Source of the DNA: a virus
Lineage: Duplodnaviria > Caudoviricetes
Length of the DNA: 54,249 nt
Strand: one strand, 5' to 3'
Virus record (IMG/VR): IMGVR_UViG_3300027741_000085
Span: 1 to 54,249 of that record
In this document: piece by piece, positions 1-54,249 of the stretch
How positions within the stretch are numbered: position 1 is the stretch's first letter
Layout of the letters: each line of letters starts with the position of its first letter
The notes under the pieces: generated by a model
The model's input: the letters and a program-made list of their open reading frames with translations, nothing else
The model's database searches: none
Told to the model about the DNA's origin: nothing
Position numbers and translations under genes: made by a program

Positions 1-229
1 CGTTATGCCTGTCTTTGGCAGCCACAGCCAAGCCGAGCATGTAGTGGTCTTCGAGGCCCTCACGGACTCCGAGTTTGGGGGCCTTTCGTAGTCCGTGACC
101 CACTTCCCACCCAATCCGCCAAGCCGATTCGATGAATGGATTGCCCTTTGGAAATTCGGGGTGCGCATCGGCATAACTAGCGGTTGCAGGCAACCCCTCT
201 ATGCTATCTGTCGGTGGATTCGTCTTCAT
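1..229 (-). CDS. Cassette-borne hypothetical protein, truncated at the window edge (MKTNPPTDSIEGLPATASYADAH...KDRHN)
   Basis: Manual translation. The ATG lies in the loop of attC A1 and the frame stays open to position 1, ending at GGCATAAC, the start of the next attC. Confidence 0.65.
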   Translation of the reverse strand, partial: MKTNPPTDSIEGLPATASYADAHPEFPKGNPFIESAWRIGWEVGHGLRKAPKLGVREGLEDHYMLGLAVAAKDRHN

Positions 230-262
230 GGCTTCGTGGTTGCCTGACCCTTATCGTTCTAA
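171..262 (-). mobile_element. attC-like site A1
   Basis: Minus strand AAC-gataa-gggtcaggcaacc...ggttgcctgCaacc-gcta-GTTATGC: an imperfect inverted repeat with an extra C. Its arms are nearly the same as those of site C4. Confidence 0.85.
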
Positions 263-571
263 TCATTCATCGGGCATATTGGGTAGCCACATCCAATGCG
301 TGATATGGCAGTCGATTGCTTCGTCGCTATGCACGTCGATCCAGTCTTTTCCGTCCCATGACGCGACGTAGTGCGTGCCTTGGTCGGTGGCGAGCACTGG
401 CTCAGGATCAGGCGGGAGCCACGAATCGGAGTTTACCCATGTCGGCACATTGCGCTTTTCCGCCATCGCTATGATTTGATCATGGACGCGGTCAGGCATC
501 TGACCAGAACCATGCGGTGCAGCGCAACGGGCAGGGTCTTCGGTGGTTTGAATATCGTTCGCTTCGTTCAT
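263..571 (-). CDS. Cassette gene, DUF551-like protein
   Basis: W-x-P...VL...W...ITHWMWLPNMP motif typical of phage DUF551 proteins. Confidence 0.75.
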   Translation of the reverse strand: MNEANDIQTTEDPARCAAPHGSGQMPDRVHDQIIAMAEKRNVPTWVNSDSWLPPDPEPVLATDQGTHYVASWDGKDWIDVHSDEAIDCHITHWMWLPNMPDE

Positions 572-634
572 ATTTTTTGGTGGTTTAATTGTTGGTTGCG
601 GTCAGCCTGCCCGTTGCTGACCTGATCGTTCTGT
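504..634 (-). mobile_element. attC-like site A2
   Basis: AAC-gatcag-gtcagcaacgggcagg...cctgcccgttgcgctgCac-cgcatg-GTT on the minus strand. Confidence 0.85.
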
Positions 635-879
635 GAATAGATCGGCTCGCTCCACGTCCGCACAGGGAAGTGGATTCGCTCGCCGCCGAGTCCGTTCTTC
701 CGCAGGAGTGAGCAGACACCATCCGCTTGCTCCTTCGTGTCGTGTCGATCTCGGGTGGTGTTTTCGTGCCCCTCGTAGGAGAAGCTAAGCAGGTCGTCAG
801 GCCATTGAGCGCACGAGTTCCATGCGATCACAGAACACGGCACTGGTGGCAACGGAAGGGGATTCTCTGGAGTATCCAT
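568..879 (-). CDS. Cassette gene, hypothetical protein (probable start MDTPENP at 879)
   Basis: The ATG lies in the loop of attC A3. The stop overlaps the next ATG (ATGA) inside attC A2. Confidence 0.7.
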   Translation of the reverse strand: MDTPENPLPLPPVPCSVIAWNSCAQWPDDLLSFSYEGHENTTRDRHDTKEQADGVCSLLRKNGLGGERIHFPVRTWSEPIYSQNDQVSNGQADRNQQLNHQKI

Positions 880-959
880 ATCAGTCTTGATTTGAGTGTT
901 GAGCGGCTTCGTCGGAGCGCATCGCCGCCCCTTCCGTCGCCACAGTTTTGACGTTCTCT
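830..959 (-). mobile_element. attC-like site A3
   Basis: AAC-gtcaaa-actgtggcgacggaaggg...cccttccgttgccacCagt-gccgt-GTT on the minus strand. Confidence 0.85.
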
Positions 960-1246
960 CAACTGAACATAGCGGCATGTTTGATCGCTACGCATGATGA
1001 GCAAACATAGTATTCAGCCTCTTGTGTGCCGCCCTCATAGGCTCCAACTATTTGCACCCATATCAGTTCACCTTCTTTTGCGTCGGAACACACATCGCAG
1101 TCACGCGGATCTTTTGCCCAGAAGTCGCAGCACTCTAGCCCCATCTGGTCAGCCATCTGGTCAACCGTCAGAGAACACGGCACTGCATCCGACACGCAAA
1201 GCGGCGGTGGCGGTTCCGCGGGCGGAGTATGCGCGATCTCACTCAT
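959..1246 (-). CDS. Cassette gene, small Cys-rich (CxxC...CxxC) protein
   Basis: ORF track; CDVC and CSSC motifs; start lies inside attC A4. Confidence 0.7.
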   Translation of the reverse strand: MSEIAHTPPAEPPPPLCVSDAVPCSLTVDQMADQMGLECCDFWAKDPRDCDVCSDAKEGELIWVQIVGAYEGGTQEAEYYVCSSCVAIKHAAMFS

Positions 1247-1279
1247 GATTCGGCGTGCGTATGAGTTTGATCGTTACAT
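1170..1279 (-). mobile_element. attC-like site A4 (outer boundary of array A)
   Basis: AAC-gatcaa-actcatacgcacgc...gcgtgTcggatgCagt-gccgt-GTT, with two extrahelical bases (T and C). Confidence 0.85.
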
Positions 1280-1755
1280 AGTTGACTAATTTTCACAGCC
1301 CAGCCTTCCGTTTGCTTCTGAGCAAATCGCCATGTCCACATGGGGAATGCGCTGACGGCTTCTTTGTATGCGCGCAGGGTGTGTCCGTTGTGGATACGGG
1401 GGCCTTTGACTTCACAGAGGCACACAATTTCTGCGCCTCGCAGGACGACTAAATCAGGGGTGTAACGGGTGCCGCTGGGGAGATGTAAGGTGAAGGGTTC
1501 AAAAAGCACGAGGCAACTTTGATGTTCAGCGATAAGAAACCGCTGATATTCTTGCTCTCCTTGGTTCATCTTCCGGGGGCGGGGCATCCGAATCTGGGGC
1601 GCGCTAGTGGCGGGTTGAACCAAGCCGTTCGTGCGAACGAACTCAGCGGCTTTCACGCCTTTGGGAAGCTGGATCGTGCTGCCAGACGGCAAGTTCATGA
1701 ACGCCCGGTATTCCTTCGCGGTCATCTGCATCTGAGCTGGAGAAAGGGTGCTCAT
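1243..1755 (-). CDS. PD-(D/E)XK endonuclease (phage resolvase / DUF1064-like)
   Basis: YTPDL...EVKG motif; the C-terminal tail is encoded by attC A4. Confidence 0.75.
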   Translation of the reverse strand: MSTLSPAQMQMTAKEYRAFMNLPSGSTIQLPKGVKAAEFVRTNGLVQPATSAPQIRMPRPRKMNQGEQEYQRFLIAEHQSCLVLFEPFTLHLPSGTRYTPDLVVLRGAEIVCLCEVKGPRIHNGHTLRAYKEAVSAFPMWTWRFAQKQTEGWAVKISQLCNDQTHTHAES

Positions 1756-1811
1756 ACGTAAGAGAATGCTTTTTGCTTGTGAAAGCGGGCGTTCTCGGGT
1801 TTACTAAGGGT

Positions 1812-2036
1812 ATGAAACTGGAGGCTCCCACCAATCCTGATGTCATTGAAGCGCTGAATCTGCCCGCCAATGCTCCCTTCATTCAACTGGTGATCCCGCC
1901 GCCCACCTGGTGGCAAGAAAACCGCGAATGGATCATTACCGTGTTTCTCCTGCTGGTCATCGCTGTTTGGATACTGAGCGCCCGCAGTGAGCAGACTGAG
2001 GAGGATTACAACTCCCGGTATGAACTTGTTCATTAG
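1812..2036 (+). CDS. Small membrane protein
   Basis: Hydrophobic stretch WIITVFLLLVIAVWIL. Confidence 0.5.
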   Translation: MKLEAPTNPDVIEALNLPANAPFIQLVIPPPTWWQENREWIITVFLLLVIAVWILSARSEQTEEDYNSRYELVH

Positions 2037-2214
2037 CTTTTTGCTAGGGCTTACTTTGCTCTGCTCCTCCTGTCGTAGATCGTATCCGCATTGTGATCCT
2101 ACTGCGTCAGTATGCCCAGCTTGCGCAAACTGCACCAAGTGCCGCGCCTGCGTAAGTGGCATTACCTGTTCCGTGTGCCGCGAGAATCCACTCCAGAAGT
2201 TTAGAAAGCACTGA
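2020..2214 (+). CDS. Small Cys-rich putative lipoprotein
   Basis: Signal peptide with LCSSC lipobox-like motif followed by several CxxC motifs. Confidence 0.5.
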   Translation: MNLFISFLLGLTLLCSSCRRSYPHCDPTASVCPACANCTKCRACVSGITCSVCRENPLQKFRKH

Positions 2215-2325
2215 GCCAATGCGGCCAAGTAGGTAGAAGGTTGATCTATAAAATAGGTATTCATGCTTATGGATAACGCTGGCTTGGGAATGCTATGACA
2301 TTGGATGGACAGACAGGGCGTAGTT

Positions 2326-2748
2326 TTAAGCACTCTTTTCCTTACCGTAGTGCAATGGTTCATCAGCGATAATGGCAAGATTATTTCGTTGCTCGGCTCC
2401 CTCTTCCGTGAGTTTGGCTTCCTCATCGCAGCACTGAATGGCCCATTGCTCAAGGGTTAGCCCTGCGGCAAGAGATGCTTCGTTGTAAGCGCGGAATCGG
2501 GGTAGATCGACCTCTAGGCTAAAGATCTGATTTGTAGGCTGGAGTTGTTGTTTGCGCTGTTCTTCCTCTGCGGCGCTGTCTTCCATTAGGCGCTGGATTA
2601 ACAGTAATTTGGAATGAGGAATATTTTGCGGACTTGATAACCAGTTATCCACCGTCTTTGAGGCGACTCCAAGCTGCTCTGCTAGCCAATCTCTTTCTCG
2701 GTTAGATTTTTTGAGCCAGTTTTTTATGGCCTCTTTAGTAAGCGTCAT
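2326..2748 (-). CDS. XRE-family HTH repressor (cI-like)
   Basis: HTH WLAEQLGVASKTVDNWLS; divergent from a small cro-like gene. Confidence 0.75.
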   Translation of the reverse strand: MTLTKEAIKNWLKKSNRERDWLAEQLGVASKTVDNWLSSPQNIPHSKLLLIQRLMEDSAAEEEQRKQQLQPTNQIFSLEVDLPRFRAYNEASLAAGLTLEQWAIQCCDEEAKLTEEGAEQRNNLAIIADEPLHYGKEKSA

Positions 2749-2758
2749 AGTGACTAAT

Positions 2759-2834
2759 ACCTTGTTTGAGGCGATCTGGCAAATAAAAACCTTAAATAAG
2801 GCGTTTTAGTGTTGCATACTGCCTCACATGAGGT
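2759..2834. promoter_or_regulatory. Immunity switch: three 14-bp palindromic operators and a rightward promoter
   Basis: ACCTTGTTTGAGGC (2759), ACCTTAAATAAGGC (2789) and GCCTCACATGAGGT (2821). TTGCAT...TATTAT overlaps the third operator. Confidence 0.7.
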
Positions 2835-2848
2835 ATTATTAAGGCGTT

Positions 2849-3058
2849 ATGAGCACCCAATCACCACAACTACAGCTTCCACCCATCGCCTTGGATGCCT
2901 TGTCGCCACGGGGTAAGGATTACCTGATTGCGATGGCGAACAAGGACAACGTTACACCTACAGATGCGTTTATCCGTCTGCTGGATCGTGCCGCCGCCCG
3001 CGCTGGTTTCCGCACTACGCCCGCCTCCAACCAGCAACGCAAAGGAGAATCCGTCTAA
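2849..3058 (+). CDS. Small DNA-binding protein, cro-like by position
   Basis: First gene of the rightward operon, divergent from the repressor. Confidence 0.55.
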   Translation: MSTQSPQLQLPPIALDALSPRGKDYLIAMANKDNVTPTDAFIRLLDRAAARAGFRTTPASNQQRKGESV

Positions 3059-3267
3059 TGAACGAGGAATTACCAGAGCTCGAAGACTCTACAGAAGAGA
3101 ACGCGGTTCTCTACGGTGGGCCTTTTGATGGCTTGGGAATTCCTCCTCATCCGATGGGCGGCGAGATTCTTTACTACGGACATTCCTACCACTGGTGCGC
3201 GTGGATGACTGCCCGCCTGCGCAAGCCAACCTTTATCAGTGAGCATTTGCACCTTCAGTTCTTCTAA
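3058..3267 (+). CDS. Hypothetical protein (GGPFDG motif)
   Basis: Coupled to the previous stop codon; the GGPxDG motif is common in small phage proteins. Confidence 0.6.
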   Translation: MNEELPELEDSTEENAVLYGGPFDGLGIPPHPMGGEILYYGHSYHWCAWMTARLRKPTFISEHLHLQFF

Positions 3268-3272
3268 CCATC

Positions 3273-3458
3273 ATGACGACGACACCACAATCCAAACAAA
3301 ACCTGCGCCGACTGGCCATAGCCAAGCCTGCCTGTCTCTACACCACGCCTTTCTGTGCGAGCTTTCCCACGCCGCCGCTGGTATTTGAAGAGGCGAGCGT
3401 TCAGCAAGAGGGTAAGAAGCTTTATGGACTCCGCACGCGTCGCACAATGTGGCGCTGA
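3273..3458 (+). CDS. Hypothetical protein
   Basis: ORF in operon context. Confidence 0.45.
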   Translation: MTTTPQSKQNLRRLAIAKPACLYTTPFCASFPTPPLVFEEASVQQEGKKLYGLRTRRTMWR

Positions 3459-3500
3459 TAATTAGTCAACCATCCATTCAACCACCCTCCACTCCACTCC

Positions 3501-3779
3501 ATGAAACCCGAAGACATTACACCAGAAGCCGCCCTCAACTGGATACGCAACCAGCGCCGCTACCTCATCGTGCGCGGCTACCTCGGCTACCACATCGCCA
3601 GCATCACGGGAAAGCGACTCACGGAGTCCTTTCGCAGCAATGGTGCCGCCGCCCTCGACCTTGTTCGGAAGGTGAAACCCACGAACCTCAAGGAAACCGC
3701 CACGCCCAGACGCACGGCGCTCAGCCAACGCACTCAGCGCGGCATGGCTGGTTTGGACTTCAGCCTTCTCACCAAATAA
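3501..3779 (+). CDS. Hypothetical basic protein
   Basis: ATG after the AATTAGTCAAC motif and a pyrimidine-rich leader. Confidence 0.65.
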   Translation: MKPEDITPEAALNWIRNQRRYLIVRGYLGYHIASITGKRLTESFRSNGAAALDLVRKVKPTNLKETATPRRTALSQRTQRGMAGLDFSLLTK

Positions 3780-3785
3780 CGCACC

Positions 3786-4151
3786 ATGAGCCTAACCACT
3801 CTTAGCCCTCAGATGCTCAGCGCTATCGCTGGGCAACGGGAAAAACTCATTGTCATTCAGGTGCAGGCGGACCATGCGCCGCAGCCGGAATGGATTACGC
3901 CCCCTGCCCGCAGTGTGCCAGGGAAACCGCCGGTGCGCTGTCCTTACACGGGGCTATCCCGCAGCACGCTCTTAGATCTGATCATTGAGAGCATAGGAAC
4001 AGAACACGAGGTCGTTATCAAACATCGGCGCAAAGCCGGCGCTGATAAAGGCGTCATCCTCATTCACTACCCCAGCCTGAATGCCTACCTTCATTCCCTA
4101 CCTGCGTGGAAAGAAGCCAAGGTGCTGGAAACAGCAGAGCAGGATAATTAG
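3786..4151 (+). CDS. AlpA/excisionase-like DNA-binding protein
   Basis: CPYTGLSRSTLLDLI...GVILIHYPSLNAYL resembles wHTH directionality-factor proteins. Confidence 0.6.
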   Translation: MSLTTLSPQMLSAIAGQREKLIVIQVQADHAPQPEWITPPARSVPGKPPVRCPYTGLSRSTLLDLIIESIGTEHEVVIKHRRKAGADKGVILIHYPSLNAYLHSLPAWKEAKVLETAEQDN

Positions 4152-4188
4152 TCAACCATTAGTAAACATAACACTCCACTCCAAAACC

Positions 4189-4587
4189 ATGAGCTTCCTC
4201 ATTGAAACAAACCAACAACCAGCCGTTACTCCACCAAACGCCTACGAGGTGTTAGGATGGACTGTTCAATATTGCAGTGAGCAAACTGCCGAAGGCCGCG
4301 ATCTACAGACAATTAAAGCGACTGAGATAATCTTAGCATTTCAGCAAGCGTTTCACCTAAAATTAACCACCAGCACCACGCCTCCGACAGCCGCCGGAAC
4401 GTGTGAGTTCAAAGGCGTGCTGAACTCGGACTTCGTAGGCTCTATGGAGTTCTCGGATTTCTGCCCCTGTGAAGTCTTCATCCATGAGGAATCCAAACTG
4501 CTCTACGCCAAAGTAACCGCAGGCGGGTTACTGGAATACACGGACTACATCGGCCAGTTCCAAGGCGAATGGAGAACCGCAGCTTAA
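4189..4587 (+). CDS. Hypothetical protein
   Basis: ATG at 4189 in the long ORF. Confidence 0.6.
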   Translation: MSFLIETNQQPAVTPPNAYEVLGWTVQYCSEQTAEGRDLQTIKATEIILAFQQAFHLKLTTSTTPPTAAGTCEFKGVLNSDFVGSMEFSDFCPCEVFIHEESKLLYAKVTAGGLLEYTDYIGQFQGEWRTAA

Positions 4588-4635
4588 ACAAAAGAATTTT
4601 TCAATCATTCACTCCAACCCAACCAAGTAAACACC

Positions 4636-4893
4636 ATGTCCGAATCCGCTCCATCTCCAACTATCCCTATCACTGGCGAAGCCCCAGAAACTACTCCTAA
4701 AGACAGTCTTACCGTGAAGATGCCTGCGTTTCTGCGGGCGGCACTGGATCGTGAAGCGGCCAAGTGGGGCCAAAGCGCGCCGGAGTTTATCCGGTCCTTT
4801 ATCATCTTCGCCATGCGGCAGGAGGAAGGGGTAACGCTGAAACTGCACGCGGCGGCCATGGAAACAACGGGTGAACTGACTCTTAACGCATGA
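4636..4893 (+). CDS. Ribbon-helix-helix-like DNA-binding protein
   Basis: SLTVKMPAFLRAALDREAAKWGQSAPEFIR fits an RHH pattern. Confidence 0.6.
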   Translation: MSESAPSPTIPITGEAPETTPKDSLTVKMPAFLRAALDREAAKWGQSAPEFIRSFIIFAMRQEEGVTLKLHAAAMETTGELTLNA

Positions 4894-5066
4894 TGCCTAT
4901 TCTCACCGCTTTAGCCAAGAGCTTTCCGATAATACTCGGATTTGGGATTGGCGCTCTCATAAGTCACTTCATGGGGATTAACTACGACCATAACATGCTG
5001 GTATTTATGATGACGAGCATGGGCGTTTATATCGCTAATTTAGCCAACGAACTTGATGCCTTTTAA
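4890..5066 (+). CDS. Small membrane protein (58 aa, not in the ORF track)
   Basis: Manual translation MMPILTALAKSFPIILGFGIGALISHF...; ATGA overlap with the previous gene. Confidence 0.45.
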   Translation: MMPILTALAKSFPIILGFGIGALISHFMGINYDHNMLVFMMTSMGVYIANLANELDAF

Positions 5067-5415
5067 ATCGTTTATGCACTATCCTTATCAACACGGTTTT
5101 TATCAAGCTTGGGCGAAGGCATGGGAGCAGGAGCAAACGGCCCATCCGGTTAAAGACCTGAACACGTTGCCTCCGCTGCCAGCCAAGCCCAAGGAAGGCG
5201 TTTACTCGCGTGCTTTTTGCATGGACGAATACGTCCACCGTTACCTAATTTACTGGCGTGGGCAGTGGCGAACCTGTTTGGTTACCATGGAAACTTTTAG
5301 TGATCTCAAGATATGGCCTAGTCCTGAGCTTTCACTGGAGACTTTACTGAAAATCTTTGACCATCTTGAACCCGCGCATCGCTGGGAACTGCCATTAAGA
5401 CTCCTTCCACCTTGA
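5053..5415 (+). CDS. Hypothetical protein
   Basis: ORF track, operon context; start codon uncertain. Confidence 0.5.
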   Translation: MMPFKSFMHYPYQHGFYQAWAKAWEQEQTAHPVKDLNTLPPLPAKPKEGVYSRAFCMDEYVHRYLIYWRGQWRTCLVTMETFSDLKIWPSPELSLETLLKIFDHLEPAHRWELPLRLLPP

Positions 5416-5455
5416 ACCTTGAACCTTCATTCTTTCTTACCTCCTCTCCCTTGTT

Positions 5456-5872
5456 ATGAAAAGCATCTCCTTTGCCCTCACTGTTCCGCAGTTTCAAGAT
5501 CGTAGTAAATCGGTGACTCGTCGCCTTGCCTGGGATTCGCTCGTCGAAGCCTGCGCCCGTGGTGCGAAACCTATCCTTCGCGCCTGCGAGAAGTGTCAGG
5601 GCTTGAAGAAGGGAGAGAAAGCCGTGGTGCTGGGTTACATCCGTGTCGTGAGCGCACGGAAAGAACAGCTCAGTAAGATGCTGGACAATCCCGACTATGG
5701 CCGCCGGGAAGTGATCAAGGAAGGATTCCCAGAAATGGCTCCCGAGGAGTTCGTGGATTTCTTCGTGAAATCCCATCCCGACAAAGCGAACCCGACCACG
5801 AAGAAGACTTTTGTGACGCGGATTCAGTTTGAATACCTGAGTGAAGCCGAAGCGGCGGCGTTAGAGAATTAG
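5456..5872 (+). CDS. ASCH/PUA-like domain protein
   Basis: ISFALT..QF...KSVTRRL.W...EGFP...FVDFF...VTRIQFEY is typical of phage ASCH proteins. Confidence 0.8.
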   Translation: MKSISFALTVPQFQDRSKSVTRRLAWDSLVEACARGAKPILRACEKCQGLKKGEKAVVLGYIRVVSARKEQLSKMLDNPDYGRREVIKEGFPEMAPEEFVDFFVKSHPDKANPTTKKTFVTRIQFEYLSEAEAAALEN

Positions 5873-5895
5873 TCAACCATCCACCCCTCCATCCC

Positions 5896-6156
5896 ATGAA
5901 TACCGAAAGCTTAGCTGAACTTCTCCCACTTCCAGACACCACCGCGGGTAACTCCGCCCGCCGTCTTGTCTGGTCCCTTTGGAACCAGCATTACACCGTG
6001 AATCTTTATGAACACATTGGGAATCTCCCTCTTCCGGCCCGTGTGGAGTTCGGCGCGTTGATCGCTGGAAACATCGAAGATAGCGAACCCTACCTGCGTC
6101 GGCTTATGACTCAGACGGGTGAGTTTGACCGCATTGACACGCACCCTTTGAACTAA
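5896..6156 (+). CDS. Hypothetical protein
   Basis: ORF after the motif leader. Confidence 0.6.
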   Translation: MNTESLAELLPLPDTTAGNSARRLVWSLWNQHYTVNLYEHIGNLPLPARVEFGALIAGNIEDSEPYLRRLMTQTGEFDRIDTHPLN

Positions 6157-6160
6157 GACC

Positions 6161-6376
6161 ATGAAAGCTCTCAAACCCTTCATTGGAAAGCGTGTTATAC
6201 ATCACGCCAAACTCAAGGACATTGGGACAATCAAAGGGAAAAGCGCATGGATTACCACGATAGACCATCGTGATGTGATCCTTTTGTGTGTTGCAGGGTC
6301 ATGGGCATGGGTGCGCCGCCCAAAATGCAATCCTTACACATGCCGAACTAGAGAGATTACCCCAATAACAGCATGA
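6161..6376 (+). CDS. Hypothetical protein
   Basis: ORF in operon. Confidence 0.55.
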   Translation: MKALKPFIGKRVIHHAKLKDIGTIKGKSAWITTIDHRDVILLCVAGSWAWVRRPKCNPYTCRTREITPITA

Positions 6377-6477
6377 CCTACGGTTCCATTTGCAGCGGCA
6401 TCGAAGCCGCTACCACCGCTTGGCATTCGCTGGGCTGGAAGCCTGCATTCGTGGATTCACTACCCCTTACGAATTAG
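6373..6477 (+). pseudogene. 34-aa N-terminal remnant of a phage C5-cytosine DNA methyltransferase
   Basis: MTYGSICSGIEAATTAWHSLGWKPAF matches the motif-I region of phage Dcm proteins, then stops. Confidence 0.75.
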
Positions 6478-6534
6478 TCAACCATATCCCGCCCTCCTGA
6501 CTACTGGCTTCTGTCTTCTCACTCTTTCCTCCCC

Positions 6535-7425
6535 ATGTCTGACTGGATCAAATTCAACCGCTCGCTGCTCGCGAATCCCAAGGTGGACGCGATGCTGGCG
6601 ATTCTTTCCCAGCGTCGCAATGTTACGTTACGTGTTACGTCACGCGATACGGTGATTGTAACATTGCTCTCGTTATTCTTCGTCATCAATGATCATGCAG
6701 ACGGGGAACTCGTGCGTAACGCAGATGAGGATTGGGTGGACCGTCACAGCACGGAGGGCTTCGCAAGCGCACTCCAAAAAGTGGGGTGGTTGGAAGTGAC
6801 GGAAGAGGGATTACGCTTCCCGAAATTCCTTAACCATAACTCTCCAGCCCGCTCCCGTAAGCCTGCGAAGAGCAATGCAGAGCGGCAAGCTGAGTATCGC
6901 GCTCGTAAAAAAGGCGTTACTTCACCCCCCGCAGAATCCCCAGCCAGTGACGTAACAAGTAACGATGATGTTATGTTACGCTGTAACGTTACAGTAACAG
7001 AGAGAAGAGAAGAGAAGAGAAGAGATATTAATAAAGAAAGTAATCACGCGGGCGTGAGGGAAGCAGGAAAGCCGGACCCAGAAACGGAACTCGTGGAGAA
7101 GATCGTCACGGCCTACACGAAGCGAAAGGACGCGCCGATGGAGTGTCGCCAAGCAGTGCTAGCTGCTCTGCGCGGCGGTGAAGATGGCGTTACGATTCTG
7201 AGCGCGGTGCAACGTTACGTTACGGAAATCGAAGCGTCTCCGCACGGTTGGGATAACGCTTACATCCCGAACGCTAAGGCGTTCTTCACGGGCGCGCAGT
7301 GGGGCAGCATCGGCGGCCTCATCGCTCGGCTGAAAACGAACGGAGAGAAAGTCATTCGGCATCAGCAGGAGCAGAAGCGCTTACCTGTGACCACTGGACT
7401 CACCTTGGACTGGAACAATTCCTAA
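6535..7425 (+). CDS. Phage replication initiator protein
   Basis: DWIK N-terminus, wHTH (FASALQKVGWLE), NAERQAEYRARKK and REEKRR motifs; lies upstream of a DnaC-like ATPase. Confidence 0.75.
   Translation: MSDWIKFNRSLLANPKVDAMLAILSQRRNVTLRVTSRDTVIVTLLSLFFVINDHADGELVRNADEDWVDRHSTEGFASALQKVGWLEVTEEGLRFPKFLNHNSPARSRKPAKSNAERQAEYRARKKGVTSPPAESPASDVTSNDDVMLRCNVTVTERREEKRRDINKESNHAGVREAGKPDPETELVEKIVTAYTKRKDAPMECRQAVLAALRGGEDGVTILSAVQRYVTEIEASPHGWDNAYIPNAKAFFTGAQWGSIGGLIARLKTNGEKVIRHQQEQKRLPVTTGLTLDWNNS
6945..7030. repeat. Probable replication origin within the initiator gene
   Basis: Clustered GTAAC/GTTAC repeats, palindrome CTGTAACGTTACAG and an AGAGA tract; a second GTTACG cluster at 6620-6645. 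Confidence 0.5.
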
Positions 7426-7429
7426 CGCC

Positions 7430-8161
7430 ATGACTACCACGACTGCACCTTTACAAAATCCCCATTCTCCGGGCAGCAAAGCTTTCTGGGACTGGCATCA
7501 TGCCCGAATCGCTGCGCTGGATGCTGAACAGCGGGAAGTGATGAAGGTCGCGGGCGTGGAAGCAGCGCGGCGGCGCTGGAAAGCCATCCCGATAGAACTC
7601 ACTATGCCAATCAATCCGAAGCATTCCGGTTTCTGCATCTCTGACGAGTATTTGCAATACTGCCGGAAGTGGGACCCCGCGAGCGGGCGCGGCATCGGCT
7701 TGGTGGGAAGCCCAGGGATCGGCAAGACTCGAGTGCTCATTGAGATTCTTGGTCGCCTGCCGGTCTATGTCCCGTGGCTTTACCTCCCTGTGTGGCAGTT
7801 CTGCGAGTGCGTGGCCTTGGCTAATAGCCGCAACACGCAAGAAGCGCAGGAAGCACGTCATCTGCTGCAAAAAGCGCGCCGAGTGAAGGTGCTACTCTGG
7901 GATGACATCGGCGATCTCCGCGCCACGGATGCCTGCGTGCAAGAAGCGAAAGCCATGGTGGACTATCGCGTGCATCATCGGCTCCCCTTGCTCTGGACGG
8001 GAAACCCTAGCCAATCTGCACTAATCAGCAAATACGGCAAAGACGAAGCCATGCTGACCCAGATGCAAGCCGTGGTGCGCCGCCTGACCGGGTTCTCATG
8101 GATGCCTGGTGCGCGCACTGAAGCCCAGCCTAGCCTTTCGTTGGACACTCCAACAAACTGA
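7430..8161 (+). CDS. DnaC/IstB-like AAA+ helicase loader
   Basis: Walker A GSPGIGKT and Walker B LLWDDIG. Confidence 0.8.
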   Translation: MTTTTAPLQNPHSPGSKAFWDWHHARIAALDAEQREVMKVAGVEAARRRWKAIPIELTMPINPKHSGFCISDEYLQYCRKWDPASGRGIGLVGSPGIGKTRVLIEILGRLPVYVPWLYLPVWQFCECVALANSRNTQEAQEARHLLQKARRVKVLLWDDIGDLRATDACVQEAKAMVDYRVHHRLPLLWTGNPSQSALISKYGKDEAMLTQMQAVVRRLTGFSWMPGARTEAQPSLSLDTPTN

Positions 8162-8390
8162 CAAGAATCAACCCTAAAACCTAAGACATCTCATTCAATG
8201 AAAAAACCAAAAGTCAAATTCAGCCCCGAAGAACGCGAACGCTGACGCTTTTTCCAGCATTACACGGCCCGTATCCCTCGGAACATCATGAGCCCGCAGA
8301 ACGGGAAGAACAAGGTGCAACGGGCGCGGTTATCGTCTGCCTTTAGCAACTTCCGCCGCTGGGATAAACTGCCCGCATTCATTTAAGATC

Positions 8391-8606
8391 ATGAACAGTA
8401 AAACCGCTAAACTCATCCGTCGCTTTTCTCATGAAGGCGAACGAAGATTCGACCCAAACATTCGCGCTCATTATTTAGCAGCGAAACGAGGCTGGAACCG
8501 CACACCCCGCGCGCAACGGAAACTTATCCGCCAGGATATGAAAACCGTGGTGCGGCATCGGGTGCCATCGGCTACTTTAACCTCAGTTCCGGCGACAGAG
8601 AATTAG
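8391..8606 (+). CDS. Hypothetical basic protein
   Basis: ORF track. Confidence 0.6.
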   Translation: MNSKTAKLIRRFSHEGERRFDPNIRAHYLAAKRGWNRTPRAQRKLIRQDMKTVVRHRVPSATLTSVPATEN

Positions 8607-8632
8607 TCAACCATCCGCCCTTTCTTCTCCTC

Positions 8633-9172
8633 ATGAGCACCATGCATTTATCTAAATCCGAGATGCCGCCGATCCCATCGGCTCCACCGGACCCGATCTT
8701 GCTTGGCGCTCGTGGGGATCGGAGGTTAAATTACAACAGCGCCACGGGGCGGCGCTTGTTCCACCAGTCCCACATGCCGCTGGGTCGGCACGCGGGAAAG
8801 ATCATGGAGCGAGTGCCGGCGGCTTATCTGGTGGAGTTCTACGACTGCCGTTATGCGGAAATGAGCACGCAGCAACGCAAGGACTGGTATCCCGTCTGGT
8901 GCTACTGTGATACGCACATCAAAGACCTTCGCTGCCGTGTGGAAACCGAACTCGTCTTAACCGACCTGAAACCTAAGCTACCCAGAGAATACACCCTACG
9001 CCTGAAATGCACTCTCATCAGCTTAACCGCGGCAGCTACCAGCCAGTCTCCGCACCACAAGTGCGAAATCTGCCACGATATAGCGGGTGTGAAATGTGAC
9101 TGTGACCCTGTTTTGAAAAACAAACGGAATATGAGCCGCGCCAGTTATGTAAAGAGGAAAGGAATTTTATAA
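8633..9172 (+). CDS. Hypothetical protein with a DUF3820-like motif
   Basis: MPLGRHAGKIMERVPAAYL resembles MPFGKYKG...VP..YL. Confidence 0.6.
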   Translation: MSTMHLSKSEMPPIPSAPPDPILLGARGDRRLNYNSATGRRLFHQSHMPLGRHAGKIMERVPAAYLVEFYDCRYAEMSTQQRKDWYPVWCYCDTHIKDLRCRVETELVLTDLKPKLPREYTLRLKCTLISLTAAATSQSPHHKCEICHDIAGVKCDCDPVLKNKRNMSRASYVKRKGIL

Positions 9173-9195
9173 CGACAAGGTGAGCGCGCGCCTGA

Positions 9196-9489
9196 CAGCG
9201 CCGCTCCGAATCGGAAAGAAACTCCATAAGCAAAAAGAAAGCATCAACGTCACATCGGAAGTCGCAATCGGGTAAAGTCTCTGACAAAATTGCCCGCCAC
9301 TTTTTTCAACGCTTCGACAATGGAAGCGACACATGCAAGCGGCTCGCTGCTCGTGGCGGGCGATGGCCGGACAAAGAAACCGACCTCGGTGGAGTCTGTG
9401 AATCCGCCTTCGCATCAATAATTGAGGACGCACTCAATGCGCTGAACGACCAAACTCTGCCGACCGAAGGGGCGGCGAAAAAGCCATGA
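9196..9489 (+). pseudogene. Decayed cassette gene (no start codon; its attC has only the left arm)
   Basis: Frame ...KIARHFFQRFDNGSDTCKRLAARGGRWPDKETDLGGVCESAFASIIEDALNALNDQTLPTEGAAKKP* ends inside attC B1. AAC-gacaag-gtgagc at 9171 has no matching right arm. Confidence 0.5.
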
Positions 9490-9542
9490 AATCACGAAAG
9501 ACTACATCCGCCCCGAAGGTTGGCAGCAGTGCCTTGTTCGGC
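9441..9542 (+). mobile_element. attC-like site B1
   Basis: AAC-gaccaa-actctgccgacc...ggttggcagCagt-gcctt-GTTCGGC. Confidence 0.85.
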
Positions 9543-9806
9543 ACTTGGTCGCCGCCAGACACGGCCCCGAGAAACGGCACGCTCATCCTCGGAGACTTTG
9601 GATGGCCATGGCCGCTGCTTGCGGTCTGGGATGAGTATGATGAGCAATGGGTGACGGCCACCCTGCAAGCCTGCCCGATGGAGAATGGGAAGAAGAACTC
9701 ATACCTTGAAACTGACACGGAAAAGGGCAGCGCATTGAAGCGATGGACTCCGCTACCGCTGCTGCCGAACGTCTCGGATCAGGCGACGGCGAGGAGGAAG
9801 CAATGA
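9486..9806 (+). CDS. Cassette gene, DUF551-like protein
   Basis: WSPPDTAPRNGTLIL...W...WTPLP motif; starts in B1 and stops in B2. Confidence 0.75.
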   Translation: MKSRKTTSAPKVGSSALFGTWSPPDTAPRNGTLILGDFGWPWPLLAVWDEYDEQWVTATLQACPMENGKKNSYLETDTEKGSALKRWTPLPLLPNVSDQATARRKQ

Positions 9807-9855
9807 AGACACGACAGACTAAATCGAGCCGTTGCCTGCATCCGATTTGTTCGGT
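9764..9855 (+). mobile_element. attC-like site B2
   Basis: AAC-gtct-cggatcaggcgacggc...gccgttgcctgCatccg-attt-GTTCGGT. Confidence 0.85.
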
Positions 9856-10087
9856 CTTGTTGGCGTGTCCATTTTGCGGCGGCAAAGCAAAACGTGGCCG
9901 CAAGGCGATAGGCTTCGACACCATCGCTGATATCGTGCGTTGCGGTGCGGTGCGTTGCCCTGTGCATCCAGAAACAACACCGTGCGACCATCGCGGAATA
10001 CTGCGAGGCAAACGAGGCGCGGCGGAAGTGTGGAACCATAGACCGAACGTCGGCGGTGAGGCGACGGCGAGCGAGGCGCACCGCTGA
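9803..10087 (+). CDS. Cassette gene, Lar (restriction alleviation)-like zinc ribbon protein
   Basis: LLACPFCGG...C..C...AAEVWNHR pattern of the Lar family; the ATG overlaps the previous stop. Confidence 0.7.
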   Translation: MKTRQTKSSRCLHPICSVLLACPFCGGKAKRGRKAIGFDTIADIVRCGAVRCPVHPETTPCDHRGILRGKRGAAEVWNHRPNVGGEATASEAHR

Positions 10088-10134
10088 CACGACAAAATTT
10101 TTACGAGCCGTTGCCTCCACTGCTCTTGTTAGAC
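10042..10134 (+). mobile_element. attC-like site B3
   Basis: AAC-gtcggc-ggtgaggcgacggc...gccgttgcctcCact-gctctt-GTTAGAC. Confidence 0.85.
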
Positions 10135-10312
10135 CCAACGAACCACAAATATGCACTCCTGCCCTGAATGCGGACAAGCCTGTTATTGCAATGGCGACAT
10201 CGACGACATTGACGCAAACGCGATGGATGGACCACCGTTCTGCGAACACCCATGTATTGAGCCAGAGAAAGATGATCGCTGGCCTGATGACCCACCAGAA
10301 GTGAAGTCTAAC
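10046..10312 (+). repeat. 264-bp cassette, copy 1 (copy 2 at 35493-35759)
   Basis: Identical apart from two substitutions seen; identity starts and ends at the AAC boxes. Confidence 0.95.
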
Positions 10313-10321
10313 AGTGATTAG
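10151..10321 (+). CDS. Cassette gene, small acidic Cys-rich protein (MHSCPECGQACYC...)
   Basis: Manual translation; duplicate of 35598-35792. Confidence 0.7.
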   Translation: MHSCPECGQACYCNGDIDDIDANAMDGPPFCEHPCIEPEKDDRWPDDPPEVKSNSD

Positions 10322-10343
10322 CCTACCACCCGTTAGCATAATG
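10310..10343 (-). mobile_element. attI-like terminal site of array B
   Basis: 33 of 34 bp identical to 36066-36099; no hairpin; minus strand reads ...GGCTAATCACT-GTT. Confidence 0.6.
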
Positions 10344-10363
10344 GTTTTCCGTTGTAATATTGC

Positions 10364-10612
10364 ATGATGCATTCACCATCAGGAATAGAGGTTGCAGTTT
10401 GCCAAGATATTGCGGAGCGTCAGCAAAAGGGTATCGCTAAATATGGCGTGACGGTGGCGGATAATCCGCTGGAATTGCGGGACTGGCTCCAACACGCCTA
10501 CGAGGAGACTTTAGACAAAGCTGTTTATCTGAAACGAGCTATCGCGGAAATGGATAGGGCGAATCAAAACCCATCGCTAACACTTCCCCCACTGCTACCG
10601 AAGTCTGAATAG
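10364..10612 (+). CDS. Conserved phage protein, possibly MazG-like helical
   Basis: RQQKGIAKYG...WLQHAYEETLDKAVYL. Confidence 0.7.
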   Translation: MMHSPSGIEVAVCQDIAERQQKGIAKYGVTVADNPLELRDWLQHAYEETLDKAVYLKRAIAEMDRANQNPSLTLPPLLPKSE

Positions 10613-12396
10613 GAAGTGACGCCTGCGCCGATGGGTCCTTGATAAAGGGTAGCCGAGGGGAGACACTTGATACCGATGGCGCTACTCATAACCCAATCGT
10701 CATGCCAACCGGCTGCGGCTTCGAGTTTGCCGTCCACGTTCTGAAACACGCGGAGTTCGTGGCGGGTGCGCTCACAGGGGATGCTGATTTCTTCTTCACG
10801 CACGAGACGGGCGACGACATCTATCATGTCCCGCTTGTTGTTGGCAGTGGTAAGCCAGCCGGGGATGCGAATGATTTTCCCCTGCCCTACAGGTTTGGTT
10901 TCGTCCGCGCGGCGTCGGCACCAAAGAGGCACGCCACGGCGTCGAAGCATCTCAATGATGCCGTGCATGTTGTTGACCTCCGGGGCGCAGACGCAGTTCC
11001 CATACTCACGGGACATGAGGCTAATCCAGTCACAAAGCACATCCAAGTCCACCCGACAATCTGGCGGGATGGCTGCGACTTGTTTGACAGGCCAGTAAGA
11101 ACCTTCTGAATCCGTGTAAGCATCCCGCCACACACTGACGGCGTGGCAGTCAGGTTCACCCCGACTGCCTGCGGCTTGTTCTCCCGTCATGAAGTCGGCG
11201 CTGATGAGGTAGCGACAGCCGATGCGGGGCGGCTCCCACACGCGGAGCCAAGCATCCGAACGGGCGCAGGGCTGAAATACGGGCGGGCGCATCTCATTGA
11301 GCTGCACTTGTCCATCACGGTTTAGCTGCTCACTTTCCAGCGTGCCCCAAAGCGTTTGCTGGGTGATGGCCATGGTGTCCAGGGTATCAAGGCCATCGAG
11401 GTCAAAGCGATTGTTTCCCGTGCCCCTGAAACAAGTGATGTCATCTGAGGGATATTCGACATCGAAACGCCGTGGATCTCCGCCTGATCGAGGATCTGAA
11501 ATCACGTCACGCCGCCACTGAAGATGTGCGGCGCTGATCTTCCAGTGATTCCCATATTTGGCCATCAAGCGCGATTCCCACTCGTCCAAGGAGTTCATGA
11601 GGGCTTCGCCTTCTGTAGCGGTCATCTTGCGCAGCGGTTTGGAGTCTTCAAAACCAAACCATGGATAGAAGACTTTCACGTAGCCATTGCCACGCTTGCC
11701 CGCTTTGAACTCGTCGAACGTGATCGCACCGTTGTAGGTTTCGTAGTAGACGCCTTGCTGTCCGTTCGCGGTGCTCTCAATGATCACGCAGGTATTTGGC
11801 AGGTCCGGCACACAGTTTAGGAGCGACTGGAATACAGCCTCGCCCGTGGCCTTGCCGCTGGGTCGGTAGTAGGCGGCTTCAGAAGCGAGAACAAACTGGA
11901 ACGTCCCGCCCATCCCGGCGCGTGGATCGTTCGCGGTTTCTTCGTAGAGCTTGCTGCCGTGGCTGAAGCCCATGCCGTCTTTGTCCGGGGTATTCCCCCA
12001 ATTCCATCGGTCGTTATCTGTGTAGCGATGGAAGATTTCCATCAGTTTACCCGTGGTATTTTTATCGTCACCAAGAATGCCGCCTGTGCAACAGAAGTTC
12101 CGCAAGTGCGTGTAAAGCAGGGCAAGCGAGATGGTGGAAGATCCTTTCTGCCGTGGCTTCAAGATGACGATGCGGCAGGGCTGCCCCGTCTCAATGCAGT
12201 ATTTATAGATGTCTACGACCTGACGCTGGAATTCGTTGAGGCGCAGTTCAGGGAACTTCACCAGTCGCCCGCCCTTGTCCTGAATGGCCCCCTCCATCTG
12301 AAGCCAAACGGCAGGATTCCCGCGCACCTCCATCTGGGCCTCAAGGCGAGCGATGGCGTCCGCTGCCTTGGTCTTGGGGGAAGCGATGGCGACCAT
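10564..12396 (-). CDS. terL: Terminase large subunit
   Basis: ILKPRQKGSST Walker A, LASEAAYY Walker B, IESTANG motif and C-terminal nuclease HDDWVMS. Confidence 0.9.
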   Translation of the reverse strand: MVAIASPKTKAADAIARLEAQMEVRGNPAVWLQMEGAIQDKGGRLVKFPELRLNEFQRQVVDIYKYCIETGQPCRIVILKPRQKGSSTISLALLYTHLRNFCCTGGILGDDKNTTGKLMEIFHRYTDNDRWNWGNTPDKDGMGFSHGSKLYEETANDPRAGMGGTFQFVLASEAAYYRPSGKATGEAVFQSLLNCVPDLPNTCVIIESTANGQQGVYYETYNGAITFDEFKAGKRGNGYVKVFYPWFGFEDSKPLRKMTATEGEALMNSLDEWESRLMAKYGNHWKISAAHLQWRRDVISDPRSGGDPRRFDVEYPSDDITCFRGTGNNRFDLDGLDTLDTMAITQQTLWGTLESEQLNRDGQVQLNEMRPPVFQPCARSDAWLRVWEPPRIGCRYLISADFMTGEQAAGSRGEPDCHAVSVWRDAYTDSEGSYWPVKQVAAIPPDCRVDLDVLCDWISLMSREYGNCVCAPEVNNMHGIIEMLRRRGVPLWCRRRADETKPVGQGKIIRIPGWLTTANNKRDMIDVVARLVREEEISIPCERTRHELRVFQNVDGKLEAAAGWHDDWVMSSAIGIKCLPSATLYQGPIGAGVTSYSDFGSSGGSVSDGF

Positions 12397-12413
12397 GGTA
12401 ACAAATGAGCGGT

Positions 12414-12728
12414 TTAACCCCAATCATCATCTGCGGGCGGGCCATCATCGTGGCCGCCGCTTTTGTCTTGTCGTTTTTGGACAACATCGAAAAGCTTCAC
12501 CCGCGCGGAACTGCTGCCCTTGTCCGCCATGGCTTTAGCGAGCATAAAAAGGGCGGGATGGAGAATGTCCAAATTGAACTTCAACTCGAGCCACTTGTTC
12601 CCATCGTTGTTGTTTTCGTGCTCCAGTAAAACACCGATGTCTCGGTATTCGACGGTAGGTTTGTCCTTTCCTTGCTGCTGGTAGGAACCGACGGGAAGAC
12701 AGGCGCGTTTAATGATGCGGGTGCTCAT
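12414..12728 (-). CDS. Putative ssDNA-binding protein
   Basis: Beta-rich, with YRDIGVL and an acidic C-terminal tail DDDWG. Confidence 0.5.
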   Translation of the reverse strand: MSTRIIKRACLPVGSYQQQGKDKPTVEYRDIGVLLEHENNNDGNKWLELKFNLDILHPALFMLAKAMADKGSSSARVKLFDVVQKRQDKSGGHDDGPPADDDWG

Positions 12729-13054
12729 GAGGGTGGTAGTAGGCGTTGATCACAATGAGGGCCTCCGTAGTAGGAGGTGAAATTATCAAGTCGCCATGGC
12801 TCTAGGTGCTCGCGGTAGCGCAGGCATTTGTCTCTGATTGAGCACTGGTTATTCACGCAAAGCGGGGACTCGTCCGGTAAGGCGTCCGATGGCACACGGA
12901 AAACCATTGCCTGAAGCAAGCAGCCGTTGTTATTGACGGGACCGCCCACGACTTCACAGTCCCAACGGTCCAGCAGGGTATTGACCCGTGCTTGCAATCC
13001 GTTCGGCGTGGATGACGTAATGAGGGCGTAGCGTTGTTGGCGTAGGGTGCTCAT
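12725..13054 (-). CDS. Hypothetical protein (DUF1737-like N-terminus, Cys-rich C-terminus)
   Basis: LQARVN.LL..W...GGP...QAMV pattern. Confidence 0.55.
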   Translation of the reverse strand: MSTLRQQRYALITSSTPNGLQARVNTLLDRWDCEVVGGPVNNNGCLLQAMVFRVPSDALPDESPLCVNNQCSIRDKCLRYREHLEPWRLDNFTSYYGGPHCDQRLLPPS

Positions 13055-13067
13055 GAGAATTAGTCGT

Positions 13068-13667
13068 CTAAGCACGTCCACTTGCGCGAAGTTGAGCAAG
13101 TTTCGCGGCGGCCTCATCCAGTGGGGTGAAGTCATCTTTTCCACCGACTTCGACACGATCCCGGTATTTGTTGGGGAGTCGGCCCTTTAGCATAAGGGCA
13201 AGCAGGGTATCGCTGTATTCGCGCCCCTCTTCGAGAAGCTGGCCTTCTTTGCCAAATTTGGCGTAGGGGACACCTTCGACAGCGCGTATATACGCGGCAT
13301 CTTCTAGGGCATCACTGCCTTCCGTAAAGGCTTCATCCCATTCTCGGGCGAAATTCGGGTATTGTTTGTAATGATTGTAGGCTGTCTGGTAGGAAATGCC
13401 CGCTTTCTTGGTGGCTCCACGGACGGTGCGGCCTTCGCTCAAGGCCTCGATAAAGAGTGGATGCCAGGACGTAACGTGATGCACGCCCCGTCTGCCGTTC
13501 CCTCGCTTGACAGGTTGGACGGCTTTACGCGTGGAGCGTGCTTGAGACGCTGGAGGCGTTTTCGATTTGGGTGGGAGAGCCGCTTTAGATTTGGATTTGC
13601 CGGAACCCTTCTGAGCGGCTCCCGCCTGCTTGGATGGTTTCTTCATGGCTTTGGAGGATGCGGACAA
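13068..13667 (-). CDS. terS: Terminase small subunit
   Basis: HTH followed by FAREWDEA...LE....RAVEG...YSDTLL..MLK....KYRD; upstream of terL. Confidence 0.8.
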   Translation of the reverse strand: MSASSKAMKKPSKQAGAAQKGSGKSKSKAALPPKSKTPPASQARSTRKAVQPVKRGNGRRGVHHVTSWHPLFIEALSEGRTVRGATKKAGISYQTAYNHYKQYPNFAREWDEAFTEGSDALEDAAYIRAVEGVPYAKFGKEGQLLEEGREYSDTLLALMLKGRLPNKYRDRVEVGGKDDFTPLDEAAAKLAQLRASGRA

Positions 13668-13711
13668 AGAAACGTATTGTCAACTAATTATCAATGTGCA
13701 AGACTTCGCCC

Positions 13712-15784
13712 GTGCATCCCGTCTTCACTCCTAGCACTCCTGAAAGCATCAAGGCCATGCCGCCACGGATGCCGATGCGCACGTCCCTGCTTTTGGATCG
13801 GCATAATGAGGACTTGCTCGTAAATTACTTTATGGAGCGGCATCAAGGTTGTCGTGATGCCTATGACGCGAGCAATCAAGGCCTGCTGAATCAACGCGCA
13901 GCCCCCGGCTTGGTCGGTGGCGTGATGGACTCGTGGATAGGGATTCGCCTCAAAGCAATGGCGCAATGGAAGGGAGATTTCTCTTGGAGAGCCACCATTC
14001 AGGATAGTGTTTACCAACTTTCCAACAAGAGCCTAAACACCGTGCGCCGCGTGATTCGTGCTGCTGCGGCTAAAGTCGTGGCGGACATCGTGGGAAGCGA
14101 TCCATTTTTTGGATTGATTCCACAAGGGCCGGAAGATGACCCGAAGCTTTGCCAAGACGTGGAACGCTGGGGACATGAACAGGCGCGCAAAGCGAATGCC
14201 CGCCACGTTTACAGGTCTGCCATTTTAGGCGCGCTCATTCGTGGGGAGAGTGTGGTGAAACGGCGCTACAACGTCCATGAAAGCAAGTGGGTGGAGCTCG
14301 TCGTTATCGCCCACACCGCCGAGGGCGAACCTATTGGTGATAGCAAGCGCGGCCCCATCTATCAGACAGATGATTTGATGCCTCATGCTTCTTTGAAGGG
14401 AGTGATGGTGTTGGTTCGAGATCCAGAGACGTTTCTTCCGCCAGATGTGAAATGGCTCGGGGTGCGGATGCCGCGCTCTGAAATCAATCAATCCATTGAA
14501 CTGGAGCAAGTTTACTGGTCTGACTTCTACTGCAACACGACGGAAGAGGACATTCATAAAGCGGACTACATCGGCCAGAGCGCGGATGTTAGCTACTACA
14601 CGATAGCGGACATGGTGCGTGGTCCGAATCTGCTAGACCCTGCGGCGGCACAAGAACTTTTGGATGCTGTAAAAAATCAGCAAACTTCCGTGCAGTCTCA
14701 GAAGTCTCTGCCTGATGCGAAGAAAGGCGAGGACGTAACCCGCCGAGGTAATCTGAAACTGCCTGCGGGTTACATTATCGAAAGTTACGGACGAGTGGAT
14801 GCCGATGGCGATGGTTCCGCCGAAGAAATCTTTGCGGTGATTGAGAAAAATACGGGGCGTCCAGTGTTCTACGATTATCTGAACGCCGTGTTTAAGGACA
14901 AGAAACGGCCTTTTGATGTCATTCGCACGGACCCTGTAGAGGGGCGATGGTATGGCACAGGGCTATACGAAGCGAATGCGCCGCTGAATGAGTTTATTGA
15001 GTTACTGTTCAATCGTATCAACCTGCGTTGCTCCAATGGTGGGCGCATCAACTTCAGTAACCCGCAAGCGACTAAAGAAACGGCTGCGGGTGAAAAGATC
15101 AGCTTTGGTAATCCCACGAAGAATTACACGTTGAACGATGGATTTACGAAGGATGATGCTTACTCCTACGTAATCGCCCCGGAGATCGACGAGAAAGCGA
15201 CGGCGCTCATGCAGATGTGCCTGCAAGCCATCCAGCTAGAGACGGGTGAGATAACCGCCGGCGATGGAAACCTGAGCGGCTTACCGTCCACTAATCTGGC
15301 GACGGGCATTCGCTCACTGGAACGGCAAGCGGCGTCTCTCATGAAGGACATGCTCATGACGCTAAGCCAAGGCGTCAGCGATAGCATGGAAGGCTTTTTG
15401 AGCTATTGCATTGCCTACATGAACGAGGAAGAAGCGTTCAACGTGATGCAGGCGGATGCGCCTAAACTGATCCAGCTCAAGCGGCAGGACGTTCAAAAGC
15501 TGAAGTATCTCTTCCGCTTATTGCTTACCCCATCTCGTGGCGACGAATTACTCGAGGCTAGCAAGCAGCGTATCGACATCGCTACGCAGTATCACGAGTT
15601 GCTGATTACTAACCCCAGCGCTGCGGCTTCCATGCGTTCTTTGTTCATTCAAGAACTTACGGCTTTAGAGACGCAGGACATTGATACCATTCTTCCTCCG
15701 GTCGTGCTGCCGCCACAAGGTGGGGCGTTGCCGCCAGAGTCAACGTCACAGCCTCAACCAACCGAACAAGCGCAAGCAGTTTAA
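13712..15784 (+). CDS. Portal protein (start probably GTG 13712; ORF track start 13694)
   Basis: Size about 690 aa; RPF....DPVEGRWYGTG motif and ATG..L helical C-terminus resemble P22-like portals. Confidence 0.75.
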   Translation: MHPVFTPSTPESIKAMPPRMPMRTSLLLDRHNEDLLVNYFMERHQGCRDAYDASNQGLLNQRAAPGLVGGVMDSWIGIRLKAMAQWKGDFSWRATIQDSVYQLSNKSLNTVRRVIRAAAAKVVADIVGSDPFFGLIPQGPEDDPKLCQDVERWGHEQARKANARHVYRSAILGALIRGESVVKRRYNVHESKWVELVVIAHTAEGEPIGDSKRGPIYQTDDLMPHASLKGVMVLVRDPETFLPPDVKWLGVRMPRSEINQSIELEQVYWSDFYCNTTEEDIHKADYIGQSADVSYYTIADMVRGPNLLDPAAAQELLDAVKNQQTSVQSQKSLPDAKKGEDVTRRGNLKLPAGYIIESYGRVDADGDGSAEEIFAVIEKNTGRPVFYDYLNAVFKDKKRPFDVIRTDPVEGRWYGTGLYEANAPLNEFIELLFNRINLRCSNGGRINFSNPQATKETAAGEKISFGNPTKNYTLNDGFTKDDAYSYVIAPEIDEKATALMQMCLQAIQLETGEITAGDGNLSGLPSTNLATGIRSLERQAASLMKDMLMTLSQGVSDSMEGFLSYCIAYMNEEEAFNVMQADAPKLIQLKRQDVQKLKYLFRLLLTPSRGDELLEASKQRIDIATQYHELLITNPSAAASMRSLFIQELTALETQDIDTILPPVVLPPQGGALPPESTSQPQPTEQAQAV

Positions 15785-15796
15785 CTTTTATTTATC

Positions 15797-16303
15797 ATGA
15801 CGACGCAAGAAGTTACTGACCTTACTGCCGCTTCTAATCGCGTTACAAGCTTATCGTTAAGCTTGGTGAATGCGAAGCGTCTAAAAATACAAGTGATTGA
15901 TGCTTATGGCGCTTTGGCCATCAATTTGGTAAGTTCACAAACGGTTTCTGATCTTGGTTCCAACTACAGTTCTGTCTTCGCTGAAGTCTTTCAAGAGGTT
16001 TCAGCTTACCCTGCAAATGGGGCGATTACTCTGGCGTCAGGAGTCGTCAAGCTCAGCAAAACCAGTGCAGGGGCATACACTTTAGCCGCGCCTACCACCG
16101 CACAAGATGACATGTATTTGATCATTTTTACGAGCACTGCTTTCGCTCATGTCATCACAGCTACAGGCCTGCTTGATGATGGAACCGCAACCCCAAAAAA
16201 TACGGCTACTTTTGCTGCGACGGTCGGTAGTAGTCTAACTCTGCAAGCAAGCAGTGGAAAATGGAAAATGCTTAACAAAAACAATTGCACCATTGCCAGT
16301 TAA
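15797..16303 (+). CDS. Virion structural protein, paralog of the next gene
   Basis: Shares AYTLAAPT.AQD...TAFAHVITATGLL.DG...KNTATF with 16349-16837. Confidence 0.7.
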   Translation: MTTQEVTDLTAASNRVTSLSLSLVNAKRLKIQVIDAYGALAINLVSSQTVSDLGSNYSSVFAEVFQEVSAYPANGAITLASGVVKLSKTSAGAYTLAAPTTAQDDMYLIIFTSTAFAHVITATGLLDDGTATPKNTATFAATVGSSLTLQASSGKWKMLNKNNCTIAS

Positions 16304-16348
16304 TTAAATCATCACTCCTCAGTATCCTAACCTCAAACTCACATTGCC

Positions 16349-16837
16349 ATGCCAACTCTATCCCAAGTCTTCTCAGCAATCGCTTACCAAGTCACCGGTA
16401 AAGGTGACAATCCCCGTGTGGAACGGTCAACCCTGGCTCATGCTGTATGCAGCGGCACGGGTGTCTTGCTCCTGAACTTCTGGAACTTCACCAGCACGAT
16501 TCTGGCGCGGGCTTACCTGCAAACCATGGACATCACGGCTTACTCCGCTGATGGTGCGATCACTGTCCAAACGAGTGCGGTGAATCTGAACAAATCAAGC
16601 ATTGGTGCTTACACTTTAGCAGCTCCGACGGCTGCGCAAGATGGGGTTCAGCTTGAAATCTTTGCAGGCACTGCCTTTGCTCACGTCATTACGGCTACCG
16701 GTTTACTTCAGGACGGTGTGACAGGTGGCGCTAAGAATACGGCTACGTTTGGGGCGTTTGTTGGGGCAGGTCTGACGTTGCTCGCCTCGGGCGGCAAATG
16801 GATCGTTCTGAGCAAGAACGTCTGCACCATCGCTTAA
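16349..16837 (+). CDS. Virion structural protein (decoration or fibre-like)
   Basis: Paralogous beta-rich domain. Confidence 0.7.
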   Translation: MPTLSQVFSAIAYQVTGKGDNPRVERSTLAHAVCSGTGVLLLNFWNFTSTILARAYLQTMDITAYSADGAITVQTSAVNLNKSSIGAYTLAAPTAAQDGVQLEIFAGTAFAHVITATGLLQDGVTGGAKNTATFGAFVGAGLTLLASGGKWIVLSKNVCTIA

Positions 16838-16848
16838 TCCGCATCTGC

Positions 16849-17121
16849 ATGAGTGAGGATCTCCCAATCTTCTCAGATCTTAGCAGGCATGACCGCCTGC
16901 GGTTGCTTCGGGAACTCCAGTCCACCAAGGGCTGGAGTGTCTTTTTGCAACCGTATCTTGCCCGCAGAGAAGAGACGGCCTTGCAGAATGTCCGCACGGC
17001 TAAGGCTGGCGATGACCTGCTCGTAGCGAGGGAAACATGGAAGTTCCTAGAATCTCTTACCAATCTGGTATCGGACACGATTAATACGCTGGAGGTAGAA
17101 GAGGCGCAGGAGCGCACATAG
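16849..17121 (+). CDS. Small head-assembly-associated protein
   Basis: L.STKGW.VF pattern common in genes near portals; ATG at 16849. Confidence 0.55.
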   Translation: MSEDLPIFSDLSRHDRLRLLRELQSTKGWSVFLQPYLARREETALQNVRTAKAGDDLLVARETWKFLESLTNLVSDTINTLEVEEAQERT

Positions 17122-17157
17122 TATTTGACCGAAACAATAATTAGTTGACTATCCATC

Positions 17158-17439
17158 ATGGCTGAATCCGCTGCACTCTCCACTTCGTCCGGCCCTATTT
17201 TCACCATCGCTCAAGGTGCGGTCGGTGTGCTCATCCAAAATGATAGCGGGATAGACTGCCGGTTTAACATCGATTCTCCTGCCGCTAATAGTGGCGCTAC
17301 GAAAGGTGTCCGCATCAAAGATGGAGAGGCTATTTCTCTGTCTTGGCCGCTGCCGCTGACACGCTCGAAGCAAATTCATGGCATAGCCGCAAGCGGCACA
17401 CCAACGCTGACGATTTTGCAACTACCGACGGGTGAATAA
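17158..17439 (+). CDS. Small beta-rich structural protein
   Basis: ORF track; LIQNDS motif. Confidence 0.6.
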   Translation: MAESAALSTSSGPIFTIAQGAVGVLIQNDSGIDCRFNIDSPAANSGATKGVRIKDGEAISLSWPLPLTRSKQIHGIAASGTPTLTILQLPTGE

Positions 17440-17447
17440 CAGCTTTT

Positions 17448-18299
17448 ATGAACGTCGCCTTTTATCCCAAGAAGCATACGATTGTCGGCAGCAGTGTCGC
17501 CAGTTTTGCGCCGCAGGGGTTTAAAGGGATTTTGGATGCTTACGCCTCATCCATTTATGATGCATGGGATGTGCAACGAAGACTCTTAGTTACATCTCCC
17601 GTGAACCTAATACGGGTGCGGCGTAGTTTGGATAGTTTGGAGACGGATATAGGGACAAGCGGCGGCAATCTTGATACTACAGCGTTACTTGCATGGACAG
17701 GCTCAGGAAGTGGTTATGTCACGAAGCTGTATGGCACAACAGGAGATCTTGTTCAAGCGACGGCAGCACGGCAGTTGAGAATTGTCAATGCAGGCTCGCT
17801 AGTGACCGATTCCAGCGGACGCCCGACCATGGAATATCCAAGCGCTGGAGTGTTTAATTACATACTGTCCATCACAGCCACGGCTACATTCACGCAGTTC
17901 ATTACCTGCCAGCCTGTTAGCACAACGGGAACAACTACTTTTGGCGGTTCATTCCGAACTGGAGACTTGGACCTTTGGGGTGTTGGAATGACAAGCACTA
18001 ACTGGCTAGCCATTAATTCAGTGTATGCTTATTCTATCACTTTAGCTGGAGCCGCAGCCGGATCAAGGAAAGCTATTGGAAGCGCTTTTAGATCATTGTC
18101 TAGCATCGTCACATGGAACTTACGTGAAGGTGCAAATAACGGCACAACAACGTTTAGCGGGAACTCTACGGGATCGAGTGTTCAGCTTGGCAGAACAGGG
18201 GCGGGCCGCAGTGGAGATAAAATCAGCGGCATTGTTCATTCTAATTCATTTTTATCCAACACCACAATGGACGCCATTAATACCATTTTAGCTGCTTAA
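17448..18299 (+). CDS. ConA-like / arabinofuranosidase-B-like lectin-fold virion protein
   Basis: RRL...IRVRRS.D..E.DIG...LDT.ALL.W.G.GSGYV.KLY pattern. Confidence 0.6.
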   Translation: MNVAFYPKKHTIVGSSVASFAPQGFKGILDAYASSIYDAWDVQRRLLVTSPVNLIRVRRSLDSLETDIGTSGGNLDTTALLAWTGSGSGYVTKLYGTTGDLVQATAARQLRIVNAGSLVTDSSGRPTMEYPSAGVFNYILSITATATFTQFITCQPVSTTGTTTFGGSFRTGDLDLWGVGMTSTNWLAINSVYAYSITLAGAAAGSRKAIGSAFRSLSSIVTWNLREGANNGTTTFSGNSTGSSVQLGRTGAGRSGDKISGIVHSNSFLSNTTMDAINTILAA

Positions 18300-18301
18300 T
18301 C

Positions 18302-18706
18302 ATGATCCGCTACATCCCAACCTCTGGTTCTAACACGGCTGCATTACTCAGTGATGCGCTGTGGGCGCTTACTGTGCCAGAAGATTTACGGGGTGATAAT
18401 ACCACGTCGAAGATGTTCGCTTCCATCGTCTGCCTAGACCAAAGCGTTTGGCTGGAAGTGAATACGGAGTTTGATATTCCCGTTCATGCGCAAGCGGTGC
18501 TGAATGGCCTGGCTGACATCCTTCAGCCGTGGATCAACAGCGCTTTGTTACCTGCGGACACGAACACGATTCTGGCAGCGTTCATCGAATCCAAACGCGG
18601 CCAACGGCTTGTCGTCTATGACGCTTTCCCGCAGCTCTTCAAAGATCAAAGCAAGACGTATGATGAGCTTGTAGCTCTCGGACTCCTTCACTCTTCTGAT
18701 CTGTGA
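18302..18706 (+). CDS. Hypothetical protein
   Basis: ORF track. Confidence 0.65.
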   Translation: MIRYIPTSGSNTAALLSDALWALTVPEDLRGDNTTSKMFASIVCLDQSVWLEVNTEFDIPVHAQAVLNGLADILQPWINSALLPADTNTILAAFIESKRGQRLVVYDAFPQLFKDQSKTYDELVALGLLHSSDL

Positions 18707-19176
18707 TGAAGATTTACCACTATCTCCCCAGAGGACCATTTCAAACGCTGGACGGCTACGATGCTGCGCTTGCGCTCAGGGATGCCCTTAAGCGATGGGA
18801 GAAAAGCGGATTAGTAAAGTTTATCGAAGGCACTGGAGAGAATCAGCTTGTCTTTGAGTTTGGTGAACTGGACGAGGCTGTAGTTGCTCATACCTACCTA
18901 CCCGAACGCCAAGGCGATGCGACGAAGATTGTTTTGAACGACGAGAAGGTTTGGAGTCTTGCCACGGGTATCTGGAACGTCTTTACGTTTGGAGCCGTGA
19001 ATACGGTCGCCGTGATCGGTCATGAAGTAGGCCATGCGTTAGGCTTTCAACACGCCCCGCCAGATGTGGCGAGTGTCATGGTGCATAACGATGACAAGGC
19101 CCGTGTGTATCAATCCAGATACCCGACGGCCTATGATTACCGAGTCTTGGAACTTTCACAATTGGATGCGTCATGA
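18703..19176 (+). CDS. Matrixin-like zinc metalloprotease
   Basis: HEVGHALGFQH plus the SVM Met-turn. Confidence 0.85.
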   Translation: MMKIYHYLPRGPFQTLDGYDAALALRDALKRWEKSGLVKFIEGTGENQLVFEFGELDEAVVAHTYLPERQGDATKIVLNDEKVWSLATGIWNVFTFGAVNTVAVIGHEVGHALGFQHAPPDVASVMVHNDDKARVYQSRYPTAYDYRVLELSQLDAS

Positions 19177-19334
19177 GTTACCCCTCACCCGCAGATTCTA
19201 ACACTCAGCATGGATGCGCTTTGTTCGCATTTATGCTGATTGTGGCGGCTGCGGTGCTTTGCGCCTTGTGCGCTGCGGGAGATGCAGGCGTGAAGTCACA
19301 GGAACTACCACACATTACCATTTTACCCCAATGA
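19173..19334 (+). CDS. Small membrane protein (53 aa, not in the ORF track)
   Basis: ATGA overlaps at both ends; transmembrane stretch ALFAFMLIVAAAVLCALC. Confidence 0.5.
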   Translation: MSYPSPADSNTQHGCALFAFMLIVAAAVLCALCAAGDAGVKSQELPHITILPQ

Positions 19335-19675
19335 CTGCTATCGCCCGCTCTATTTATAACGACATCCCGGCTTGGATTGTGCGAGGAATTATCATCGCTT
19401 TTGGTGGCTTAACTTTTGGGTATGTCGTCTTTTGGTCAGACGACCATAATGATTCACGATACATCAAACAGATGGATTGGAAGCGTGAGCATGATCGCGA
19501 TGTAGACATTCAGAAAGACAGTTCAGACAGGCTTAAGGCCGTGGAACACGCGCAACGTTCTAACGAACTGGTAAACATGTCTGTTTCTAAGGATCTGAGT
19601 TCCCTCAAAGAAGGGCAAGGACGTTTAGAAAAGCATCTCGAAGAAATAAGCATGTCGTTAAAATCCAAGCCATGA
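19331..19675 (+). CDS. Membrane-anchored coiled-coil protein (lysis-associated)
   Basis: One transmembrane segment followed by a coiled coil. Confidence 0.55.
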   Translation: MTAIARSIYNDIPAWIVRGIIIAFGGLTFGYVVFWSDDHNDSRYIKQMDWKREHDRDVDIQKDSSDRLKAVEHAQRSNELVNMSVSKDLSSLKEGQGRLEKHLEEISMSLKSKP

Positions 19676-19869
19676 GAACGCTGCTTCCCTTTCTTTTCAT
19701 TTTGAGCGCGTGCTCATCCCCTCCACTGCCGCCGCATGTGATCCAATACAGCGGGAAAGGCACGCTAACGGTGACGGTGCAACGGGACCAAGCCAATAAC
19801 ATCTTTACCTCATGGGGCGAGAGCCTCGGAGGAATCGCTAAACAACTGCTACCCTTCATCGGATTATGA
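19672..19869 (+). CDS. Small lipoprotein
   Basis: LSAC lipobox. Confidence 0.6.
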   Translation: MRTLLPFLFILSACSSPPLPPHVIQYSGKGTLTVTVQRDQANNIFTSWGESLGGIAKQLLPFIGL

Positions 19870-20300
19870 ACTTCTTCCAGAAAGCTGAACAAGAAATCCT
19901 TGCGATTTATCACAAGATGCTGACCCCAGGCAATGAGGCGATCATCATTGGTCAGATTGCCTTGGTGAATAAAAATCCAGACACAGCTAATAAGCTGGGG
20001 GATGAAAAGCATTTCATTCTTGCGAGCATCGTCGCTGAACTGCTGTCTATCTCAGAAGCGGTGGCGCATACGTTGGTGAAGATCGTTTTCCAACGAGTCG
20101 AAGAGAAATCGCCAGAAATCTTGAAGCCGTTGGAAAAGCAGATTGAAGACGCGGCTCAAGCTTCGGTGACAAGTGCTGCGGCACAGGCTGAGGCCAAGCT
20201 AACGACCAACCCTTTAGCCGCTATCGCTACAGCGCCCGCTCCAACATCGCCCCCAACGGAAACAGTCGCCCCTGGTGCTGACCCCGTGGGAAAACCTTAA
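19866..20300 (+). CDS. Hypothetical protein
   Basis: Translationally coupled ORF. Confidence 0.6.
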   Translation: MNFFQKAEQEILAIYHKMLTPGNEAIIIGQIALVNKNPDTANKLGDEKHFILASIVAELLSISEAVAHTLVKIVFQRVEEKSPEILKPLEKQIEDAAQASVTSAAAQAEAKLTTNPLAAIATAPAPTSPPTETVAPGADPVGKP

Positions 20301-20476
20301 CCCTGTCGCCATTTGCGCGGATGGCAGGGTGGATCAAGCAAGCAAGGTTGAGTTTAGCGGCGCTCATTGCGCCGAGTGCTCCTAAACCGCAAAATGGAGC
20401 GATGCTAAACCGAGTCATTCAAGATCAAACGGAGATTGTGCCACGGAAGAAATTGGAACCCTTAGCCACCTGACTT

Positions 20477-20788
20477 ATGCCTATCATCGAATCCCTTGAG
20501 AACCGCGCTCTTCAATGGGCGTTTCAGAAATACTTGCTCAATGCTTTGCGGCATTGGAAGACAACGTTGGCGGGCGTGATCACGCTCATTTCCGCTCTCG
20601 GGATGACGTTGAATTATGTGCAGCAATGCATTGCTAATCCTAGCGCGCTTGATGTCGCCCACATCGGCAGCATTGGCACGGTGTATGCCATTGCGTTTGG
20701 GCTTATCAGCGGGAAAGACATGGGCACTACAGACGTGGCTTTTGATAGCAACGGTTTAGCAATCCCTAAAGGTGAGACAGTGAAATAA
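20477..20788 (+). CDS. Holin-like membrane protein
   Basis: WKTTLAG...two transmembrane segments...GKD; directly upstream of the hydrolase. Confidence 0.6.
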   Translation: MPIIESLENRALQWAFQKYLLNALRHWKTTLAGVITLISALGMTLNYVQQCIANPSALDVAHIGSIGTVYAIAFGLISGKDMGTTDVAFDSNGLAIPKGETVK

Positions 20789-20854
20789 CGATGTTTGAAT
20801 GGCTAAGTAAAATCGAAGACGCTCCCCTGCCACCTCCTACCCGTGAGGACATCT

Positions 20855-21481
20855 ATGGATAACACCCGAAAGATCATCGCAACCATCGCTAATACCAATG
20901 TGTATTGGGATGGTGAGTGCATGGAGTTTATCGCGGGAATGCAAGTGGATGCTGACGGCAGCCCGAAAGCCTATCATGCGACTGATCCCCACGGCGGACT
21001 CGATGATTGGTCTTCGGCTGGTTATCCCAATGGGCATTATCAAGACATCCTCGTGTGTGATGAAGCGGGAAAGCCGATTGTGCAAACGGGGCTGTCTGCC
21101 GGAGATCCAGCGAAGGGTTACTTTATCTCAGCTACCAGTCTGCAACGTCCCAACTATTCCAAACAGGATGTGCGGCGCTACGTTGATGCAGCCGTGATTC
21201 CTTACGCGGTGATCAATGGGGCGCTGAAAAAGATGGTTGAGCCTAAGTTTCTCGGCTGCCGTGTTGAAGTGGAAAACATGCGCTTAGGTCGGACTTATAA
21301 TGCCGTGTGCGCGGATGTGGGACCGGCTAATAAGCTTGGAGAAGGAAGCATTGCCCTAGCTCATTTTGTGGGCTATCCGAAAGCTTCGCCTCGGAATGGA
21401 ATCGATGACAAGATTTTCAGATGGCGCTTTTATCCGGGGCAATCGGCCACGATCAATAATGAAAAGTGGGCCTGTGTGTAG
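20855..21481 (+). CDS. Glycoside hydrolase family 75 (chitosanase-like), candidate endolysin
   Basis: VDADG, SATSL, YVDA..IPY.V and DVGP..KLGEGSIALA motifs. Confidence 0.75.
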   Translation: MDNTRKIIATIANTNVYWDGECMEFIAGMQVDADGSPKAYHATDPHGGLDDWSSAGYPNGHYQDILVCDEAGKPIVQTGLSAGDPAKGYFISATSLQRPNYSKQDVRRYVDAAVIPYAVINGALKKMVEPKFLGCRVEVENMRLGRTYNAVCADVGPANKLGEGSIALAHFVGYPKASPRNGIDDKIFRWRFYPGQSATINNEKWACV

Positions 21482-21528
21482 CCAGCCAAATTAGTTGACA
21501 ATAGTTATCTTAACCGCACTTTCCAGTA

Positions 21529-22575
21529 ATGCCTGACTTCGCTCCCATGCCCTCCCTTGCAGATGATGCCGACGCTAACACGTGGGACATCCTCAACGCG
21601 GCTATTCAAGGGACTGCCCTTCCTGCTGCTGCGCCTGCTACTCCGGTCACTGTAGAGACGCCTGCCGCGCCTACGCCTACCCCTGCGGCGGAAGTCGTAA
21701 CGCCGCCCGTGGTTGAACCAACGGAGACGCCCGCAGAAGGCACCATCATTGATCCCGCTGAAGAAGTGGATGATGATGTGGGAAACATCCGCCCGGAAAA
21801 GGGAAAGGCCATCCGCCTTAAAGGACCAGACTTTCACTTCGCTGCTTTGACCAAATCAGGAGTGTCTCCCGCCGAGGCATTCCAGCAAGCGTATGGCACT
21901 TCTCCGACTCACCTTGAGGAGACGCCTGCGCCGAATGAGCAAGGTGCCGCGAATCAAAACCAAACCCAAACTTCTGCTCAAATCGAAGCGCAGATAGCAG
22001 CCCTTGAAGCTGAGCTCCTGGACGCAGGCGCGAACGAAGGATTGCTAACAACTGACATCGCTAAGAAGCAGATTGAACACGCGAAACTGTGCGCGCAACT
22101 CCAACCGATCAAGCAACAAGAGGCGCAAGCCCATGATGCGGAAGAGGTCCAGTTCGCCACCGCTCGCAATGATTCACTTGAGAAAGCGAAGGCATTACAT
22201 CCAGACGCGGCTAATCCTGATAGCGTGCTGGGCAAAGCTGTTGCTCAGGTGCTCGGTGAGCTTCCTGAACAAGTGCTAGCTTTACCGAATGCGCCAGAAA
22301 TAGCTATTAGCATGGCGTTCACCCGCACAGGTGTTACCCCTGTTACCAACAAAACTCCATCGAATCCTCTTCAGACGCAGCCGTTACCGGCGCGGACGAT
22401 GATTCCGCCGGTGCTTCCTGGTAATAACGGTGGTGGCGTCAATGGTCCGCCCGCTTATAGCGAGCAAGATTTGATGTCAACCCTTCAGGAAATGAGTCCT
22501 GAAGAACTGACAGCGGCCTTGTTTACCCCTCCTGCTAATAATGGCCGGTGGGCAAACATGCCGATGATCCGCTAA
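21529..22575 (+). CDS. Capsid scaffolding protein
   Basis: Acidic, Pro/Ala-rich, coiled coil; just upstream of the capsid gene. Confidence 0.65.
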   Translation: MPDFAPMPSLADDADANTWDILNAAIQGTALPAAAPATPVTVETPAAPTPTPAAEVVTPPVVEPTETPAEGTIIDPAEEVDDDVGNIRPEKGKAIRLKGPDFHFAALTKSGVSPAEAFQQAYGTSPTHLEETPAPNEQGAANQNQTQTSAQIEAQIAALEAELLDAGANEGLLTTDIAKKQIEHAKLCAQLQPIKQQEAQAHDAEEVQFATARNDSLEKAKALHPDAANPDSVLGKAVAQVLGELPEQVLALPNAPEIAISMAFTRTGVTPVTNKTPSNPLQTQPLPARTMIPPVLPGNNGGGVNGPPAYSEQDLMSTLQEMSPEELTAALFTPPANNGRWANMPMIR

Positions 22576-22790
22576 TCTTTAGTCAACGATATACCCCCAA
22601 AGCCGCTCTTTTTAAAGGGCGGTCAGTTCATCTCCAGACCAACAGAGAGCCGACGTAAGATCGCTTTCAGGCGGAGAGACTGGATGAGGCGAAGCCCATC
22701 CTACCCGCAAACCGTTCACCTAGCCGCCGGCGTGTGCCGTGATGTGCCGTGGGTGGGCCTTAACGCAACAACGTCTCTCTTTTTACGGCC

Positions 22791-24275
22791 ATGGCCTCAT
22801 ATACCAAACTCAATGTTCAGACAGTATCCGACATGCTGTCGCAGAACTCCAATGCCCAAGTAACGGCATGGGTGATGCGCGCTTTGCAACTCGGAAAAGC
22901 ATCGTGTGTCTTTTATGACAACTTTATCGGGGGCACCGGCAGCGGTAAGCCCATTATTGAAATGTCCGACATGAACGTGAAAGCGGGTAACACGCTGGTC
23001 GTTCCTACGCTGGCCCGCCTCGGTGGTCCAGGTGTGCAGGGCAACGGTGAGCGCACCGGTCAGGAAGAAAAGATGCGTCAAGGCAGCTTTACGACCAAGA
23101 CAGGCCGCCACTGGTGGGGCACCGCGCTTGATAGCGTCGCCAAGAACGAAACCGTCATCGGGACGCAGTGGGATCTTCTCCGCAATGAAGCCCTTGGGCA
23201 GCTTTGCAATAAGGAGAAATCCGACACCATTCAGATGGAACTGATCAATAACGCCTCAGGTCTGAACACGATCTACGCGAACAACGTTGGCTCCGTCGAA
23301 AACCTGCGCTCCAAGGATTACTTCCTTACCGACACCGTCAGCGAAGGGCAAGAAGTCCTCGCCACAAACGCCGCTAAGGGGATGAACATCCGTAAGAGCA
23401 CCGCTGGCGCTCCTTATCGCTGCTTCACTTACTACCTCCCTCACTTGGGAGCGAGTGCGATGAAGCGCACCACGAAATACAAGGATCTCATCCAATTCGC
23501 GAGTGAACGTGGCGACTTGAACCCTGGCTTCACGGGTGACTTCGCCATGATCGACGGTTGCGGGATCTACTCCGATGAAGTGGAGGATCATGATGCGTAT
23601 GGTCCGGTGGGTTCTCCTTGCCTTCCTCGCGCCCGTTTGGGTGTGGCCATCGCTGCGGGCACTGGCACCTTTGATATTCAAGGGGGTGGCAGTGCGGAAG
23701 GTGCGGCGCTTACGGCTCCGCTTTACTTCCGTTGGTTCAACAATTCGCTTTGGAGCAGCTTCAACGTGACCCGTCGACAGGCGTCCACCTCGACCACGCG
23801 CTATGTGCTGATCAAGAACGTGACGGGCTCTGATGCGGGCAAGTTCGGGATGTATTCCTACACCACGAACAACGGGAATAAGCTGACCATCGTGAACCGT
23901 CTTGGTAGTGCGGCCTCGAGTGCGCGCGTAACCACGCTGGGCAACGTGACTTGGAACACAGGTGTGTGGAATGGTCTGCATACCGACGTTCACCCTGTCG
24001 GTTCCATCGTGATGGAGTGCAACAGCTACGGTCAAACGTTCTGCTATGGCTTCGGCCTTGGTGAAATGGCCGCCGTTGCCGGCCATGCGAACATTGACGG
24101 AACGCTCGGCATCGGTATCCGCACCGAGGAACACCGCAACCACAACATGGACCACGCCATTGGCTTGGAAACGGCTTGGGGTTGCGCGGTTACTCAGCGC
24201 ACGGACGGCCTCGCGAACAACTACATCCTGACGGTGAGCGCCTACAACCCGCCCGGATTACCTAACATCGTCTAA
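22791..24275 (+). CDS. Major capsid protein (DUF4043/N4-gp56-like) with a beta-rich insertion
   Basis: AGNTL.VP...RL.GPGV.G....GQEE.M and F.G....IDG..I motifs; position after the scaffold gene. Confidence 0.8.
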   Translation: MASYTKLNVQTVSDMLSQNSNAQVTAWVMRALQLGKASCVFYDNFIGGTGSGKPIIEMSDMNVKAGNTLVVPTLARLGGPGVQGNGERTGQEEKMRQGSFTTKTGRHWWGTALDSVAKNETVIGTQWDLLRNEALGQLCNKEKSDTIQMELINNASGLNTIYANNVGSVENLRSKDYFLTDTVSEGQEVLATNAAKGMNIRKSTAGAPYRCFTYYLPHLGASAMKRTTKYKDLIQFASERGDLNPGFTGDFAMIDGCGIYSDEVEDHDAYGPVGSPCLPRARLGVAIAAGTGTFDIQGGGSAEGAALTAPLYFRWFNNSLWSSFNVTRRQASTSTTRYVLIKNVTGSDAGKFGMYSYTTNNGNKLTIVNRLGSAASSARVTTLGNVTWNTGVWNGLHTDVHPVGSIVMECNSYGQTFCYGFGLGEMAAVAGHANIDGTLGIGIRTEEHRNHNMDHAIGLETAWGCAVTQRTDGLANNYILTVSAYNPPGLPNIV

Positions 24276-24343
24276 CGACGGTTTGATAATTAGTTGACGA
24301 TGTGAAGCGGTGCGGCGAAGGTCGCACCGCTTCCTTTGTTCTT

Positions 24344-24826
24344 ATGACGACTCCCACTATCACCTACGTCCTTGAGTGTCCTGATGCCCGTGTGAACGAT
24401 CCCGTCGAAGGGAAAAGCGGCAAGGTGTATGGGGTCTATTTGAGGGATGCGGTAACCAGCGTTCCTACGCTGCGGATGACAGCGGCACAGTTTGAGGAAG
24501 CGAGGAAAGATTTGTTTGGTTATCAGCGCAGGCATAACCACATCATCCCACGGGTCGAGATTGAAGGAAGTGAGCCTGAGAAGAAGGCTCCTAAAGAACC
24601 TGATCAGAAAAAGGAAAAGGAAGAACCAAAGCGTTCACACAAGAAAAAAACTTTACCGGAAGTTCCAAAATCACAGGATGGAGAAGCGGCATCTCACCAG
24701 TCTCATAATCTGGAGAACGAGGGTTCAAATCCCTCTCCTGTAACCCCTCCTCCTGCTGCCGCGCCGGCGCCAGCATCTTCTGCACCCTTAAAAACAACGC
24801 CTGACGGGAAGGTGAAGAAATACTGA
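24344..24826 (+). CDS. Hypothetical protein with a low-complexity C-terminus
   Basis: ATG at 24344; Lys/Glu/Pro-rich tail. Confidence 0.6.
   Translation: MTTPTITYVLECPDARVNDPVEGKSGKVYGVYLRDAVTSVPTLRMTAAQFEEARKDLFGYQRRHNHIIPRVEIEGSEPEKKAPKEPDQKKEKEEPKRSHKKKTLPEVPKSQDGEAASHQSHNLENEGSNPSPVTPPPAAAPAPASSAPLKTTPDGKVKKY
24672..24743 (+). tRNA. tRNA-Met(CAT), initiator-like cloverleaf, inside a CDS
   Basis: Acceptor CACAGGA/TCCTGTA with C1:A72 mismatch; D stem GAGA/TCTC; anticodon loop CTCATAA; T arm GAGGG-TTCAAAT-CCCTC; followed by CCC rather than CCA. Confidence 0.75.
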
Positions 24827-24842
24827 CCAAAACTAAGACTTC

Positions 24843-25775
24843 ATGGCTGCTACCTCTCCAGTTAAGCTACGGGACATGCTCCTTAATATGGTGGGAGTAA
24901 CCGATGTTTCAGCCCTTGATGTCATTGGCGCGGATACAAAAGATCAATATCTAAACCGTATTCAAAGCGACATAAATACGGCGCTGCAAAAACTGTATGC
25001 CGTGATGCCTGATCACGTTCTGCAACGGAATGATTTTAAAGTCATTTATCCACCTACAACACTCACCCTTACAGGATTGGGTGCTTATAATAAGTCATTT
25101 GTTAGCTCAACACCTTTTTCAGGTTGGATGAATGGTTGCACCATCCGCATTGATGGAGATCCCAATGACAACCGAATCATTGATGCTACGACCTTGGAAG
25201 CTCCTTACATGGGGACTTCTGGAACGCGCACCGCGACTGTTTTCTGTGACTGTATTCTTCCAACGAGCAACATCGCAAGTGTGGATGCGCCTGTGAGACT
25301 TGGCAGCCAACCTTATCCCGATTTGGTGCCTGTCGTCGCACGAGCTAATCTAATGGATAGCTGGTTTATTCCTGTCTGGAATACAGGAGGGCTAACGGCT
25401 TGTATTACCCGGCCCATTCGCCGTCCGCAACTTTACTTTGTGGAAGCGATGACTTCTAACAATGTGATCAAGCCTCGCATTTTATTGGATACCTTGCCGG
25501 AAGCTGCTTACCGTTTGGACTTCAATACTCATTTAGCTGCACCACGTTTTGAAGTAAGTGATTTAACGAGCACTACGCCGATTGATTTACCTTTAGGCTA
25601 TGGAGAGTCTATTCTAGAACCTTTGGTTAGGGCAGAGTTTTCTTCTTTTGAAGCGTTTAACGGTGATAGTAAAGCCTACATGAAAGCGGCTGAGGTTGCT
25701 CTTCAAACAGTAGGCAGCGTAGCCAAGTTTCAAACCCATGTAAGTAACTACACGCGGGTAAACCCTCACGAGTAA
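24843..25775 (+). CDS. Head-tail adaptor / tail tubular-like protein
   Basis: Position after the capsid; IN.ALQ, P..Y, P.AAY.L and P...LP..Y...L patterns. Confidence 0.55.
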   Translation: MAATSPVKLRDMLLNMVGVTDVSALDVIGADTKDQYLNRIQSDINTALQKLYAVMPDHVLQRNDFKVIYPPTTLTLTGLGAYNKSFVSSTPFSGWMNGCTIRIDGDPNDNRIIDATTLEAPYMGTSGTRTATVFCDCILPTSNIASVDAPVRLGSQPYPDLVPVVARANLMDSWFIPVWNTGGLTACITRPIRRPQLYFVEAMTSNNVIKPRILLDTLPEAAYRLDFNTHLAAPRFEVSDLTSTTPIDLPLGYGESILEPLVRAEFSSFEAFNGDSKAYMKAAEVALQTVGSVAKFQTHVSNYTRVNPHE

Positions 25776-25781
25776 ACGATT

Positions 25782-26384
25782 ATGGCGTTACACAATTACT
25801 ACGTTTATTTTAATGATGGAACTTTTCAAGCGGTGCCTCAGTCGAAGCCGCCTGTATTAGTAGGTGTTTCCGTTGCGATGGGCACGTATCGCGATTTGAA
25901 CGGGGCGGGCACGCAAACAAACATCCCCACGAGCAGCAGTTCTTTGGGCAATGAATCAGGTTCAGGCACCAAAGCCGTCAATAGCAGCACGCCTTCATCT
26001 GTTGCAATCGGAACTGGAGATGGCGCCACCAATACGTTGCAACATCAGACAAATAACACTTCTGATGTAAGCAATACTTCTAAAGTGTCATCCTCTGCAA
26101 GTGAAGGCTCAGGAGGCATTTTAAATAATCAAGGCGTTGCAGTAGCCGGCACGGGTCATGATGTGCTGACGACGTTGAGCGCAGACGGTTCCAATGTTGT
26201 TAAAGCGACGGCTCCAAATGTGTATTCGTTTCCTGATGACATCACACACATTCCGCCACGCCCTAAAACTGAAACGTGGTCCCATTGGGAGTTTCGAGAT
26301 GATAATGATGATTTACTAGCCTCACCCAGATATGAGGATGTCCTCAACTTTTCAACGTTGCCTCCTCAAGTCTTAATCGCGTAA
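25782..26384 (+). CDS. Structural protein (Ser/Thr/Gly-rich)
   Basis: ORF track. Confidence 0.6.
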   Translation: MALHNYYVYFNDGTFQAVPQSKPPVLVGVSVAMGTYRDLNGAGTQTNIPTSSSSLGNESGSGTKAVNSSTPSSVAIGTGDGATNTLQHQTNNTSDVSNTSKVSSSASEGSGGILNNQGVAVAGTGHDVLTTLSADGSNVVKATAPNVYSFPDDITHIPPRPKTETWSHWEFRDDNDDLLASPRYEDVLNFSTLPPQVLIA

Positions 26385-26387
26385 CTT

Positions 26388-27158
26388 ATGGCTGAGAAAC
26401 CACCCGGATTTCGCATGGAGACGACATCACCGCATAGCCGCGATGATCTTCTACATGTCCCTTTCCAAATGGTGGCGATGTCGCCTGATACCCGCCCAAA
26501 TTTGGGTGAGAAGCTAAAAGATATTCGATTTGATGCCAATGCGCGCCCAAGCATTTCTAAATTCTCGGATTGGGTGTTAGTGGAAATTGACAGCGGATCG
26601 CTGGTGTTCGGTCAAAACAATCTTCCTACGGCGGCTTTAGCGCTGGAACCAAGTGATACGTTACATGATCGAGATCATTGGAGCTGGCCGACGGTGATAC
26701 GCGGTCAACCGATTTGGCAACATATTATTGGCACAGGTGGAAACTACTTGGAGACAAGAGTCATTATTGATGAAGTGCCAGAGCAAACGTTACCTACGTT
26801 TTTCCTAACGGAAATCTGGTGGACCACTGAACCTTGGCCGCTGGAATTACTTAAAACAAAGCAACCTCTCACTTCTCCCGTGGTGTGGGGCTATCCCGGA
26901 GCGCGAGGAAGTAGGCAAGCACTCCATGAAACTATCGACACGCCCCCACTAACGATCACTTCTATACGCGGACAAACGGCACCGGTTCATATTCCTTCCC
27001 GTCGTTTTCCTGGCACAGATTTCAAGCATTGGACCCGTTACGTGGTGTCTGATAAACAGCCCAAGATTCGAGGCCGTTATCGCCGTGAACGGCGCACGGC
27101 TATTCCTCCTTACGATTCACGTAAATATCCTAACCCACCTTTTGATTTGAGTTCATGA
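26388..27158 (+). CDS. Hypothetical tail-region protein
   Basis: ORF track. Confidence 0.6.
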   Translation: MAEKPPGFRMETTSPHSRDDLLHVPFQMVAMSPDTRPNLGEKLKDIRFDANARPSISKFSDWVLVEIDSGSLVFGQNNLPTAALALEPSDTLHDRDHWSWPTVIRGQPIWQHIIGTGGNYLETRVIIDEVPEQTLPTFFLTEIWWTTEPWPLELLKTKQPLTSPVVWGYPGARGSRQALHETIDTPPLTITSIRGQTAPVHIPSRRFPGTDFKHWTRYVVSDKQPKIRGRYRRERRTAIPPYDSRKYPNPPFDLSS

Positions 27159-27925
27159 GTGACGGCTATTCGAGTGTAGAAGCCTGGCGACAAGCGGAGC
27201 AAGCGCCTTTTTTCATGGCCCCGAATCAGCGCCAAAAAGGCTTTGGTTCGCGGGTGTTTTTGCAAGCACAGACGCCGCAGGATGAATACCCCTTGGATGG
27301 GTGGGGTAACCCAGGCATTCCGGGTAAAGATGGCGTGTCAAGCAGTGGTGTGGATGGACTACCCGGAAAAGACGGAGTAGACGGAGCAGACGGGACGCCT
27401 TCCACGGTAGCAGGTCCAATGGGTCCACCGGGTTTAGCAGGCGCAAACGGAGCCGATGGCAACCCTTCTACGGTAGCTGGCCCCCCTGGAGATGCTGGTT
27501 CTCCAGGAACTCCTGGGAATCCATCAACAGTGCCGGGACCGCCCGGACCGCCCGGACCACCGGGAGCTCCTGGAAGTGATGGCGGACCCCCAGGCCCCCC
27601 AGGTTCACCTGGAGGCCCAGGAAGTGACGGAAGTCCTGGCGGCGCTGGTAGCCCAGGAAGTCCTGGCGGCGCTGGTAGCCCGGGAAGTCCCGGAGCGCCC
27701 GGAATAGACGGCACGGATGGAAGAGACGGCACGGATGGAAGAGACGGTGTAGGTGTGCCTTCCGGTGGCCATACCGGCCAAGTTTTACGCAAACTTGATG
27801 AATCTCCTTACACATCCGTTTGGGATGAATTGGGTAAAACTATCAACGTGGCAGTGCTCGCCAACGATGGGGTTACAACCATTATTCTACATTTTACCAA
27901 CGGCCTTTTAACCTCAACCTCATAA
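27155..27925 (+). CDS. Collagen-like fibre protein
   Basis: Long interrupted Gly-X-Y repeats, including GPP runs. Confidence 0.9.
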   Translation: MSDGYSSVEAWRQAEQAPFFMAPNQRQKGFGSRVFLQAQTPQDEYPLDGWGNPGIPGKDGVSSSGVDGLPGKDGVDGADGTPSTVAGPMGPPGLAGANGADGNPSTVAGPPGDAGSPGTPGNPSTVPGPPGPPGPPGAPGSDGGPPGPPGSPGGPGSDGSPGGAGSPGSPGGAGSPGSPGAPGIDGTDGRDGTDGRDGVGVPSGGHTGQVLRKLDESPYTSVWDELGKTINVAVLANDGVTTIILHFTNGLLTSTS

Positions 27926-27942
27926 TAATTTAAACTACTCCC

Positions 27943-28512
27943 ATGACATCTTGGAAACATCTTCTTCCTGCCGCCCTGACACCTGCTGAGTGTCAGCAAC
28001 TCATTGCCTACGCTACGACACAGATTCCTGATACTGAAGGTGCGATTGGCTACGGGGGAAAAAACGTGATCGTGAATACGTTTCGTCGGTCGCGACTACG
28101 TTGGTTAAAGCGCGAAGATCCTGAATTGCAATGGTTGTTCACGCGTATGGATCAGTGGGTGATGAGCGCAAACGCTCGAGTCTTTGGCTTTGATGTCACG
28201 GGCAACTTTGAAGTGCAGTTTACCGAGTATCACGGCTCCAACGCGGGCAAGTATGACTGGCATGAAGATAATTCATGGTTGGGCACCACGCCGTTTGACC
28301 GTAAGCTGAGCATGAGCATTCAGCTTTCCCATGCACAGACCTACAGCGGTGGACGCATGGAACTGGCACAGGGGAACCTTGCAGAAGGTGAGTTCTGCAA
28401 CCAAGGCGACGCACTGATTTTTCCTTCCTTTCTGCGCCATCGCGTGCTGCCCGTAACCAGCGGCGTGCGTTATTCCCTCGTCTCATGGTGGCAAGGGCCA
28501 CGACTGCGTTGA
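27943..28512 (+). CDS. 2OG-Fe(II) oxygenase (prolyl-4-hydroxylase-like)
   Basis: WHED...RKLS...FPSF..HRV.PVTSG.RYSLV.W. Confidence 0.9.
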   Translation: MTSWKHLLPAALTPAECQQLIAYATTQIPDTEGAIGYGGKNVIVNTFRRSRLRWLKREDPELQWLFTRMDQWVMSANARVFGFDVTGNFEVQFTEYHGSNAGKYDWHEDNSWLGTTPFDRKLSMSIQLSHAQTYSGGRMELAQGNLAEGEFCNQGDALIFPSFLRHRVLPVTSGVRYSLVSWWQGPRLR

Positions 28513-28535
28513 TTGGTTAGATCCCTCTTCCTTTT

Positions 28536-28670
28536 ATGAAAACCCTCGATCATCTCGACTGGCAACAGATCATCAGCATAGAGCCTGACGGGGAAGACGA
28601 ATGCGTGTGTATCGAAGTCACTCACCCTAGCAAGTGCTACATCACGGATGACGGGATCGTGACACACAAC
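28536..28670 (+). other. Orphan intein C-terminal fragment (IntC, 45 aa)
   Basis: Blocks F and G ending in HN, followed by Thr+1, directly after the start Met. Confidence 0.8.
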
Positions 28671-31600
28671 ACGACGGTGAACACCCCATCTTTGCAAATG
28701 GGGGCTGCACAGGAGAATCCAAATGCTGCATTGCAGGATAAAGCTATTCGTGGTATAGATGAGGCACTCTATGGAGACTCCCGCAAAGAAAATCAGCAAC
28801 GGAGGCGTGGTCACACCGGAAACGATGCCCGATCTTTTAGCCGCGCCGCGCTCCAAGACGAACGCCGAAATAAGGGCGCAGGCGGAGCGCGCGAGGAGCT
28901 GGCGCGCGACACAGGCGCAACGCGAAGAGAAGAAGCCGCTCGTCTCGTAGATTACGCACGGGATAACGGCTTCCTCATTGAGAAGATGCCGGAGCAATGG
29001 AAGCCCTACGCCGAGGGTGATGTGGGCGGACAAGAGCACCATGTGTGGATTCCAGAACAAGGAGCGCGGGTTATCAAGCTTACAACGCTGAGCAAACGCG
29101 GTGCCGACATTTTTGGTATGAACCCTGTGCCCTATCAAGGGAAGTGGGACTTGGACACGAAGGGAGCGACCGCTTACCGCTATCTTCAGCGTCTCGAAGA
29201 CGGAAACCAGACTTTCGGGGATGATCACATTGTGCATGGTGTCTGGAATGATCGTGGAGATGTCCACCTTCTTACGAGTCAGCGGGCCTATGATGGGGAA
29301 CTGCCTAGCAATCTTCCCGAGGGACTCGCAGCAGCCGAAGAAGCGGCGGAGAGCGACCGACGCACGCAAGATGTTGCCGAGGCGTTTGCTAAACAAGGCT
29401 TTGTCGCTCTAGATAACCGCACCTATTACCGTCCTTCCGACAATACAGCCGTCTTTGATGCCCACTTAGCAAACGTCATGTGGGTTACTGGAAAAAGCGG
29501 AGTGCGTCGCCTAGTTCCCTTTGATGTCACGACCATGCATCCCGTGGGCAAGCTCAAGGAGAATTTAGCTCAAGCAGCGCAGGCTGTTGCCGAACCCCAA
29601 CGTCTCTACATGGCCGCCGCACAAGCTGCGGATGAACTCGCCCGTATCAATCGCGAAGCTGGCGCCGCCCGCGTGATCAAGGATGAACTTGAGGAAAAGG
29701 GCCAGCCGGCGAAGCAAATGACCGGAGTGAAGGAGTCGGCAGCCGCCGCTCTGCGTGGCATCTTTGCTGGGAAGTTTGATAAGATGGAAGCCGCCGCCCG
29801 TGGTCTTGGTGACTTGGTGCGCGGGAATGACATTGAACAGCACTTCTCGGAAGCCGCGCTCAATGACTACATGGATAAGGTGCGCCAGTCGGTAAAGGAA
29901 AGCTTCGGCTCGCCTTCCTACTGGCATAACCGACAGAACCGGAAACGTCTCCAGCGCTTCAGTGATACCTTGCTGCCTGTCGCGGCGCGCTTGAATGCCA
30001 CGGGGATTGATCCAACGGGCTTCACGTTCTCCGACTTCGACATGCGCGTGGGCACGATCTTTGAAAGTGACCTCAAGAAAATGAACGCTAAGCCGGGTGA
30101 CATGATCCCGTGGAAGGGCGCGAGTGGCATGATGGAAATGCTCAAGGTAGGGCCGCTCATCATGGACCAAGGCGTGAACGCCCGTAGTTCCAAGAATGGG
30201 CGTTATACCCTGCTCCGCCACATGGCTGCGGATACTCAACAGATCATCTATGACCACTTCAAACAAGAATTCCCTGAAGGCGCGGCGTGGTTAGATCAAT
30301 GGATTGATCCCCTGCTACGGGATGCCACGCAGACGGGGCCGGGTAATGTGCAAGTGCCTGTGTTCAATCGCCACGCGCTGCTCAAGAGTTTTAATGACTG
30401 GTCGCCAGAACTGAAAGCGCTCTTTGGTAGTGAACCCCTGCCAGGCATCACCGGAATGGAAGGCTACACCCCGGACGTGATGGCGCAGAAGGGGCTGATT
30501 AACAGCATCGGTGCTGCCTTGAACGGCAATAGTTACCTGAATCGATTCATGTCCAGCGCTCGCAAATTCAAAGCGGGTGACTTACGCGAAGAGGGCAACG
30601 TCAAGAACCTTTTCGACGGCTTTACGCAGCGGGCCATGGAATCGCATCGTGAGAAGATTCGCCTCAAGACACGGCGCGACATCATTCAGAAAGCCGCCCG
30701 GCCAGCGAACAAGGTTCAACCGGAAGACTTGCGCTCTGGCTTGTTCATTCCCCTCGATGACACGTTCAAGAAGCTTTATGAGGCGCATGTGATCGCCTCT
30801 GGCCTTGATCGTGCGAAGTTCCCCGTGCTCACGCAATCTCTCAATCCTGACCAGAAGAGCGCCTTGCAAAAGCTCTTTGCTGATATGTATCAGCTCTATG
30901 GGAACGGCATGGTGATTCATCGCGATATTCACCGCCAGCTTGTGCTGGGTGCCGCCATGACCCAGACAGAGAATAGCCTCACTAAAGCGCTGTCATGGAT
31001 CATTGGACGACGTAACCGTAACGTTTTAGTAGAGTTGGGCACGTATGCCAATAATTGGAGAGGTAACTTTGTGCTGCAACCCGTGGAACTTATGAACCGG
31101 GTGAACCTTGCGATTGTGAACGGATTGACGGCTCCGTTCAGTAGCAAGGCCAAGGATGAAGGTGAACTAGCCGCTCGCCAAGTAGCTGAGCTCTTCAAGG
31201 GCTTCTTTGCTGATCGCCGTATCTTCGACCTCTGGACACTGAATAACGGTTTAGGGGCGGGGATTGGGAAGATTCGTCCATTTGTGCCGCAAGAAGTCTT
31301 TGGCGACGGTAGCAATCTTAGATATGACGAGGATTTTCGAGACAAAAGCGTGCTCGGTCATTTGAAAAACCTCGACGTAGGCGCGGCGTTCCTGCAAGGC
31401 ATCCGCTACGGGAACATCGATACACATCCAAAGATGAGTAACACGTATCGGCTTCTCCGGGCAGAAGCGGCGCATGTGGCCGCCCGTCAGAAGATTCCCA
31501 ACGCCAAGCGTGAAGCCTTCATCAATGATTGGATGCTGAACGCTCATAAGGATAATCCCCTTGCCTTCCTGCGAGCGTTCAAGGCTAGTCAATCCCGGTT

Positions 31601-33047
31601 CATGGACTATGAGAACGTCCCTTCGTGGATGGACCCTACGCAGTCGGCTTTGCCCCTGAATGCTAGTGACAACGCTCGTCATTGGGAAAAACTGCTAAAA
31701 AGCGCCACGTTCCCGTTCATCCGCTGGAACTACAACATGATGCGTCAAGTCTATCATCAGAGCTTTGGCGCGCTCATCAATGCCACGCAAGGCGCGCAAG
31801 AGGGCGACTGGAGCAAGGTGCGTTCTGAAGTGGCAAACCTCATGACGACGGCGGCTCTAACGGGTGTGGCTTCCTATCTTATTGGTGGTGGCGGTGGGGA
31901 TGATGACAAGGAGCTTTCTCTAGGCACAAATCAAGATGCTGAAGGTAAGTATCTGCCTAAACAACTGCGCAGTGGTAGCCGATTGAATTGGGCCTCTATT
32001 ATGCGTAGGCTTACGGGTAAGCCAGCTACAGATGACTATAGCGTTGAAGGTTTAGATCATAGTGCGAATGATTTATGGTATCGCTACAAACAAGACCCAT
32101 GGTTGCCTCAAGCCATCATCCTCGGTTTGCTTGCTCGAGGCCGTGCCGATGAAGCTTACAAAGCGGCTGGCGATCTGGGCACCGATTACTTTTTAAGTTT
32201 TGGTGTGATTGGGAATACTATTCCAGGTCTGCGCGCTGTTCTAAATCCTTATACGGCGGATCAGAACTATAGTTATGCAGCAACAGGCACCGCTATTGAT
32301 TTGGCCATCTCGCCGCTTGTGCCAACTCGGTTGATTCAACACATCAGTAAGATTATCGACCCTGTGACCCGACAGGAAGCACCGCGTGTGTTGCCTCGCA
32401 GTGAGGGCAAGACCAAGAAAGGCTGGGAGGATTATCAGCCTGGACCACTCGAAGCATTGAAGATGCGTATTCCAGGCATGAGCAAAGACTTGCCTGCTGC
32501 TGGCACTCTTACACAGGGGGAAGCGGGGAACTTTGATCCTGAAGCATGGTTACGCAATAAGACCAGCACGCTACGCACCCAGCTTAATAAAGGACTGATC
32601 ACGAAAGAGCAGTTCCGCCAAGCCGCCGGCGATGCCGTCAACCAAGCCAAGGAACTTGCCGCCAACAAGCTGAGCCCTCCCCAAGTAGAGAAGCTCTATG
32701 CCGACATGGGCATTAATCAGACTCCCGATGATAAAAAGCGGGTGAGCGGCGTTCCCATGATTCCTGAACTGCGCACGCTTCAGGATCTCGGCGTAGGCAA
32801 GGAGAGCGTGAGAACCTACGTCAGCAAAGATAGCAAAGGCCGTGATGTAACCAAAATTACCGCGCCAAGCCCTGATACAATAACTGTCGCCGATCCGCGC
32901 TTAGAAATCCTTAAAGCACTTACAGGAATTAACGTATCTTTGATCCCCACAGGGCGCGTGAAAGCTGCCGTTCAAAAAGGCGATTTCTACAAGACCCCGT
33001 GGAAACCTAAGCAGGCGTTGACGGGTAAGGATTGGTTCAAGAAGTAA
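28536..33047 (+). CDS. Giant polyvalent virion protein: N-terminal intein C-fragment, PolyVal-type kinase and large C-terminal region
   Basis: CVCIEV...YITDDGIVTHN/T at residues 1-46; GGQEH.VW...RVIK...DAHLANV...PFD kinase-like motifs; C-terminal region paralogous to the 4450-aa protein. Confidence 0.8.
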   Translation: MKTLDHLDWQQIISIEPDGEDECVCIEVTHPSKCYITDDGIVTHNTTVNTPSLQMGAAQENPNAALQDKAIRGIDEALYGDSRKENQQRRRGHTGNDARSFSRAALQDERRNKGAGGAREELARDTGATRREEAARLVDYARDNGFLIEKMPEQWKPYAEGDVGGQEHHVWIPEQGARVIKLTTLSKRGADIFGMNPVPYQGKWDLDTKGATAYRYLQRLEDGNQTFGDDHIVHGVWNDRGDVHLLTSQRAYDGELPSNLPEGLAAAEEAAESDRRTQDVAEAFAKQGFVALDNRTYYRPSDNTAVFDAHLANVMWVTGKSGVRRLVPFDVTTMHPVGKLKENLAQAAQAVAEPQRLYMAAAQAADELARINREAGAARVIKDELEEKGQPAKQMTGVKESAAAALRGIFAGKFDKMEAAARGLGDLVRGNDIEQHFSEAALNDYMDKVRQSVKESFGSPSYWHNRQNRKRLQRFSDTLLPVAARLNATGIDPTGFTFSDFDMRVGTIFESDLKKMNAKPGDMIPWKGASGMMEMLKVGPLIMDQGVNARSSKNGRYTLLRHMAADTQQIIYDHFKQEFPEGAAWLDQWIDPLLRDATQTGPGNVQVPVFNRHALLKSFNDWSPELKALFGSEPLPGITGMEGYTPDVMAQKGLINSIGAALNGNSYLNRFMSSARKFKAGDLREEGNVKNLFDGFTQRAMESHREKIRLKTRRDIIQKAARPANKVQPEDLRSGLFIPLDDTFKKLYEAHVIASGLDRAKFPVLTQSLNPDQKSALQKLFADMYQLYGNGMVIHRDIHRQLVLGAAMTQTENSLTKALSWIIGRRNRNVLVELGTYANNWRGNFVLQPVELMNRVNLAIVNGLTAPFSSKAKDEGELAARQVAELFKGFFADRRIFDLWTLNNGLGAGIGKIRPFVPQEVFGDGSNLRYDEDFRDKSVLGHLKNLDVGAAFLQGIRYGNIDTHPKMSNTYRLLRAEAAHVAARQKIPNAKREAFINDWMLNAHKDNPLAFLRAFKASQSRFMDYENVPSWMDPTQSALPLNASDNARHWEKLLKSATFPFIRWNYNMMRQVYHQSFGALINATQGAQEGDWSKVRSEVANLMTTAALTGVASYLIGGGGGDDDKELSLGTNQDAEGKYLPKQLRSGSRLNWASIMRRLTGKPATDDYSVEGLDHSANDLWYRYKQDPWLPQAIILGLLARGRADEAYKAAGDLGTDYFLSFGVIGNTIPGLRAVLNPYTADQNYSYAATGTAIDLAISPLVPTRLIQHISKIIDPVTRQEAPRVLPRSEGKTKKGWEDYQPGPLEALKMRIPGMSKDLPAAGTLTQGEAGNFDPEAWLRNKTSTLRTQLNKGLITKEQFRQAAGDAVNQAKELAANKLSPPQVEKLYADMGINQTPDDKKRVSGVPMIPELRTLQDLGVGKESVRTYVSKDSKGRDVTKITAPSPDTITVADPRLEILKALTGINVSLIPTGRVKAAVQKGDFYKTPWKPKQALTGKDWFKK

Positions 33048-33076
33048 ATAAAAGCTACGCCGTGCGGTGGCGTGCT

Positions 33077-33268
33077 GTTAGCAAATCTGTTAGCAGATCT
33101 CTCATTTTGCGCCTGCCTACCCTTTAAAAAGGGTGGCGGAATCGACGGGACTCGAACCCGCAACCTCACTCCTAAGTAAAATAGGTAGCGGTAAAGCCTT
33201 TATTTACTAGGGTTAGCTGACGTGACGTGATGGAAAACTCTTGACGTTCGTTAGCAAATCTGTTAGCA
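33077..33268 (-). other. attP: 3' half of tRNA-Asp (33134-33167) flanked by integrase arm-type repeats
   Basis: Minus strand GAGGTTGCGGGTTCGAGTCCCGTCGATTCCGCCA; 19-bp direct repeat GTTAGCAAATCTGTTAGCA at 33077 and 33250. Confidence 0.8.
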
Positions 33269-33349
33269 TGGCTTGCCCTCAATTCTCCCCAAAGAATCAC
33301 GTTTCAAATCAGGAACGATGCTTATGTTTGATCTAAAAATCTAACGCTT

Positions 33350-33793
33350 ATGACGGAACTTCCTACACCGCCTAAAATTAATCAGAACCCTGAAACTCTG
33401 AATTTTGAAACTGCTGCCGTTGAAGAGTGGGCGCTCCGAAATGATTCTTTGTGGCAGAATAGTCAACGCTATTGCGAACTGATGGGGATACCTGAGCAGG
33501 GATACTATCGTCTTATCGCAGCCCGCCAACTCGTGGAACTCTACCGACTTAAAAACGAGATCATTAAAATGATGGATAGAGCACCAACCATTTCTTTGAA
33601 CTTCCCCGGCTTAGAAGAGCCTATGCAAAAGATCGCTCTGGATTTGGTAGCGACACTTAACGCATACGAGGGTGGTGGATCAAGTATTGCTAATCAGGGG
33701 CAAGCCTTGGATGGGTTTAGTGCATTGGCTGGGTTTGTGAATACGGCCAAACGAGCACGCACGGCGTTAAGTGAGAAAAAAGACGGCAACTAA
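33350..33793 (+). CDS. Hypothetical protein
   Basis: ORF track. Confidence 0.65.
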   Translation: MTELPTPPKINQNPETLNFETAAVEEWALRNDSLWQNSQRYCELMGIPEQGYYRLIAARQLVELYRLKNEIIKMMDRAPTISLNFPGLEEPMQKIALDLVATLNAYEGGGSSIANQGQALDGFSALAGFVNTAKRARTALSEKKDGN

Positions 33794-33812
33794 AGCGAGT
33801 AAGAAAATATCT

Positions 33813-34238
33813 ATGAATGCCAAAAAAGAACTGATCACACTTGGAAATTATTTTATTGCAACTCGGCAAGTGGGGCATACCACGGCAATGATGGAGGGGG
33901 CGAAGAATACGTCTTGTCTCATTCTTACAAGTAATCAAATGGGCGTTGATCGGTTGAAAACCTTCAAGCCTAAAGGTGATGTCATTTCTATTCAAAATGT
34001 AGAACAAGATTTGCGAGGGAGAAATCAGCCTTTGCTGTTGGATAATGAGGCAGTGGTTACCGTTATTAGTCATGCGCTTGAAGAAATTAGAAGACTTGAA
34101 GCTTTGAGATCTCACTATAAAAAAGCGCTGCAAAAGATTGCTGATTTAGGAGGCGGATACTTGGGGTCTGAAGATCGAGAGTATGACGGGAATGTGTGTG
34201 CGATGACTGCGCGGGAAGCTCTAATAGAAGTTAAGTAA
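33813..34238 (+). CDS. Hypothetical protein, degenerate P-loop-like (RQVGHTT)
   Basis: TRQVGHTT and LRG...PLLLDN. Confidence 0.55.
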   Translation: MNAKKELITLGNYFIATRQVGHTTAMMEGAKNTSCLILTSNQMGVDRLKTFKPKGDVISIQNVEQDLRGRNQPLLLDNEAVVTVISHALEEIRRLEALRSHYKKALQKIADLGGGYLGSEDREYDGNVCAMTAREALIEVK

Positions 34239-34241
34239 GCG

Positions 34242-34559
34242 ATGCCTGTTGATTACTCCAAATATCCCAAAGACTGGAAAACAGTGATTCGTCCGCGAAT
34301 CCTTGAACGGGCGCAGCACCGATGCGAGGGGACGCCATCATTCCCAAACTGCCAAGCAGTGAATAAAGCCTGTCATCCTGAGACATGCTCAATGGTCGTG
34401 CTGACTATCGCCCATTTAGATCATGATGTGACTAATAACGCCGACTCTAACCTCAAAGCTTTATGTCAACGCTGCCACCTGACTTACGACGCCGCGCATC
34501 ACGCCCACAATGCACGGAAAACGCGAGAAACGCGAAGAGGTCAGATGGTGCTGCTATGA
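34242..34559 (+). CDS. HNH-like protein
   Basis: YP.DW..IR..IL.RA..RCE...VLTIAHLDHD..N....NL.ALCQRCHL.YD. Confidence 0.8.
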   Translation: MPVDYSKYPKDWKTVIRPRILERAQHRCEGTPSFPNCQAVNKACHPETCSMVVLTIAHLDHDVTNNADSNLKALCQRCHLTYDAAHHAHNARKTRETRRGQMVLL

Positions 34560-34945
34560 TTAGGAACGTTCGCATCAGCGATGGCGGAAGTCCCTGCTCT
34601 GTTGACCAGCAGCAGGCTTGTTCGGCTTGTGTGCTGATTCACGATCTGCATTTGCGACTGAGCGCCTTGGAGGCGGCCCATCACCGTCTTGTGTGGAAGG
34701 TGGCAGAAGCGACCAAATGGGAACCGCAAGGCTGCGATGACCAGCCAGTGGGAATAGCTGAATCGTTCTGCCAAAACTGTCGGACGTGCCACTATCCGCT
34801 GTCCGGCTGCCCTGGTGATGGCGGCCCTACGGGACCAGAACCAAATGGAGCAGATGGGCCTGTCGGAATGCCTGGCCCGCGTGGACCAAATGCAGACGGA
34901 GCGCCTAGAGAAACGGAAGAAGAGCACAGGCAACGCCTGAGCTGA
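34556..34945 (+). CDS. Cassette-like gene with Cys motifs and a short Gly-X-Y segment
   Basis: ATGA coupling; spans degenerate attC C1; stops inside attC C2. Confidence 0.55.
   Translation: MIRNVRISDGGSPCSVDQQQACSACVLIHDLHLRLSALEAAHHRLVWKVAEATKWEPQGCDDQPVGIAESFCQNCRTCHYPLSGCPGDGGPTGPEPNGADGPVGMPGPRGPNADGAPRETEEEHRQRLS
34561..34626 (+). mobile_element. Degenerate or chimeric attC-like site C1
   Basis: GAAC-gttcgc-atcagc left arm; short hairpin cctgctctg/cagCagcagg followed by GTTCGGC; the outer arms do not match. Confidence 0.45.
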
Positions 34946-34992
34946 GGCACACAGCCTTGCGGGCTGTGTTGGCCTCCGGCGCTGTGTTCCCC
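34928..34992 (+). mobile_element. attC-like site C2
   Basis: AAC-gcctga-gctgaggcacacagcc...ggctgtgttggcctcCggc-gctgt-GTTCCCC. Confidence 0.85.
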
Positions 34993-35033
34993 TGCGTTCC
35001 GACTGACCTACAAAAGATTTCTAAAAATATCGC

Positions 35034-35063
35034 TTGCGCATCTACGGCAATGCCGTATTATAT
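35034..35063 (+). promoter_or_regulatory. Cassette-internal promoter with a palindromic operator
   Basis: TTGCGC...TATTAT, with TACGGCAATGCCGTA (35043-35057) in the spacer. Confidence 0.6.
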
Positions 35064-35097
35064 AAGGCAGTCAGAAACCAACAAACTAAGCGAAAAT

Positions 35098-35304
35098 ATG
35101 AACACAGTCACACTCCACGTATTCACCAACGAAGCAGACATCGAAGCCGACTCTGATAAAGACACCGCTTTTACGCGGTGGAACGAAAACTTCAGCGATC
35201 CTTACACGCGCTATTTCACGATAGCCATTGAGGTTCCTGCTGTGGTGTCGCAAGCAAAAATTGTGCTACCAGTTGAGCCTACTCCAAGCGTCACCTTCGC
35301 ATGA
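35098..35304 (+). CDS. Cassette gene, small acidic protein
   Basis: ATG after the promoter; coupled to the HTH gene. Confidence 0.65.
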   Translation: MNTVTLHVFTNEADIEADSDKDTAFTRWNENFSDPYTRYFTIAIEVPAVVSQAKIVLPVEPTPSVTFA

Positions 35305-35534
35305 TTTTTGCTCAACAACTCCGAGCCGCCGCTGGCGACCTGACCGCACGGCAGGTCGCCTTTGCGGTGTCTCCGCTCCTGAGCGTCCGCACGGTAGAGG
35401 ACTGGCTCGCGGCCAGACGGACGCCACCGGACTGGACGCACGCATGGATTCTGAAAAACGTCGGAAGTCCAAAGAATCCCCGCAAGCGGGGGAACGTCGG
35501 CGGTGAGGCGACGGCGAGCGAGGCGCACCGCTGA
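35301..35534 (+). CDS. Cassette gene, XRE-like HTH protein
   Basis: LT.RQ.A....LLSVRTVEDW...RRTPP. Confidence 0.75.
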   Translation: MIFAQQLRAAAGDLTARQVAFAVSPLLSVRTVEDWLAARRTPPDWTHAWILKNVGSPKNPRKRGNVGGEATASEAHR

Positions 35535-35581
35535 CACGACAAAATTTTTACGAGCCGTTGCCTCCACTGCTCTTGTTAGAC
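35489..35581 (+). mobile_element. attC-like site C3 (same as B3)
   Basis: Identical to 10046-10134 from the AAC onward. Confidence 0.85.
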
Positions 35582-35597
35582 CCAACGAACCACAAAT

Positions 35598-35792
35598 ATG
35601 CACTCCTGCCCTGAATGCGGACAAGCCTGTTATTGCAATGGCGACATCGACGACATTGACGCAAACGCGATGGATGGACCACCGTTCTGCGAACACCCAT
35701 GTATTGAGCCAGAGGAAGATGATCGCTGTCCTGATGACCCACCAGAAGTGAAGTCTAACGGTCAGGGTCAGGCAACCTCCGAAGCGAAATGA
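35598..35792 (+). CDS. Cassette gene, small acidic Cys-rich protein (copy 2)
   Basis: Duplicate of 10151-10321 with a different C-terminal tail. Confidence 0.7.
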   Translation: MHSCPECGQACYCNGDIDDIDANAMDGPPFCEHPCIEPEEDDRCPDDPPEVKSNGQGQATSEAK

Positions 35793-35855
35793 AGACGAAG
35801 CTACCAGACAAGGCGCACCAAAGCGACGGGGGTTGCCTGCAACCTGTGGTTATGC
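35753..35855 (+). mobile_element. attC-like site C4
   Basis: GTCTAAC-ggtca-gggtcaggcaacc...ggttgcctgCaacc-tgtg-GTTATGC. Confidence 0.85.
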
Positions 35856-36067
35856 GACGGCTCTTCCTAGAGAAGGTGGCCGCAAAGGAAGCTGCTGCTG
35901 CTGCTGCCCGCACCGCCGCCATCCGCCGCAAGCAACTCGGCCCCATGCAGACAGAGGAGGGGATGCGCCATGACATCCAAGGCATCTTTGCTGATGGCGT
36001 CCACGCCCGAGGCGTCGGCTCTGCGGCAACCAAAATTCGCATCAAGGAACATGGGCAAGACGCATAA
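35789..36067 (+). CDS. Cassette gene, hypothetical protein
   Basis: Start lies in the C4 loop; the TAA overlaps the terminal AAC. Confidence 0.65.
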   Translation: MKTKLPDKAHQSDGGCLQPVVMRRLFLEKVAAKEAAAAAARTAAIRRKQLGPMQTEEGMRHDIQGIFADGVHARGVGSAATKIRIKEHGQDA

Positions 36068-36099
36068 CACTGATTAGCCTACCACCCGTTAGCATAATG
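36066..36099 (-). mobile_element. attI-like terminal site of array C, just upstream of int
   Basis: AACACTGATTAGCCTACCACCCGTTAGCATAATG; second copy at 10310. Confidence 0.6.
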
Positions 36100-36127
36100 C
36101 TACGCAACGTCATGCACCAATAACGTT

Positions 36128-37285
36128 ATGTTTACGCTGATTCCACGCGGGAAGAAAGGGTTGTTCTCGGCTGTTTGGTGGGAGAAGCAGCCGGATGGGA
36201 CGCTGAAACAGCAGTGGAAGGCTACGGGGACGAGTAATCGGAAGCTGGCTAAGGAGATGGCGGAGCTATGGGTGGAGGCTTCGCAGGAAAAGCGTATTTC
36301 GGAACGATTTAAACAACGCACTTTGGAACTGACTCGACGGCTTTCGGGGCGGTCGGGATCGTTGACGGTTCGGGATTGGTTCAAGAAATGGATTGAGGAA
36401 CGCACGCCCGAGGTGAGGCCTTCAACGCTGGCGTATTTCAAGGGGAAGACACAAGCGTTCATGGATTACCTGGAGTCGGTGAAGATGGCGGATGCGGATC
36501 TCGGAGCCATTGATGCGCGGCATATCCAGGGGTTCCGAGATGCGGACCTGAAGCGAGTGACGGCGGCCACGGTAAATCATTCCCTGAAGTGCTTACGGAT
36601 GGTGTTCAAGGCGGCGTGCGAGCGGGGCTTGATCATGGAAGATCCGACAAAGACGGTGAAGACGTTTAAGAAAAGCACGCAGGAACAAGAGGGCGATGAG
36701 ACGCGCCGCGCTTTCGAGGTGGCAGAACTTCAGGCCGTGCTCAAGGTGTGTAATGAGGAATGGCAAAGCCTCGTGATGTTTGGGGTTTACACGGGTCAGC
36801 GCCTCCATGACATCGCGAAGATGAAATGGAAGCAAGTGGATGTGGCTACGGGAATGATTCATTTTAAATCCAGTAAGACGCGCCGCATTGTGCGGTGTCC
36901 GCTCCCTGCGCCCTTGCATGACTGGCTCCTCACTCAGACGATGCCGGATGATGAGCGCGCGCCCGTGCATCCGCTGGCGTTCAAGGCTGGTTCAAGCACG
37001 TTGTCTGGGCAGTTCGGTGATATTTTAGCGGCGGCTGGACTGCGGAAAAAGATTCCCCGGACAGCCTCAAAAGATCGAGTGCTTACGGGCGACCGACGAA
37101 CCAAGAACGAACTCAGCTTCCATTCGTTGAGACATACCTATGTCACTTGGTTGAAGATGGCTGGCGCATCATCTGCCGTGGCCATGGACGCCGTGGGGCA
37201 TGATTCCGCTGGAATTAATGAGCATTACACGCATGTGGATGATGACACGAAAAAGCGCTTTGCGGACTTGCTGCCAAGATTGTGA
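36128..37285 (+). CDS. int: Phage tyrosine integrase
   Basis: TGQR, K, HSLRH and GH...HY catalytic residues; SAM-like core-binding domain; no IntI-specific insertion. Confidence 0.92.
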   Translation: MFTLIPRGKKGLFSAVWWEKQPDGTLKQQWKATGTSNRKLAKEMAELWVEASQEKRISERFKQRTLELTRRLSGRSGSLTVRDWFKKWIEERTPEVRPSTLAYFKGKTQAFMDYLESVKMADADLGAIDARHIQGFRDADLKRVTAATVNHSLKCLRMVFKAACERGLIMEDPTKTVKTFKKSTQEQEGDETRRAFEVAELQAVLKVCNEEWQSLVMFGVYTGQRLHDIAKMKWKQVDVATGMIHFKSSKTRRIVRCPLPAPLHDWLLTQTMPDDERAPVHPLAFKAGSSTLSGQFGDILAAAGLRKKIPRTASKDRVLTGDRRTKNELSFHSLRHTYVTWLKMAGASSAVAMDAVGHDSAGINEHYTHVDDDTKKRFADLLPRL

Positions 37286-37319
37286 TTGTCAACTAATTCA
37301 GATGTGGCATGAATAGGGC

Positions 37320-38219
37320 ATGGCGGATGCTTCTATAGGCGAGTTGGCTTTAAAAAATCGGGCGCTCAAAAAAGCGGATTGGTTCAAGCCTAAAATAAAA
37401 GTGCGGGGCCAGCCCGAGGAAGAAATCCGTTTAGCTCAACCTGTATCTAATGGATTCAACCCTAAGATCGCTACTGCAAAGCGATCAGTTCCATCGCCAT
37501 CAAAAGATTACCAACAGGTTACTGGTGAATTTCTAGACCGCCTCAACGATGAGGATCTTAAAAAGGCCAAACAAGCGCGTCCTGAAGGTAATGCTGATTT
37601 TGAGAAAAAGATGGGACTAGATGATTCAACCCGGAAATTAACGGGCAAGCCAAAGAATTGGAAAGATGAATTAGATGCAGGTGTGGATGAGGGGTCTATG
37701 CGGATTGGGCAAATGGCGGCGGGACTTAGTAGCTTAATGCCTGGGAAATTTGGTAATGATGCTGAAAAAAGGAGAGTGCTCTATAAAGACCGTGCCGATA
37801 TTGATAATGCGTTCAGAAATCGAGGAGCCCCTAAAAAAGCATGGAACTCTTTTAGTCCTGGCGATGTAGCTACGACCACTATACAGCATGTCCCAGATGT
37901 CTTGAATCCTGTAAACAAGGCTGGCGCTGCTGCGAAAGTGGCTAATGGTCTTTGGCATGGGGTGAGAGGTTACACTTCAAACAAAGATGTTGGTGAGGCA
38001 CTATCATCAGCCGCAGGTAGTGTCATCGGTGAAAAGGCTGATGATCTTGTGACACATGGTAAAGGTATTGTTGGAAACGCCGCCGGAGCACTGGCTGAAG
38101 CAGGGTTAGATAAGTTACGTAGCATGATACCACAACAACAGTCAGCACCTTCAACTCAACCTAATGAGGATTCTGGCACGGAAGATAACAACCGTAAAAG
38201 AATAGCGATTATTAGATGA
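37320..38219 (+). CDS. Hypothetical protein, likely internal virion/ejection protein
   Basis: Gly/Ala-rich C-terminus; position. Confidence 0.6.
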   Translation: MADASIGELALKNRALKKADWFKPKIKVRGQPEEEIRLAQPVSNGFNPKIATAKRSVPSPSKDYQQVTGEFLDRLNDEDLKKAKQARPEGNADFEKKMGLDDSTRKLTGKPKNWKDELDAGVDEGSMRIGQMAAGLSSLMPGKFGNDAEKRRVLYKDRADIDNAFRNRGAPKKAWNSFSPGDVATTTIQHVPDVLNPVNKAGAAAKVANGLWHGVRGYTSNKDVGEALSSAAGSVIGEKADDLVTHGKGIVGNAAGALAEAGLDKLRSMIPQQQSAPSTQPNEDSGTEDNNRKRIAIIR

Positions 38220-38273
38220 TTACTCCAAATGTAGAATTAGTTGTCAACTAATGCTAATGTGCCATGATGCGGC

Positions 38274-38654
38274 ATGGCTTCCCGAGCTTTGAGCGCTGAT
38301 TCCTTTTTTCGCCGTCGCAAACCACGGCTTCCGAATCTACCCCAGCAGCCAATGCAACCGGGAGAAAATGCGAAGCCTAGTCTGGTGGATCAAATGAATG
38401 AAGACAGGGCTTCTCAAGTGGCGCAACAACAAGTCTCTGACCAAGCGAGAGATGCCCAGGCTCAAGTTGAGCAAGCGCAGCAACAACGTATGCCTAAAGT
38501 TCAAGGCTCTTCCGATGTGCTGGAACGGGCCTCAGCTTATGGGCAACATTTGAGAGATGAAGCTGTTCAGGGTAACGGCTATAATCTGGACCTGATTGAT
38601 GCGGATGGTAAACGAGTTAAAGGGGGTGGAATGCGGATTCATCCACCTTATTGA
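38274..38654 (+). CDS. Gln-rich hypothetical protein
   Basis: ORF with an upstream promoter motif. Confidence 0.6.
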   Translation: MASRALSADSFFRRRKPRLPNLPQQPMQPGENAKPSLVDQMNEDRASQVAQQQVSDQARDAQAQVEQAQQQRMPKVQGSSDVLERASAYGQHLRDEAVQGNGYNLDLIDADGKRVKGGGMRIHPPY

Positions 38655-38681
38655 TTAATAGGATTTTAAACTCATTTTCTT

Positions 38682-39317
38682 ATGGCTACTGCAATTCCTC
38701 GTCAACGAGTTCGTTCTCGGAAAACTCAAGTTCCTCGGCAACTGGAAGACTTACGCCCTGCTCGTGGCGTGGCTGCTTTGAATGGAGCCGGACAAATGCA
38801 ACCCATTCAGATGGGAAAGCGGTTCGGTTATCATACCGATAGCGCGGGCAATAAGATCGATTCGCGCACGGGCTTGGACTACGACGAAGCACAAGCGTCT
38901 CGCGCTCCATCTGATGGCAGCGCAGGTTTGAAACGCTGGGAAGCGGGCAAGGCGCAGGATTTCACCAACTTCTTTGGTCCTAAAGGGCAGTCCTTTAAGG
39001 ATCGCGAAAGCAAGCTGGCGGTAGGTGATCCTAACCGCGTGGGCTCATGGAATCGGAAGCAGATTGATCAAGTGCAACCCAAGGCGGATGCCTCCATGCA
39101 GCAGCAAGGCGCGGATGCGTTGAAGAAGCTGGGAAGTTCCACGGTAGCCTCAGCGATGCCGGGGCGGAGTCGGATATTAAAACCAAATGACATGCTCTCT
39201 GGTAAAGAGAGCGATGGGCTGAACGGCGGCGCGGCCAATGCGTTCAAGTCTGCGTCTACCGATGAACCGGAAACGGGGCCTTACGATAAGAAGGAAGAGG
39301 ACGACGAAGGGGAATAA
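38682..39317 (+). CDS. Hypothetical protein, likely internal virion protein
   Basis: ORF track. Confidence 0.6.
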   Translation: MATAIPRQRVRSRKTQVPRQLEDLRPARGVAALNGAGQMQPIQMGKRFGYHTDSAGNKIDSRTGLDYDEAQASRAPSDGSAGLKRWEAGKAQDFTNFFGPKGQSFKDRESKLAVGDPNRVGSWNRKQIDQVQPKADASMQQQGADALKKLGSSTVASAMPGRSRILKPNDMLSGKESDGLNGGAANAFKSASTDEPETGPYDKKEEDDEGE

Positions 39318-39381
39318 GTAAAATCACAAGCTACCCTAGTTCGTCATTGTCAACTAAAGCGGATGTGGCAACATCCGTATC

Positions 39382-42300
39382 ATGCCTAAAGCACCTCGGA
39401 CCCTGGATGATCTTGTCGCTAAAGACCCACTCTCGCAGGGGCTCAAGGCGTCACAACAGCACTCGCTGACGATTGGCGCTCCCCAGGCTGCCGCGCATTA
39501 CGAAAGGTTGGCTTCTCAACGAGCCTCGACGCTGGCGTCTAAGTTACCACCGCCCGCAGCGCCGCAGGCACCTAAAGAACCGACAGCGGCGCAACTGGTG
39601 CGCCAACAGAACGCGGCGACAAAGCAAGAGAACACGGCGACACGTCGGCAGTTCCAGAATGATGCGGTGGCATGGTTCACGACGGCAGAAGGTAAGCACA
39701 TCCCTATCACGGCACCCTCGGGCGGGCGACTGGTCAAAAAAGATCAGACGCCTTATTACTACGATGAAAAGACGGGGCAACCGTATCGCGTGATCGGTAA
39801 TAAAGCCGTGGGCGTAAATGAGCTTGGCGCAGTAAGCCGGAAGGCGAAGCCGGACGGGCTGGTGTATGAACACCTCGCCCAAACGAACTCGAGTAAAGAT
39901 GTGCCCGTGGATGTGAATGAGCAGAATCCACCGGGCATGAAGGAGTTTGAGCAAGGGCTCAAAGAAGATCAGGAGCAAGTGACAAAGGGCGTCGTTAGTG
40001 CAAACGCCAGCGTGACAGCTCACTCCAAAGCAGTCACCCAAGCCAAACAGGATCTGGCCGTCATGAACAAGATCGGCGCGGGAGATGATCCCGTTCATGC
40101 GGCGCTCGTGGAGAAGTATGGGCAAAATCCCGCTACGGAACACGATGAAAGTTCGGGTGAATACACCCCTACCGAACCCACGGACCCCGAAGAACTCGCA
40201 AAGAAAAGGCTGGGTGATATTTACACGCTCGCCAAAGAACAGAAAGCGCAAGCCATCATCGCTCTGAACACAGCGCAAGCGGCTAAGGATTCGTTCTTTG
40301 CAAAGAAAACTGAGCGACTCGCCACGGCGCGGGAAGGCTTCGCTTATGAAGCACGGGAACGCCTTCCCGGAACAGGGAGACTTGCGACTGCTGCCAATGA
40401 TCAGATTATCGGCGTGGTGCCACCGCCACCGCTGCCTGTAACGAAGGAAGATGCGCTGGACCCGGTGCGCGCCGCTGCACAAGCTGCTATCCGCACGGTG
40501 ACCGATGTGTCAGGGCTGAATCAGCGTGTGGATAAGGATGCGCTGCACTTTGATTTCCGTGGGATGCCAACACTTCCGCCGCTTCATATCAAAACGCCAA
40601 CATCGGCCACGGATTCAGCACCAGACAGCGAAATCGATACCGATACGGCCCCCGCTCCTGAAGCACCGATTGCCTATTCCACCTCCGTTCCTGACACCGC
40701 GCTTTTACCCAGAGCCGCTGAATTGCAAAGCTACGCAAAGGCCGCGGGTAAGACAGACTTCCATGCGACTCCCGGCTTGCAGATGCAGGACGACGGGAAA
40801 CTGATGGTGGACATGGAGCCACCAGCGCCCGCAGAAGAAGCGCCTGCGCCTTCCTACCCTGAGAAGCTGTTGAACATGGCGAACGATGCCGTAACAAAAG
40901 CGCAGATGGCCCCATTCGGAGCTGCCGCTGGTTATGTGCAGGACGGTATTAAGGCGCTTGGAGAGGGAATCACGAAAGCCTTTGACCCGAAAACTGGCAA
41001 GCCTTCGCTCGTGCCGACCGAACGCGGGCAACGGGTGTATGATCAATACGGCATTCCTTCGCTGGAAATGCATTGGCAGGGGTCCGAAAAGCCCGGTGCG
41101 CCTGTGTCCCCTAGCCTATTGGCGAACGATCCTTATCACGGATTGCCTGAGTATGCCGCCGCGCCGCGTGACTTGTTCCCTGCGCCTGATTCCCCTTCCC
41201 TGAAGGGGATGTCTGAAGAGGAGATTGCAAAAGCACGCGAAGACGTGACGAATCAATGGCGGGCAAATCGCTGGGAACCAACCAAGACAGCGGACTTCCT
41301 CACACGTTGGAAAGCGGGAGACGATGCCGCGCGCCGTGAGATGATGGCGGAAGTGGATTCACGCCAGAACGATCTTCGCCCTGAACTGCGCCGCTTGGAT
41401 ACCAAGATGCTCTGGGAGACGGGGCAAATCTCCAAGCAGGAAGCGCGCACTTTAGAAAACATCGAAACCCAACGCCTGCCCGGACTGCCAGACTTGGATA
41501 TGCAGTGGGCTGTGAAAGGCGATAAAAACGCCGATGGACCAGCACGGCAGAAGTTCATTGAGCAGTATCTTCGTGATAATCGCAACACCGTGGACTTTGA
41601 TGACGCCACGTTCACCGCGCAGCGGGACAAGCTGTTGGCGGGGGTGCCAAGTGACCTTATCAGCGATGCAGGGCAGTGGATGAAGAACACCACCGCCGGC
41701 GCATTGGGTAGCAGCCCTGGGATGTTGATTGATCAACCTGTGAACATCCTTGTCGCGGGTGCTCATGCCGTGGTCGGTGCCTTGCAAGGCAAGCCGCTGA
41801 GTGGTGGGCAGAAAGACTTGCTCGCCGAGGACAACAAGCGCATGGGCTTGATCGCTGGGCAAACGGGCGATTCCCTCTATAACATGTATGCGCAGACTCG
41901 CGAACGTCTGCGCACGTTGACGCCGGACGGCGTGAATCGATTTGATGAGATGCGTCAGGATCTCGCGGGCATTCTTGCGGATATTGACAACGGGAAGCGC
42001 CCCACGGAAGCCGAGTTCCAAGCCGTGCGAAACCGCATCGCGGACCGAGCCTTAGTCGTGAACGGGGTTGCTGACAAAAGCATCCCACAAGAGCGCGCCC
42101 GTGCTTACTACGACATTGGAAACTTAAACTCCCGTGTCGGTGGCATCTTCGCGCAATACAATGAGACTCGTGACCCGAATCTCAAAGACCAGATGATTAC
42201 GGAGTTGCTCGCCCATCCAGGCGAGATGCAGCGCCGAGATCAGGCTTCGCAATACGCTGACCCGACGATTGCAAAAGAAAGCTGGCTCCGAACCATCGGC

Positions 42301-45300
42301 GAGGCCGAAGAAGCGGATAAGCTGGCGCGGGATCGCTCGGGTTTCATTAATCAAATTACTTCCGGCTATCGCTCCGGCGGTGTGGCTCCATTGACTGAGA
42401 CTGCCGTGGAAATGGCGAGCGCTGGCTTGGAAGGCTGGTTTGCGAAGGCTGCGGAACGCGGGCTTGGGTTGGCTGAGAAAGCCACGATGGAGACAGGGCG
42501 CAAAATGGCCGCTGGTGAAGCCTTTGAACATTGGTGGGAAAAGCTGGGCATCAAACACGCCGCAGAAGATGCGCCGCTTACGCTCGGAGATAAAGCGCGT
42601 AACCTTGCGGTGAGTGCGGCTAAATCTGCGGGCGGGGTAAGCCTTACGGAAGGTGCGGAGGAAATCGTGGGTGGCTTTGGGCAGAAAGAGAATACGGACA
42701 AAGATATTGCGATGCAGGGCTTGGGCGGGGCTTTCGGTGGGCTTGCGCTTATGCCGTTCTTCCATGGGCAGCATTTAGTATCTACAGGAGTAGCTAGCGG
42801 GTTGAATGCCGCTAGCTCCTTCCTTGATAATCGCCGTCAAGTGCTTGCCGATAAAGCAGCGGTGGCGAAGATCGTCGAGACACACAATCGTCTCAATCCA
42901 AGTGACCCGATTGACTTCGACCTCGCGCAGCAGGCTCGTGCTTACCTGCCTTCTCATGAAGTGGTCACGGGTGCGATCAATGCCGCCACTCAGCAAATGA
43001 TGAATGCGGCGGCGCTGCCTGAAGGTCCAGTGAGAGATAAAGCTTTACAAAAAGCCAATGACCTCTGGCATAGCACGTTCAACTTTCAATTCCAGAACGA
43101 GCAAGCTGCGCTGAATGCAGCCAAGGAAATCAACGGCCTCAAAGACCAAGGGCCGGAAGGCGAAGCCCTGCGTAACGTGGCGGATGCTGCCTTGCGGGCA
43201 GTGCAGGACGGCACGCTGACGCCGGACCAATCAGGATGGCTCGCAAACTACCATCTCCCCACGGGTGAGAAGGCAGCTTACTATGCCGAGGGGACCGACA
43301 ACACGGCGCGGCTGAAGGAAATCAACCAGCGCATCACGGAGCTGGAGAAGCAACGCGATCAAGCAAAGCAGAAAAACAAGCTCTCCATCGGTGACTTCAC
43401 GGGCAAGCCGCAAACAATCAAATACGACGCCAGCCAGTGGAACGCCGCGAAAAGTGGCGAACTTGAGTCGCTCAAGAAAGAAGCAGAATCGTCAACTAAT
43501 GTTCCACATGGAACACCGGACAAAGGGCGCTGGATCTTCACGGATGCTTTCCGTAATGCCGTGGCGGAAGTCGCCCCGCAGACTGCGGCAGCGTTCTTTG
43601 ATCAGACCGAGAACCAGCAGCTTGACGCGCATCAACAATTAGTCAACAATGCCACGTCTGGAGCGCCGACAGATACTCAAGCTGCTAAAGCAGCTTCGAG
43701 GGCAGGCGCAACGCCTGGGACGGGCGCGAACTTCATGGGAGTGGAGGGCGTTCCGTCTCAGGCATCTTCTACTTCTGCGCCCTCAGCACCCCAATCTCCG
43801 GCTGCTAGGTCTTTGGTTGTTTCTCCTAGCAGTGGGGAAAACGTAGGAGTCAGTGCGCCGGAACGTGGTTCGGCGGCTGATGTTCGGGCTTCTGCGGTGG
43901 GGAATCCGGTTTCCTCCACTGGCTCCTACACCTTCCCACTGAGCTACACGAGCAAGGAAGGATTGGAGGTAAAGAACACGCCGACTATCAAAGCGGCATC
44001 CCTCAGTGAGGCGAAATCAAAGCAACAGTCTTACGTGGCAAAACTTGAGAAGGTAGGACACACGGACGTCGTGGCTGGTGAACTCTCGCCAGTAATGTCG
44101 AAGGCAACTGGTAAGCAAAGCTTACAAGTTCAAGAACAGGAACAGGAACAGCAGCCTTACATTGCTTTGGATTGGCCACAGCAAGCACAATCATGGAAGA
44201 TTGAGACGCTAAAGGATCTGCTGACGAATGTAGCCAGCACTTACGGCTACGCGCTCGCAGATACGGGTATTCCAACGGGGATGCATGACCGTTGGGGCAA
44301 GGCGCTACATTGGGGCACCAATCTTTACGACAAGCTTGGAGATCGTCCCCCTGGCATTTCCCCTCAAGCGGAAACCATAGGCCATTGGATTGATAACCTG
44401 AGCAACTCAGGAATGAAAAGGGAAATCCTTTCACGCATGAGTGAAGGGGTAAACGCGGGCAGTGTCACGGGCGGTTATCTGCATCGCGTGTGGTTCGGTC
44501 ATGATGCGCTTAGTAACATGGGCGACATAGTGAGCAAGTTCGGTGTTAGCTCTGTGCCTCACTACTTTATGGCGTTGTTCAAGGACAGCACCACAAAGAG
44601 CGGCATTCCTCTCCCTGGGGTGCAGATGCTCGTGCGCTCCGGTGCCGTGTCTGACAAGCTGGCGACGAAGTGGATGTCCGTGACCCTGCCCGGCATGTTC
44701 GGCGCTGGCATGGCCATCTATGGCACGCTCCGCCTTGCCCGAACGCTGGAAGGTGGAAAGCTCACGAAGACTAAGGCCGTGCTCGCCACGCTCGGCGTAG
44801 GCTTCAAGGTCATCGGTGGGGCCCTTCATGCGCAGCCGTTCCTTGTGCTTTCAGGGCTGGCAGATGCCGCGCTTTTGATTACGCACTTAGGTGACATCAA
44901 GCGCGTTTTTGCGGCTACCTCCAAAGAGGAATTGAATACTCACGCGGCAGAAGTGAAGCAGGAATTTAAGCAATCCAGTCAGAGTCAGCCTGTGGCAAAT
45001 GATAAAAAAAATGTTACATTAAAAGATGATCTTTATCCCAAAAACCATGAGCCGGGAAGAAGCTCTGAAAGCTCGGTTGAACACGTCCACGGGCAAGACC
45101 GTGGAGCAAGTGACACGCAGCGCGGACGAGCACCACTGGCAGACGGCGGAACCCAAGTATCTAATCGCGCCGGACAAGTTGCAGGAACCGAAACGCCATC
45201 AGCACTTTCAAGAGGTAATGACGGCACGCTTCAAGGGCAATCTACCGAAGGATCTCGGGAAGGGACCGCCGCCACCGGTGGCTTACCTGCCCTTAATTCT

Positions 45301-48300
45301 ACTGCCTTGGAACAGGGTGCGCCCCAAGAAGTAAACGCTGCAACTGACCAAGAAGAACAAATTCCAGAACCCGCAATTGATGAAGGGGGTGGGAAAGTCG
45401 TTCCAAGTCGCACAGCGCCTACGAACAATAAGGAAAACAGTGTTCCGGCAGTAAAGCGCAAGGACAAGATTAAACTGACACACAAGAACACGTTTGAGGC
45501 GCTCAAGGAGCATTTCCAACCGGGAGAGATTGTTAACGATTATCTCGGGAAGAGCCGGGTGATTTCATTTACTGGAACCAATGTGGCTGATTGGTCCGTC
45601 AAAGTTCAAGGCTTGACCAAAGAAGGTGAAGACCTACCCAATGATGTCCGCACTCACAGGACATTCCCCAGTGCCAAAGAATTACAAATAGCTCTGAACA
45701 AGCCGCCTTCAGAAAGCGAAGCCGTAGATCAGCGCGCCCCTACCAACGCCTCACCTGAAACAGTAAAGAGTGCGAAAGATGAAGCGTATCTGAAAGCCGC
45801 TCAAGCTGGAGACCTTACGACTGCGCAGGATATGGTGGATGCAGCAGCAAAAGAGGCTGGCTACAATATTCCTGTCTGGCATGGCTTGAACTATGGAGGG
45901 TCCAAAGAAATCGAAGGGCATTCTTTTGACTTTGAACGTGGACGTTATGGGAAAGGTGCTTGGGTTACGACTTCTGAAGAAGTGGGCAACCGTTACGGAC
46001 CTAAGAATAAGTTAAAGTTATTTCTTAAAGCGGATCGAGTTTTCACCCAAAAAGACTACGAACAGCTACCCGAAAATGATCCCATTAAGCAGGCGATTGC
46101 CCGCAACAACGCTAAGCCTGAGACGCTCTCCACAGTCATTGATTTCTCAGAAGCGGAACCTCTTTTAAAAGCAAGAGGCTATGATGCTGCTGCGCACACG
46201 CGCCCCGGTTCTATGGATGGTGCACCGTCAGACGCGCTGCACACAGCCTACTTTGTTTTTATTAGTCCATCTCAACTCAAATCTGCAGACCCTATCATCC
46301 GCGATGGATCTGGTAACATCATCCCACTGAGCGAACGCTTTGCCAGCGGACCGGGGGAGCGCCGTGAACAAGAGCTTACTGGCAATCCTATAAGCACTCT
46401 TGAAAAGCAATCTTTTTCGGGTTGGTCAATGGTTGATAAAAATGGCGGAAACAGTGGAAATAGTGCCTCGGATGTGGTTAAATTTGAGGATGTCCCCTCC
46501 CACTCCCTCACTGACCAACAGCGTGACAACCTTGCCGCCCTTGCGTCAATCTGGCGTCAAGACGCCGGCGCAACTGGAGAGACTGGAGCGTTCACATCGC
46601 GCCGCATATCGTCCGTTGCCGACGGACGAGGAAGATCCCTTGTTGAATTCACTCAGGCATTTGAAGCGGCTACAGGAAAGCGAATTGAATGGGTAGATAC
46701 CCCTGCTGAATTGCCACTTCCTTGGAAGGCGGCGGTGAGCCCTCAGCGAAGCAACACAATCTTTGTCCATTCCCGTGCTCCTGGGAATGTGCTAGCCCTG
46801 ATCGGGCATGAGTGGGGCCACACTTTGAAGTCGCAGAACCCTGCTCTCTATCGGGATCTGCAAACGGCACTAGCAAAGCAAGCCTCCCGTGAGGATGTTA
46901 AAGTGCTCCGTAGTGATTTATCAAAACATTACCGGCGGGACATTCTTAACACAGAGCTGACGAACAACGTCATTGGAGACTTCTTCACTGATCCTGAGTT
47001 CTGGAGGCAAGTAGGCAAAGAAGAGCCAAGTCTGCTGCACCGCGTGGTCCAAAGCCTTCAAGACTGGTTCACGGGACTTGTGGCCAAGGTGAAAAGTCAG
47101 TGGGGCATGGAGAAGTATGCGAAGAGCCTTGATGACGCCCGCCAAGAAGTTGTGGCAGCTTTCACCCAAGCAGTAAGAGAAGGGCCTTATTCAGAACTTT
47201 CTAACGTGAGTGATGATGAGCTTGTTCGCAGTGGTATAACGGAAACGGATTTGGCCGCGCATGATGCAGCCACGTCTCCGCACAATAATCTTCCTGAACC
47301 TACACAGGCTCAGAAAGAAGCGGGCAATTACAAGGTTGGACGCTTGCGGCTTGGAGGCATGAATATTTCTGTTGAGAATCCTGCTGGAAGCACTCGCAAG
47401 GGCACAGATGGTAAAGGTAAGCTGTGGTCCCGTGAGATGAAGAGTCACTATGGCTATTTCCGTGATACCCAATCACGCGATGGGGACCACATGGATGTCT
47501 TTGTCAAACCCGGCACTTCGGCAGATTACAATGGCCCCGCCTTCGTCGTAAACCAAATTGACCCTAAGACCGGGAAGTTTGATGAACACAAGACTATTCT
47601 TGGTGCTCAGACACCAGAAGAAGCCCGTGCTCTTTACCTAGACAATTACGATGCGACTGGACCGTCTCGCATCGGCAGCATCGCCCGTTTCAGCACGCTA
47701 GAGAATTTCAAAAAATGGGCTACAGAGAAGCAACGCATAGCTCCTGCAAAAGAAGGTATGGAGGCAAAGCGTTCGAGGCGCTTGAGCGACAACGCCGAGA
47801 TGCCGACTGCGGGGGTTAGTGAAACTAATAATCATGCAAAAGAACTCGCAAAACCAAACCTAGAGAGCTATTTTAACTATCATGGACTCCCATCCTCCGA
47901 ACACGCCGCCGCCGAATCTTCCATCAGAGGATCTTTTGCCGCCTCCCCTACCCCCTACGAAGAAACAGCCGCTCGAGTATCCTCCAACGGAGGAGTGGAT
48001 CGGGGAGCCGTCAGAAGCGCCCGAACACATCAAGCAGCAGTTTATCAAGGATTGATCAATGGAGACATTGAAGGAACGGCCAAGAGCATTTCCGATGGGG
48101 TTCCTTTGTCATCCCTCATGCCACAATTCATTGGTCGTGAGATTTCGGGCTTTGATATTCGCGGGGCAGTCATCAACTCGCCTAAGGAGCTAGCACTTCA
48201 TGCCTTAGCCCACCGCACACCATATTTCGAGTCGGTCAAAGTCGTCGTTGTGGACAAAGCCCATCAGGTCATTCACAGCCAAGTAGTGCATGTAGGCTCT

Positions 48301-51300
48301 CTTAATTACTCAGTTGCTTCTCCGCAGAGCATTCTAGGAGTAGTCAACGCGGCGCGGATGATGGCTCCTAATTCCGAGATTGGAGGCTTTCTAGTTTCAC
48401 ACAATCATCCGAGTGGCGACCCAGCTCCGAGCAGCGAAGATGTGACCTTCACCAAGCGCATGAAGCAAGCTTCTGATGCTTTGAATATCCCGTTTATCGA
48501 TCATGTCATTACCAATGGACGGAAATATTACTCTTTCTTAGAAAATGATAAATTGGATGATTCAGCAAAGGGAACAAAAAATGATTCATCTTCATTGGGA
48601 TTGGAGACGAAGCACCCCTATGGAGAATTGGCAGACTTTGAAGCTATCCCCGTTGAAGACCGACTAAAGGTTGCGCAACCGGTGGACTCGGCATCCATTA
48701 TTTCCACGCTCCGCACGGCTGACCCTGGCTATGTTCACGCTCTGCACTTAGACACAAGAAAAGGACTCATTGGAGTTACGAGGCATTCAATCGGTTTATT
48801 AGATGACGATCTGGCACGTTCGATCGTGAGCGATACCCAAATGATGGGTGCTGCATCGTTTGCCATATCATTCCCTCGTGAGGATATAAACGTCCAAGCA
48901 ACGGTTCAACCAGTCGTAAAGGGCGTCTATAAAAATCTAACGCTTAAACAACGTTCAGTTGTTGGGGCTCTTATGAGAATGGCTAAACTGATGGGAGTAT
49001 CATTTGTTGATGCTCATGCGTCGAAGATCGGTTCTTTTTACGAAAATGGTTTAATGGAAGCAGTCGCAGAGCACATAGCTGGTGAAGAAAATGTAGTGCG
49101 AGAAGATGGGCCGGAATATACCTCCACACCAAGCGGGGAATCACCATTTGATGAAGACCCTGAGGTAGCTAAAGCCTGGCACGCCTCGAAGGAGCAGGAA
49201 AAACTTACAGACGCTGCTAATGAGTGGAGCCGCATACGCATGGAGGCAGGAAAGCGCCGTGTAATTCAGAGCGAGATTGAGGCAGGTAAAACAACGCAGA
49301 AGCCGGAGACTGGCATGAATGAAGGGCTAGCCACTCTCGGGCGCGCTTTCTTTGCAGGGAAGTTTGATAAGCTGGAAGCAGCGGCTCGTGGGCTTGGTGA
49401 TCTAGTTCGCGGCAATGACATCTCTCAGCACTTCAGTGAGGCCGCCCTCAATGATTACATGGACAAAGTGCGCCAGTCGGTAAAAGAGAGTTTCGGCTCA
49501 CCCTCTTACTGGCACAATCGGCAAAACCGCGCCCGGATGCAGGAGTTCCTAGATAATCTACTACCAACGGCAGCGCGATTGAATGCCGTCGATGTGGAAG
49601 ATGGGGAGTTTAAGTTTGCCGATTTTGACATGAGGGCAGGCGTTATCTTTGAGAATGATGTCAACCGTATGCAGGCAAAGCCGGGGGATGAGATTCTTTG
49701 GAAGACTGCCTCAGGGATTCCAGAAATGCTGAAAATAGGTTCTATGATTATGGAGGATGGGAAACCATCCCAGCCAGGGCAAAGGCGCTTCATGTTAACA
49801 CGGACAATGTCTGAAAGCACTCAGAAGACACTTTATGATCACTTCAAGCAAGAGTTTCCTGAGGGTGCTGCTTGGCTGGATCAATGGATTGATCCCCTGC
49901 TACGTGATGCCACGCAGACGGGGCCGGGCAACGTGCAAGTGCCAGTGTTCAATCGTCACGCTCTACTCAAGAGCTTCAATGACTGGTCCCCTGAGTTAAA
50001 GGAACTCTTTGGGGAACAACCGCTGCCCGGAGTTACTGGCGTGGAAGGCTACACGCCGGATGTGATGGCGCAGAAAGGACTGATTAATGCCATCAGTGCC
50101 GCGCTCCATGGTAACAGCTACTTGAACCGCTTTATGAGCAGTGCTCGCAAGTTCAAGGGCGGAGAACTCAGAGAGACAGGCAACGTTAAAAACCTTTTCG
50201 ATGGTTTCACGGGCCGCGCGATGGATTCGCAGCGCGAGAAAATCCGATTCAAGACTCGGCGAGACATCATTGAGAAGGCTTCCAAATCCAAAGATAAAAT
50301 AGCCAAAGAAAACCGCAGTCAGTATGTCAGTCTCGACGACACGTTCAAGAAGCTCTATGAGGCGCACGTAATCGCCTCTGGTTTGGACCGCACCAAGTTC
50401 CCCGCGCTTACACAGTCGCTTAATCCCGAGCAACGGAGCGCACTTGTTAAACTCTTTGGGGAAATGTATAAAAAATACGGGCAAGGCCTTGTGATCCACA
50501 AGGATATCCACCGCCAACTGATGCTTGGCGCGGCTATGACGCAGACTGAGAACAGTGCGATTAAGGCGCTTCAATGGATCATTGGCCGCCGGAATCGGAA
50601 CATGCTTGTGGATCTAGGCACCTATGCAAAGAACTGGACAGGTAATCTGATTTTTCAGCCTGTAGAGCTGATGAATAGGGTTAATCTCGCCATTGTGAAC
50701 GGGTTAACCGCACCTTTCAGCAGCACCGCACAGCAGGAGGGTGAACTTGCTGCACGGCAGGCAGCGGAACTCTTTAAGGGATTCTTTGCAGACCGCCGCA
50801 TGATGGATCTCTGGACGCTGAATAACGGTCTCGGCGCAGGCATCGGCAAGATTCGCCCTTTTGTTCCTCAGGAAGTTTTCAGTGAGGGTAATAACCTCCG
50901 CTACGATGAGAGTTCCCAAAACAAGACGTCATGGGAGCATTTGAAAAACTTCGATGTAGGGGCCGCGTTTCTGCATGGCATCAAGTATGGGAACATTGAT
51001 ACCCATCCCAAAATGAGCAATACCTATCGGCTGCTCCGCGCCGATGCCGGTATGGTGGCCGCCCGACAGAAGGTGCCAAAAGACCAGCGTGAAGCTTTTA
51101 TCCAGAACTGGATGCTGAACGCACATAAGCAACATCCCGCCGAGTTCCTTCAGGCGTTCAAGGCTAGCCAATCCCGCTTTGGAGATTATGAGAACGTCCC
51201 CTCATGGATGGACCCAACACAATCTATTCTTCCGATTGATTCCTCTGACACCCAAAAGCAGATTGAAAAGCTGCTAAAGAGCGCCATCTGCCCGTTCATC

Positions 51301-52734
51301 CGCTGGAACTACAATATGGCCCGTCAGAGCTATCATCAGAGCTTCGGTGCGCTTGTGAATGCCACTCTTGGAGCGAAAGAGGGCGACTGGAGCAAGGTGC
51401 GGGCAGAAGTGGCCAACGTCATGACGGCGGCAGCGTTGACTGCAGTTGGTGCTTTCATTGTTGGCGCTGGCGGCGGCGCAGGTGATGATGATAAAGAACT
51501 CACCCTGGGAACAAACGAGGATGCTGAAGGTAAATCCATTCCAAAGCAGTTGCGCACCAGCGAGCGTATCAACTGGTCGGAGATCATGCGCCGTCTAACG
51601 GGCGACAAATTAGGAGATACTTATGCCACAGAGGGCGCAGACCATAGCGTGAATGACCAGTGGTATCGCTACAAGAATGACCCGTGGTTACCACAAGCCA
51701 TTATCCTTGGACTGCTGGCCCGTGGACGCGGTGCCGATGCCTTCAAAGCTTCCAAGGATCTTGGAACCGACTACTTCTTGAGTTTTGGAGTTGCGGCTAA
51801 TCTGGCTAAGGCCGTATGGCATACTTCCTCCTATGAGGCCACACAACTAGCCGTGCAGATGGCGGAAGCGCCATTGATTCCAACTAGGTTAGTCGATCAC
51901 ATCAGCAAAGTGGTTGATCCTGTCACGCGCCAGACAGAACCTCGTGTGGCTTTCCGTGGTCAGCCAGGCGAGAACCAGAAAGGCTGGGAGGATTACAAAC
52001 CCGGTGCGTTGGAAGCCCTCAAGATGTCTGTTCCTGGCCTCAGTAAAACACTACCTGCGGCTGGAACTTTGATGAGTGGAGAGGCTGGAAACTTTGACCC
52101 TGAAGCATGGCTGAAGAGTAGGGAAAACGCGATTAAAGGTAAATTCACCAAAGGTGCGCTTACGCCTGAACAGGCATCACAACAATCAGCTTTGCGAAAG
52201 GAACTCAAGGCTAAGAAAATCACACCAGCGGAATATGTCAGTAAGGTTACTTCGCCTGAACTCACTGGCACCAAGCTTTCTAAAGCGGACATGCAGGACG
52301 GTTACAAGCAGGCCATTGCTGATGCCCGAGAACTGGTTAACAACAAATTGAGCCCCGCTCAGGTGGCGCAGCTTTATACTGACTTCGGTATTGTGCCGAC
52401 GCCTGATGACAAAAAGCGTGTAACCAGCATTCCGATGGTGCCGGTCCTAAAGACACTACAAGACCTCGGTATCGGGCCGGAGAGTGTTGGCACCTATGTT
52501 ACTCAGGATAGGCTTGGACGTCCCGTAACCAAGATCAGCGCTCCGAAGCCTGACACCCTGTCTGTCACTGATCCCAAGTGGGAAATATTAAAGGCACTTA
52601 CGGGAACGAACATCCGGCCTATTCCAACCGGAGCAGTAAAGGCTGCCGTCGCTAAAGAAGACTTCTACAAAACCCCGTGGAAGCCTAAGAGGGCATTGAA
52701 TACCCAAGATTGGTTTAGTGGTGCAAAAAAATGA
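39382..52734 (+). CDS. Giant (4450 aa) polyvalent ejection-type protein with ART-like, zincin, inorganic pyrophosphatase and JAB/RadC domains
   Basis: VWHG...G.G.W.T...SPSQLKS (ART-PolyVal-like); GHEWGH; ISVENPAGS...HYGY....DGDH.DVF; HNHPSGDP.PS.ED...DHVI. Confidence 0.85.
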   Translation: MPKAPRTLDDLVAKDPLSQGLKASQQHSLTIGAPQAAAHYERLASQRASTLASKLPPPAAPQAPKEPTAAQLVRQQNAATKQENTATRRQFQNDAVAWFTTAEGKHIPITAPSGGRLVKKDQTPYYYDEKTGQPYRVIGNKAVGVNELGAVSRKAKPDGLVYEHLAQTNSSKDVPVDVNEQNPPGMKEFEQGLKEDQEQVTKGVVSANASVTAHSKAVTQAKQDLAVMNKIGAGDDPVHAALVEKYGQNPATEHDESSGEYTPTEPTDPEELAKKRLGDIYTLAKEQKAQAIIALNTAQAAKDSFFAKKTERLATAREGFAYEARERLPGTGRLATAANDQIIGVVPPPPLPVTKEDALDPVRAAAQAAIRTVTDVSGLNQRVDKDALHFDFRGMPTLPPLHIKTPTSATDSAPDSEIDTDTAPAPEAPIAYSTSVPDTALLPRAAELQSYAKAAGKTDFHATPGLQMQDDGKLMVDMEPPAPAEEAPAPSYPEKLLNMANDAVTKAQMAPFGAAAGYVQDGIKALGEGITKAFDPKTGKPSLVPTERGQRVYDQYGIPSLEMHWQGSEKPGAPVSPSLLANDPYHGLPEYAAAPRDLFPAPDSPSLKGMSEEEIAKAREDVTNQWRANRWEPTKTADFLTRWKAGDDAARREMMAEVDSRQNDLRPELRRLDTKMLWETGQISKQEARTLENIETQRLPGLPDLDMQWAVKGDKNADGPARQKFIEQYLRDNRNTVDFDDATFTAQRDKLLAGVPSDLISDAGQWMKNTTAGALGSSPGMLIDQPVNILVAGAHAVVGALQGKPLSGGQKDLLAEDNKRMGLIAGQTGDSLYNMYAQTRERLRTLTPDGVNRFDEMRQDLAGILADIDNGKRPTEAEFQAVRNRIADRALVVNGVADKSIPQERARAYYDIGNLNSRVGGIFAQYNETRDPNLKDQMITELLAHPGEMQRRDQASQYADPTIAKESWLRTIGEAEEADKLARDRSGFINQITSGYRSGGVAPLTETAVEMASAGLEGWFAKAAERGLGLAEKATMETGRKMAAGEAFEHWWEKLGIKHAAEDAPLTLGDKARNLAVSAAKSAGGVSLTEGAEEIVGGFGQKENTDKDIAMQGLGGAFGGLALMPFFHGQHLVSTGVASGLNAASSFLDNRRQVLADKAAVAKIVETHNRLNPSDPIDFDLAQQARAYLPSHEVVTGAINAATQQMMNAAALPEGPVRDKALQKANDLWHSTFNFQFQNEQAALNAAKEINGLKDQGPEGEALRNVADAALRAVQDGTLTPDQSGWLANYHLPTGEKAAYYAEGTDNTARLKEINQRITELEKQRDQAKQKNKLSIGDFTGKPQTIKYDASQWNAAKSGELESLKKEAESSTNVPHGTPDKGRWIFTDAFRNAVAEVAPQTAAAFFDQTENQQLDAHQQLVNNATSGAPTDTQAAKAASRAGATPGTGANFMGVEGVPSQASSTSAPSAPQSPAARSLVVSPSSGENVGVSAPERGSAADVRASAVGNPVSSTGSYTFPLSYTSKEGLEVKNTPTIKAASLSEAKSKQQSYVAKLEKVGHTDVVAGELSPVMSKATGKQSLQVQEQEQEQQPYIALDWPQQAQSWKIETLKDLLTNVASTYGYALADTGIPTGMHDRWGKALHWGTNLYDKLGDRPPGISPQAETIGHWIDNLSNSGMKREILSRMSEGVNAGSVTGGYLHRVWFGHDALSNMGDIVSKFGVSSVPHYFMALFKDSTTKSGIPLPGVQMLVRSGAVSDKLATKWMSVTLPGMFGAGMAIYGTLRLARTLEGGKLTKTKAVLATLGVGFKVIGGALHAQPFLVLSGLADAALLITHLGDIKRVFAATSKEELNTHAAEVKQEFKQSSQSQPVANDKKNVTLKDDLYPKNHEPGRSSESSVEHVHGQDRGASDTQRGRAPLADGGTQVSNRAGQVAGTETPSALSRGNDGTLQGQSTEGSREGTAATGGLPALNSTALEQGAPQEVNAATDQEEQIPEPAIDEGGGKVVPSRTAPTNNKENSVPAVKRKDKIKLTHKNTFEALKEHFQPGEIVNDYLGKSRVISFTGTNVADWSVKVQGLTKEGEDLPNDVRTHRTFPSAKELQIALNKPPSESEAVDQRAPTNASPETVKSAKDEAYLKAAQAGDLTTAQDMVDAAAKEAGYNIPVWHGLNYGGSKEIEGHSFDFERGRYGKGAWVTTSEEVGNRYGPKNKLKLFLKADRVFTQKDYEQLPENDPIKQAIARNNAKPETLSTVIDFSEAEPLLKARGYDAAAHTRPGSMDGAPSDALHTAYFVFISPSQLKSADPIIRDGSGNIIPLSERFASGPGERREQELTGNPISTLEKQSFSGWSMVDKNGGNSGNSASDVVKFEDVPSHSLTDQQRDNLAALASIWRQDAGATGETGAFTSRRISSVADGRGRSLVEFTQAFEAATGKRIEWVDTPAELPLPWKAAVSPQRSNTIFVHSRAPGNVLALIGHEWGHTLKSQNPALYRDLQTALAKQASREDVKVLRSDLSKHYRRDILNTELTNNVIGDFFTDPEFWRQVGKEEPSLLHRVVQSLQDWFTGLVAKVKSQWGMEKYAKSLDDARQEVVAAFTQAVREGPYSELSNVSDDELVRSGITETDLAAHDAATSPHNNLPEPTQAQKEAGNYKVGRLRLGGMNISVENPAGSTRKGTDGKGKLWSREMKSHYGYFRDTQSRDGDHMDVFVKPGTSADYNGPAFVVNQIDPKTGKFDEHKTILGAQTPEEARALYLDNYDATGPSRIGSIARFSTLENFKKWATEKQRIAPAKEGMEAKRSRRLSDNAEMPTAGVSETNNHAKELAKPNLESYFNYHGLPSSEHAAAESSIRGSFAASPTPYEETAARVSSNGGVDRGAVRSARTHQAAVYQGLINGDIEGTAKSISDGVPLSSLMPQFIGREISGFDIRGAVINSPKELALHALAHRTPYFESVKVVVVDKAHQVIHSQVVHVGSLNYSVASPQSILGVVNAARMMAPNSEIGGFLVSHNHPSGDPAPSSEDVTFTKRMKQASDALNIPFIDHVITNGRKYYSFLENDKLDDSAKGTKNDSSSLGLETKHPYGELADFEAIPVEDRLKVAQPVDSASIISTLRTADPGYVHALHLDTRKGLIGVTRHSIGLLDDDLARSIVSDTQMMGAASFAISFPREDINVQATVQPVVKGVYKNLTLKQRSVVGALMRMAKLMGVSFVDAHASKIGSFYENGLMEAVAEHIAGEENVVREDGPEYTSTPSGESPFDEDPEVAKAWHASKEQEKLTDAANEWSRIRMEAGKRRVIQSEIEAGKTTQKPETGMNEGLATLGRAFFAGKFDKLEAAARGLGDLVRGNDISQHFSEAALNDYMDKVRQSVKESFGSPSYWHNRQNRARMQEFLDNLLPTAARLNAVDVEDGEFKFADFDMRAGVIFENDVNRMQAKPGDEILWKTASGIPEMLKIGSMIMEDGKPSQPGQRRFMLTRTMSESTQKTLYDHFKQEFPEGAAWLDQWIDPLLRDATQTGPGNVQVPVFNRHALLKSFNDWSPELKELFGEQPLPGVTGVEGYTPDVMAQKGLINAISAALHGNSYLNRFMSSARKFKGGELRETGNVKNLFDGFTGRAMDSQREKIRFKTRRDIIEKASKSKDKIAKENRSQYVSLDDTFKKLYEAHVIASGLDRTKFPALTQSLNPEQRSALVKLFGEMYKKYGQGLVIHKDIHRQLMLGAAMTQTENSAIKALQWIIGRRNRNMLVDLGTYAKNWTGNLIFQPVELMNRVNLAIVNGLTAPFSSTAQQEGELAARQAAELFKGFFADRRMMDLWTLNNGLGAGIGKIRPFVPQEVFSEGNNLRYDESSQNKTSWEHLKNFDVGAAFLHGIKYGNIDTHPKMSNTYRLLRADAGMVAARQKVPKDQREAFIQNWMLNAHKQHPAEFLQAFKASQSRFGDYENVPSWMDPTQSILPIDSSDTQKQIEKLLKSAICPFIRWNYNMARQSYHQSFGALVNATLGAKEGDWSKVRAEVANVMTAAALTAVGAFIVGAGGGAGDDDKELTLGTNEDAEGKSIPKQLRTSERINWSEIMRRLTGDKLGDTYATEGADHSVNDQWYRYKNDPWLPQAIILGLLARGRGADAFKASKDLGTDYFLSFGVAANLAKAVWHTSSYEATQLAVQMAEAPLIPTRLVDHISKVVDPVTRQTEPRVAFRGQPGENQKGWEDYKPGALEALKMSVPGLSKTLPAAGTLMSGEAGNFDPEAWLKSRENAIKGKFTKGALTPEQASQQSALRKELKAKKITPAEYVSKVTSPELTGTKLSKADMQDGYKQAIADARELVNNKLSPAQVAQLYTDFGIVPTPDDKKRVTSIPMVPVLKTLQDLGIGPESVGTYVTQDRLGRPVTKISAPKPDTLSVTDPKWEILKALTGTNIRPIPTGAVKAAVAKEDFYKTPWKPKRALNTQDWFSGAKK

Positions 52735-52768
52735 TGACGAAATGAGGTTCTCAGGTTTTAATGTAATC

Positions 52769-53209
52769 ATGAATCTGCGAACCTTACTCGTCGTGTTGTT
52801 GGCAGTGCCGCTGTCATCTTGTGATAAGCCAGAGCTACCTAAGCCACCACTGAACTCAGATGGGTCACTAAACATCAATCATGTTGCTTGGCTGGCGGCT
52901 AATCGATCCAGCTTAGGGAGTGATGATAAAGATTACCCCCTTGAGGTTACGTTTAGAGATACTGTGTCCTCCGTGAATCGTGCTCCAAGTGGACAGTGGT
53001 ATCTTCATTTTGGAGGTTCTTACCCTACTCAGGTTCTGAGTGTTTGGGTGCCTAAGACTTACTCAAAGCGGTGGAGAGCTCCATATTTTGATTCATTGGT
53101 AGGGCAGCGCGTTGAAGTCAGCGGCTTTGTTCGTTACTACCATGACCAACTAGAGGTTGTGGTTCATGACTCTAAACAGGTGACCTTACTGACTTCAAAT
53201 TCTCAATAA
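52769..53209 (+). CDS. Lipoprotein with an OB-fold-like domain
   Basis: LSSC lipobox; YLHFG..YP....VW...GQRVEVSG.V. Confidence 0.65.
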   Translation: MNLRTLLVVLLAVPLSSCDKPELPKPPLNSDGSLNINHVAWLAANRSSLGSDDKDYPLEVTFRDTVSSVNRAPSGQWYLHFGGSYPTQVLSVWVPKTYSKRWRAPYFDSLVGQRVEVSGFVRYYHDQLEVVVHDSKQVTLLTSNSQ

Positions 53210-53218
53210 CAGAATACA

Positions 53219-53920
53219 TTAACGAAGCCTTCCAGATTCGACATTATGTCTGTAAAGTTGGCGTCCGATAGACTTGAGTTTTAACATGCCACTAGCTGTA
53301 AAGTTTGGAATACAGCCCGTTAATTCATGTTTCAGGTGTTCAGCGTTTTCTGAGAAAAGCTCTAGGTTATCTGGATCGTTGTTGGCAACGTCCTTGTCTT
53401 TGTGATGCACCACTTCTAGCCGCGTAAGATATCGGCCTAGTTTTTTTTCCATCACGAGCCTATGCTCTCTGACATACCCGTGTCGGTTTGCAAAGGGATG
53501 GTCTGGAGATTTGATCAAAATATAGCCATGTTTATCTACTGTTTTCCCGCCGGACCAAAAGGGATTTGTGTCTAGTTTCCAAGCTTTACCACGTAGTGAC
53601 TTTAGTCCTAGCTGCCTCATCCTATTTTCAATAGTGGGCTGAGAAAGCTTTAGCCGCTTACCTATTTCTGTGGTTGATAGTTTCTGATTGATGAGGCTCT
53701 TGAGTTCATCTTCATCAATTTTCGCTTTGCGCTGCTGGTGACGTAGATGGACAGCTTCGCTTCTTGATCGTATTTTTACTCCTCGATCGGCCAAGCATTG
53801 TTTAATCCTATAGGTCGAGATTTTGTATTTGTTGGCCAACGTCACCATGTCAACATTCGCCAGATATTCCGTCTCAATAGAAAGCGCTATTTCGGCTTGG
53901 ATAGGAGGTGGGAGGGCCAT
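53219..53920 (-). CDS. HNH homing endonuclease with N-terminal HTH repeats
   Basis: GY....P.HP....GYV.EHRLVME..LGR.L...EVVHH.D....NN..DNL. Confidence 0.88.
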   Translation of the reverse strand: MALPPPIQAEIALSIETEYLANVDMVTLANKYKISTYRIKQCLADRGVKIRSRSEAVHLRHQQRKAKIDEDELKSLINQKLSTTEIGKRLKLSQPTIENRMRQLGLKSLRGKAWKLDTNPFWSGGKTVDKHGYILIKSPDHPFANRHGYVREHRLVMEKKLGRYLTRLEVVHHKDKDVANNDPDNLELFSENAEHLKHELTGCIPNFTASGMLKLKSIGRQLYRHNVESGRLR

Positions 53921-53990
53921 TTGTTTTTATAAATGCATGTGGAGCGTTGTCAACTATTTGCCATTGGCTACTAATTTGCTTTAGTGTGAC

Positions 53991-54249
53991 ATGTGTTTGC
54001 ACCTTTCTTGTTTTTCACCTTTCAATCACAACGTCAAAACTAGTGAGGATGAAGGCAGTAGTGGCCACGCGCAGCCCCTTCGCTCTCATGTGCGGACACC
54101 CCACGGCTTGCGCACGATTGGCTCTCTCCGGTTGGGTGAAGACCTCTCCAGTCCTGATGGTGAGCCTTCACAGGTGAAAGGCATCTATCCGCAAGGAGTG
54201 CAAAAGGTCTATCGAGTCACCTTGGCAAATGGTAAAAGCACCCGTGTTA
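53991..54249 (+). CDS. Partial ORF: short leader then intein/Hint N-terminal region starting at Ala (54069), truncated by the window edge
   Basis: Manual translation ...GH/AQPLRSHVRTPHGLRTIGSLRLGEDLSSPDGEPSQVKGIYPQGVQKVYRVTLANGKSTRV. Confidence 0.75.
   Translation, partial: MCLHLSCFSPFNHNVKTSEDEGSSGHAQPLRSHVRTPHGLRTIGSLRLGEDLSSPDGEPSQVKGIYPQGVQKVYRVTLANGKSTRV

Follow-up and report, generated by a model that had tools for sequence, protein, structure and literature searches.

A phage genome with probable integron cassette arrays whose genes are inverted relative to their attC sites

Described integron systems and the phage arrays

Sedentary chromosomal integrons have homogeneous attC sites, as exemplified by the Vibrio cholerae superintegron with its VCR repeats. 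Inverted integrons are found in Treponema and other Spirochaetes: the intI gene is flipped, and the cassettes keep their usual relation to attC. A different kind of structured intercistronic element occurs in T7-like early operons, in the form of RNase III hairpins. For phages, Qi et al. (2023, Front Microbiol, PMC9892861) counted 17 CALINs and reported integron components from 21 phages, a frequency that they called low; attC clusters without a nearby IntI were found in phage genomes, a few phages had intI, and IntI1 recombined phage attC sites, the bottom strand being more active than the top.

The window analyzed here, that is, the whole stretch of 54,249 bases of a phage record about 69% complete, contains three clusters of hairpins separating small genes. 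We consider it very likely (probability about 0.85) that these clusters are integron cassette arrays and that the hairpins are true attC sites of the Verrucomicrobiaceae chromosomal integron sequence family. Sequence family and strand of the sites, inverted genes, a fixed reading frame, complementarity between cassette ends and the AAC breakpoints are shown by the data; recombination by an IntI and present activity are inferred. Verrucomicrobiaceae are also the likely hosts of the phage. As in sedentary chromosomal integrons, including those of Verrucomicrobiaceae, arrayed cassettes are separated by highly similar attC sites of about 100 nt, the AAC and GTT boxes are complementary cassette-wise, and IntI and attI lie at one end, on the strand that has the bottom-strand form; one site of the window (A2b) is almost identical to host sites, and nearly so to their chromosomal consensus. 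In hosts, however, the cassette genes are on the top strand and point away from attI, with cassettes spaced by 400-900 nt, whereas those of the phage are on the bottom strand and point towards attI, with a cassette spacing of mostly 110-500 nt. Only in the phage do genes start inside their own attC and keep a fixed frame across the recombination point, and the phage arrays lie inside phage operons, on both genome strands.

The integrase and cassette genes are co-directional, as in the inverted integrons of Treponema and other Spirochaetes, but the phage system keeps the usual intI/attI/attC relation and it is the cassette ORFs that are flipped instead. The hairpins resemble the RNase III sites of T7-like phages in being structured elements of the sense strand that separate small early genes; the latter are not known to have AAC and GTT boxes, cassette-wise complementarity, an associated integrase or identical counterparts in the chromosomes of hosts. 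The relevant sections of PMC9892861 (supplementary tables excluded) describe neither a phage-specific IntI group or an attI common to phages, nor systematic inversion or in-frame junctions.

attC sites, folds and cassette genes of the window

The elements were folded as single-stranded DNA on the coding strand, with z-scores taken against shuffled sequences, and a covariance model (R1) was built from the window hairpins and run with filters off. The features are as follows.

1170..1291, minus strand: start of array 1, with phage motif AATTAGTCAAC at 1281-1291, followed by a first site that has decayed to its GTT box (1170-1176, + coordinates)
830..959, minus strand: attC A1b; R1 27.8 bits, outside the training set; fold z -4.15
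504..634, minus strand: attC A1c; R1 19.3 bits, outside the training set; fold z -2.95
171..262, minus strand: attC A1d; R1 53.9 bits, outside the training set; fold z -1.37
9441..9542, plus strand: attC A2a, first site of array 2 (AAC box 9441-9447, GTT box 9536-9542); R1 50.3 bits; fold z -2.25, with a bulged 3'-arm base
9764..9855, plus strand: attC A2b; R1 101.9 bits; fold z -4.29
10042..10134, plus strand: attC A2c; R1 80 bits; fold z -1.04; begins the duplicated cassette 10045-10315
10306..10343, plus strand: end of array 2, terminal AAC box 10306-10312, then attI-like sequence 10313-10343
34576..34632, plus strand: 3' half of an attC, otherwise decayed, within ORF 34463-34945; R1 13.1 bits, E 0.09
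34928..34992, plus strand: attC A3a, a short-loop variant; fold z -2.12; R1 weak, E 0.77
35489..35581, plus strand: attC A3b, same element as at 10042; R1 77 bits; its cassette (35492-35762, holding ORF 35598-35792) duplicates that of A2c
35753..35855, plus strand: attC A3c; R1 46.5 bits; fold z -2.52
36062..36099, plus strand: end of array 3, terminal AAC box 36062-36068, then attI-like sequence 36069-36099
36128..37285, plus strand: tyrosine recombinase gene, located where relatives have intI; PF00589 66.7 bits

The initial annotation, made from sequence alone, had claimed ten clear hairpins, and nine of these held in the single-stranded folds: the site at 1170 failed (fold z +0.21) and is thus not a hairpin, and that of A1d is seen in the centroid structure only. 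There are two decayed sites in the window, 1170 and 34576, the latter read by eye against elements of viral contigs L050 and L051. R1 recovers eight window elements at E<0.01, of which four had been used to train it and a fifth duplicates a training sequence, and the independent detections therefore number three (164-269, 498-641 and 823-966, all on the minus strand). The covariance model supports the family, with no match at 1170 in the scan of the window and 121 copies of the element, about 100 nt long, in 44 other viral contigs, several of them with an IntI of their own. All attC elements of the window lie on the local coding strand.

Genes and sites are tightly interlocked. In array 1, which opens with a motif occurring 12 times against 0.05 expected, the first cassette ORF (959-1246) has homologues of 66-68% identity that begin in canonical attC sites (viral contigs L005 and L033), and it stops in the AAC box of A1b, whose loop contains the start of ORF 568-879; an ATGA at 571-568 in A1c is both the stop of the latter and the start of ORF 263-571, and the A1d loop contains the start of ORF 2-229. 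The A1d cassette ends at an AAC box at 2-8 (GTTATGC on the plus strand), and array 1 thus runs off the window. In array 2, ORF 9486-9806 starts inside the A2a loop and ends at an ATGA (9803-9806) in the A2b loop, where ORF 9803-10087 starts; the duplicated cassette 10045-10315 holds a Cys-rich ORF (10151-10321). In array 3, the A3a cassette has two overlapping ORFs (35098-35304 and 35301-35534, the second with a weak helix-turn-helix match, HTH_31, 16.9 bits, below cut-off), and the A3c loop contains the start of ORF 35789-36067 in an ATGA (35789-35792) that also ends the upstream ORF.

The functional calls initially made for these genes are weak: the Lar-like call (ORF 9803-10087, Pfam Lar_restr_allev) reaches 28.6 bits, at the cut-off, the DUF551-like call (ORF 263-571) is below threshold at 18 against 22 bits, and the zinc-binding call rests on Cys motifs alone. 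The placement of all arrays inside early operons failed for array 3, as this array follows late or tail-like genes and lies directly upstream of the tyrosine recombinase gene.

Box complementarity, breakpoints and reading frame

The GTT box of each site was paired with the next AAC box (all in + coordinates).

2-8 / 171-177: exact
256-262 / 504-510: only 5/7
628-634 / 830-836: exact
953-959 / 1170-1176: exact
9536-42 / 9764-70: exact
9849-55 / 10042-48: exact
10128-34 / 10306-12: exact
34986-92 / 35489-95 (A3a and the next box): exact
35575-81 / 35753-59: exact
35849-55 / 36062-68: exact

The positions initially given for all ten 7-mers, and their exact reverse complementarity in nine of ten pairs, are thereby confirmed. 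Among neighbouring site pairs generally, an exact cassette-wise run of at least 7 nt, mostly 8-9 nt, is present in 41/58, compared with 5/95 same-site pairs and 5.5% of random pairs of unrelated family members. Variant boxes also travel cassette-wise (GGT paired with ACC in viral contigs L034 and L028); against this rule, a changed AAC/GTT base matches same-site in L043 and L050. Lower stems within the same site still pair and covary.

Breakpoints fall at the AAC box both for the duplicated cassette and for a cassette found in another metagenome, as had been proposed. The two copies of the former (10045-10315 and 35492-35762) form a 271-nt repeat that is 99% identical, in which the aligned identity extends from GAAC to AAC; on the right, one copy borders on attI-like sequence and its counterpart on a further attC, the two flanks sharing no homology past AAC, and the A3c cassette of array 3 is missing at the same junction in array 2. 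The segment 9438-9771 recurs with different flanks and about 98% identity in a contig of metagenome run X10, diverging just after the AAC box, with its left end 9 nt upstream of the predicted AA|C. The metagenome runs were compared as contigs, in which circles or rare forms are not visible.

Two array ends had been overlooked: arrays 2 and 3 both end, when aligned, in a 31-nt sequence (10313-10343 and 36069-36099), an exact 29-mer of which occurs twice in the window (0.00 expected). We term these ends attI-like because their opening motif, AAC followed by A(C/G)TGATTA, also sits 30-60 nt upstream of intI in four of the viral lineages scanned.

The genes of the phage are inverted relative to normal cassettes, since, taken against the attC bottom strand, the ORFs are antisense in 17 of 20 host cassettes (1 sense, 2 ambiguous) and sense in 37 of 60 viral cassettes (6 antisense, 17 ambiguous), as well as in 4 of 5 cassettes of the window (the fifth ambiguous). 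The claim that the coding strand has bottom-strand geometry also held: it corresponds to the intI strand of hosts, which is the bottom strand of the host element. Among 93 distinct viral attC sites examined for an open frame of at least 45 codons entering the site, 74 are entered in the frame that reads AAC as a codon, the other two frames account for 3 and 4, and 12 sites have no such open frame; the AAC-codon frame thus accounts for 74/81 sites having an entering frame, and 73 of these 74 ORFs stop 3-75 nt past AAC. The corresponding host control gave 6 (AAC frame), 3 and 8, with none in 11.

In the mechanism that we propose, a cassette unit would begin at the C of an AAC box, comprise its own attC and the gene body, and close with the AA of the AAC box that follows; to excise or insert this unit, an integron integrase would cut the folded bottom strand at AA|C. 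Phage cassettes, unlike those of hosts, are coded on that strand, and the start codon is usually found inside the loop of the attC belonging to the same cassette; the reading frame passes the AA|C junction with AAC as a codon and ends inside the following attC, in many cases at an ATGA doubling as the next gene's start. With the start, frame and stop so placed, any two cassettes would be joinable without breaking the operon, and flipped genes read in frame through attC sites may represent a phage-adapted way to swap accessory genes.

Integrases and rival explanations

The reading of the hairpins as integron-type attC sites is upheld by the same element being arrayed beside IntI genes above the TIGR02249 cut-off (265 bits). 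Four of five IntI genes in Verrucomicrobiaceae genomes score 289-395 bits, compared with none above cut-off in 14 control genomes, and R1 copies lie near three of the five (9, 2 and 3 in L200, L201 and L202), always on the intI strand; none were found around those of L203 and L204, the latter being cut by the contig end. Related viral contigs encode IntI genes with intact frames, overlooked initially, which score 341-355 bits in 5/6 ORFs scanned and 259.9 in the sixth. No intI or intI remnant was found in the 54,249 bases of the roughly 69% complete record, and a tyrosine recombinase of any kind is missing in 4/10 viral records at least 90% complete. Recombination of the phage cassettes by an IntI is inferred, without direct recombination evidence. 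The integrase may be a phage-type IntI in the missing third of the genome, or may come from a co-infecting phage or the host; as related phages encode their own IntI, the supply in trans initially suggested is only one option, itself inferred.

The arrays could alternatively be fossils, acquired once and no longer integrase substrates, in which current shuffling is homologous recombination between conserved 100-nt repeats serving as mosaic linkers. In favor of this are the lack of intI in the window, its two decayed sites, the 4/10 near-complete records without a tyrosine recombinase, and chimeric attC sites with non-pairing lower-stem halves in relatives L004 and L018, which suggest homologous recombination inside repeats as a second route of exchange. 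As a full explanation it is unlikely: homologous recombination cannot explain the junction between duplicated cassette and attI-like sequence, which lacks homology past AAC; exact complementarity (9/10 window pairs, 41/58 overall) would be expected to decay if neither selection nor continuing site-specific exchange maintained it; within single sites, the lower stems have kept their pairing and their covariation; and IntI frames in related contigs are intact. That the phage arrays are still active remains an inference. A purely RNA-level role without any part in recombination, in which the hairpins, in the manner of the RNase III sites of T7 early mRNA, would serve processing, stability or translational coupling of neighbouring cistrons, is suggested by their position on the mRNA-sense strand, by the start codons and ATGA stop/start overlaps that they enclose, and by the conserved G-T mismatch of attC, which becomes a G-U pair on the phage coding strand. 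It can be all but dismissed: the same sequence, G-T included, is conserved in host integrons, where that strand is not mRNA, and cassette-wise complementarity, AAC breakpoints and the association with IntI would be left unexplained. An RNA role alongside recombination remains possible.

The recombinase encoded at 36128-37285 might itself, though not an IntI, recombine the cassettes at the attI-like site directly upstream: its gene, 29 nt past the attI-like sequence, stands exactly where related viral contigs have intI and on the same strand, and the protein has a complete PF00589 catalytic domain. This is very improbable, as it falls far below the TIGR02249 cut-off, its best NCBIfam match is weak and XerC-like, its identity to IntIs is 20-25% and confined to the catalytic core, its homologues of about 40% identity are numerous ordinary Verrucomicrobia integrases, and the second attI-like site (10313) has no recombinase alongside. 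As a candidate integron integrase the protein was rejected (18.7-31.1 bits against 265); its nearest homologues are the Verrucomicrobia integrases, and it is likely a lysogeny integrase.

The 'extra C' initially noted in the hairpins is a bulged 3'-arm base in the predicted folds of six of nine elements. Counting against the attC reading, the bulged base of the phage folds is C, whereas G and T are the extrahelical bases known from attC sites studied so far.

Folded sites and their pairing across cassettes

Three clusters of attC sites lie in the window:

Array 1, ~2-1291, - strand: opens with a decayed first site at 1170; far end of a leftward operon, straight after one copy of the 11-nt motif AATTAGTYRAC
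Array 2, 9441-10343, + strand: includes site A2b (9764-9855, +); end of a rightward operon that carries replication genes
Array 3, ~34576-36099, + strand: includes site A3c (35753-35855, +); after tail-like genes and before a tyrosine recombinase

We consider it likely, with a probability of about 0.85, that these hairpins are genuine integron cassette arrays in a phage, arranged in a new architecture; recombination by the integron integrase (IntI) is an inference. With at least two attC sites close together and IntI absent nearby, all three clusters (3+3+3 hairpin sites) qualify as CALINs. The initial annotation is confirmed as an observation, and its interpretation is supported and extended. 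Its ten positions held, each being the start of a 7-mer ending in AAC, as did its claim that in nine of ten cases the 7-mer opening at a site's GTT is the exact reverse complement of the one ending at the next AAC (the tenth, 256-262 against 504-510, agrees at only 5/7 positions). The count of ten clear hairpins held in part: nine sites fold, and the site at 1170 is not a hairpin, because its fold scored z +0.21. The proposed placement of the arrays in early operons fits, by inference, arrays 1 and 2 only, array 3 standing behind tail-like genes.

An attC site is expected to be an imperfect inverted repeat of the form R'' RYYYAAC ... R' GTTRRRY. The AAC ... GTT pair is present at all nine hairpin sites, within a wider consensus of nnnGAAC / GTTCnnn that is not strictly RYYYAAC. 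Folding as single-stranded DNA, proposed in the initial annotation and run on the coding strand, placed eight of nine distinct sequences ahead of the shuffle mean (z -1.04 to -4.29). The fold consists of an outer stem of 6-8 bp formed by the AAC and GTT boxes, an internal loop of 2-5 nt, a middle stem of ~6 bp, an upper stem of ~10 bp with a conserved G-T, and an apical loop of 5 to ~70 nt; a single bulged base, C, occurs on the 3' arm in six of the nine predicted folds. Extrahelical bases of attC sites studied so far are G and T, and the remaining attC anatomy used in our analysis is likewise general background. The single-strand fold of an attC (R-box stem, spacer, L-box stem, extrahelical base and loop) is accordingly present. 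An Rfam scan of the window at gathering thresholds returned only a tRNA.

For a wider survey, a pattern of the two upper-stem arms matched 48 IMG/VR stretches. Four of these (L010, L019, L026 and L030) were put aside as chance matches with odd spacing and no boxes. A covariance model of the ~100-nt element, R1, was built from 39 distinct viral copies and four window sites, and in this 43-sequence alignment the middle stem covaries. The covariance check suggested in the initial annotation, run with R1 and filters off, gave eight window elements at E<0.01 (three outside the training set), two weak ones (34921, 34576) and nothing at 1170, all of them on the strand that codes locally. Run over 44 viral loci (408,970 bases), R1 gave 140 matches, or 121 once opposite-strand shadows were removed, with a largest array of nine sites (L018); the phage operons of many viral contigs have attC sites built in.

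Complementarity across cassettes, each running from the C of one AAC box to the AA of the next, was measured as the exact run outward from AAC/GTT in 129 elements whose boxes were located from position only (11 AAC and 10 GTT boxes escaped location). A neighbouring pair joins the GTT side of one site to the AAC side of the next, and 58 distinct pairs lie less than 2.5 kb apart. The run reached at least 7 nt in 41/58 of these (mode 8-9, longest 12), against 5/95 for the two sides of the same site and 5.5% for random pairs from different loci; box complementarity from cassette to cassette, as expected of attC sites, is therefore found both in the window (9/10) and overall (41/58). The 17 failing pairs are mostly more than 550 nt apart, and for the distant ones a divergent intervening site was probably missed. 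An exact 8-mer partner was found a few hundred nucleotides downstream for 34 of 43 last-detected sites, often followed by a short-loop attC that R1 had missed. Such short-loop variants, ~55-60 nt long, lie 3' of the last R1 match in L004, L009, L012, L022, L023, L027 and L051, among others, and come after the exact 8-mer partner of the preceding site. Because R1 misses them, the viral arrays are longer than counted.

In X2, a metagenome run, summed contig depth was ~20 over the attC core (9640-9996) and 0-3.5 elsewhere on the stretch, which would fit, as one possibility, an attC that is a multi-copy repeat in that freshwater community.

Host integrons, recombinases and attI-like ends

The same two-arm pattern occurs in bacterial genomes, with at least 120 matching stretches. 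Most titles (uncounted) name Verrucomicrobiota, for example Verrucomicrobiaceae, Prosthecobacter, Brevifollis, Luteolibacter and Akkermansiaceae; matches in other phyla have atypical spacing and were taken as chance. The IntI model TIGR02249 scored above its 265-bit cut-off in four of five element-bearing bacterial genomes and in none of 14 control genomes. When R1 was applied to five fetched intI regions, it found nine sites in L200, two in L201 and three in L202, all on the intI strand and on the expected cassette side; no R1 sites were found in L203, where IntI is split, or L204, whose contig breaks off 706 nt beyond intI. Host sites vary little among themselves and have almost the same sequence as A2b. 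Arrays of the same family thus stand beside IntI in canonical orientation, in L200-L202 as well as in viral records (G003, G013 and others). Since the same arrays adjoin intI and their sites are near-identical to A2b, the element is the attC of Verrucomicrobiaceae-clade integrons, and its R1 strand is the usual bottom strand, because intI lies on it and the cassette genes on the other strand. Qi et al. (2023, PMC9892861, section 3.4) give the crossover as G|TTRRRY and describe bottom strands as more active.

Recombinases are also encoded by the attC-bearing viruses. PF00589 matched 18/44 viral records, including six of the ten that are at least 90% complete. Six of 11 strong ORFs were scanned for IntI, one per equal-score group: five reached 341-355 bits with TIGR02249 and the sixth 259.9. 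Those above the cut-off include ORFs of G001 (39 kb, with direct terminal repeats), G004/G005 and G013, each with a completeness rating of 100%. The phage IntIs share 60-79% identity with one another and 40-47% with six host IntIs, the G026 protein being an outlier.

The window, from a record ~69% complete, contains no IntI: the top TIGR02249 score is 31.1 bits against 265, and a tblastn search with 12 IntIs found no IntI remnant. The best-scoring ORF encodes a different recombinase:

36128-37285: tyrosine recombinase, 29 nt after the second attI-like end; not IntI, other best matches weak and XerC/XerD-like

Homologues of this ORF, at ~40% identity, are widespread in Verrucomicrobia. An integrase supplied in trans, as suggested earlier, is one possible source of the activity, the window itself lacking IntI.

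Both + strand arrays end in AAC and a 31-nt sequence (10313, 36069), identical but for the second base. In four phage lineages the intI start is preceded, at a distance of 30-60 nt and on its own strand, by an AAC box followed by A(C/G)TGATTA, which is the opening of these two array ends; a similar sequence lies upstream of intI in the host locus L200. The array ends may be attI-like, a function inferred from their sequence. By eye, no sigma-70 promoter was recognized in the attI-like sequence, only a -10-like hexamer without a good -35 partner. Contigs of X1, another metagenome run, show the expected continuation of array 3, and also a third, different sequence after the attI-like motif behind window position 10343 (two records, consensus agreement 0.57); this could represent a third attI-like site, in an unsequenced part of the phage or in a relative.

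Orientation, reading frame and crossover of the cassettes

Cassette orientation was called from the longest ORF on each strand between neighbouring sites. Relative to the R1 strand, host cassettes are antisense in 17/20 cases (one sense, two ambiguous), whereas viral cassettes are sense in 37/60 (6 antisense, 17 ambiguous), as are four of five in the window (one ambiguous); L040, which accounts for two of the six antisense viral cassettes, is from a record classed as a provirus and is perhaps host DNA. Relative to attC, then, the phage cassettes are flipped. In the window their ORFs point to the attI-like end, so that one expectation for a complete integron, cassette genes reading away from attI with the promoter at the intI/attI end, fails there. 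The sense ORFs are at least partly real genes, given a Lar-family match of one cassette ORF (at threshold) and homologues of the protein encoded at 959-1246, which occur at 66-68% identity in L005 and L033/L052 (one record) and likewise start in an attC. A tblastn search of 12 window cassette proteins against 201 loci found homologues for only two of the genes, all viral; none was found in the small sample of host arrays. One query (35099-35304) was out of frame and uninformative. The cassette 34993-35494 holds two ORFs overlapping in ATGA (35098-35304 and 35301-35534, the latter a weak HTH match), preceded by an AT-rich leader of ~100 nt that by eye resembles a promoter of its own; the two might be a regulatory or toxin-antitoxin-like pair.

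In six of the nine window attCs the loop contains the codon at which the downstream ORF starts. The upstream ORF continues across the AAC box to end within the next attC; in three cases its stop is part of an ATGA from which the next gene starts (9803-9806, 571-568 and 35789-35792). Because it stops inside the next attC, a Cys-rich ORF has different C-termini in its two copies; conversely, the unrelated Lar-like (9803-10087) and HTH-like (35301-35534) proteins have the same 13-residue tail, because each continues into the attC of the next cassette, which is identical in the two places. The AAC box is read in one preferred frame in viral sites:

Frame of open reading (at least 45 codons) through the AAC box: AAC as a codon; each of the two other frames; no open frame
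Viral, 93 distinct attCs: 74; 3; 4; 12
Window: 5; 0; 1; 2
Host control, same strand: 6; 3; 8; 11

All but one of the 74 viral ORFs in the AAC frame stop 3-75 nt past AAC; ORFs stopping at a TGA that overlaps the box are missed by this count. An ATG lies in the loop region of 82/105 viral sites, against 14/32 host sites. The idea of a Shine-Dalgarno-like motif before the loop ATG was dropped, as it shows no enrichment (viral 10/105, host 8/32).

The crossover point is seen in a repeat of 271 nt (10045-10315 and 35492-35762, 99% identical), a single cassette present in two arrays. Identity starts at GAAC, with upstream flanks that differ right up to there, and stops at AAC, past which the first copy meets the sequence at 10313 and the second meets A3c, with nothing in common. 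These borders assign the hairpin 5' of the gene to the cassette and leave the 3' one out of it; cutting at the 5' AAC of the bottom strand would predict a cassette with its upstream hairpin. From sequence alone, the junction probably arose when cassette 35760-36067 was inserted, or lost, precisely at AA|C, beside an attI-like end. In an independent lake metagenome, an X10 contig follows 9438-9771 with six differences and diverges just past AAC into another attC-like start, but on the left the match begins 9 nt upstream of where the crossover is predicted. Support for the same crossover comes from L034 and L028, in which the preceding site's GGT is complemented by an ACC box, whereas in L043 (AGC/GCT) and L050 (CAC/GTG) the altered base matches within the site. 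Recombination by IntI at AA|C on the folded bottom strand is inferred from the breakpoints and the ACC/GGT variants, without experiment or read-level evidence; runs X1, X2 and X10 are contigs, in which circles or rare forms are not visible, and the parts they do not cover are uninformative.

Two other explanations bear on these borders. A MITE or transposon, in which the hairpin itself is the mobile unit, was rejected: insertion gives direct, not inverted, flank relations, and such relations would not span a gene. Homologous recombination between repeats is ruled out for the AAC junction of the 271-nt repeat, because its two continuations share nothing. It is favoured at two other sites, L004:896-1002(-) and L018:1886-1991(-), where the 5' lower stem does not pair with the 3' lower stem and each half matches other sites; these are chimeras, most readily accounted for by homologous recombination inside the conserved core, and they show that such exchange inside the repeats occurs in addition to the integron recombination we prefer for the AAC borders.

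A putative phage-adapted lineage and the phage carrying it

Integrons are regarded as bacterial gene-capture devices, with phages seen only as occasional carriers. Qi et al. (2023, PMC9892861) counted 17 CALINs and detected integron components in 21 phages, which they describe as a low frequency. The open-access literature we searched (supplements and subscription journals lay outside the search) describes no Verrucomicrobia phage integrons, phage IntI group, inverted cassettes or in-frame junction. Compared with bacterial integrons, the phage genes are inverted, their start codons lie within the site and the junction frame is fixed; to our knowledge no bacterial integron combines these features.

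Taken as a whole, a bolder reading, towards which the balance tips only slightly, is that Verrucomicrobiaceae phages carry a phage-adapted integron lineage. This lineage would have its own IntI group, a common attI and a separate pool of short flipped cassettes; its bottom strand would be the message, with the attC loop supplying the start codon, and every ORF would cross AA|C in one frame and end in the next attC. Cassettes would be standardised, frame-locked, translationally coupled modules that fit any operon, whichever genome strand it lies on; they would be passed between phages whose virion genes are unrelated, probably serving anti-defence or host-takeover functions, as with the Lar-like gene. 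If active, the system would give phages homology-free, site-specific swapping of small accessory genes, and would bear on the origin of phage mosaicism and 'moron' gain and on how phages and hosts use a common recombination system in their arms race. A natural, standardised way of joining ORFs comes with it, as does a large untapped set of short phage genes with recognisable borders.

The window is an entire, linear IMG/VR virus record (genome completeness ~69% by CheckV estimate) and is clearly a phage, as its portal, terminase, replication initiator, loader and tRNA show:

6535-7425: replication initiator
7430-8161: DnaC-like loader
10564-12423, - strand: large terminase
13694-15784: SU10-type portal
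24672-24743, + strand: tRNA gene (Rfam 58.3 bits), among structural genes, within mechanical ORF 24302-24826
27560-27688, + strand: Gly/Pro-rich, collagen-like stretch; 27-nt tandem repeats in ORF 27155-27925 (repeat families D13, I1)
39382-52734, + strand: 4450-aa ORF with an InPase (inorganic-pyrophosphatase) domain and a RadC-like JAB domain, typical of 'polyvalent' proteins
53219-53920, - strand: HNH endonuclease gene (HNH_3, 33.3 bits), right end of the record

No close relative of this phage was found: megablast of window 13000-33000 matched no GenBank phage, and none emerged with the integrase against viral and metagenome contigs, from alignment of the integrase and its 58% homologue with those contigs, or with the portal against viral contigs. 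Two of the 44 attC-bearing viral records (0/5, then 2/39) have a portal resembling that of the window, both at ~30% identity, and none of the ten that are at least 90% complete does; many of the 44 are fragments, so absence proves little. The large-terminase family phrog_2 gave weak matches in two of five attC-bearing records searched, a loose check of phage status only. On the portal evidence, the attC family is likely to be spread across phages with unrelated virion genes.

The final ~3.4 kb of the 4450-aa ORF has 71-79% DNA identity with the 3' part of a 1503-aa ORF (28536-33047, +; repeat families D2-D8 and D10), which makes the two large paralogues with a common C-terminal region. The window contains 12 copies of the 11-nt motif AATTAGTYRAC, where 0.05 would be expected:

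Minus strand: 1281-1291, 13679, 37288
+ strand: 3460, 4146, 5867, 6472, 8601, 17139, 21489, 24288, 43637

Judged by its sequence only, it is probably a phage promoter or operator motif; the copies lie mostly just 5' of genes, with longer common flanks in repeat families D11, D12, D14 and D16.

Follow-up and report, generated by a model that had tools for sequence, protein, structure and literature searches.

The left end of the DNA analysed here (the window, the whole stretch of 54,249 nt from a virus of the Caudoviricetes) carries a row of small open reading frames (ORFs) interspersed with structured repeats, four copies of ~100–137 nt each lying on the minus strand within positions 1–1281. 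What are these repeats, and what is the row of ORFs that they punctuate? A preliminary description had read them as attC sites in a cassette array (array A) within a leftward operon. The source record is classed as linear, with an estimated completeness of 69%; a circular contig is ruled out, as ORFs leave both ends in opposite senses.

Organization of array A

The features are itemized in Table 1. Array A begins inside the last codons of a nuclease gene, as the preliminary description had it, the final 11 codons falling within A1, and the C-terminus of the protein reads ...QLC-N-DQTHTHAES*. Comparison of homologue C-termini, which that description had suggested, bears this out, the tail being absent from all five of the non-self homologues. 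The match of the nuclease to the AHJR-like family of Pfam (E = 0.003, 17.4 bits) is below the cut-off of 26.1; its E..PD..EVK motif is invariant across six aligned homologues. The motif noted earlier as lying 5 bp from the outer AAC is found as AATTAGTCAAC, 5 nt before the AAC box of A1. There are seven exact copies of AATTAGTCAAC in the window, compared with 0.53 expected at up to one mismatch, and five of the other six are located 18–52 nt ahead of the ATG of a gene.

The earlier count of four attC-like sites on the minus strand, with a fifth starting at the window edge, agrees with the matches to a covariance model of the repeat (R1, see below) and with the completion of A5 on the overlapping contig L189. 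The arms of A2 comprise 16 nt and are 94% complementary; those of A3 comprise 12 nt and are 100% complementary, the fold being closed by CAGAAC and GTTCTG. Folding of single sequences supports these two of the five array A sites (z = −2.94 for A2 and −2.39 for A3); the folds of A1, A4 and A5 are no better than shuffled sequence (z = +0.29, −0.29 and −0.12 respectively). The description of the sites as attC holds for membership of a shared family; A1, with its poor predicted hairpin, is a sequence homologue.

A homologue of the cassette-1 ORF is present in locus L004, with 79% identity over residues 25–95. When the cassette proteins were run by tblastn against every locus, ORF2 in L004 was the sole find; phage and host arrays had no cassette in common among the loci searched in this way. 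The cassette-2 ORF has no match in Pfam or among the PHROGs. That of cassette 3 matches DUF551 in Pfam (E = 0.0054, 18 bits, under the cut-off of 22), with weak matches to PHROG 924 and PHROG 7704. Most cassette ORFs remain unnamed after the Pfam and PHROG searches.

Two further arrays, B and C, are located elsewhere in the window. C1 together with its ORF is a 99% copy of B3 plus its ORF, and A4 is closely related to C2. A single 54-kb genome has three arrays, each ended by a copy of an attI-like site.

Table 1. Features of arrays A, B and C and of the flanking genes. Bit scores and E-values marked R1 are from the covariance model of the repeat. AAC and GTT denote the positions of the outer boxes.
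Feature	Position	Strand	Remarks
AHJR-like PD-(D/E)XK nuclease, 170 aa	1243–1755	−	last 11 codons within attC A1
Gene-junction motif AATTAGTCAAC	1281–1291	−	5 nt before A1 AAC (1275–1273)
attC A1	1165–1281	−	AAC 1275–1273, GTT 1176–1174; R1 58.4 bits, E = 1.2e-12; degenerate copy
Cassette-1 ORF, 95 aa, Cys-rich	959–1246	−	ATG within A1 loop, ATGA overlap with nuclease stop
attC A2	825–961	−	AAC 955–953, GTT 836–834; R1 84.9 bits
Cassette-2 ORF, 103 aa	568–879	−	ATG within A2 loop; A3 AAC read as Asn; stop in A3 loop
attC A3	499–636	−	AAC 630–628, GTT 510–508; R1 60.4 bits
Cassette-3 ORF, 102 aa, DUF551-like	263–571	−	ATGA overlap of own ATG with preceding stop
attC A4	166–264	−	AAC 258–256, GTT 177–175; R1 74.6 bits
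Cassette-4 ORF	1–229	−	76 codons in window; 10 codons more on L189, stop in A5 loop
attC A5, first four bases (AACG)	1–4	−	remainder at L189 118–219
Array B	9439–10136	+	attC B1 9439–9547, B2 9762–9857, B3 10040–10136; R1 91, 76.4 and 63.7 bits
Lar-like cassette ORF, array B	9803–10084	sense strand	Pfam Lar_restr_allev 29.0 bits, above cut-off of 28.6
attI-like 34-nt terminal site, array B	10310–10343	+	
Array C	35487–35860	+	attC C1 35487–35583, C2 35751–35860
attI-like terminal site, array C	36066–36099	+	
Generic phage tyrosine integrase, not IntI	36128–37285		after array C terminal site

The repeats form a single structured family

R1 was built from eight hand-picked copies of the repeat and scanned over the window without filters. 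The nine matches in the window at E ≤ 1.2e-12, four of them in array A (all on the minus strand), arise by construction and are not independent support; the next best match there has E = 0.058. In IMG/VR there are 131 matches at E < 0.001, distributed over 48 of 57 loci, and in unrelated phage loci there are none over 146,617 nt. The only hit in an Rfam search of the window was a tRNA, with no family for the repeats. A chance origin of the repeats is ruled out by the R1 matches, the covariation described below and the zero matches in the unrelated phage loci.

Covariation was analysed in 131 sequences, 105 of them distinct, in an alignment fitted to the R1 model itself, where pairing holds in 91.7% of cells compared with 71.7% in shuffles, none of 500 being as high. 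Two-sided changes occupy 305 cells against 76.5 in the shuffles, both sides change at 17 of the 20 pairs, and in slid controls the pairing is just 23–40%. The pairs of the outer boxes are nearly invariant (A–U in 102 of 103 and 100 of 104 cells, C–G in 89 of 89), and AAC is retained in 115 of 117 distinct elements. Within the outer AAC...GTT boxes lie inner stems that covary and a loop that varies, the element length being ~59 to 161 nt across the R1 matches.

The strand that folds is the ORF-sense strand. At one of the pairs 56 sequences have G.U, 29 have A–U and five have G–C; across all paired cells G.T or T.G occurs 80 times compared with 11 for A.C or C.A.

Extended boxes, including the R″ consensus RYYYAAC, are typical of attC sites and not absolute. 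The extended R′ consensus, quoted as GTTRRRY in the available text of PMC9892861, fits two of the nine window copies (B3 and C1, GTTAGAC); the context after GTT is GTTC in five copies and GTTATG in two. Two simpler searches were discarded. The short motif RAACGATMA is not an enriched signal (two matches, 1.74 expected), and a generic scan for hairpins closed by AAC...GTT was too noisy for use.

Association with integron integrase genes

R1 matches are present in 19 of 80 pattern-matching genome loci, 18 of the 19 being labelled Verrucomicrobiota; the remaining 61 have zero matches. An integron integrase (IntI) scoring above the TIGR02249 cut-off is encoded by four of a set of five R1-positive host genomes, and in the four host loci with IntI all five R1 matches are on the strand of intI. 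In host locus L181 the R1 sites next to intI share its coding strand, and the cassette ORFs are on the opposite strand.

Among the related viral records IntI is found in eight of 25, scoring 325–355 bits, and in six of the 11 records that are at least 90% complete. Two of the IntI-bearing records have direct terminal repeats and an estimated completeness of 100%. All 20 R1 matches near a phage intI are on its strand, 18 of them upstream of the gene. The repeats belong to an attC family that flanks intI in Verrucomicrobiota hosts and related phages. They adjoin true intI genes in both, and are therefore attC sites, so the attC interpretation of the preliminary description is well founded.

Orientation and reading frame of the cassettes

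The phage cassette ORFs are on the bottom strand of attC, inverted relative to those of the host arrays. Of 66 spacers in the viral arrays, 21 are open solely on the sense strand and four solely on the antisense; the corresponding numbers for the 23 spacers of the bacterial arrays are 0 and 16. Because folding takes place on the bottom strand, which is also the sense strand of the ORFs, each cassette consists of an attC followed by its downstream ORF, inverted with respect to canonical cassettes. The spacers between phage attCs are mostly 140–600 nt, compared with ~440–860 nt in host arrays.

The position of the repeats is fixed with respect to the reading frame. The AAC box is in frame with an upstream ORF of at least 40 codons in 98 of 117 elements, the other frames giving 18 and 31. 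The stop codon of the upstream ORF falls inside the element in 92 of these 98, and as ATGA in 54. Of 56 ORFs starting at an ATG in the loop, 41 have a length of at least 50 codons; for the control frame the number is 13 of 56. In phage arrays an ORF as a rule owes its stop codon to the attC that follows. The earlier statement that the nuclease takes its stop from an attC is correct, but this is not peculiar to a backbone gene.

The left end of array A

Array A was predicted to continue leftward and to end in the same 34-bp site as arrays B and C, and both are seen on L189. This metagenome contig comes from a different sample and overlaps the window by just 127 nt, being identical to positions 127–1 at 127 of 127 bases. 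A5 is completed at L189 118–219 (R1 33.8 bits, E = 2.3e-7). L189 adds one further cassette, with a 287-aa ORF that is PAPS-reductase-like; homologues of this gene are present in 19 phage loci without attC. The terminal site follows at L189 1008–1041, where all 34 nt are identical to the array B copy. Beyond it is the start of an ORF, 25 aa in length, that agrees with the N-terminus of a host IntI at 11 of 20 residues (E = 4e-5). Searches to extend this ORF returned no matches, either with an exact 50-mer in IMG/VR or with 133 nt in the 145 genomes of the host family.

The 34-nt site is classed from its sequence as attI-like because it has a conserved core, A.AC.A..ATTA.CC, in common with the upstream regions of six phage intI genes; the core is invariant in these and in the three terminal sites. 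A search of 57 viral loci for the 25-nt core of this site, at up to five substitutions, gave no match.

Gain and loss of cassettes

Two pairs of sequences with and without a cassette were inspected individually. Array C holds a unit of 303 nt, consisting of C2 and its ORF, that is missing from array B and is flanked by TAAC. Phage genome L044 has a 304-nt unit without counterpart in L013, bounded by CGAACG within flanks that are 99.98% identical. These pairs show that the cassettes that come and go are delimited at the 5′ AAC box of the ORF-sense strand, the one that folds; in both, the position of the cut is resolvable only to the shared 4–6 nt. The cassette-1 ORF presents a different case. 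Between the window and L004 its DNA homology has the GTT box and the AACG box as its exact limits, and the upstream attCs differ. Such GTT-to-AAC homology of the ORF2 homologues is not predicted by cutting at AA|C alone.

Within sequencing run X1 one contig spans window 1–1551 at a depth of 15.4, and two contigs with depths of 8.9 and 7.8 both abut window 1–30 and extend leftward. No contig joining across a cassette was found in three freshwater runs, of which X2 and X3 cover parts only. Histograms of homology end-points were set aside; they are dominated by the similarity of repeat to repeat, leaving breakpoints unresolved, and only individually inspected cases are counted.

Proposed mechanism and alternatives

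Array A is very probably the integrase-proximal cassette array of an integron in a temperate Verrucomicrobiota phage. Its five attC sites, the fifth lying across the left edge of the window, would delimit five cassettes. The array would start 5 nt past the gene-junction motif at the 3′ end of the nuclease gene and terminate ~1 kb to the left of the window, at the 34-nt attI-like site and then an intI-like gene. An integron integrase, the phage's own IntI or failing that the host's, would act on the folded form of the ORF-sense strand, cutting it at AA|C, and exchange units of attC plus downstream ORF. Since the ORFs are on the bottom strand of attC, the array would be transcribed towards attI and intI within the phage operon. 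Each ORF would start in the loop of its own attC without a stop codon of its own, and end in the loop of the next attC or in attI. Given the read-through, the stops in the loops and the ATGA overlaps, expression would probably be handed on by translational coupling in place of a Pc promoter.

A broader proposal is put forward tentatively. It is possible that a lineage of Verrucomicrobiota phages with a phage-specific IntI runs its own operon-embedded, frame-standardised integron. The hairpin would have a dual use as recombination site in single-stranded DNA and as ribosome coupler in the mRNA, and the cassettes, inverted, stop-less and with their starts in the attC loop, would form a shuffled collection of small phage genes for accessory or counter-defence roles.

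The arrays could be genuine attC arrays and yet passive relics (CALINs), acquired from chromosomal integrons of the host or driven by the host IntI alone, in a phage without integron function of its own; this is considered improbable. The window encodes no IntI, its own integrase scoring only 18.7 bits against TIGR02249, but the start of an IntI-like ORF comes after array A. IntI was not found in 16 of the 25 related viral records, many of which are fragments; where present, phage IntIs are located directly behind arrays, including in the two complete records with terminal repeats. The host family could be a source, with IntI over the cut-off in 55 of 145 genomes and R1 matches in 123 of 145, yet the phage arrays are inverted and frame-locked and the host arrays are not, and the phage IntIs group apart, with 48–96% identity among themselves and 38–47% to four host IntIs. 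Integrase-less CALINs have been reported in phages, according to the available part of PMC9892861. The cargo here is of phage type, however (Lar-like, DUF551-like and PAPS-reductase-like), and cassettes differ between phage genomes that are 99.98% identical.

It is very improbable that the repeats are solely hairpins at mRNA junctions, serving in coupling or processing, with the modules shuffled by homologous recombination in the manner of the PeSLs of T4-type phages. The bacterial copies beside IntI are antisense to the cassette ORFs, and cannot be mRNA junctions. The two clean insertions are bounded by 4–6 nt of identity at an invariant AAC box, and the AAC and GTT boxes are invariant rather than covarying. 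Such a role would account for the folding of the sense strand with a conserved G.U pair, the stop and start codons in the loop (ATGA in 54 of 98), the constant sense orientation of the elements in phage operons and the exchange or loss of the interiors of the repeats flanking the ORF2 homologues; moreover shuffling mediated by PeSLs is established, as far as the available text of PMC2839356 goes. An added role of the RNA in phages, beside recombination, may form part of the best explanation, that of a phage integron.

Comparison with known integrons and cassette systems

Integrons are regarded as bacterial devices, with expression that classically follows a gradient of distance from the promoter. 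Array A and its relatives resemble sedentary chromosomal integrons in the imperfect hairpin with AAC...GTT boxes, covarying inner stems and variable loop; in same-oriented sites 250–900 nt apart, with a polarity fixed towards an adjacent intI (TIGR02249); in cassettes bounded, on the folded strand, by the AAC box (equivalent to G|TT on the other strand); and in attCs that are highly similar within a lineage. They differ in that the phage ORFs are on the bottom strand of attC and read towards attI and intI, that the cassettes are short, their ORFs mostly without a stop of their own and starting in the attC loop, that most phage copies have C after GTT and no purine, and that a single 54-kb genome has three arrays, each with an attI-like end. 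New in the phage arrays are the inverted ORFs, the read-through of AAC as Asn, the stop in the loop and the frequent ATGA overlap. Large chromosomal integrons reportedly contain a minority of inverted cassettes with their own promoters, for example toxin–antitoxin pairs. These share the ORF direction opposite to the usual one relative to attC; in the phage arrays inverted ORFs are the norm and are linked one to the next through overlaps of stop and start.

A PeSL unit comprises a sigma-70-type promoter and a terminator stem-loop. As described in the available text of Arbiol et al. 2010 (PMC2839356), PeSLs of T4-type phages are intergenic promoter-plus-terminator units exchanged by recombination between repeats. 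There too, structured repeats flank small accessory ORFs, located in plastic regions of the phages, and mark the breakpoints of gain, loss and exchange of modules. The present elements differ from what is described there in lying inside coding sequence, with invariant AAC and GTT boxes, and in belonging to the attC family of integron integrases. They do not match an intergenic unit of the PeSL type, as ORFs read through 98 of 117 elements and start inside them.

Integron components have been found in phages before. Qi et al. 2023 (PMC9892861) surveyed 10,705 phage genomes from NCBI and found such components in 21 phages. In the available part of the paper a single complete integron is described; the prophage that carries it is presumed cryptic, and its IntI shares 95.3% identity with the enzyme of a Shewanella strain. 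Those cases resemble the present one in that phage or prophage genomes harbour attC clusters and, once, a complete integron. In contrast to the cases described there, the present arrays belong to an uncultured group of Verrucomicrobiota phages with an IntI lineage of its own and inverted, frame-locked cassettes.

The integrases of the phage group form a lineage of their own, and a genome can contain as many as three arrays; some of the genomes are complete and have terminal repeats. An integron-type row of cassettes, built back to front relative to those of bacterial integrons, suggests that some phages run their own gene-shuffling system. Site-specific shuffling of small accessory genes would become available to phages, and with an attC type common to the phages and the host family, cassettes could move directly between the two gene pools. 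The inverted, frame-locked, stop-less design would be a mode of expression unlike the classical promoter-distance gradient. Bacterial integrons serve as biobanks of defence genes; if the broader proposal is true, the shuffled pool of accessory or counter-defence genes, such as Lar-like anti-restriction, would be the phage mirror image of these.

The structured repeat and its arrays

The record is that of a linear virus (54,249 nt, estimated completeness 69%). On its minus strand, within positions 1755-1, a PD-(D/E)XK nuclease gene is followed downstream by four small ORFs, and each ORF-ORF junction there is covered by one structured repeat. The catalytic motif of the nuclease, E..PD..EVK, does not vary across six aligned homologues. 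The repeat comprises, in order, an outer (G)AACG box, an internal loop, a GC-rich inner stem, a loop of 45-70 nt, the second stem arm and a GTT box. The best arms are of 16 nt with 94% complementarity and 12 nt with 100%.

A covariance model of the repeat (R1) was built from eight copies, and the window was scanned without filters. Nine copies were found (E <= 1.2e-12; best remaining match E 0.058), so that arrays A, B and C, described at first by inspection, are real clusters of a single repeat family. Only A2 (z -2.94) and A3 (z -2.39) fold singly better than shuffles. A1, A4 and A5 (z +0.29, -0.29 and -0.12) fold no better, and the case therefore rests on the repeat family as a whole.

A short version of an attC is located at 34926-34997 (+), directly behind the end of an ORF and ahead of an AT-rich stretch. 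It has AACG and GTTCC boxes, a stem of 11-13 bp and a loop of just 5 nt (R1 E 0.058, fold z-score -2.58), and may be either an attC without a loop or a terminator.

Features of the arrays and associated loci (window coordinates unless a contig or locus is named)
Feature	Position	Strand	Evidence or remark
PD-(D/E)XK nuclease gene, AHJR type, 170 aa	within 1755-1	-	Pfam E 0.003, below cut-off
Array A, four R1 copies	1281-1165, 961-825, 636-499, 264-166	-	R1
Array B, three R1 copies	9439-10136	+	R1
Array C, two R1 copies	35487-35860	+	R1
Duplicated cassette, arrays B and C	10045-10315, 35492-35762
Terminal sites, arrays B and C	10309-10343, 36065-36099	+
Fifth attC (A5)	L189 118-219		R1 33.8 bits, E 2.3e-7; ATGA stop/start overlap in loop
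PAPS-reductase-like ORF, 287 aa	L189		Pfam E 2.6e-4, 21.5 bits (cut-off 22.5)
34-nt terminal site	L189 1008-1041		identical to copy of array B; same site also ends array C
intI	L181 1462-2280	-
Cassette ORFs	L181 2370-2825, 2992-3483	+
R1 sites	L181 2873-2969, 3502-3598	-
Integrase, ordinary phage type	36128-37285		PF00589 66.7 bits; TIGR02249 only 18.7 bits
Junction motif AATTAGTCAAC, seven exact copies	3460, 4146, 5867, 6472, 8601, 43637	+
	1291	-
Sister or variant motif	17139, 21489, 24288	+
	37298, 13689	-
HTH regulator, Cro/CI-like, YdaS-type	2326-2748	-	E 5e-5, below cut-off
tRNA-Met (CAT) gene	24671-24746	+	mid structural region
HNH-type homing-endonuclease-like ORF	53219-53920	-	read by eye
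ORF leaving right end	53991-54248	+	by eye like start of Hint/intein domain

Repeat family and folding strand

A gapped pattern from the repeat, scanned over IMG/VR, gave 57 contigs. Of these, 48 have R1 matches at E < 0.001, 131 copies in all (105 distinct), arranged on one strand in arrays with ten members at most. Unrelated phage loci totalling 146,617 nt, taken as a negative control, have none at E < 0.01. Among the 131 sequences 91.7% of pair cells are paired, compared with 71.7% in shuffles (none of 500 shuffles reached this level), and 305 cells are changed on both sides against 76.5, these counts being made on an alignment fitted to R1 itself, which biases them in favour of structure. 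Slid controls gave pairing of only 23-40%. The AAC/GTT pairs are nearly invariant, and seven of the nine window copies deviate from the box consensus GTTRRRY.

One position pairs as G.U (56 sequences), A-U (29) or G-C (five), and overall G.T/T.G occurs in 80 cells and A.C/C.A in 11. The excess of the G.U type indicates that the strand read by R1 is the folding strand; in the window this is the ORF-sense strand. The reading frame of the conserved 3' block differs among copies (A1 and A2 versus B1; A4 versus C2), and conservation thus acts on the nucleotides.

Identity of the repeats as attC sites

Scanning the repeat pattern over one genome per prokaryotic species gave 80 loci. R1 confirms 19 (18 labelled Verrucomicrobiota and one 2-kb 'Pirellula' contig), and the remaining 61, from many phyla, have no R1 match. 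An integron integrase above the TIGR02249 cut-off is present in four of five such R1-positive genomes and in none of 14 control genomes. The R1 sites adjoin these host intI genes on the coding strand of intI, and locus L181 has the textbook integron layout. With the sites on the coding strand of intI and the cassette ORFs opposite, R1 reads the attC bottom strand. Of 145 genomes of this bacterial family, 123 contain R1 matches at E <= 1e-5, and 55 have an IntI over the cut-off. On this comparative sequence evidence, the repeats are attC sites.

A chromosomal array of five near-identical attCs of the window's family is found at 3537-6493 of a 748-kb contig of a Verrucomicrobiaceae MAG (L060), with ORFs of 128-228 aa on the opposite strand. 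It begins 15 nt past a long ORF taken by eye for cysteinyl-tRNA synthetase; this genome has its integron integrase on a different contig.

Continuation of array A beyond the window

A 50-mer from window 21-70 retrieved L189, a metagenome contig of 1,132 nt from a different assembly. Its overlap with window 127-1 is perfect (127 of 127 bases), and it extends 1,005 nt leftward. The preliminary description had noted a fifth attC begun at the window edge, and had predicted that array A continues to the left and ends in the 34-nt site of arrays B and C. L189 bears this out, completing A5 and then reaching the terminal site, the third in this phage. An ORF starting 14 nt past that site, with 25 residues visible, aligns start to start with a host IntI (11/20 identical, E 4e-5). 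The gene behind array A appears IntI-like, as judged from these 25 residues on a contig of another assembly. The motif A.AC.A..ATTA.CC is invariant across all three terminal sites and the stretches of 40-70 nt that precede six phage intI genes, and the terminal site is read as attI-like. The terminal site also includes GATTAGCCTAC, a variant of the junction motif.

Cassette boundaries

A 271-nt unit (attC B3 plus a 56-aa Cys-rich ORF) occurs twice in the window, ~25 kb apart, with 99% identity. The terminal site comes straight after the array-B copy; between it and the array-C copy there is a 303-nt unit (attC C2 with an ORF of 92 aa), which starts right behind TCTAAC and ends in CATAAC. Two further loci, L013 and L044, match at 99.98% identity over 5.4 kb, and only L044 carries an additional unit of 304 nt (attC and ORF) with CGAACG at both borders. 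By these with/without comparisons, a unit consists of an attC and the ORF behind it, and the cut falls within the folded strand's 5' AAC box. IntI cleaves the attC bottom strand at this position.

In the freshwater metagenome run X1 a single contig spans window 1-1551 (depth 15.4), and two others, 765 and 938 letters long with depths of 8.9 and 7.8, whose final 30 letters are window 1-30, extend leftward. We infer that these represent two different left neighbours, each attached at the AACG of A5. The length of the 938-letter contig agrees, within ~3 nt, with the route along L189 as far as the repeated 34-nt site. The contig of a variant phage (L188; 99.0% identity over 1,928 nt) has the same first base as the window, so that two independent assemblies begin at the G after the AAC of A5, where the X1 contigs abut from the left. 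Cassette polymorphism thus seems to have produced the left end of the window itself. Among the contigs of three public freshwater metagenome runs, none was seen to join across a cassette.

Between the Cys-rich ORF behind A1 (ORF2) and its homologue in locus L004, shared DNA is confined to the stretch that begins with the G of GTT and stops at the G behind AAC, the attC interiors on both sides being unrelated. L016 and L026/L044 have one attC in common, at 94% identity, despite unrelated flanks. In these cases either attC interiors turn over faster than ORFs, or exchange occurs at the GTT box too.

Orientation, reading frame and cargo

Of 23 spacers in bacterial arrays, 16 are open only opposite to R1 and none only on its strand. 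The 66 viral spacers are open only on the R1 strand in 21 cases, only opposite in four, on both in 27 and on neither in 14. In 98 of 117 distinct viral elements, AAC forms a codon of an ORF that comes in from upstream with 40 or more open codons (18 and 31 for the other two frames); 92 of these 98 have the stop within the element, and 54 an ATGA overlap with an ATG. ORFs from the loop ATG reach 50 codons in 41/56 cases, versus 13/56 for a control frame, and 20/31 enter the AAC of the next site in frame.

Homology of the cassette proteins starts past the attC-encoded part, at residue 25 in ORF2 and residues 16-22 in the PAPS-reductase-like protein. It had been proposed that the nuclease gene takes its stop codon from an attC, and that the C-termini of homologues be compared; the tail SQLCNDQTHTHAES is absent from all five homologues. 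The cargo is phage-like and includes a restriction-alleviation protein of the Lar type, which passes the Pfam cut-off, along with DUF551-like proteins and small Cys-rich proteins.

Integron integrases of related phages

IntI is found at 325-355 bits in eight of 25 related viral records, and split in two in one more. Of the 11 records at least 90% complete, six have it. Two IntI-bearing records have direct terminal repeats. All 20 R1 matches around phage intI lie on its strand, 18 within 1.5 kb upstream. Phage IntIs are 48-96% identical to each other, and 38-47% to four host IntIs. Judged by sequence, related phages have an integrase of their own.

Junction motif and other features of the window

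Most copies of AATTAGTCAAC contain the stop codon of a gene, and on the 3' side a C-rich, G-poor leader is followed by ATG 18-52 nt on. The sister motif AATTAGTTGAC (last six bases reverse-complemented) has five copies at other gene junctions. The junction motif is probably a gene-start signal, for promoter or translation. Between the HTH regulator and the nuclease gene are two small ORFs (1773-2214, +), of which one has a membrane-like segment and the other is Cys-rich. The start of the array-A operon is therefore the short divergent gap at 1756-1811, and this gap contains TTAGTAAAC, a variant of the motif.

Two giant ORFs encode 4,450 aa (39382-52734, +) and 1,503 aa (28536-33047, +). About 2.8 kb of their DNA (29711-32549 versus 49299-52110) is 72-79% identical, which points to a duplicated module in the proteins. 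Four 27-nt repeats at 27560-27688 (+), in ORF 27155-27925, are glycine-rich with collagen-like periodicity.

Proposed mechanism and comparison with known systems

Taking family membership, folding strand, boundary position, polarity to intI, and ORF orientation and frame as established, IntI of the phage, or failing that of the host, would excise and insert circles of attC plus ORF at AA|C, with the 34-nt terminal site serving as attI. Transcription of the array would begin at a phage promoter ahead of the nuclease gene and head towards attI and intI, and translation would pass from ORF to ORF at the attC loop.

The only report on integrons in phages found in the literature is PMC9892861. It surveyed 10,705 NCBI phage genomes, with integron components in 21 phages and 17 CALINs, and describes one complete integron, located in a Shewanella prophage that is regarded as cryptic. 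No account was found, in the literature searched, of IntIs forming a phage lineage in Verrucomicrobiota phages, nor of cassettes that are inverted and frame-locked. The closest phage analogue by function is provided by the PeSL cassettes (PMC2839356), which are yet a different kind of element.

Follow-up and report, generated by a model that had tools for sequence, protein, structure and literature searches.

The window, that is, the whole stretch of DNA analysed (54,249 nt), is the viral record IMGVR_UViG_3300027741_000085, a phage record which contains portal, terminase and replication genes and is rated 69% complete. Repeats of 90–125 nt are found in it at three places: 9441–10343 and 35486–36099, both on the plus strand, and 168–1277 on the minus strand. 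These are three arrays of integron-type gene cassettes, in which the repeats between the genes are attC sites. Their features are given below; R1 scores come from a model built from these sites themselves.

Array 1:
9196–9489, plus strand: open frame running into attC E1, without an ATG, GTG or TTG start
9438–9545, plus strand: attC E1, AAC at 9445–9447, long and imperfect as a hairpin that spans AAC to GTT
9486–9806, plus strand: cassette gene, 106 aa, without family, start in the E1 loop
9761–9857, plus strand: attC E2, AAC at 9768–9770, R1 94.1 bits, fold z −3.25
9803–10087, plus strand: Lar-like restriction-alleviation cassette gene, 94 aa, PF14354 29 bits (cut-off 28.6)
10039–10136, plus strand: attC E3, AAC at 10046–10048, R1 77.5 bits
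10151–10321, plus strand: Cys-rich cassette gene, 56 aa, copy 1 of the duplicated gene, AAC at 10310 read as Asn
10310–10343, plus strand: array-terminal box T1, AAC followed by AGTGATTAGCCTACCACCCGTTAGCATAATG

Array 2 and the adjoining integrase:
35301–35534, plus strand: weak HTH gene, 77 aa, PF13560 16.9 bits, below the cut-off of 27
35486–35583, plus strand: attC E3′, duplicate of E3, AAC at 35493–35495, R1 74.8 bits
35598–35792, plus strand: Cys-rich gene, copy 2 of the duplicated gene, ATGA overlap at 35789–35792
35750–35858, plus strand: attC E4, AAC at 35757–35759, R1 51 bits, fold z −3.30
35789–36067, plus strand: cassette gene, 92 aa, without family, its own stop TAA overlapping the AAC at 36066–36068
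36066–36099, plus strand: array-terminal box T2, AAC followed by ACTGATTAGCC..., 62 nt before the integrase start
36128–37285, plus strand: tyrosine integrase, PF00589 66.7 bits

Minus-strand array:
168–265, minus strand: attC E7, AAC at 258–256, R1 64.4 bits
263–571, minus strand: cassette gene, 102 aa, weak DUF551 match, start in an ATGA overlap in the E6 loop
501–637, minus strand: attC E6, AAC at 630–628, R1 21.6 bits, E 0.00036, fold z −1.45
568–978, minus strand: cassette gene with a longest ORF of 136 aa, internal ATG starts possible
827–962, minus strand: attC E8, AAC at 955–953, R1 32.2 bits, fold z −3.49
959–1246, minus strand: cassette gene, 95 aa, with homologues among the cassettes of viral loci L013 and L038
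1160–1277, minus strand: decayed attC E5, AAC at 1275–1273 in frame, R1 7.3 bits, E 6
1243–1755, minus strand: gene, 170 aa, weak AHJR-like nuclease match, start in the ATGA overlap at 1752–1755
1690–1796, minus strand: candidate attC E9, AAC at 1793–1791, fold z −2.17

In array 1, the open frame 9196–9489 reads the AAC of E1 as Asn and stops at a TGA (9487–9489) that overlaps the next ATG. E1 scores 37.5 bits (E 7.6e-9) with R1 and folds as ssDNA with −18.5 kcal/mol (z −2.59). The gene 9486–9806 also reads the AAC at 9768 as Asn and ends in NVSDQATARRKQ and a stop within E2, while the tail of the Lar-like gene, NVGGEATASEAHR followed by a stop, comes from E3. The stop in E3 (10085–10087, in the context GCTGA) is not joined to an ATG, and the next gene starts 64 nt further on, at 10151; it terminates in NSD and a stop within box T1, for which no fold was found. 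It should be mentioned that a possible decayed attC is located at 9171, where a TAAC overlaps the stop of the gene 8633–9172.

Arrays 1 and 2 share a duplicated segment of 271 nt (10045–10315 corresponds to 35492–35762, 99% identity). The HTH gene receives its tail from E3′, and this tail is the same as that of the Lar-like gene, NVGGEATASEAHR and a stop; copy 2 of the duplicated gene ends in NGQGQATSEAK and a stop encoded by E4, whereas copy 1 ends in NSD. In the minus-strand array, the gene 568–978 reads the AAC at 630 as Asn and has the tail NDQVSNGQADRNQQLNHQKI with a stop, and the frame through E5 (fold z +0.28) ends in NDQTHTHAES and a stop with an ATGA overlap at 1243–1246. The stop of the upstream gene lies 7 nt ahead of the AAC in E7 and 6 nt ahead of it in E8; the gene after E7 begins at 201 (minus strand) and continues past the start of the record. 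The candidate E9, missed by R1, has a 9-bp R-box pairing (GAACGCCCG/CGGGCGTTC), and the ORF upstream of it is doubtful.

In total, 12 AAC junctions of the record were examined. At nine of them the triplet is an Asn codon of the upstream frame (9445, 9768, 10046, 10310, 35493 and 35757, and 630, 1275 and 1793 on the minus strand). At the other three, a stop belonging to the upstream gene itself lies just ahead of the AAC or overlaps it (36066, and 258 and 955 on the minus strand). A thirteenth junction, in phase 0, lies at the extreme start of the record. The initial annotation had already reported nine such Asn codons, the tail common to the Lar-like and HTH proteins, the two different ends of the duplicated gene and five ATGA overlaps of stop and start (568–571 and 1243–1246 on the minus strand, 9486–9489, 9803–9806 and 35789–35792). 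All of these were found again, and a sixth overlap was revealed at 1752–1755 (minus strand).

To compare the arrays with a larger sample, viral and bacterial sites were collected with a single inner-stem bait sequence. The pattern matched 45 viral contigs and at least 120 bacterial stretches, and among the 80 bacterial titles listed, 67 belonged to the Verrucomicrobiota lineage. De-duplication was by exact sequence only, and the counts of sites given below are therefore inflated by relatedness. The motifs CCGAACGTC and CGAGCCGTTGCCT taken alone are not above chance frequency in the record; it is the element as a whole that carries the signal. In a scan of viral contigs with a 16-nt word, which gave 10 loci, the element was found in L002 only; over 106 nt, the E4 site shares 91.5% identity with an element of this otherwise unrelated contig.

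The initial annotation had proposed that the phase of AAC is fixed, and tabulation in the larger sample upheld this for phages. Among 116 viral sites, the clear read-through cases have AAC in phases 0, 1 and 2 in 64, 1 and 0 instances, respectively, while the same script gave a random distribution (16, 14 and 18) for 137 bacterial sites of this family taken as the control. A phase-0 stop is present within 100 of 103 viral sites, as against 43 of 103 for each other phase, and also within 114 of 119 bacterial sites of the family. This stop forms an ATGA overlap in 55/100 viral but only 31/114 bacterial sites, and the ATGA opens a long ORF (at least 60 aa, or running off the locus) in 40/55 and 7/31 of these, respectively.

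It had also been suggested that attC sites supply start codons. The downstream frame is clear at 72 viral sites. Its first ATG is within the hairpin at 37 of these, downstream of it at 23 and farther upstream at 11, and one site has no start. Thus, that part of the proposal by which hairpin starts are common holds; as a universal rule it fails, because the first ATG lies beyond the hairpin in those 23 cases. Shine-Dalgarno counts (7/40 ATGA starts against 0/29 genes of the record) were uninformative. Conservation of the repeats at the protein level was considered and rejected, the frame of the 3′ arm differing between E1 and E8/E5. Taken together, the in-frame AAC and the stops and starts embedded in attC are confirmed as real features of the phage arrays that extend to the larger viral sample.

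The features of attC hairpins are taken here as defined in PMC5027507. E2 has a 5-bp R box (GAACG/TGTTC) followed by a 2x2 unpaired spacer, which folds as an internal loop, a 17-bp stem, a single bulged C on the 3′ arm, opposite the arm with AAC, and a loop of 37 nt containing GGAGGAAGCAATGA. The ssDNA folds of E1, E2, E4 and E8 have z values from −2.6 to −3.5, and E5 has no such fold. AAC is present in 120/131 sites, and GAAC...GTTC in 67/95 viral ones. In the viral alignment, compensatory changes were observed at 14/14 modelled pairs, and 94.9% of cells are paired, versus 75.3% in shuffled controls (reached by 0/500) and 22–46% with slid partners, alignments A2 and A3 being fitted to the model. 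An RNAalifold run on 45 sequences gave a consensus stem supported by covariation. The asymmetry of the arms (C versus GC) is seen in the alignment of sites too, as judged by eye.

The sense strand of the phage genes is the attC bottom strand, the folding strand that carries the cleaved 5′-AAC-3′. Of the two strands, it is the one with the more stable ssDNA fold in 113/118 bacterial and 66/95 viral sites. The number of G:T pairs per site on this strand versus the other is 1.88 versus 0.74 in bacteria and 1.24 versus 1.16 in viruses; the strand asymmetry in viral sites is weak. A skew of G:T pairs toward attC bottom strands is described in the text of PMC5027507.

Comparison of gene orientation revealed that the phage cassettes are inverted relative to host cassettes. 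In 52 bacterial intervals the longer ORF is opposite to the model strand in 44 and on it in none; in 68 viral intervals it is on the model strand in 27, opposite in 8 and unclear in 33. The record itself has every cassette gene on the model (bottom) strand, which departs from the canonical top-strand layout. A phage cassette thus begins with the C of one AAC, ends with the AA of the following one and has its attC at the 5′ side, because the gene is on the bottom strand. The earlier statement that attC is non-coding in typical arrays agrees with the host arrays, in which stops lie outside attC in 46/51 cases. Ten host cassette proteins compared with Pfam gave one solid match, CARDB.

We next consider the boundaries of cassettes. 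Homology between loci begins at −1 to +2 of AAC in 8/8 events and ends at +2 to +5 in 14/22 events, reciprocal pairs being counted twice and the exact position of the cut between A and C not being resolvable by sequence. The cassette 9764–10051 was found between foreign flanks in a contig of run X4, with one letter in 288 differing. Among contigs of sequencing runs aligned to the stretch (X2–X4 cover it partially) no joints were found. Linkers for homologous recombination had been considered as an explanation of the repeats and were rejected, since the breakpoints fall at a 4-nt box.

Integron integrases accompany arrays of this family in both groups. IntI above the curated cut-off was found in three of five bait-matching bacterial genomes; in L188, sites at 8128, 8794 and 11314 (plus strand) lie upstream of intI (12289–13290, plus strand) and are co-directional with it. 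Three viral loci (L191, L042 and L057) encode a true IntI (341–344 bits, cut-off 265), located downstream of the array and in the same direction. The junction adjoining IntI in the viral loci, AAC followed by ACTGATTA, recurs at both plus-strand array ends of the record, where the attI-like words AAC plus A(C/G)TGATTA are found. The first words of box T1 match the junction directly upstream of the true intI genes, and on this sequence likeness the box may be regarded as attI-like. IS200/IS605-type or REP elements, candidates considered from recall, were dropped once the IntI-linked arrays had been found.

No IntI was detected in the record (rated 69% complete). Its sole tyrosine recombinase, 36128–37285, scores 31.1 bits with the IntI model TIGR02249, below the cut-off of 265, and aligns with IntI of L191 in the catalytic motif alone; a six-frame search of the record with the IntI model gave 18.7 and 14 bits. 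Judged by its sequence, this enzyme is not an integron integrase, and no relatives of it were found among the viral contigs. The IntI model search of 10 viral records left nine without IntI, four of them rated 93–100% complete. In the IntI-bearing record G018, PHROGs revealed replication genes only and no virion genes.

The attC sites of the phage arrays belong to the family that fills the chromosomal integrons of Verrucomicrobiota, and this phylum is likely the host of the phage. The gene 959–1246 has homologues of 79% (L013) and 77% (L038) aa identity in viral loci; no cassettes of the record were seen in the sampled bacterial loci. A tblastn search for the array-flanking genes and the integrase in the fetched loci gave no matches, some cassette genes excepted. 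Among named phages, the region 9000–11000 has a single DNA match of 185 nt, to an Acidovorax phage, and no RNA runs listing the stretch were found. With respect to the initial annotation, three observations are new: the bottom-strand phage genes inverted relative to host cassettes, Verrucomicrobiota as the likely host phylum, and the integrase of the record not being IntI.

The organization of the phage arrays can be summarized as follows. From the 5′ arm of attC the upstream gene obtains a C-terminal tail of 10–20 residues and a stop; the loop often contains the start of the cassette's own gene, whose first residues are then encoded by the 3′ arm. As the crossover triplet is a complete Asn codon (64 of 65 clear viral cases), any two cassettes join in frame. 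Cassettes would be moved by an integron integrase, which would be phage-borne in some relatives and, for this phage, host-borne or encoded in a missing part of the record. The fixed frame would persist because the upstream ribosome has to unfold the hairpin and terminate beside the next start (termination-reinitiation), and each insertion would then stay expressed inside the phage operon. We infer that the fixed frame may serve translational coupling. As a whole, we consider inverted attC cassettes, translated through their hairpins, moved by IntI and kept in frame for coupling to be the probable explanation.

A simpler account is that the frame lock does nothing but borrow a nearby stop: genes without stops need the one frame that reliably holds one, and no coupling is involved. 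The excess of phase-0 stops in viral sites (100/103 versus 43/103 per other phase) fits it well, as does the fact that this stop is a family trait even in bacteria (114/119), where nothing reads it; in addition, the E3 stop has no nearby ATG, and the first ATG is downstream of the hairpin in 23/72. However, ATGA overlaps are twice as frequent in phages and there open long ORFs (40/55 versus 7/31), which goes beyond what a mere need for stops predicts, and we regard this account as unlikely. Another view treats attC sites as relics in this phage, with cassettes moving by homologous or illegitimate recombination independently of IntI. The absence of IntI from the record and from 9/10 viral records searched, the decay of E5 and of the 9171 site, and the greater diversity and lower asymmetry of viral sites compared with bacterial ones agree with it. 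Yet the breakpoints fall at a 4-nt box beyond which homology is lacking, unlike in homologous recombination; the attI-like words at the ends of both plus-strand arrays are those found next to true intI in relatives; compensatory changes maintain the pairing of the stem, and IntI is present in host genomes. The chance that the sites are relics thus appears slim.

That the repeats are RNA-level regulatory hairpins or REP/MITE-like elements unrelated to integrons, or that the true genes lie on the other strand, we consider highly improbable. Such hairpins would also form in mRNA, G:T pairs becoming G:U, and many intervals are open on both strands (33/68 unclear), but the same family occurs in arrays beside IntI. 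The sense strand, moreover, has the Lar match, cassette homologues at the protein level and opening of the whole interval (median 0.97 versus 0.70), and genes on the other strand would leave the 64/1/0 phase split unexplained. The identification of the repeats as attC, already made in the initial annotation, is strengthened by the arrays of the family beside IntI in Verrucomicrobiota and in three viral records, by the covariation of the stem and by the breaks of homology at AAC.

Beyond the probable reading of IntI-moved, translationally coupled cassettes, it can tentatively be hypothesized, with somewhat less than even confidence, that phage and host share one integron recombination system with two cassette pools separated by strand. 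Host cassettes would have their genes on the attC top strand and be read from Pc, and phage cassettes would have them on the bottom strand and be chained by translation through hairpins; a cassette landing in the other party's array would therefore be antisense and silent. If this were true, the Asn-codon crossover would be a plug-in standard, and the IntI that some of these phages carry at the array operon's 3′ end would shuffle anti-defence and other accessory genes among phages with their frames intact.

An integron cassette is usually viewed as a promoterless gene followed by an untranslated recombination hairpin, reversed cassettes being exceptions. In the phage arrays, attC hairpins are coding sequence read in the opposite sense, and the cut site is held in a single codon phase. 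This gives a concrete rule by which gene order can be shuffled in a densely packed operon with expression retained, and links the turnover of phage accessory genes with the integron machinery that Verrucomicrobiota, an environmental phylum, possess. It is also a warning for annotators, as integron finders that assume top-strand genes will mis-call such arrays. Several questions become testable: which strand is recombined by phage IntI, whether attC hairpins in mRNA enforce coupling, and whether phages and hosts exchange cassettes.

Repeated hairpin-bearing junction elements around shuffled small accessory genes are also known from the PeSL cassettes of T4-type phages. These are intergenic promoter/terminator modules thought to work by homologous recombination; to our knowledge, they are non-coding and have neither an AAC crossover nor a link to an integrase. 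A close system is that of the sedentary chromosomal integrons of Verrucomicrobiota, which share with the phage arrays the element family, the AAC/GTT R box, the unpaired spacer, the variable loop, the bulge on the arm opposite AAC, the boundaries at AAC and one small gene per cassette. The host arrays differ in having the gene on the top strand (44/52) and its stop before attC (46/51), whereas in the phage arrays attC is 5′, both its arms are translated and the crossover triplet is a codon of fixed phase.

Phages with integrons or attC clusters (21 in total) were described by Qi et al. (2023; PMC9892861), with integrase-less arrays and sometimes intI, and IntI1 recombined phage attC sites in their assay. 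As presented in the text of that paper, the cassettes have the bacterial orientation, some sites being divergent; the text makes no mention of read-through attC genes, a fixed AAC phase or phages of Verrucomicrobia, and its supplementary tables may list relatives. A short ORF across a crossover is known from attI1 of class 1 integrons (ORF-11/ORF-18; PMC8876359). As described there, it resembles the phage arrays in that an in-phase stop comes from the core site of the cassette that is inserted and termination-reinitiation drives the next gene, and differs in that a single leader peptide is concerned, located at attI and encoded on the top strand. In the phage arrays, cassette genes at attC sites on the bottom strand are involved, and the borrowed sequence is the C-terminal tail of a real protein. 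Finally, the text of Nivina et al. (2020; PMC7439510) describes a synthetic attC embedded in a protein-coding sequence and serving both for recombination and for coding; the phage arrays would be the natural and systematic counterpart to that engineered proof of principle.

We found that the window is an entire viral record of 54,249 bases, classed as linear and with a completeness rating of 69%. It carries the following genes and hairpin sites.

Features of the window
In the window: SU10-type portal
In the window: large and small terminase subunits
In the window: replication initiator and DnaC-like loader
Beside the divergent gene pair at ~2750–2850: repressor-like HTH protein
36128–37285: tyrosine integrase
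53219–53920, minus strand: HNH endonuclease with N-terminal HTH (PHROGs, 92.6 bits), adjoining the record end
9438–9545, 9761–9857, 10039–10136, plus strand: sites E1, E2, E3 (array 1)
35486–35583, 35750–35858, plus strand: sites E3', E4 (array 2)
168–265, 501–637, 827–962, minus strand: sites E7, E6, E8 (third array)
1160–1277, minus strand: site E5, decayed (third array)
1690–1796, minus strand: candidate site E9

The region 9441–10321 is a series of small plus-strand genes with replication genes on one side and the terminase on the other. Elsewhere in the record, two giant proteins of 1,503 and 4,450 aa (28536–33047 and 39382–52734) are paralogues sharing seven blocks over ~3 kb at 72–79% nucleotide identity, and a 27-nt tandem repeat at 27560–27688 encodes collagen-like Gly/Pro-rich units within a 256-aa gene.

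Stop and start codons overlap as ATGA at 9486–9489, 9803–9806 and 35789–35792 on the plus strand and at 568–571 and 1243–1246 on the minus strand, all five as listed in the initial annotation; one further overlap lies at 1752–1755. At nine of the 12 tabulated junctions the AAC crossover triplet is read as Asn in the upstream frame, in agreement with the nine genes or remnants counted earlier; at the remaining three the upstream gene already has a stop codon of its own, which overlaps AAC or lies shortly ahead of it. A 271-nt duplication (10045–10315 = 35492–35762, 99% identity) begins at the AAC within the 3' ends of two unrelated genes, one encoding a Lar-like protein (PF14354, 29 bits; cut-off 28.6) and the other a weak HTH match; the two proteins therefore share the tail NVGGEATASEAHR followed by the stop. 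Because the following AAC is where the duplication stops, its small Cys-rich gene ends in NSD in one array and in NGQGQATSEAK in the other. Both the common tail and the alternative tails described initially are confirmed.

The record opens (1–9) with a thirteenth AAC junction, in phase 0: its first position falls exactly at a GTT box (AAC on the minus strand), and a minus-strand cassette gene runs off this end. Sites are also found at contig ends in several of the loci analysed, and assemblies seem to break within attC repeats. A possible decayed attC is present at 9171, where TAAC overlaps the stop of gene 8633–9172; it is followed by an open frame of 97 codons up to 9489, without an ATG, GTG or TTG start, that enters E1 in phase.

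Every copy of the repeat opens with (G/T)AACG and closes with GTT(C/A), with a long imperfect hairpin in between, and the inner arms differ by compensatory changes within the window (CAGGC.../...GCCTG in E2, GAGGC.../...GCCTC in E3, CTGCC.../...GGCAG in E1). A gapped inner-stem pattern matched 45 stretches in viral contigs; an alignment of 45 sites gave a consensus hairpin with covariation, from which the covariance model R1 was built. In the window R1 recovers E2, E3, E3', E7, E4, E1, E8 and E6 with scores from 94 down to 22 bits, gives E5 just 7.3 bits and does not recover E9. Weak matches at 34580–34628 and 34925–34995 (E 0.15 and 0.29) lie immediately upstream of array 2. In 46 viral loci R1 produced 143 matches, 123 once opposite-strand echoes were removed, many of them grouped at intervals of 250–800 nt into arrays with nine sites at most. 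A single inner-stem sequence served as bait for this sample, from which only exact duplicates were removed, and relatedness inflates the counts. In the alignment of these matches, both-sided changes occur at all 14 modelled pairs, and pairing cells make up 94.9% versus 75.3% in shuffles (0/500 reach 94.9%) and 22–46% with slid partners, the alignment being fitted to the model, a procedure that favours this outcome. The reading frame of the 3' arm varies among copies, and conservation is therefore at the nucleic-acid level. Conservation of the repeats at the protein level was ruled out by these frames, which differ between E1 and E8/E5.

The repeats are attC sites. The inner-stem pattern matched at least 120 stretches in bacterial genomes; 67 among the 80 titles listed belong to the Verrucomicrobiota lineage, and a single bacterial contig with 13 copies was among the matches listed. 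An integron integrase (IntI) scored above the curated cut-off of 265 bits in three of five searched genomes carrying sites (394.9, 342.3 and 289.5 bits). In bacterial locus L188, intI (12289–13290) is preceded on the same strand by sites at 8128, 8794 and 11314, and the first cassette is filled by a 202-aa ORF on the other strand. A Verrucomicrobiaceae contig (L134, 1–8000) bears a large chromosomal integron array of 13 near-identical attC sites spaced by 380–1,200 nt, with one CARDB match in 10 cassette ORFs and functions otherwise almost all unassigned. According to passages of PMC5027507, the bottom strand of attC bears the cleaved AAC in R'. With arrays laid out as is usual in integrons, R1 models this bottom strand. 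Three properties agree: it is the more stable as single-stranded DNA at 113 of 118 bacterial sites, it has 1.88 G:T pairs per bacterial site (0.74 on the other strand), and the predicted E2 fold combines an R box and a large loop with a short unpaired spacer and a single base that bulges from the arm opposite AAC. In freshwater metagenome run X2, depth reaches 58.6 over 9815–9915 vs ~3 on either side; the 3' half of E2-type attC is highly repeated there, which is what abundant host integron arrays would lead one to expect.

As read from sequence, phage cassettes are inverted and predicted to be translated through attC. The longer ORF is on the model strand in 27 of 68 viral intervals and in none of 52 bacterial ones, on the opposite strand in 8 and 44, and unclear in 33 and 8, respectively; the median open share of the interval on the model strand is 0.97 in viral and 0.47 in bacterial arrays. 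Clear read-through of AAC falls in phases 0/1/2 at 64/1/0 viral vs 16/14/18 bacterial sites (70/2/1 viral in an earlier version of the script), so the phase is not random in this larger phage sample, as the initial annotation had proposed. The other viral sites (n = 116 in all) comprise 19 in which the upstream stop overlaps AAC or lies shortly ahead of it, 19 ambiguous, 10 without AAC and three without an ORF. A phase-0 stop lies within the site at 100/103 viral and 114/119 bacterial sites; for either of the remaining phases the figure is just 43/103 viral sites. In 46 of 51 bacterial intervals the stop of the ORF falls outside the site; attC is untranslated in these arrays. Among 72 clear viral cases, the downstream gene has its first in-frame ATG in the hairpin in 37, downstream of it in 23 and further upstream in 11, with one lacking a start; starts within attC, claimed earlier, are thus frequent but not universal. 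Shine-Dalgarno counts were uninformative.

The host-like minority of eight viral intervals with the longer ORF on the top strand (e.g., L014 4394–4970; L045 3043–4086; L030 6254–6885; L037 2956–3473) may represent cassettes of the host type that reside in phage arrays.

Relative to AAC, homology between loci begins within −1 to +2 in 8/8 events and ends at +2 to +5 in 14/22 (reciprocal pairs counted twice), which places the predicted cassette borders at AAC. Entire cassettes are common to different arrays (L013/L038, L031/L049 and, within the window, the duplicated segment), and L017/L026 share a 1,537-nt match (99%) ending exactly at AAC. A contig from independent metagenome run X4 carries 9764–10051 (E2 and the Lar-like gene) with 1/288 letters different and foreign flanks; the attC that comes next is a different one and would change the tail of the protein. 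Each cassette extends from the C of one AAC as far as the AA of the following one and carries its own attC at the 5' end. The upstream gene receives its tail and stop from that attC; the cassette's own gene often begins there and in every case takes its first codons from it. The crossover triplet forms one complete codon and keeps to a single phase.

The window integrase is not an IntI (31.1 bits against the cut-off of 265, with a six-frame search in agreement) and has only the catalytic motif in common with a phage IntI. IntI was absent from nine of ten viral records searched with the IntI model, some rated 93–100% complete; G018, rated 100% complete, encodes one (344 bits), and the intI genes of L042 and L057 score 344 and 341 bits. 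The array is upstream of and co-directional with intI in G018 (locus L191) and L042 and, from coordinates, in L057 (in the contig of L014), and cassette genes run towards intI in all three records. A PHROGs search of an IntI-bearing viral record found replication genes only and no virion genes; terminase and portal homologues lie beside arrays in other viral loci. The last AAC ahead of intI in L191 and L042 is followed by ACTGATTATCC, and both plus-strand window arrays end in AAC and A(G/C)TGATTAGCC, the box of array 2 being 62 nt before the integrase start. This terminal box is read as putatively attI-like. It is similar to a recurrent box noted at 3461–3475, 4147–4161, 5868–5882, 6473–6487 and 8602–8616 and also at 13676, 37285, 38241, 39347 and 43488. 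As ATTAGTCAACCATCC, the box is repeated where small early genes of the plus strand end (8 matches, expected 0.34); the related TTGTCAACTAAT precedes later genes. The recurrent box probably serves the phage as a promoter or regulatory site.

The cassettes would be moved by an IntI, phage-borne in some relatives; for the window phage it may be host-borne or encoded in the part that the record lacks. A need for the upstream ribosome to open up the stem and to terminate beside the next start would explain why the phase is kept; such termination-reinitiation is known, according to part of PMC8876359, for ORF-11 at attI1. The main rival is that the frame is kept solely to borrow a stop codon. It is made less likely by the phage-specific excess of productive overlaps: ATGA occurs at the phase-0 stop in 55/100 viral and 31/114 bacterial sites, and its ATG opens an ORF of at least 60 aa, or one running off the locus, in 40/55 and 7/31, respectively.

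Our full-text literature searches returned no account of cassettes whose genes are encoded by the attC bottom strand and cross the site in one constant phase, and none that places arrays of this type in phages of Verrucomicrobia. Clusters of attC carried by phages, plus a few phage integrons, have been published (passages of PMC9892861), as have engineered attC sites in coding sequence (part of PMC7439510); the phage arrays are therefore judged to be a new variant of a known system.

Follow-up and report, generated by a model that had tools for sequence, protein, structure and literature searches.

A 264-bp cassette with attC-type ends present in two arrays of a freshwater phage contig

Integrons are seen as platforms for gene capture in bacteria. 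In phages, the main text of Qi et al. 2023 (PMC9892861) describes a survey of 10,705 NCBI phage genomes in which 21 phages carried attC sites, mostly in 2-site clusters that were read as captured bacterial components, and a few phages held complete integrons. A second kind of modular unit, the PeSL 'mobile regulatory cassettes' of T4-type phages, consists as described of promoter-terminator motifs for which homologous exchange has been proposed (Arbiol et al. 2010; Comeau et al. 2014; PMC2839356, PMC4122927). Here we analyze a phage contig in which one small cassette occurs in two arrays of attC-type sites. The window is the whole of this metagenomic freshwater contig (54,249 nucleotides, 54 kb, short-read assembly), which carries phage core genes (terminase, portal, head protein and replication genes) and is 69% complete according to CheckV, leaving ~31% of the phage genome unassembled. 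The phage bears at least three cassette arrays, with at least 7 hairpin copies among them: array 1 has 3 attC-type sites within 700 nt, array 2 two strong sites and one weak, and array 3 two strong sites and two weak. Their features are as follows.

Array 1
9445..9538, plus strand: attC-type hairpin, 62.3 bits; far box GTTCGGCA complements TGCCGAAC ending at 9770; opens the cassette 9447-9769 (ORF 9486-9806)
9768..9851, plus strand: attC-type hairpin, 98.3 bits; far box GTTCGGTCT complements AGACCGAAC ending at 10048
9770..10047, plus strand: Lar-like cassette, 278 bp; restriction alleviation ORF 9803-10087 (PF14354 29 bits, phrog_599)
10046..10130, plus strand: attC-type hairpin of cassette copy A, 81.7 bits; AAC 10046-10048, GTT 10128-10130; far box GTTAGAC 10128-10134 complements GTCTAAC 10306-10312 at the end of the same cassette
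10048..10311, plus strand: 264-bp cassette, copy A; adjoins the terminal site; identity span 10045-10312
10151..10321, plus strand: Cys-rich ORF of copy A, 56 aa; last 3 codons and stop (N-SD-stop) from the terminal site
10310..10343, plus strand: putative attI-like terminal site, AAC-AGTGATTAGCC...CATAATG

Array 2
34922..34998, plus strand: degenerate attC-type hairpin, 16.2 bits, E 0.07; far box GTTCCCC complements GGGGAAC ending at 35495; opens a cassette with ORFs 34957-35304 and 35301-35534
35493..35577, plus strand: attC-type hairpin of cassette copy B, 78.7 bits
35495..35758, plus strand: 264-bp cassette, copy B; second from the terminal site; identity span 35492-35759
35598..35792, plus strand: Cys-rich ORF of copy B, 64 aa; tail N-GQGQATSEAK-stop from the next attC
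35757..35851, plus strand: attC-type hairpin, 30 bits; far box GTTATGC complements GCATAAC 36062-36068; belongs to the cassette 35759-36067 (ORF 35789-36067)
36066..36099, plus strand: putative attI-like terminal site, ending 28 nt ahead of the 385-aa integrase gene (X3 contig)
36128..37285, plus strand: tyrosine recombinase, 385 aa; TIGR02249 31 bits (cutoff 265), PF00589 66.7 bits

Array 3
165..268, minus strand: attC-type hairpin, 44.7 bits; AAC 258-256, GTT 177-175; far box GTTATGCC pairs with GGCATAAC at 8-1, the extreme end of the contig
830..965, minus strand: attC-type hairpin, 122 nt, 29.2 bits; far box GTTCTGTGA complements TCACAGAAC at ~634
505-640 and 1164-1285: weak hairpin copies, E 1.4 and 2.2

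The duplicated cassette and its ends

Window positions 10045-10312 and 35492-35759 hold the same 268 nt, 2 substitutions apart. An earlier note on this DNA had proposed that one 264-bp cassette is present in two arrays with exact AAC ends, and direct reading, alignment, a repeat finder and self-BLAST of the contig (copy A versus copy B, E 1.5e-136) all agree on this point. The two differing positions that it counted were located at 10268 (A/G) and 10282 (G/T), and both changes are non-synonymous (the Cys-rich protein of copy B differs from that of copy A by K40E and W44C). On the left, identity begins at G-AAC, ahead of which the copies read ...ATAGACC and ...AAGCGGG; on the right, it halts at ...GTCTAAC, which continues as AGTGATT... 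or as GGTCAGG..., depending on the copy. All four flanking sequences are unrelated, in keeping with the different neighbors the note had described, and self-alignment established that homology does not run past the (G)AAC. With the crossover placed inside the AAC, the unit spans 10048-10311 and 35495-35758, i.e. 264 bp. The homology shared at its ends is limited to (G)AAC, as expected of site-specific, not homologous, recombination. We judge the unit to be a true attC cassette duplication that is bounded exactly at recombination sites.

Two parts of the earlier description hold in a narrower form. Its placement of the ends at attC AACs is correct for the left end of copy A, whereas the right end of that copy is the attI-like terminal site; its wording that the movement was 'recent' agrees with the near-identity of the copies, but only in a relative sense, since they are two non-synonymous substitutions apart. 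According to the repeat finder, the 264-bp unit is the sole long near-identical repeat of the contig, and a BLAST search of the cassette body against all fetched loci returned no match other than its own second copy. The remaining long repeat families of the contig are paralogous coding sequences that are 72-79% identical. A search of cultured phages with positions 9400-10700 returned one 185-nt match, to an Acidovorax phage, which lies under ORF 10364-10612 and off the arrays.

The hairpin family, the crossover and the terminal site

The cassette opens with an imperfect hairpin of 83-95 nt that consists of an AAC, a bubble (3-5 nt between AAC/GTT and the inner stem), a stem with a bulged base, a loop of 43-82 nt and a GTT. 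AAC and GTT are invariant in 39/39 aligned elements, whose consensus fold comprises 15 pairs and displays covariation, 6 of the pairs having compensatory changes. A one-strand G.T pair occurs on the AAC-first strand in 38 of the 39, and a constant single bulged base is located on the 3' arm opposite the AAC (alignment column 98), as compared to the two or three extrahelical bases of the attC sites described by Nivina et al. 2016 (PMC5027507), the source of the attC criteria as applied here. The structural model scores the sense strand at 90-109 bits versus 20-28 bits for the antisense strand, and single-stranded DNA folds of four window elements produced the same structure, with the sense strand 2.6-4.3 kcal/mol more stable in 4/4. 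The boxes of the duplicated cassette, GTTAGAC/GTCTAAC, are an exact fit to the R box consensus RYYYAAC/GTTRRRY given by Nivina et al. 2016. The consensus of the hairpin family is GTTC[G/T][G/C]C, and its departure from the canonical GTTRRRY at position 4, which is C in 37/41 viral and 143/169 bacterial copies, counts against the attC reading; deviating boxes (GTTC...) are also present in arrays beside true IntI.

A degenerate hairpin pattern has 5 matches in the window (versus 0 in 100 shuffles), and it also occurs in 45 other viral loci (contigs) as well as in at least 120 genome loci, mostly from Verrucomicrobiota, where the arrays adjoin true integron integrases and 150/169 hairpin copies are 85 nt long. 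The hairpin family is common to Verrucomicrobiota chromosomal integrons and integron-integrase-encoding phages; Verrucomicrobiota are the likely hosts of the phage. Because an Rfam search of the window yielded one tRNA and nothing on the hairpin, the element is outside the curated RNA families. Neither the pattern nor the model detected hairpin elements in three terminase relatives (L004-L006, 47-48% identity).

The ends of neighboring elements follow a pairing rule. The far box of one element and the near box of the next are complementary over at least 4 nt beyond GTT/AAC in 51/67 adjacent pairs, as compared to 5/89 for an element's own boxes and 5.9% for random pairings; this count omits single-element loci and duplicates (L013, L019, L033, L038, L042, L045, L048 and L050), and 5/72 adjacent pairs with a missing box were unscored. 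The window pairs contribute 5, 6, 4 and 4 nt, and the rule holds in 39/55 pairs of bacterial arrays. Most of the 16 failures involve pairs separated by over 580 nt, in which an intermediate site may have been overlooked. Since each cassette ends in a sequence that complements its own attC's far box, a circular form would restore the R box. The rule, together with the ends of the 264-bp cassette in two arrays and of the Lar-like cassette, which occurs with other flanks in an independent sample (X4), places the crossover at the 5' AAC on the strand that carries the genes, and this strand is therefore the integron 'bottom' strand. In fold, covariation, strand asymmetry, AAC/GTT boxes, cassette-end complementarity and linkage to IntI, the flanking sites look and, as the sequence evidence supports, would act like integron attC sites.

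A 34-nt site, AAC-A[G/C]TGATTAGCC, closes each of the two plus-strand arrays. The core of this motif lies 35-74 nt before intI in 12/19 close viral IntI loci, counted without duplicates and where upstream sequence is available, and in 4 phage loci the motif is 50-60 nt ahead of an ORF that scores 344-352 bits on TIGR02249 (cutoff 265); the IntI-linked phage loci include L020, L029, L034 and L035. Since the core directly precedes a bona fide intI in other phages, the terminal site of the plus-strand arrays is putatively attI-like. The motif has 11 matches in viral loci, 7 of them distinct, versus 0.11 expected, and an exact 29-mer of the site has 0 matches in IMG/VR. In array 1 of the window and in the second array of L029, the motif is followed by unrelated genes. 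The 19 elements that precede viral intI genes all share the strand of intI, with 0 on the other strand, and a bacterial genome (G008) has three elements upstream of its intI on the same strand (intI 342 bits, one element 105 bits). The viral IntI comprise 18 distinct sequences, with 31 loci at 60% identity or more, and the separateness of their clade is provisional, as it is derived from a quick tree with bacterial rows from one family.

A profile search of the window and a six-frame search of the whole contig found no IntI gene or remnant, and the recombining enzyme is therefore inferred. With at least two clustered attC-type sites and no IntI, the predicted arrays of the window fall under the CALIN definition. 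The terminase and portal of the window have no match in five IntI-bearing viral records, which are a different phage group; this result is no evidence of absence.

Coding polarity and junction-encoded tails

The frame that reads the AAC as a codon stays open over 50 codons or more in 36/43 viral elements, versus 4 and 9 for the other frames, and in bacterial elements it is open in 38/160, versus 42 and 28. The Lar matches (Pfam and PHROG) are on the plus strand, and mean codon scores are ~+0.05 for plus-strand ORFs, -0.24 for minus-strand ORFs and 0.28 for core genes, a modest separation of the strands that we use as supporting evidence only. A start codon is present at the stop of the tail in 32/41 junctions. 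Among more distant viral IntI loci the polarity is mixed (19/30), as judged by a crude proxy in which the longest open frames within 1.2 kb are compared. These data point to an unexpected arrangement, in which the genes of phage cassettes appear to occupy the attC bottom strand and to stay in frame across the crossover, opposite to bacterial arrays. Coding in this manner is not the classical cassette layout, and this counts against the attC reading. The strand of the genes is a subject on which the earlier note is silent.

In such a format, the cassette genes would read the AAC as an Asn codon, and, because they are in frame through the crossover, the tail of each protein would be supplied by the neighboring site: 10-17 codons, at the end of which the next gene would usually start. 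The two copies of the Cys-rich protein differ at their C-termini as a result of tails taken from different neighboring sites. Pfam, NCBIfam, PHROGs and the ESM Atlas returned no family or function match for this protein. Its relatives, at 50-70% identity, are located in 4 viral and 23 metagenome loci and are not flanked by this hairpin family, as there was 1 weak hairpin match in 24 loci after exclusion of the duplicates L195, L210 and L215.

Explanations for the duplication and comparison with known systems

We consider it about 85% probable that the 264-bp unit is an integron-type cassette (a small ORF with its own attC) that was copied between the two arrays site-specifically. The earlier note's proposal of precise cassette movement at attC sites is borne out by the fold, covariation, strand asymmetry, boxes, complementarity and IntI linkage described above. 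In the proposed mechanism, attC sites folded as single strands would have recombined at their conserved AAC and copied the cassette from one array to the other, using an IntI-type enzyme presumed to come from the unassembled ~31% of the phage, the host or a co-infecting phage. A circular form would join GTCTAA to C-GTCGGCGG, yielding a perfect 7-bp R box with GTTAGAC, and it may have been inserted at the attI-like terminal site of array 1, which would account for its first position there. Neither a circular cassette nor an empty site was observed.

An improbable alternative is that the phage's own tyrosine integrase (36128-37285) carries out the recombination, with the terminal site and the hairpins as its substrates. 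Its gene is co-oriented with array 2, begins just after the terminal site of that array and occupies the position that intI has in IntI-bearing phages. However, to judge from profile scores it is an integrase of the generic phage type and not an integron integrase, reaching only 31 bits on the IntI model, and its relatives are absent both from the 50 viral loci compared and from the IMG/VR pattern search. The terminal motif moreover accompanies true IntI in the 4 other phage loci (344-352 bits) and unrelated genes in array 1 and the second array of L029, and 3/5 array-bearing viral records are without a tyrosine recombinase, one complete record having only a 21-bit match.

Slightly less probable still is an assembly artefact or strain mixture, in which the unit would occur once per genome in coexisting variants or one repeat would have been threaded twice. 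The window is a short-read metagenome assembly, a 268-nt repeat exceeds the assembly words, and contigs of the hairpin family often break at the sites (the window, L007 and L027 end at the partner AAC or 1 nt past it), a breakage in assemblies of such phages that the hairpins explain. The phasing of the two copies depends on that original assembly. Contigs from four independent runs (X1-X4, Logan contigs, to which 9300-10700 was mapped) were compared with the window; they are built with 31-letter words, so that the pairing of left and right flanks cannot be phased. Against the artefact, in X1 the repeat forms a contig of exactly 268 nt (10045-10312), the two left and two right contexts of the unit are all found, and the unit has a depth of 30.9 relative to near-equal flanks of 19, 16.7, 18.9 and 17.3, an approximately two-fold excess that fits two copies per genome. 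Two fixed differences also distinguish the copies. Contigs 9764-10267 and 9914-10201, from other studies (X2 and X3), span the left junction of copy A, and its right junction is bridged by one 57-nt contig only, with 30 and 27 nt on either side, while in X3 the copy-B variant continues into its array-2 neighbor. Even under this alternative, one unit in two contexts with identical AAC ends would still mean that the cassette is mobile. Two further contexts were seen in these runs: in X4 the Lar-like cassette matches over 9764-10051 only, with unrelated flanks, and in X1 a third continuation follows the terminal site, besides the two of the window, that its A/C-rich composition suggests may lead to an intI gene.

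The least probable explanation, and a very unlikely one, is homologous recombination or gene conversion between the arrays through the hairpin repeats. No site-specific enzyme would be required, and the process would be akin to the way T4-type phages exchange modules at promoter/stem-loop repeats. In its favor, the hairpins of the window resemble one another at 65-75% (repeat finder; the third self-BLAST match is 75%) and are abundant in the samples (depth 122 over the right arm in X2). Against it, at the left end the entire hairpin is within the copied unit and homology ceases at the (G)AAC, the right end of copy A has a terminal site and no hairpin, exchange of this kind would yield neither the complementarity of far and next near boxes nor a second cassette (X4) that ends at the same three bases, and neither array has a promoter-like site in a scan for the sigma-70-type consensus (0, versus 1.2 and 0.7 in shuffles) or, on the plus, coding strand, a terminator-like one.

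If site-specific copying of the cassette is correct, the window preserves a footprint of cassette movement between a phage genome's own arrays, and phages shuffle small genes with a site-specific system known from bacterial integrons, of which phage examples have so far been rare and read as captured fragments. One site family would then join dozens of viral contigs, phage-borne IntI genes and host chromosomal integrons, and its hairpins could be used as a marker for host prediction. The evidence tilts slightly towards a broader proposal, that phage-adapted integrons form a distinct type in phages probably infecting Verrucomicrobiota. This type would have a viral-only IntI clade, its own attI core (AAC-A[G/C]TGATTA), several attI-terminated arrays, and bottom-strand cassettes with junction tails and translational coupling; it would hold the attC family, but not the cassette pool, in common with the host, and small accessory genes (e.g. 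Lar-like anti-restriction) would be shuffled within and between phages. The reversed, in-frame format, if true, would be a compact design to swap and co-express small phage genes, likely for counter-defence, and a directly testable case of viral re-use of single-strand recombination.

With the sedentary chromosomal integrons of bacteria, such as the Vibrio superintegron and its VCR sites, the phage arrays share the imperfect hairpin with R and L boxes, AAC/GTT and a bottom-strand AAC crossover, the unpaired spacer, the bulged base opposite the AAC, the variable loop and the strand-favoring G:T pairs. In both systems the sites are highly uniform within a lineage, the cassette end complements its own far box, and arrays terminate next to intI, in bacteria at an attI and in the phages at a putative attI-like site. 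They differ in that the phage genes appear to use the bottom strand, to continue in frame across the crossover and to point toward attI/intI rather than away from it, and in that several arrays and attI-like sites occur per genome, in the window without IntI. With the PeSLs as described by Arbiol et al. 2010 and Comeau et al. 2014, the arrays have in common small accessory phage genes, a repeated structured motif and modular gain, loss and replacement, whereas the units of the window have fixed-triplet ends and attC-type sites that are linked to IntI. The CALINs of Qi et al. 2023 (PMC9892861) are likewise attC clusters without a nearby IntI, and in that paper's account they too carry cassettes of the anti-restriction type. 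In contrast to the clusters of its main text, the sites of the window belong to one coherent family, which spans at least 45 viral contigs from metagenomes and forms arrays as long as 9 sites, and the 18 viral IntI, the phage attI motif, the reversed polarity and the copying between arrays go beyond what that main text describes.

Boundaries of the duplicated cassette

The two occurrences of the cassette, copy A in array 1 and copy B in array 2 (both plus-strand arrays), were aligned with each other and with the window. Positions 10045-10312 and 35492-35759 align without gaps, the sole differences being at 10268 (A/G) and 10282 (G/T), and a BLAST search of this stretch against the window itself returned an E-value of 1.5e-136. 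The sequences that precede the common G-AAC and follow the common GTCTAAC are unrelated on both sides, and if the crossover is placed inside AAC the unit spans 10048-10311 = 35495-35758. This bears out the size of 264 bp, the two differences, and the exact AAC-to-AAC ends with differing neighbours that an earlier note had read from the sequence. The self-alignment proposed there also limits the homology at the ends to (G)AAC, which rules out homologous exchange of the ordinary kind. The duplication is a true attC cassette duplication, for which we infer a recombining enzyme, a circular cassette intermediate and a direction of copying between the arrays. Each copy encodes a Cys-rich protein (56/64 aa), for which no family was found in Pfam, NCBIfam, PHROGs or the ESM Atlas. 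The two proteins have 53 residues in common with 2 changes (K40E, W44C) and end differently (A ...N-SD; B ...N-GQGQATSEAK), because the cassette genes read through AAC into a junction-encoded tail.

Both unit ends fall in a recurrent element with the form AAC, 11 nt, G[G/C]C[A/G]AC, a 43-82-nt loop, GT[T/C]G[G/C]C, 11-12 nt, GTT, in which the near box holds AAC and the far box GTT. A degenerate hairpin pattern has 5 matches in the window versus 0 in 100 shuffles, and a covariance model finds 7 strong and 4 weak copies. In integron arrays, the terminal box of each cassette is the partner of the far box in the cassette's own attC; the two match because both meet in the circular form. Such pairs occur on the plus strand, with two further far-box/cassette-end pairs on the minus strand.

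Table. attC-type elements and complementary boxes in the window
9445, 9768, 10046, 35493, 35757; plus; attC-type elements
955, 258; minus; attC-type elements
34922-34998, 34577-34632; weak hairpin copies (covariance model)
505-640, 1164-1285; minus; weak hairpin copies (covariance model)
9536 and ending 9770; plus; GTTCGGCA with TGCCGAAC
9849 and ending 10048; plus; GTTCGGTCT with AGACCGAAC
10128, 35575 and ending 10312, 35759; plus; GTTAGAC with GTCTAAC, duplicated cassette
35849 and 36062; plus; GTTATGC with GCATAAC
about 34986 and ending 35495; plus; GTTCCCC with GGGGAAC

Of 67 adjacent pairs scored over the arrays of 24 locus strands, 51 have a far box complementary to the next near box for at least 4 nt past GTT/AAC; the same complementarity joins an element's own two boxes in 5/89 cases and random pairings in 5.9%. 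Bacterial arrays have cassette-end complementarity in 39 of 55 pairs. From this relationship, the crossover maps to the 5' AAC on the gene-sense strand, a point that coincides with both ends of the duplicated unit.

The fold of the element was derived from 39 of 52 unique copies, leaving out those of ambiguous orientation, identical copies and those longer than 100 nt. AAC and GTT are invariant in this alignment, and in the consensus fold 3 outer pairs are separated by a bubble from a stem of 12 pairs, whose 3' arm has a single bulged base; compensatory changes affect 6 of the 15 pairs. A G.T pair that becomes an A.C mismatch on the opposite strand is present in 38/39 elements, and when folded as ssDNA the gene-sense strand is stabler than its complement (4/4 elements). 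The sections of Nivina et al. 2016 (PMC5027507) drawn on here describe a recombinogenic attC bottom strand in which the crossover occurs between A and C of the R-box 5'-AAC-3', bases are extrahelical on the arm facing AAC, the central spacer is unpaired, the terminal structure varies and G:T pairs are more numerous. The gene-sense strand of the phage hairpin shows the bottom-strand features listed in those sections. A second hairpin type of ~60 nt, with a loop ...GAGCCTAAGCGAG..., is located past the partner AAC of arrays in several viral loci (L021/L014, L025, L026, L037 and L051); as these hairpins follow the last model-found element, the arrays are longer than the 85-nt-type model shows.

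Independent assemblies and the phage contig

Twelve sequencing runs have words in common with 9700-10700, and contigs from four of them (X1-X4), representing four studies, were compared. The X1 contig covering 9300-10074 stops 30 nt into the repeat, which is present as a 268-nt contig at a depth of 30.9 versus 16.7-19 for the flanks; the left flank of copy B is a loose end at 10045, and both right contexts were found. A 34-nt site that terminates the plus-strand arrays is a separate X1 contig (depth 39.5), from which a third, A/C-rich continuation (past 10343) departs besides the window's two; this may mark where array 3, the minus-strand array at the contig start, ends, and an intI gene might lie beyond it in an unassembled part of the genome. 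The left junction of copy A is bridged in X2 (contig 9764-10267) and X3 (contig 9914-10201), and in X3 the copy-B variant runs on into the array-2 hairpin. In X4, the match of a 717-nt contig is confined to 9764-10051 (1 mismatch) and is flanked left and right by unrelated sequence, on the right by another hairpin; the Lar-like cassette (9770-10047), which neighbours copy A, thus has ends of the same kind in a different context. The window (position 1-8, minus-strand end) and the contigs that carry L007 and L027 stop at, or 1 nt past, the AAC partnering the last hairpin's far box. Sites of the attC type appear to be assembly break points, presumably due to variable cassette content in the population, as the assembly graph would then branch at the partner AAC.

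The window corresponds to a whole IMG/VR viral record (54,249 bp, linear, 69% complete by CheckV), and its PHROGs matches (large terminase, portal, major head protein, replication initiator and helicase loader), together with an encoded tyrosine integrase, identify it as a phage. This 385-aa integrase is of a generic phage type and starts 28 nt past the array-2 terminal site; profile and six-frame searches of the contig found no IntI. Several other repeats and features were observed. A 15-18-nt motif (GAATTAGTCAACCAT, complement TTGTCAACTAATT; repeat-finder families D11, D12, D15, I12 and I23) is repeated at gene boundaries throughout the contig; it resembles a phage promoter or operator and is not related to the attC sites.

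Table. Copies of the 15-18-nt boundary motif (repeat finder)
3456-3473, 4142-4159, 5863-5880, 6468-6485, 8597-8614; plus; direct copies
near 13676, 21489, 24284, 37286, 38241, 39347; inverted copies

A 1503-aa ORF (28536-33047) and a 4450-aa ORF (39382-52734) have C-terminal parts of ~3.3 kb that are diverged versions of each other (29711-33037 and 49299-52715; 72-79% nucleotide identity; families D2-D8, D10); in the portions tested, neither gave a PHROG match. Tandem-like 27-nt repeats at 27560-27688 (family D14) encode collagen-like Gly-X-Y inside ORF 27155-27925, and a tRNA-Met (CAT) gene (24671-24746) lies inside the structural module. A 26-nt stretch encoding ...DWFK... (family D18) occurs at the end of the 1503-aa ORF (33029-33054), within the integrase gene (36373-36398) and at the start of ORF 37320-38219 (37376-37401).

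Hairpins, terminal sites and integrases in viruses and bacteria

The hairpin pattern was found in 45 stretches of IMG/VR, with up to 9 co-oriented elements per array (L021, L025), and in at least 120 stretches of the genome collection, where Verrucomicrobiota MAGs account for all but 5 of 80 genome rows among the matches listed. One locus (L112) has 14 elements within 8 kb, scoring 99-109 bits. An IntI above the TIGR02249 cutoff is encoded in 3 of 5 searched hairpin-bearing genomes and in 47 of 121 sampled genomes of their family. In the bacterial genome G008, three elements (24.7, 36.8 and 105 bits) precede the 5' end of intI and share its strand, an arrangement expected if the element's sense strand corresponds to the bottom strand. 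Because the hairpins occur in Verrucomicrobiota MAGs and beside intI, and keep the complementarity hallmark in bacterial arrays, they are the attC family of Verrucomicrobial integrons. Judged from this attC family, Verrucomicrobiota is the likely host phylum of the phage. BLAST between phage and bacterial loci recovered common hairpins (185 short matches) and no common cassette body of at least 200 nt. The array-3 gene 959-1246 (minus) matches L008 4431-4688 (68% amino acid and 75% nucleotide identity) inside the array of an unrelated viral contig, and has a further relative in L025 (43% amino acid identity), indicating that cassettes are shared between phages.

The 34-nt terminal site lies right past the last AAC in both plus-strand arrays (10310-10343, 36066-36099), which have an exact 29-mer within it in common. 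Its core, AACA[G/C]TGATTA, occurs 11 times in viral loci (7 distinct) versus 0.11 expected, and is absent from 1.9 Mb of bacterial loci. At four of the five other distinct core sites, a 330-344-aa ORF lies 50-60 nt downstream and scores 344-352 bits across the full-length integron-integrase model (cutoff 265), and in L029 a second array ends in the motif without intI, as in the window. From its sequence and position, the site is a putative attI-like site of the phage arrays. A profile of the four phage IntIs found 101 relatives in IMG/VR, and the 80 kept include 31 loci (18 distinct sequences) at an identity of at least 60%. The motif precedes intI by 35-74 nt in 12 of 19 non-duplicate close viral loci having upstream sequence. 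Hairpins upstream of viral intI are all on the intI strand (19/19, 0 on the other), with in-frame read-through in 17/19. One intI-bearing viral record (39.1 kb, terminal repeats, 100% complete) encodes terminase, helicase and endolysin and is thus a phage. A quick tree places the viral IntIs in clades of their own, separate from 32 bacterial IntIs; it shows 3 virus/bacterium label changes (26.4 in shuffles) and contains a purely viral clade of 23 rows (support 95). This separateness is provisional, as the bacterial rows come from one family. Both intI loci of one Verrucomicrobial genome (L185 of G008, minus strand about 4060, and L189) contain AAC|AGTGTT(T)ATT, situated some 600-640 nt upstream of the matched intI portion; this sequence is related to the phage terminal motif, yet distinct.

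Gene polarity and comparison with known integrons

In 36 of 43 viral elements, the frame containing the AAC codon stays open for 50 codons or more upstream, versus 4 and 9 for the other frames, and it stops 10-17 codons after AAC; in bacterial loci it is open in 38/160, which does not set it apart from the other frames (42, 28). The junction-encoded tails are similar to N-V-S-D-Q-A-T-A-S-x-stop, and a start codon coincides with the tail's stop at 32 of 41 junctions. The plus-strand reading of the window arrays is backed by Lar-like matches (PF14354, 29 bits; phrog_599) and by codon scores. As a crude proxy, the longer open frames upstream of intI are on the intI strand in 12/14 close viral loci and on the opposite strand in 19/25 bacterial loci. 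The reversed polarity of the phage genes was unexpected. The portion of Qi et al. 2023 (PMC9892861) drawn on here reports attC clusters and a few integrons in phage genomes, with 21 phages identified among 10,705 NCBI phage genomes screened, and a full-text literature search found no paper on Verrucomicrobial phage integrons, reversed in-frame cassettes or a phage attI motif. In cassette format and platform, the phage system represents a novel integron variant. Phage arrays carry their cassette genes on the element's sense strand, whereas in the bacterial loci compared the long ORFs are located on the opposite strand.
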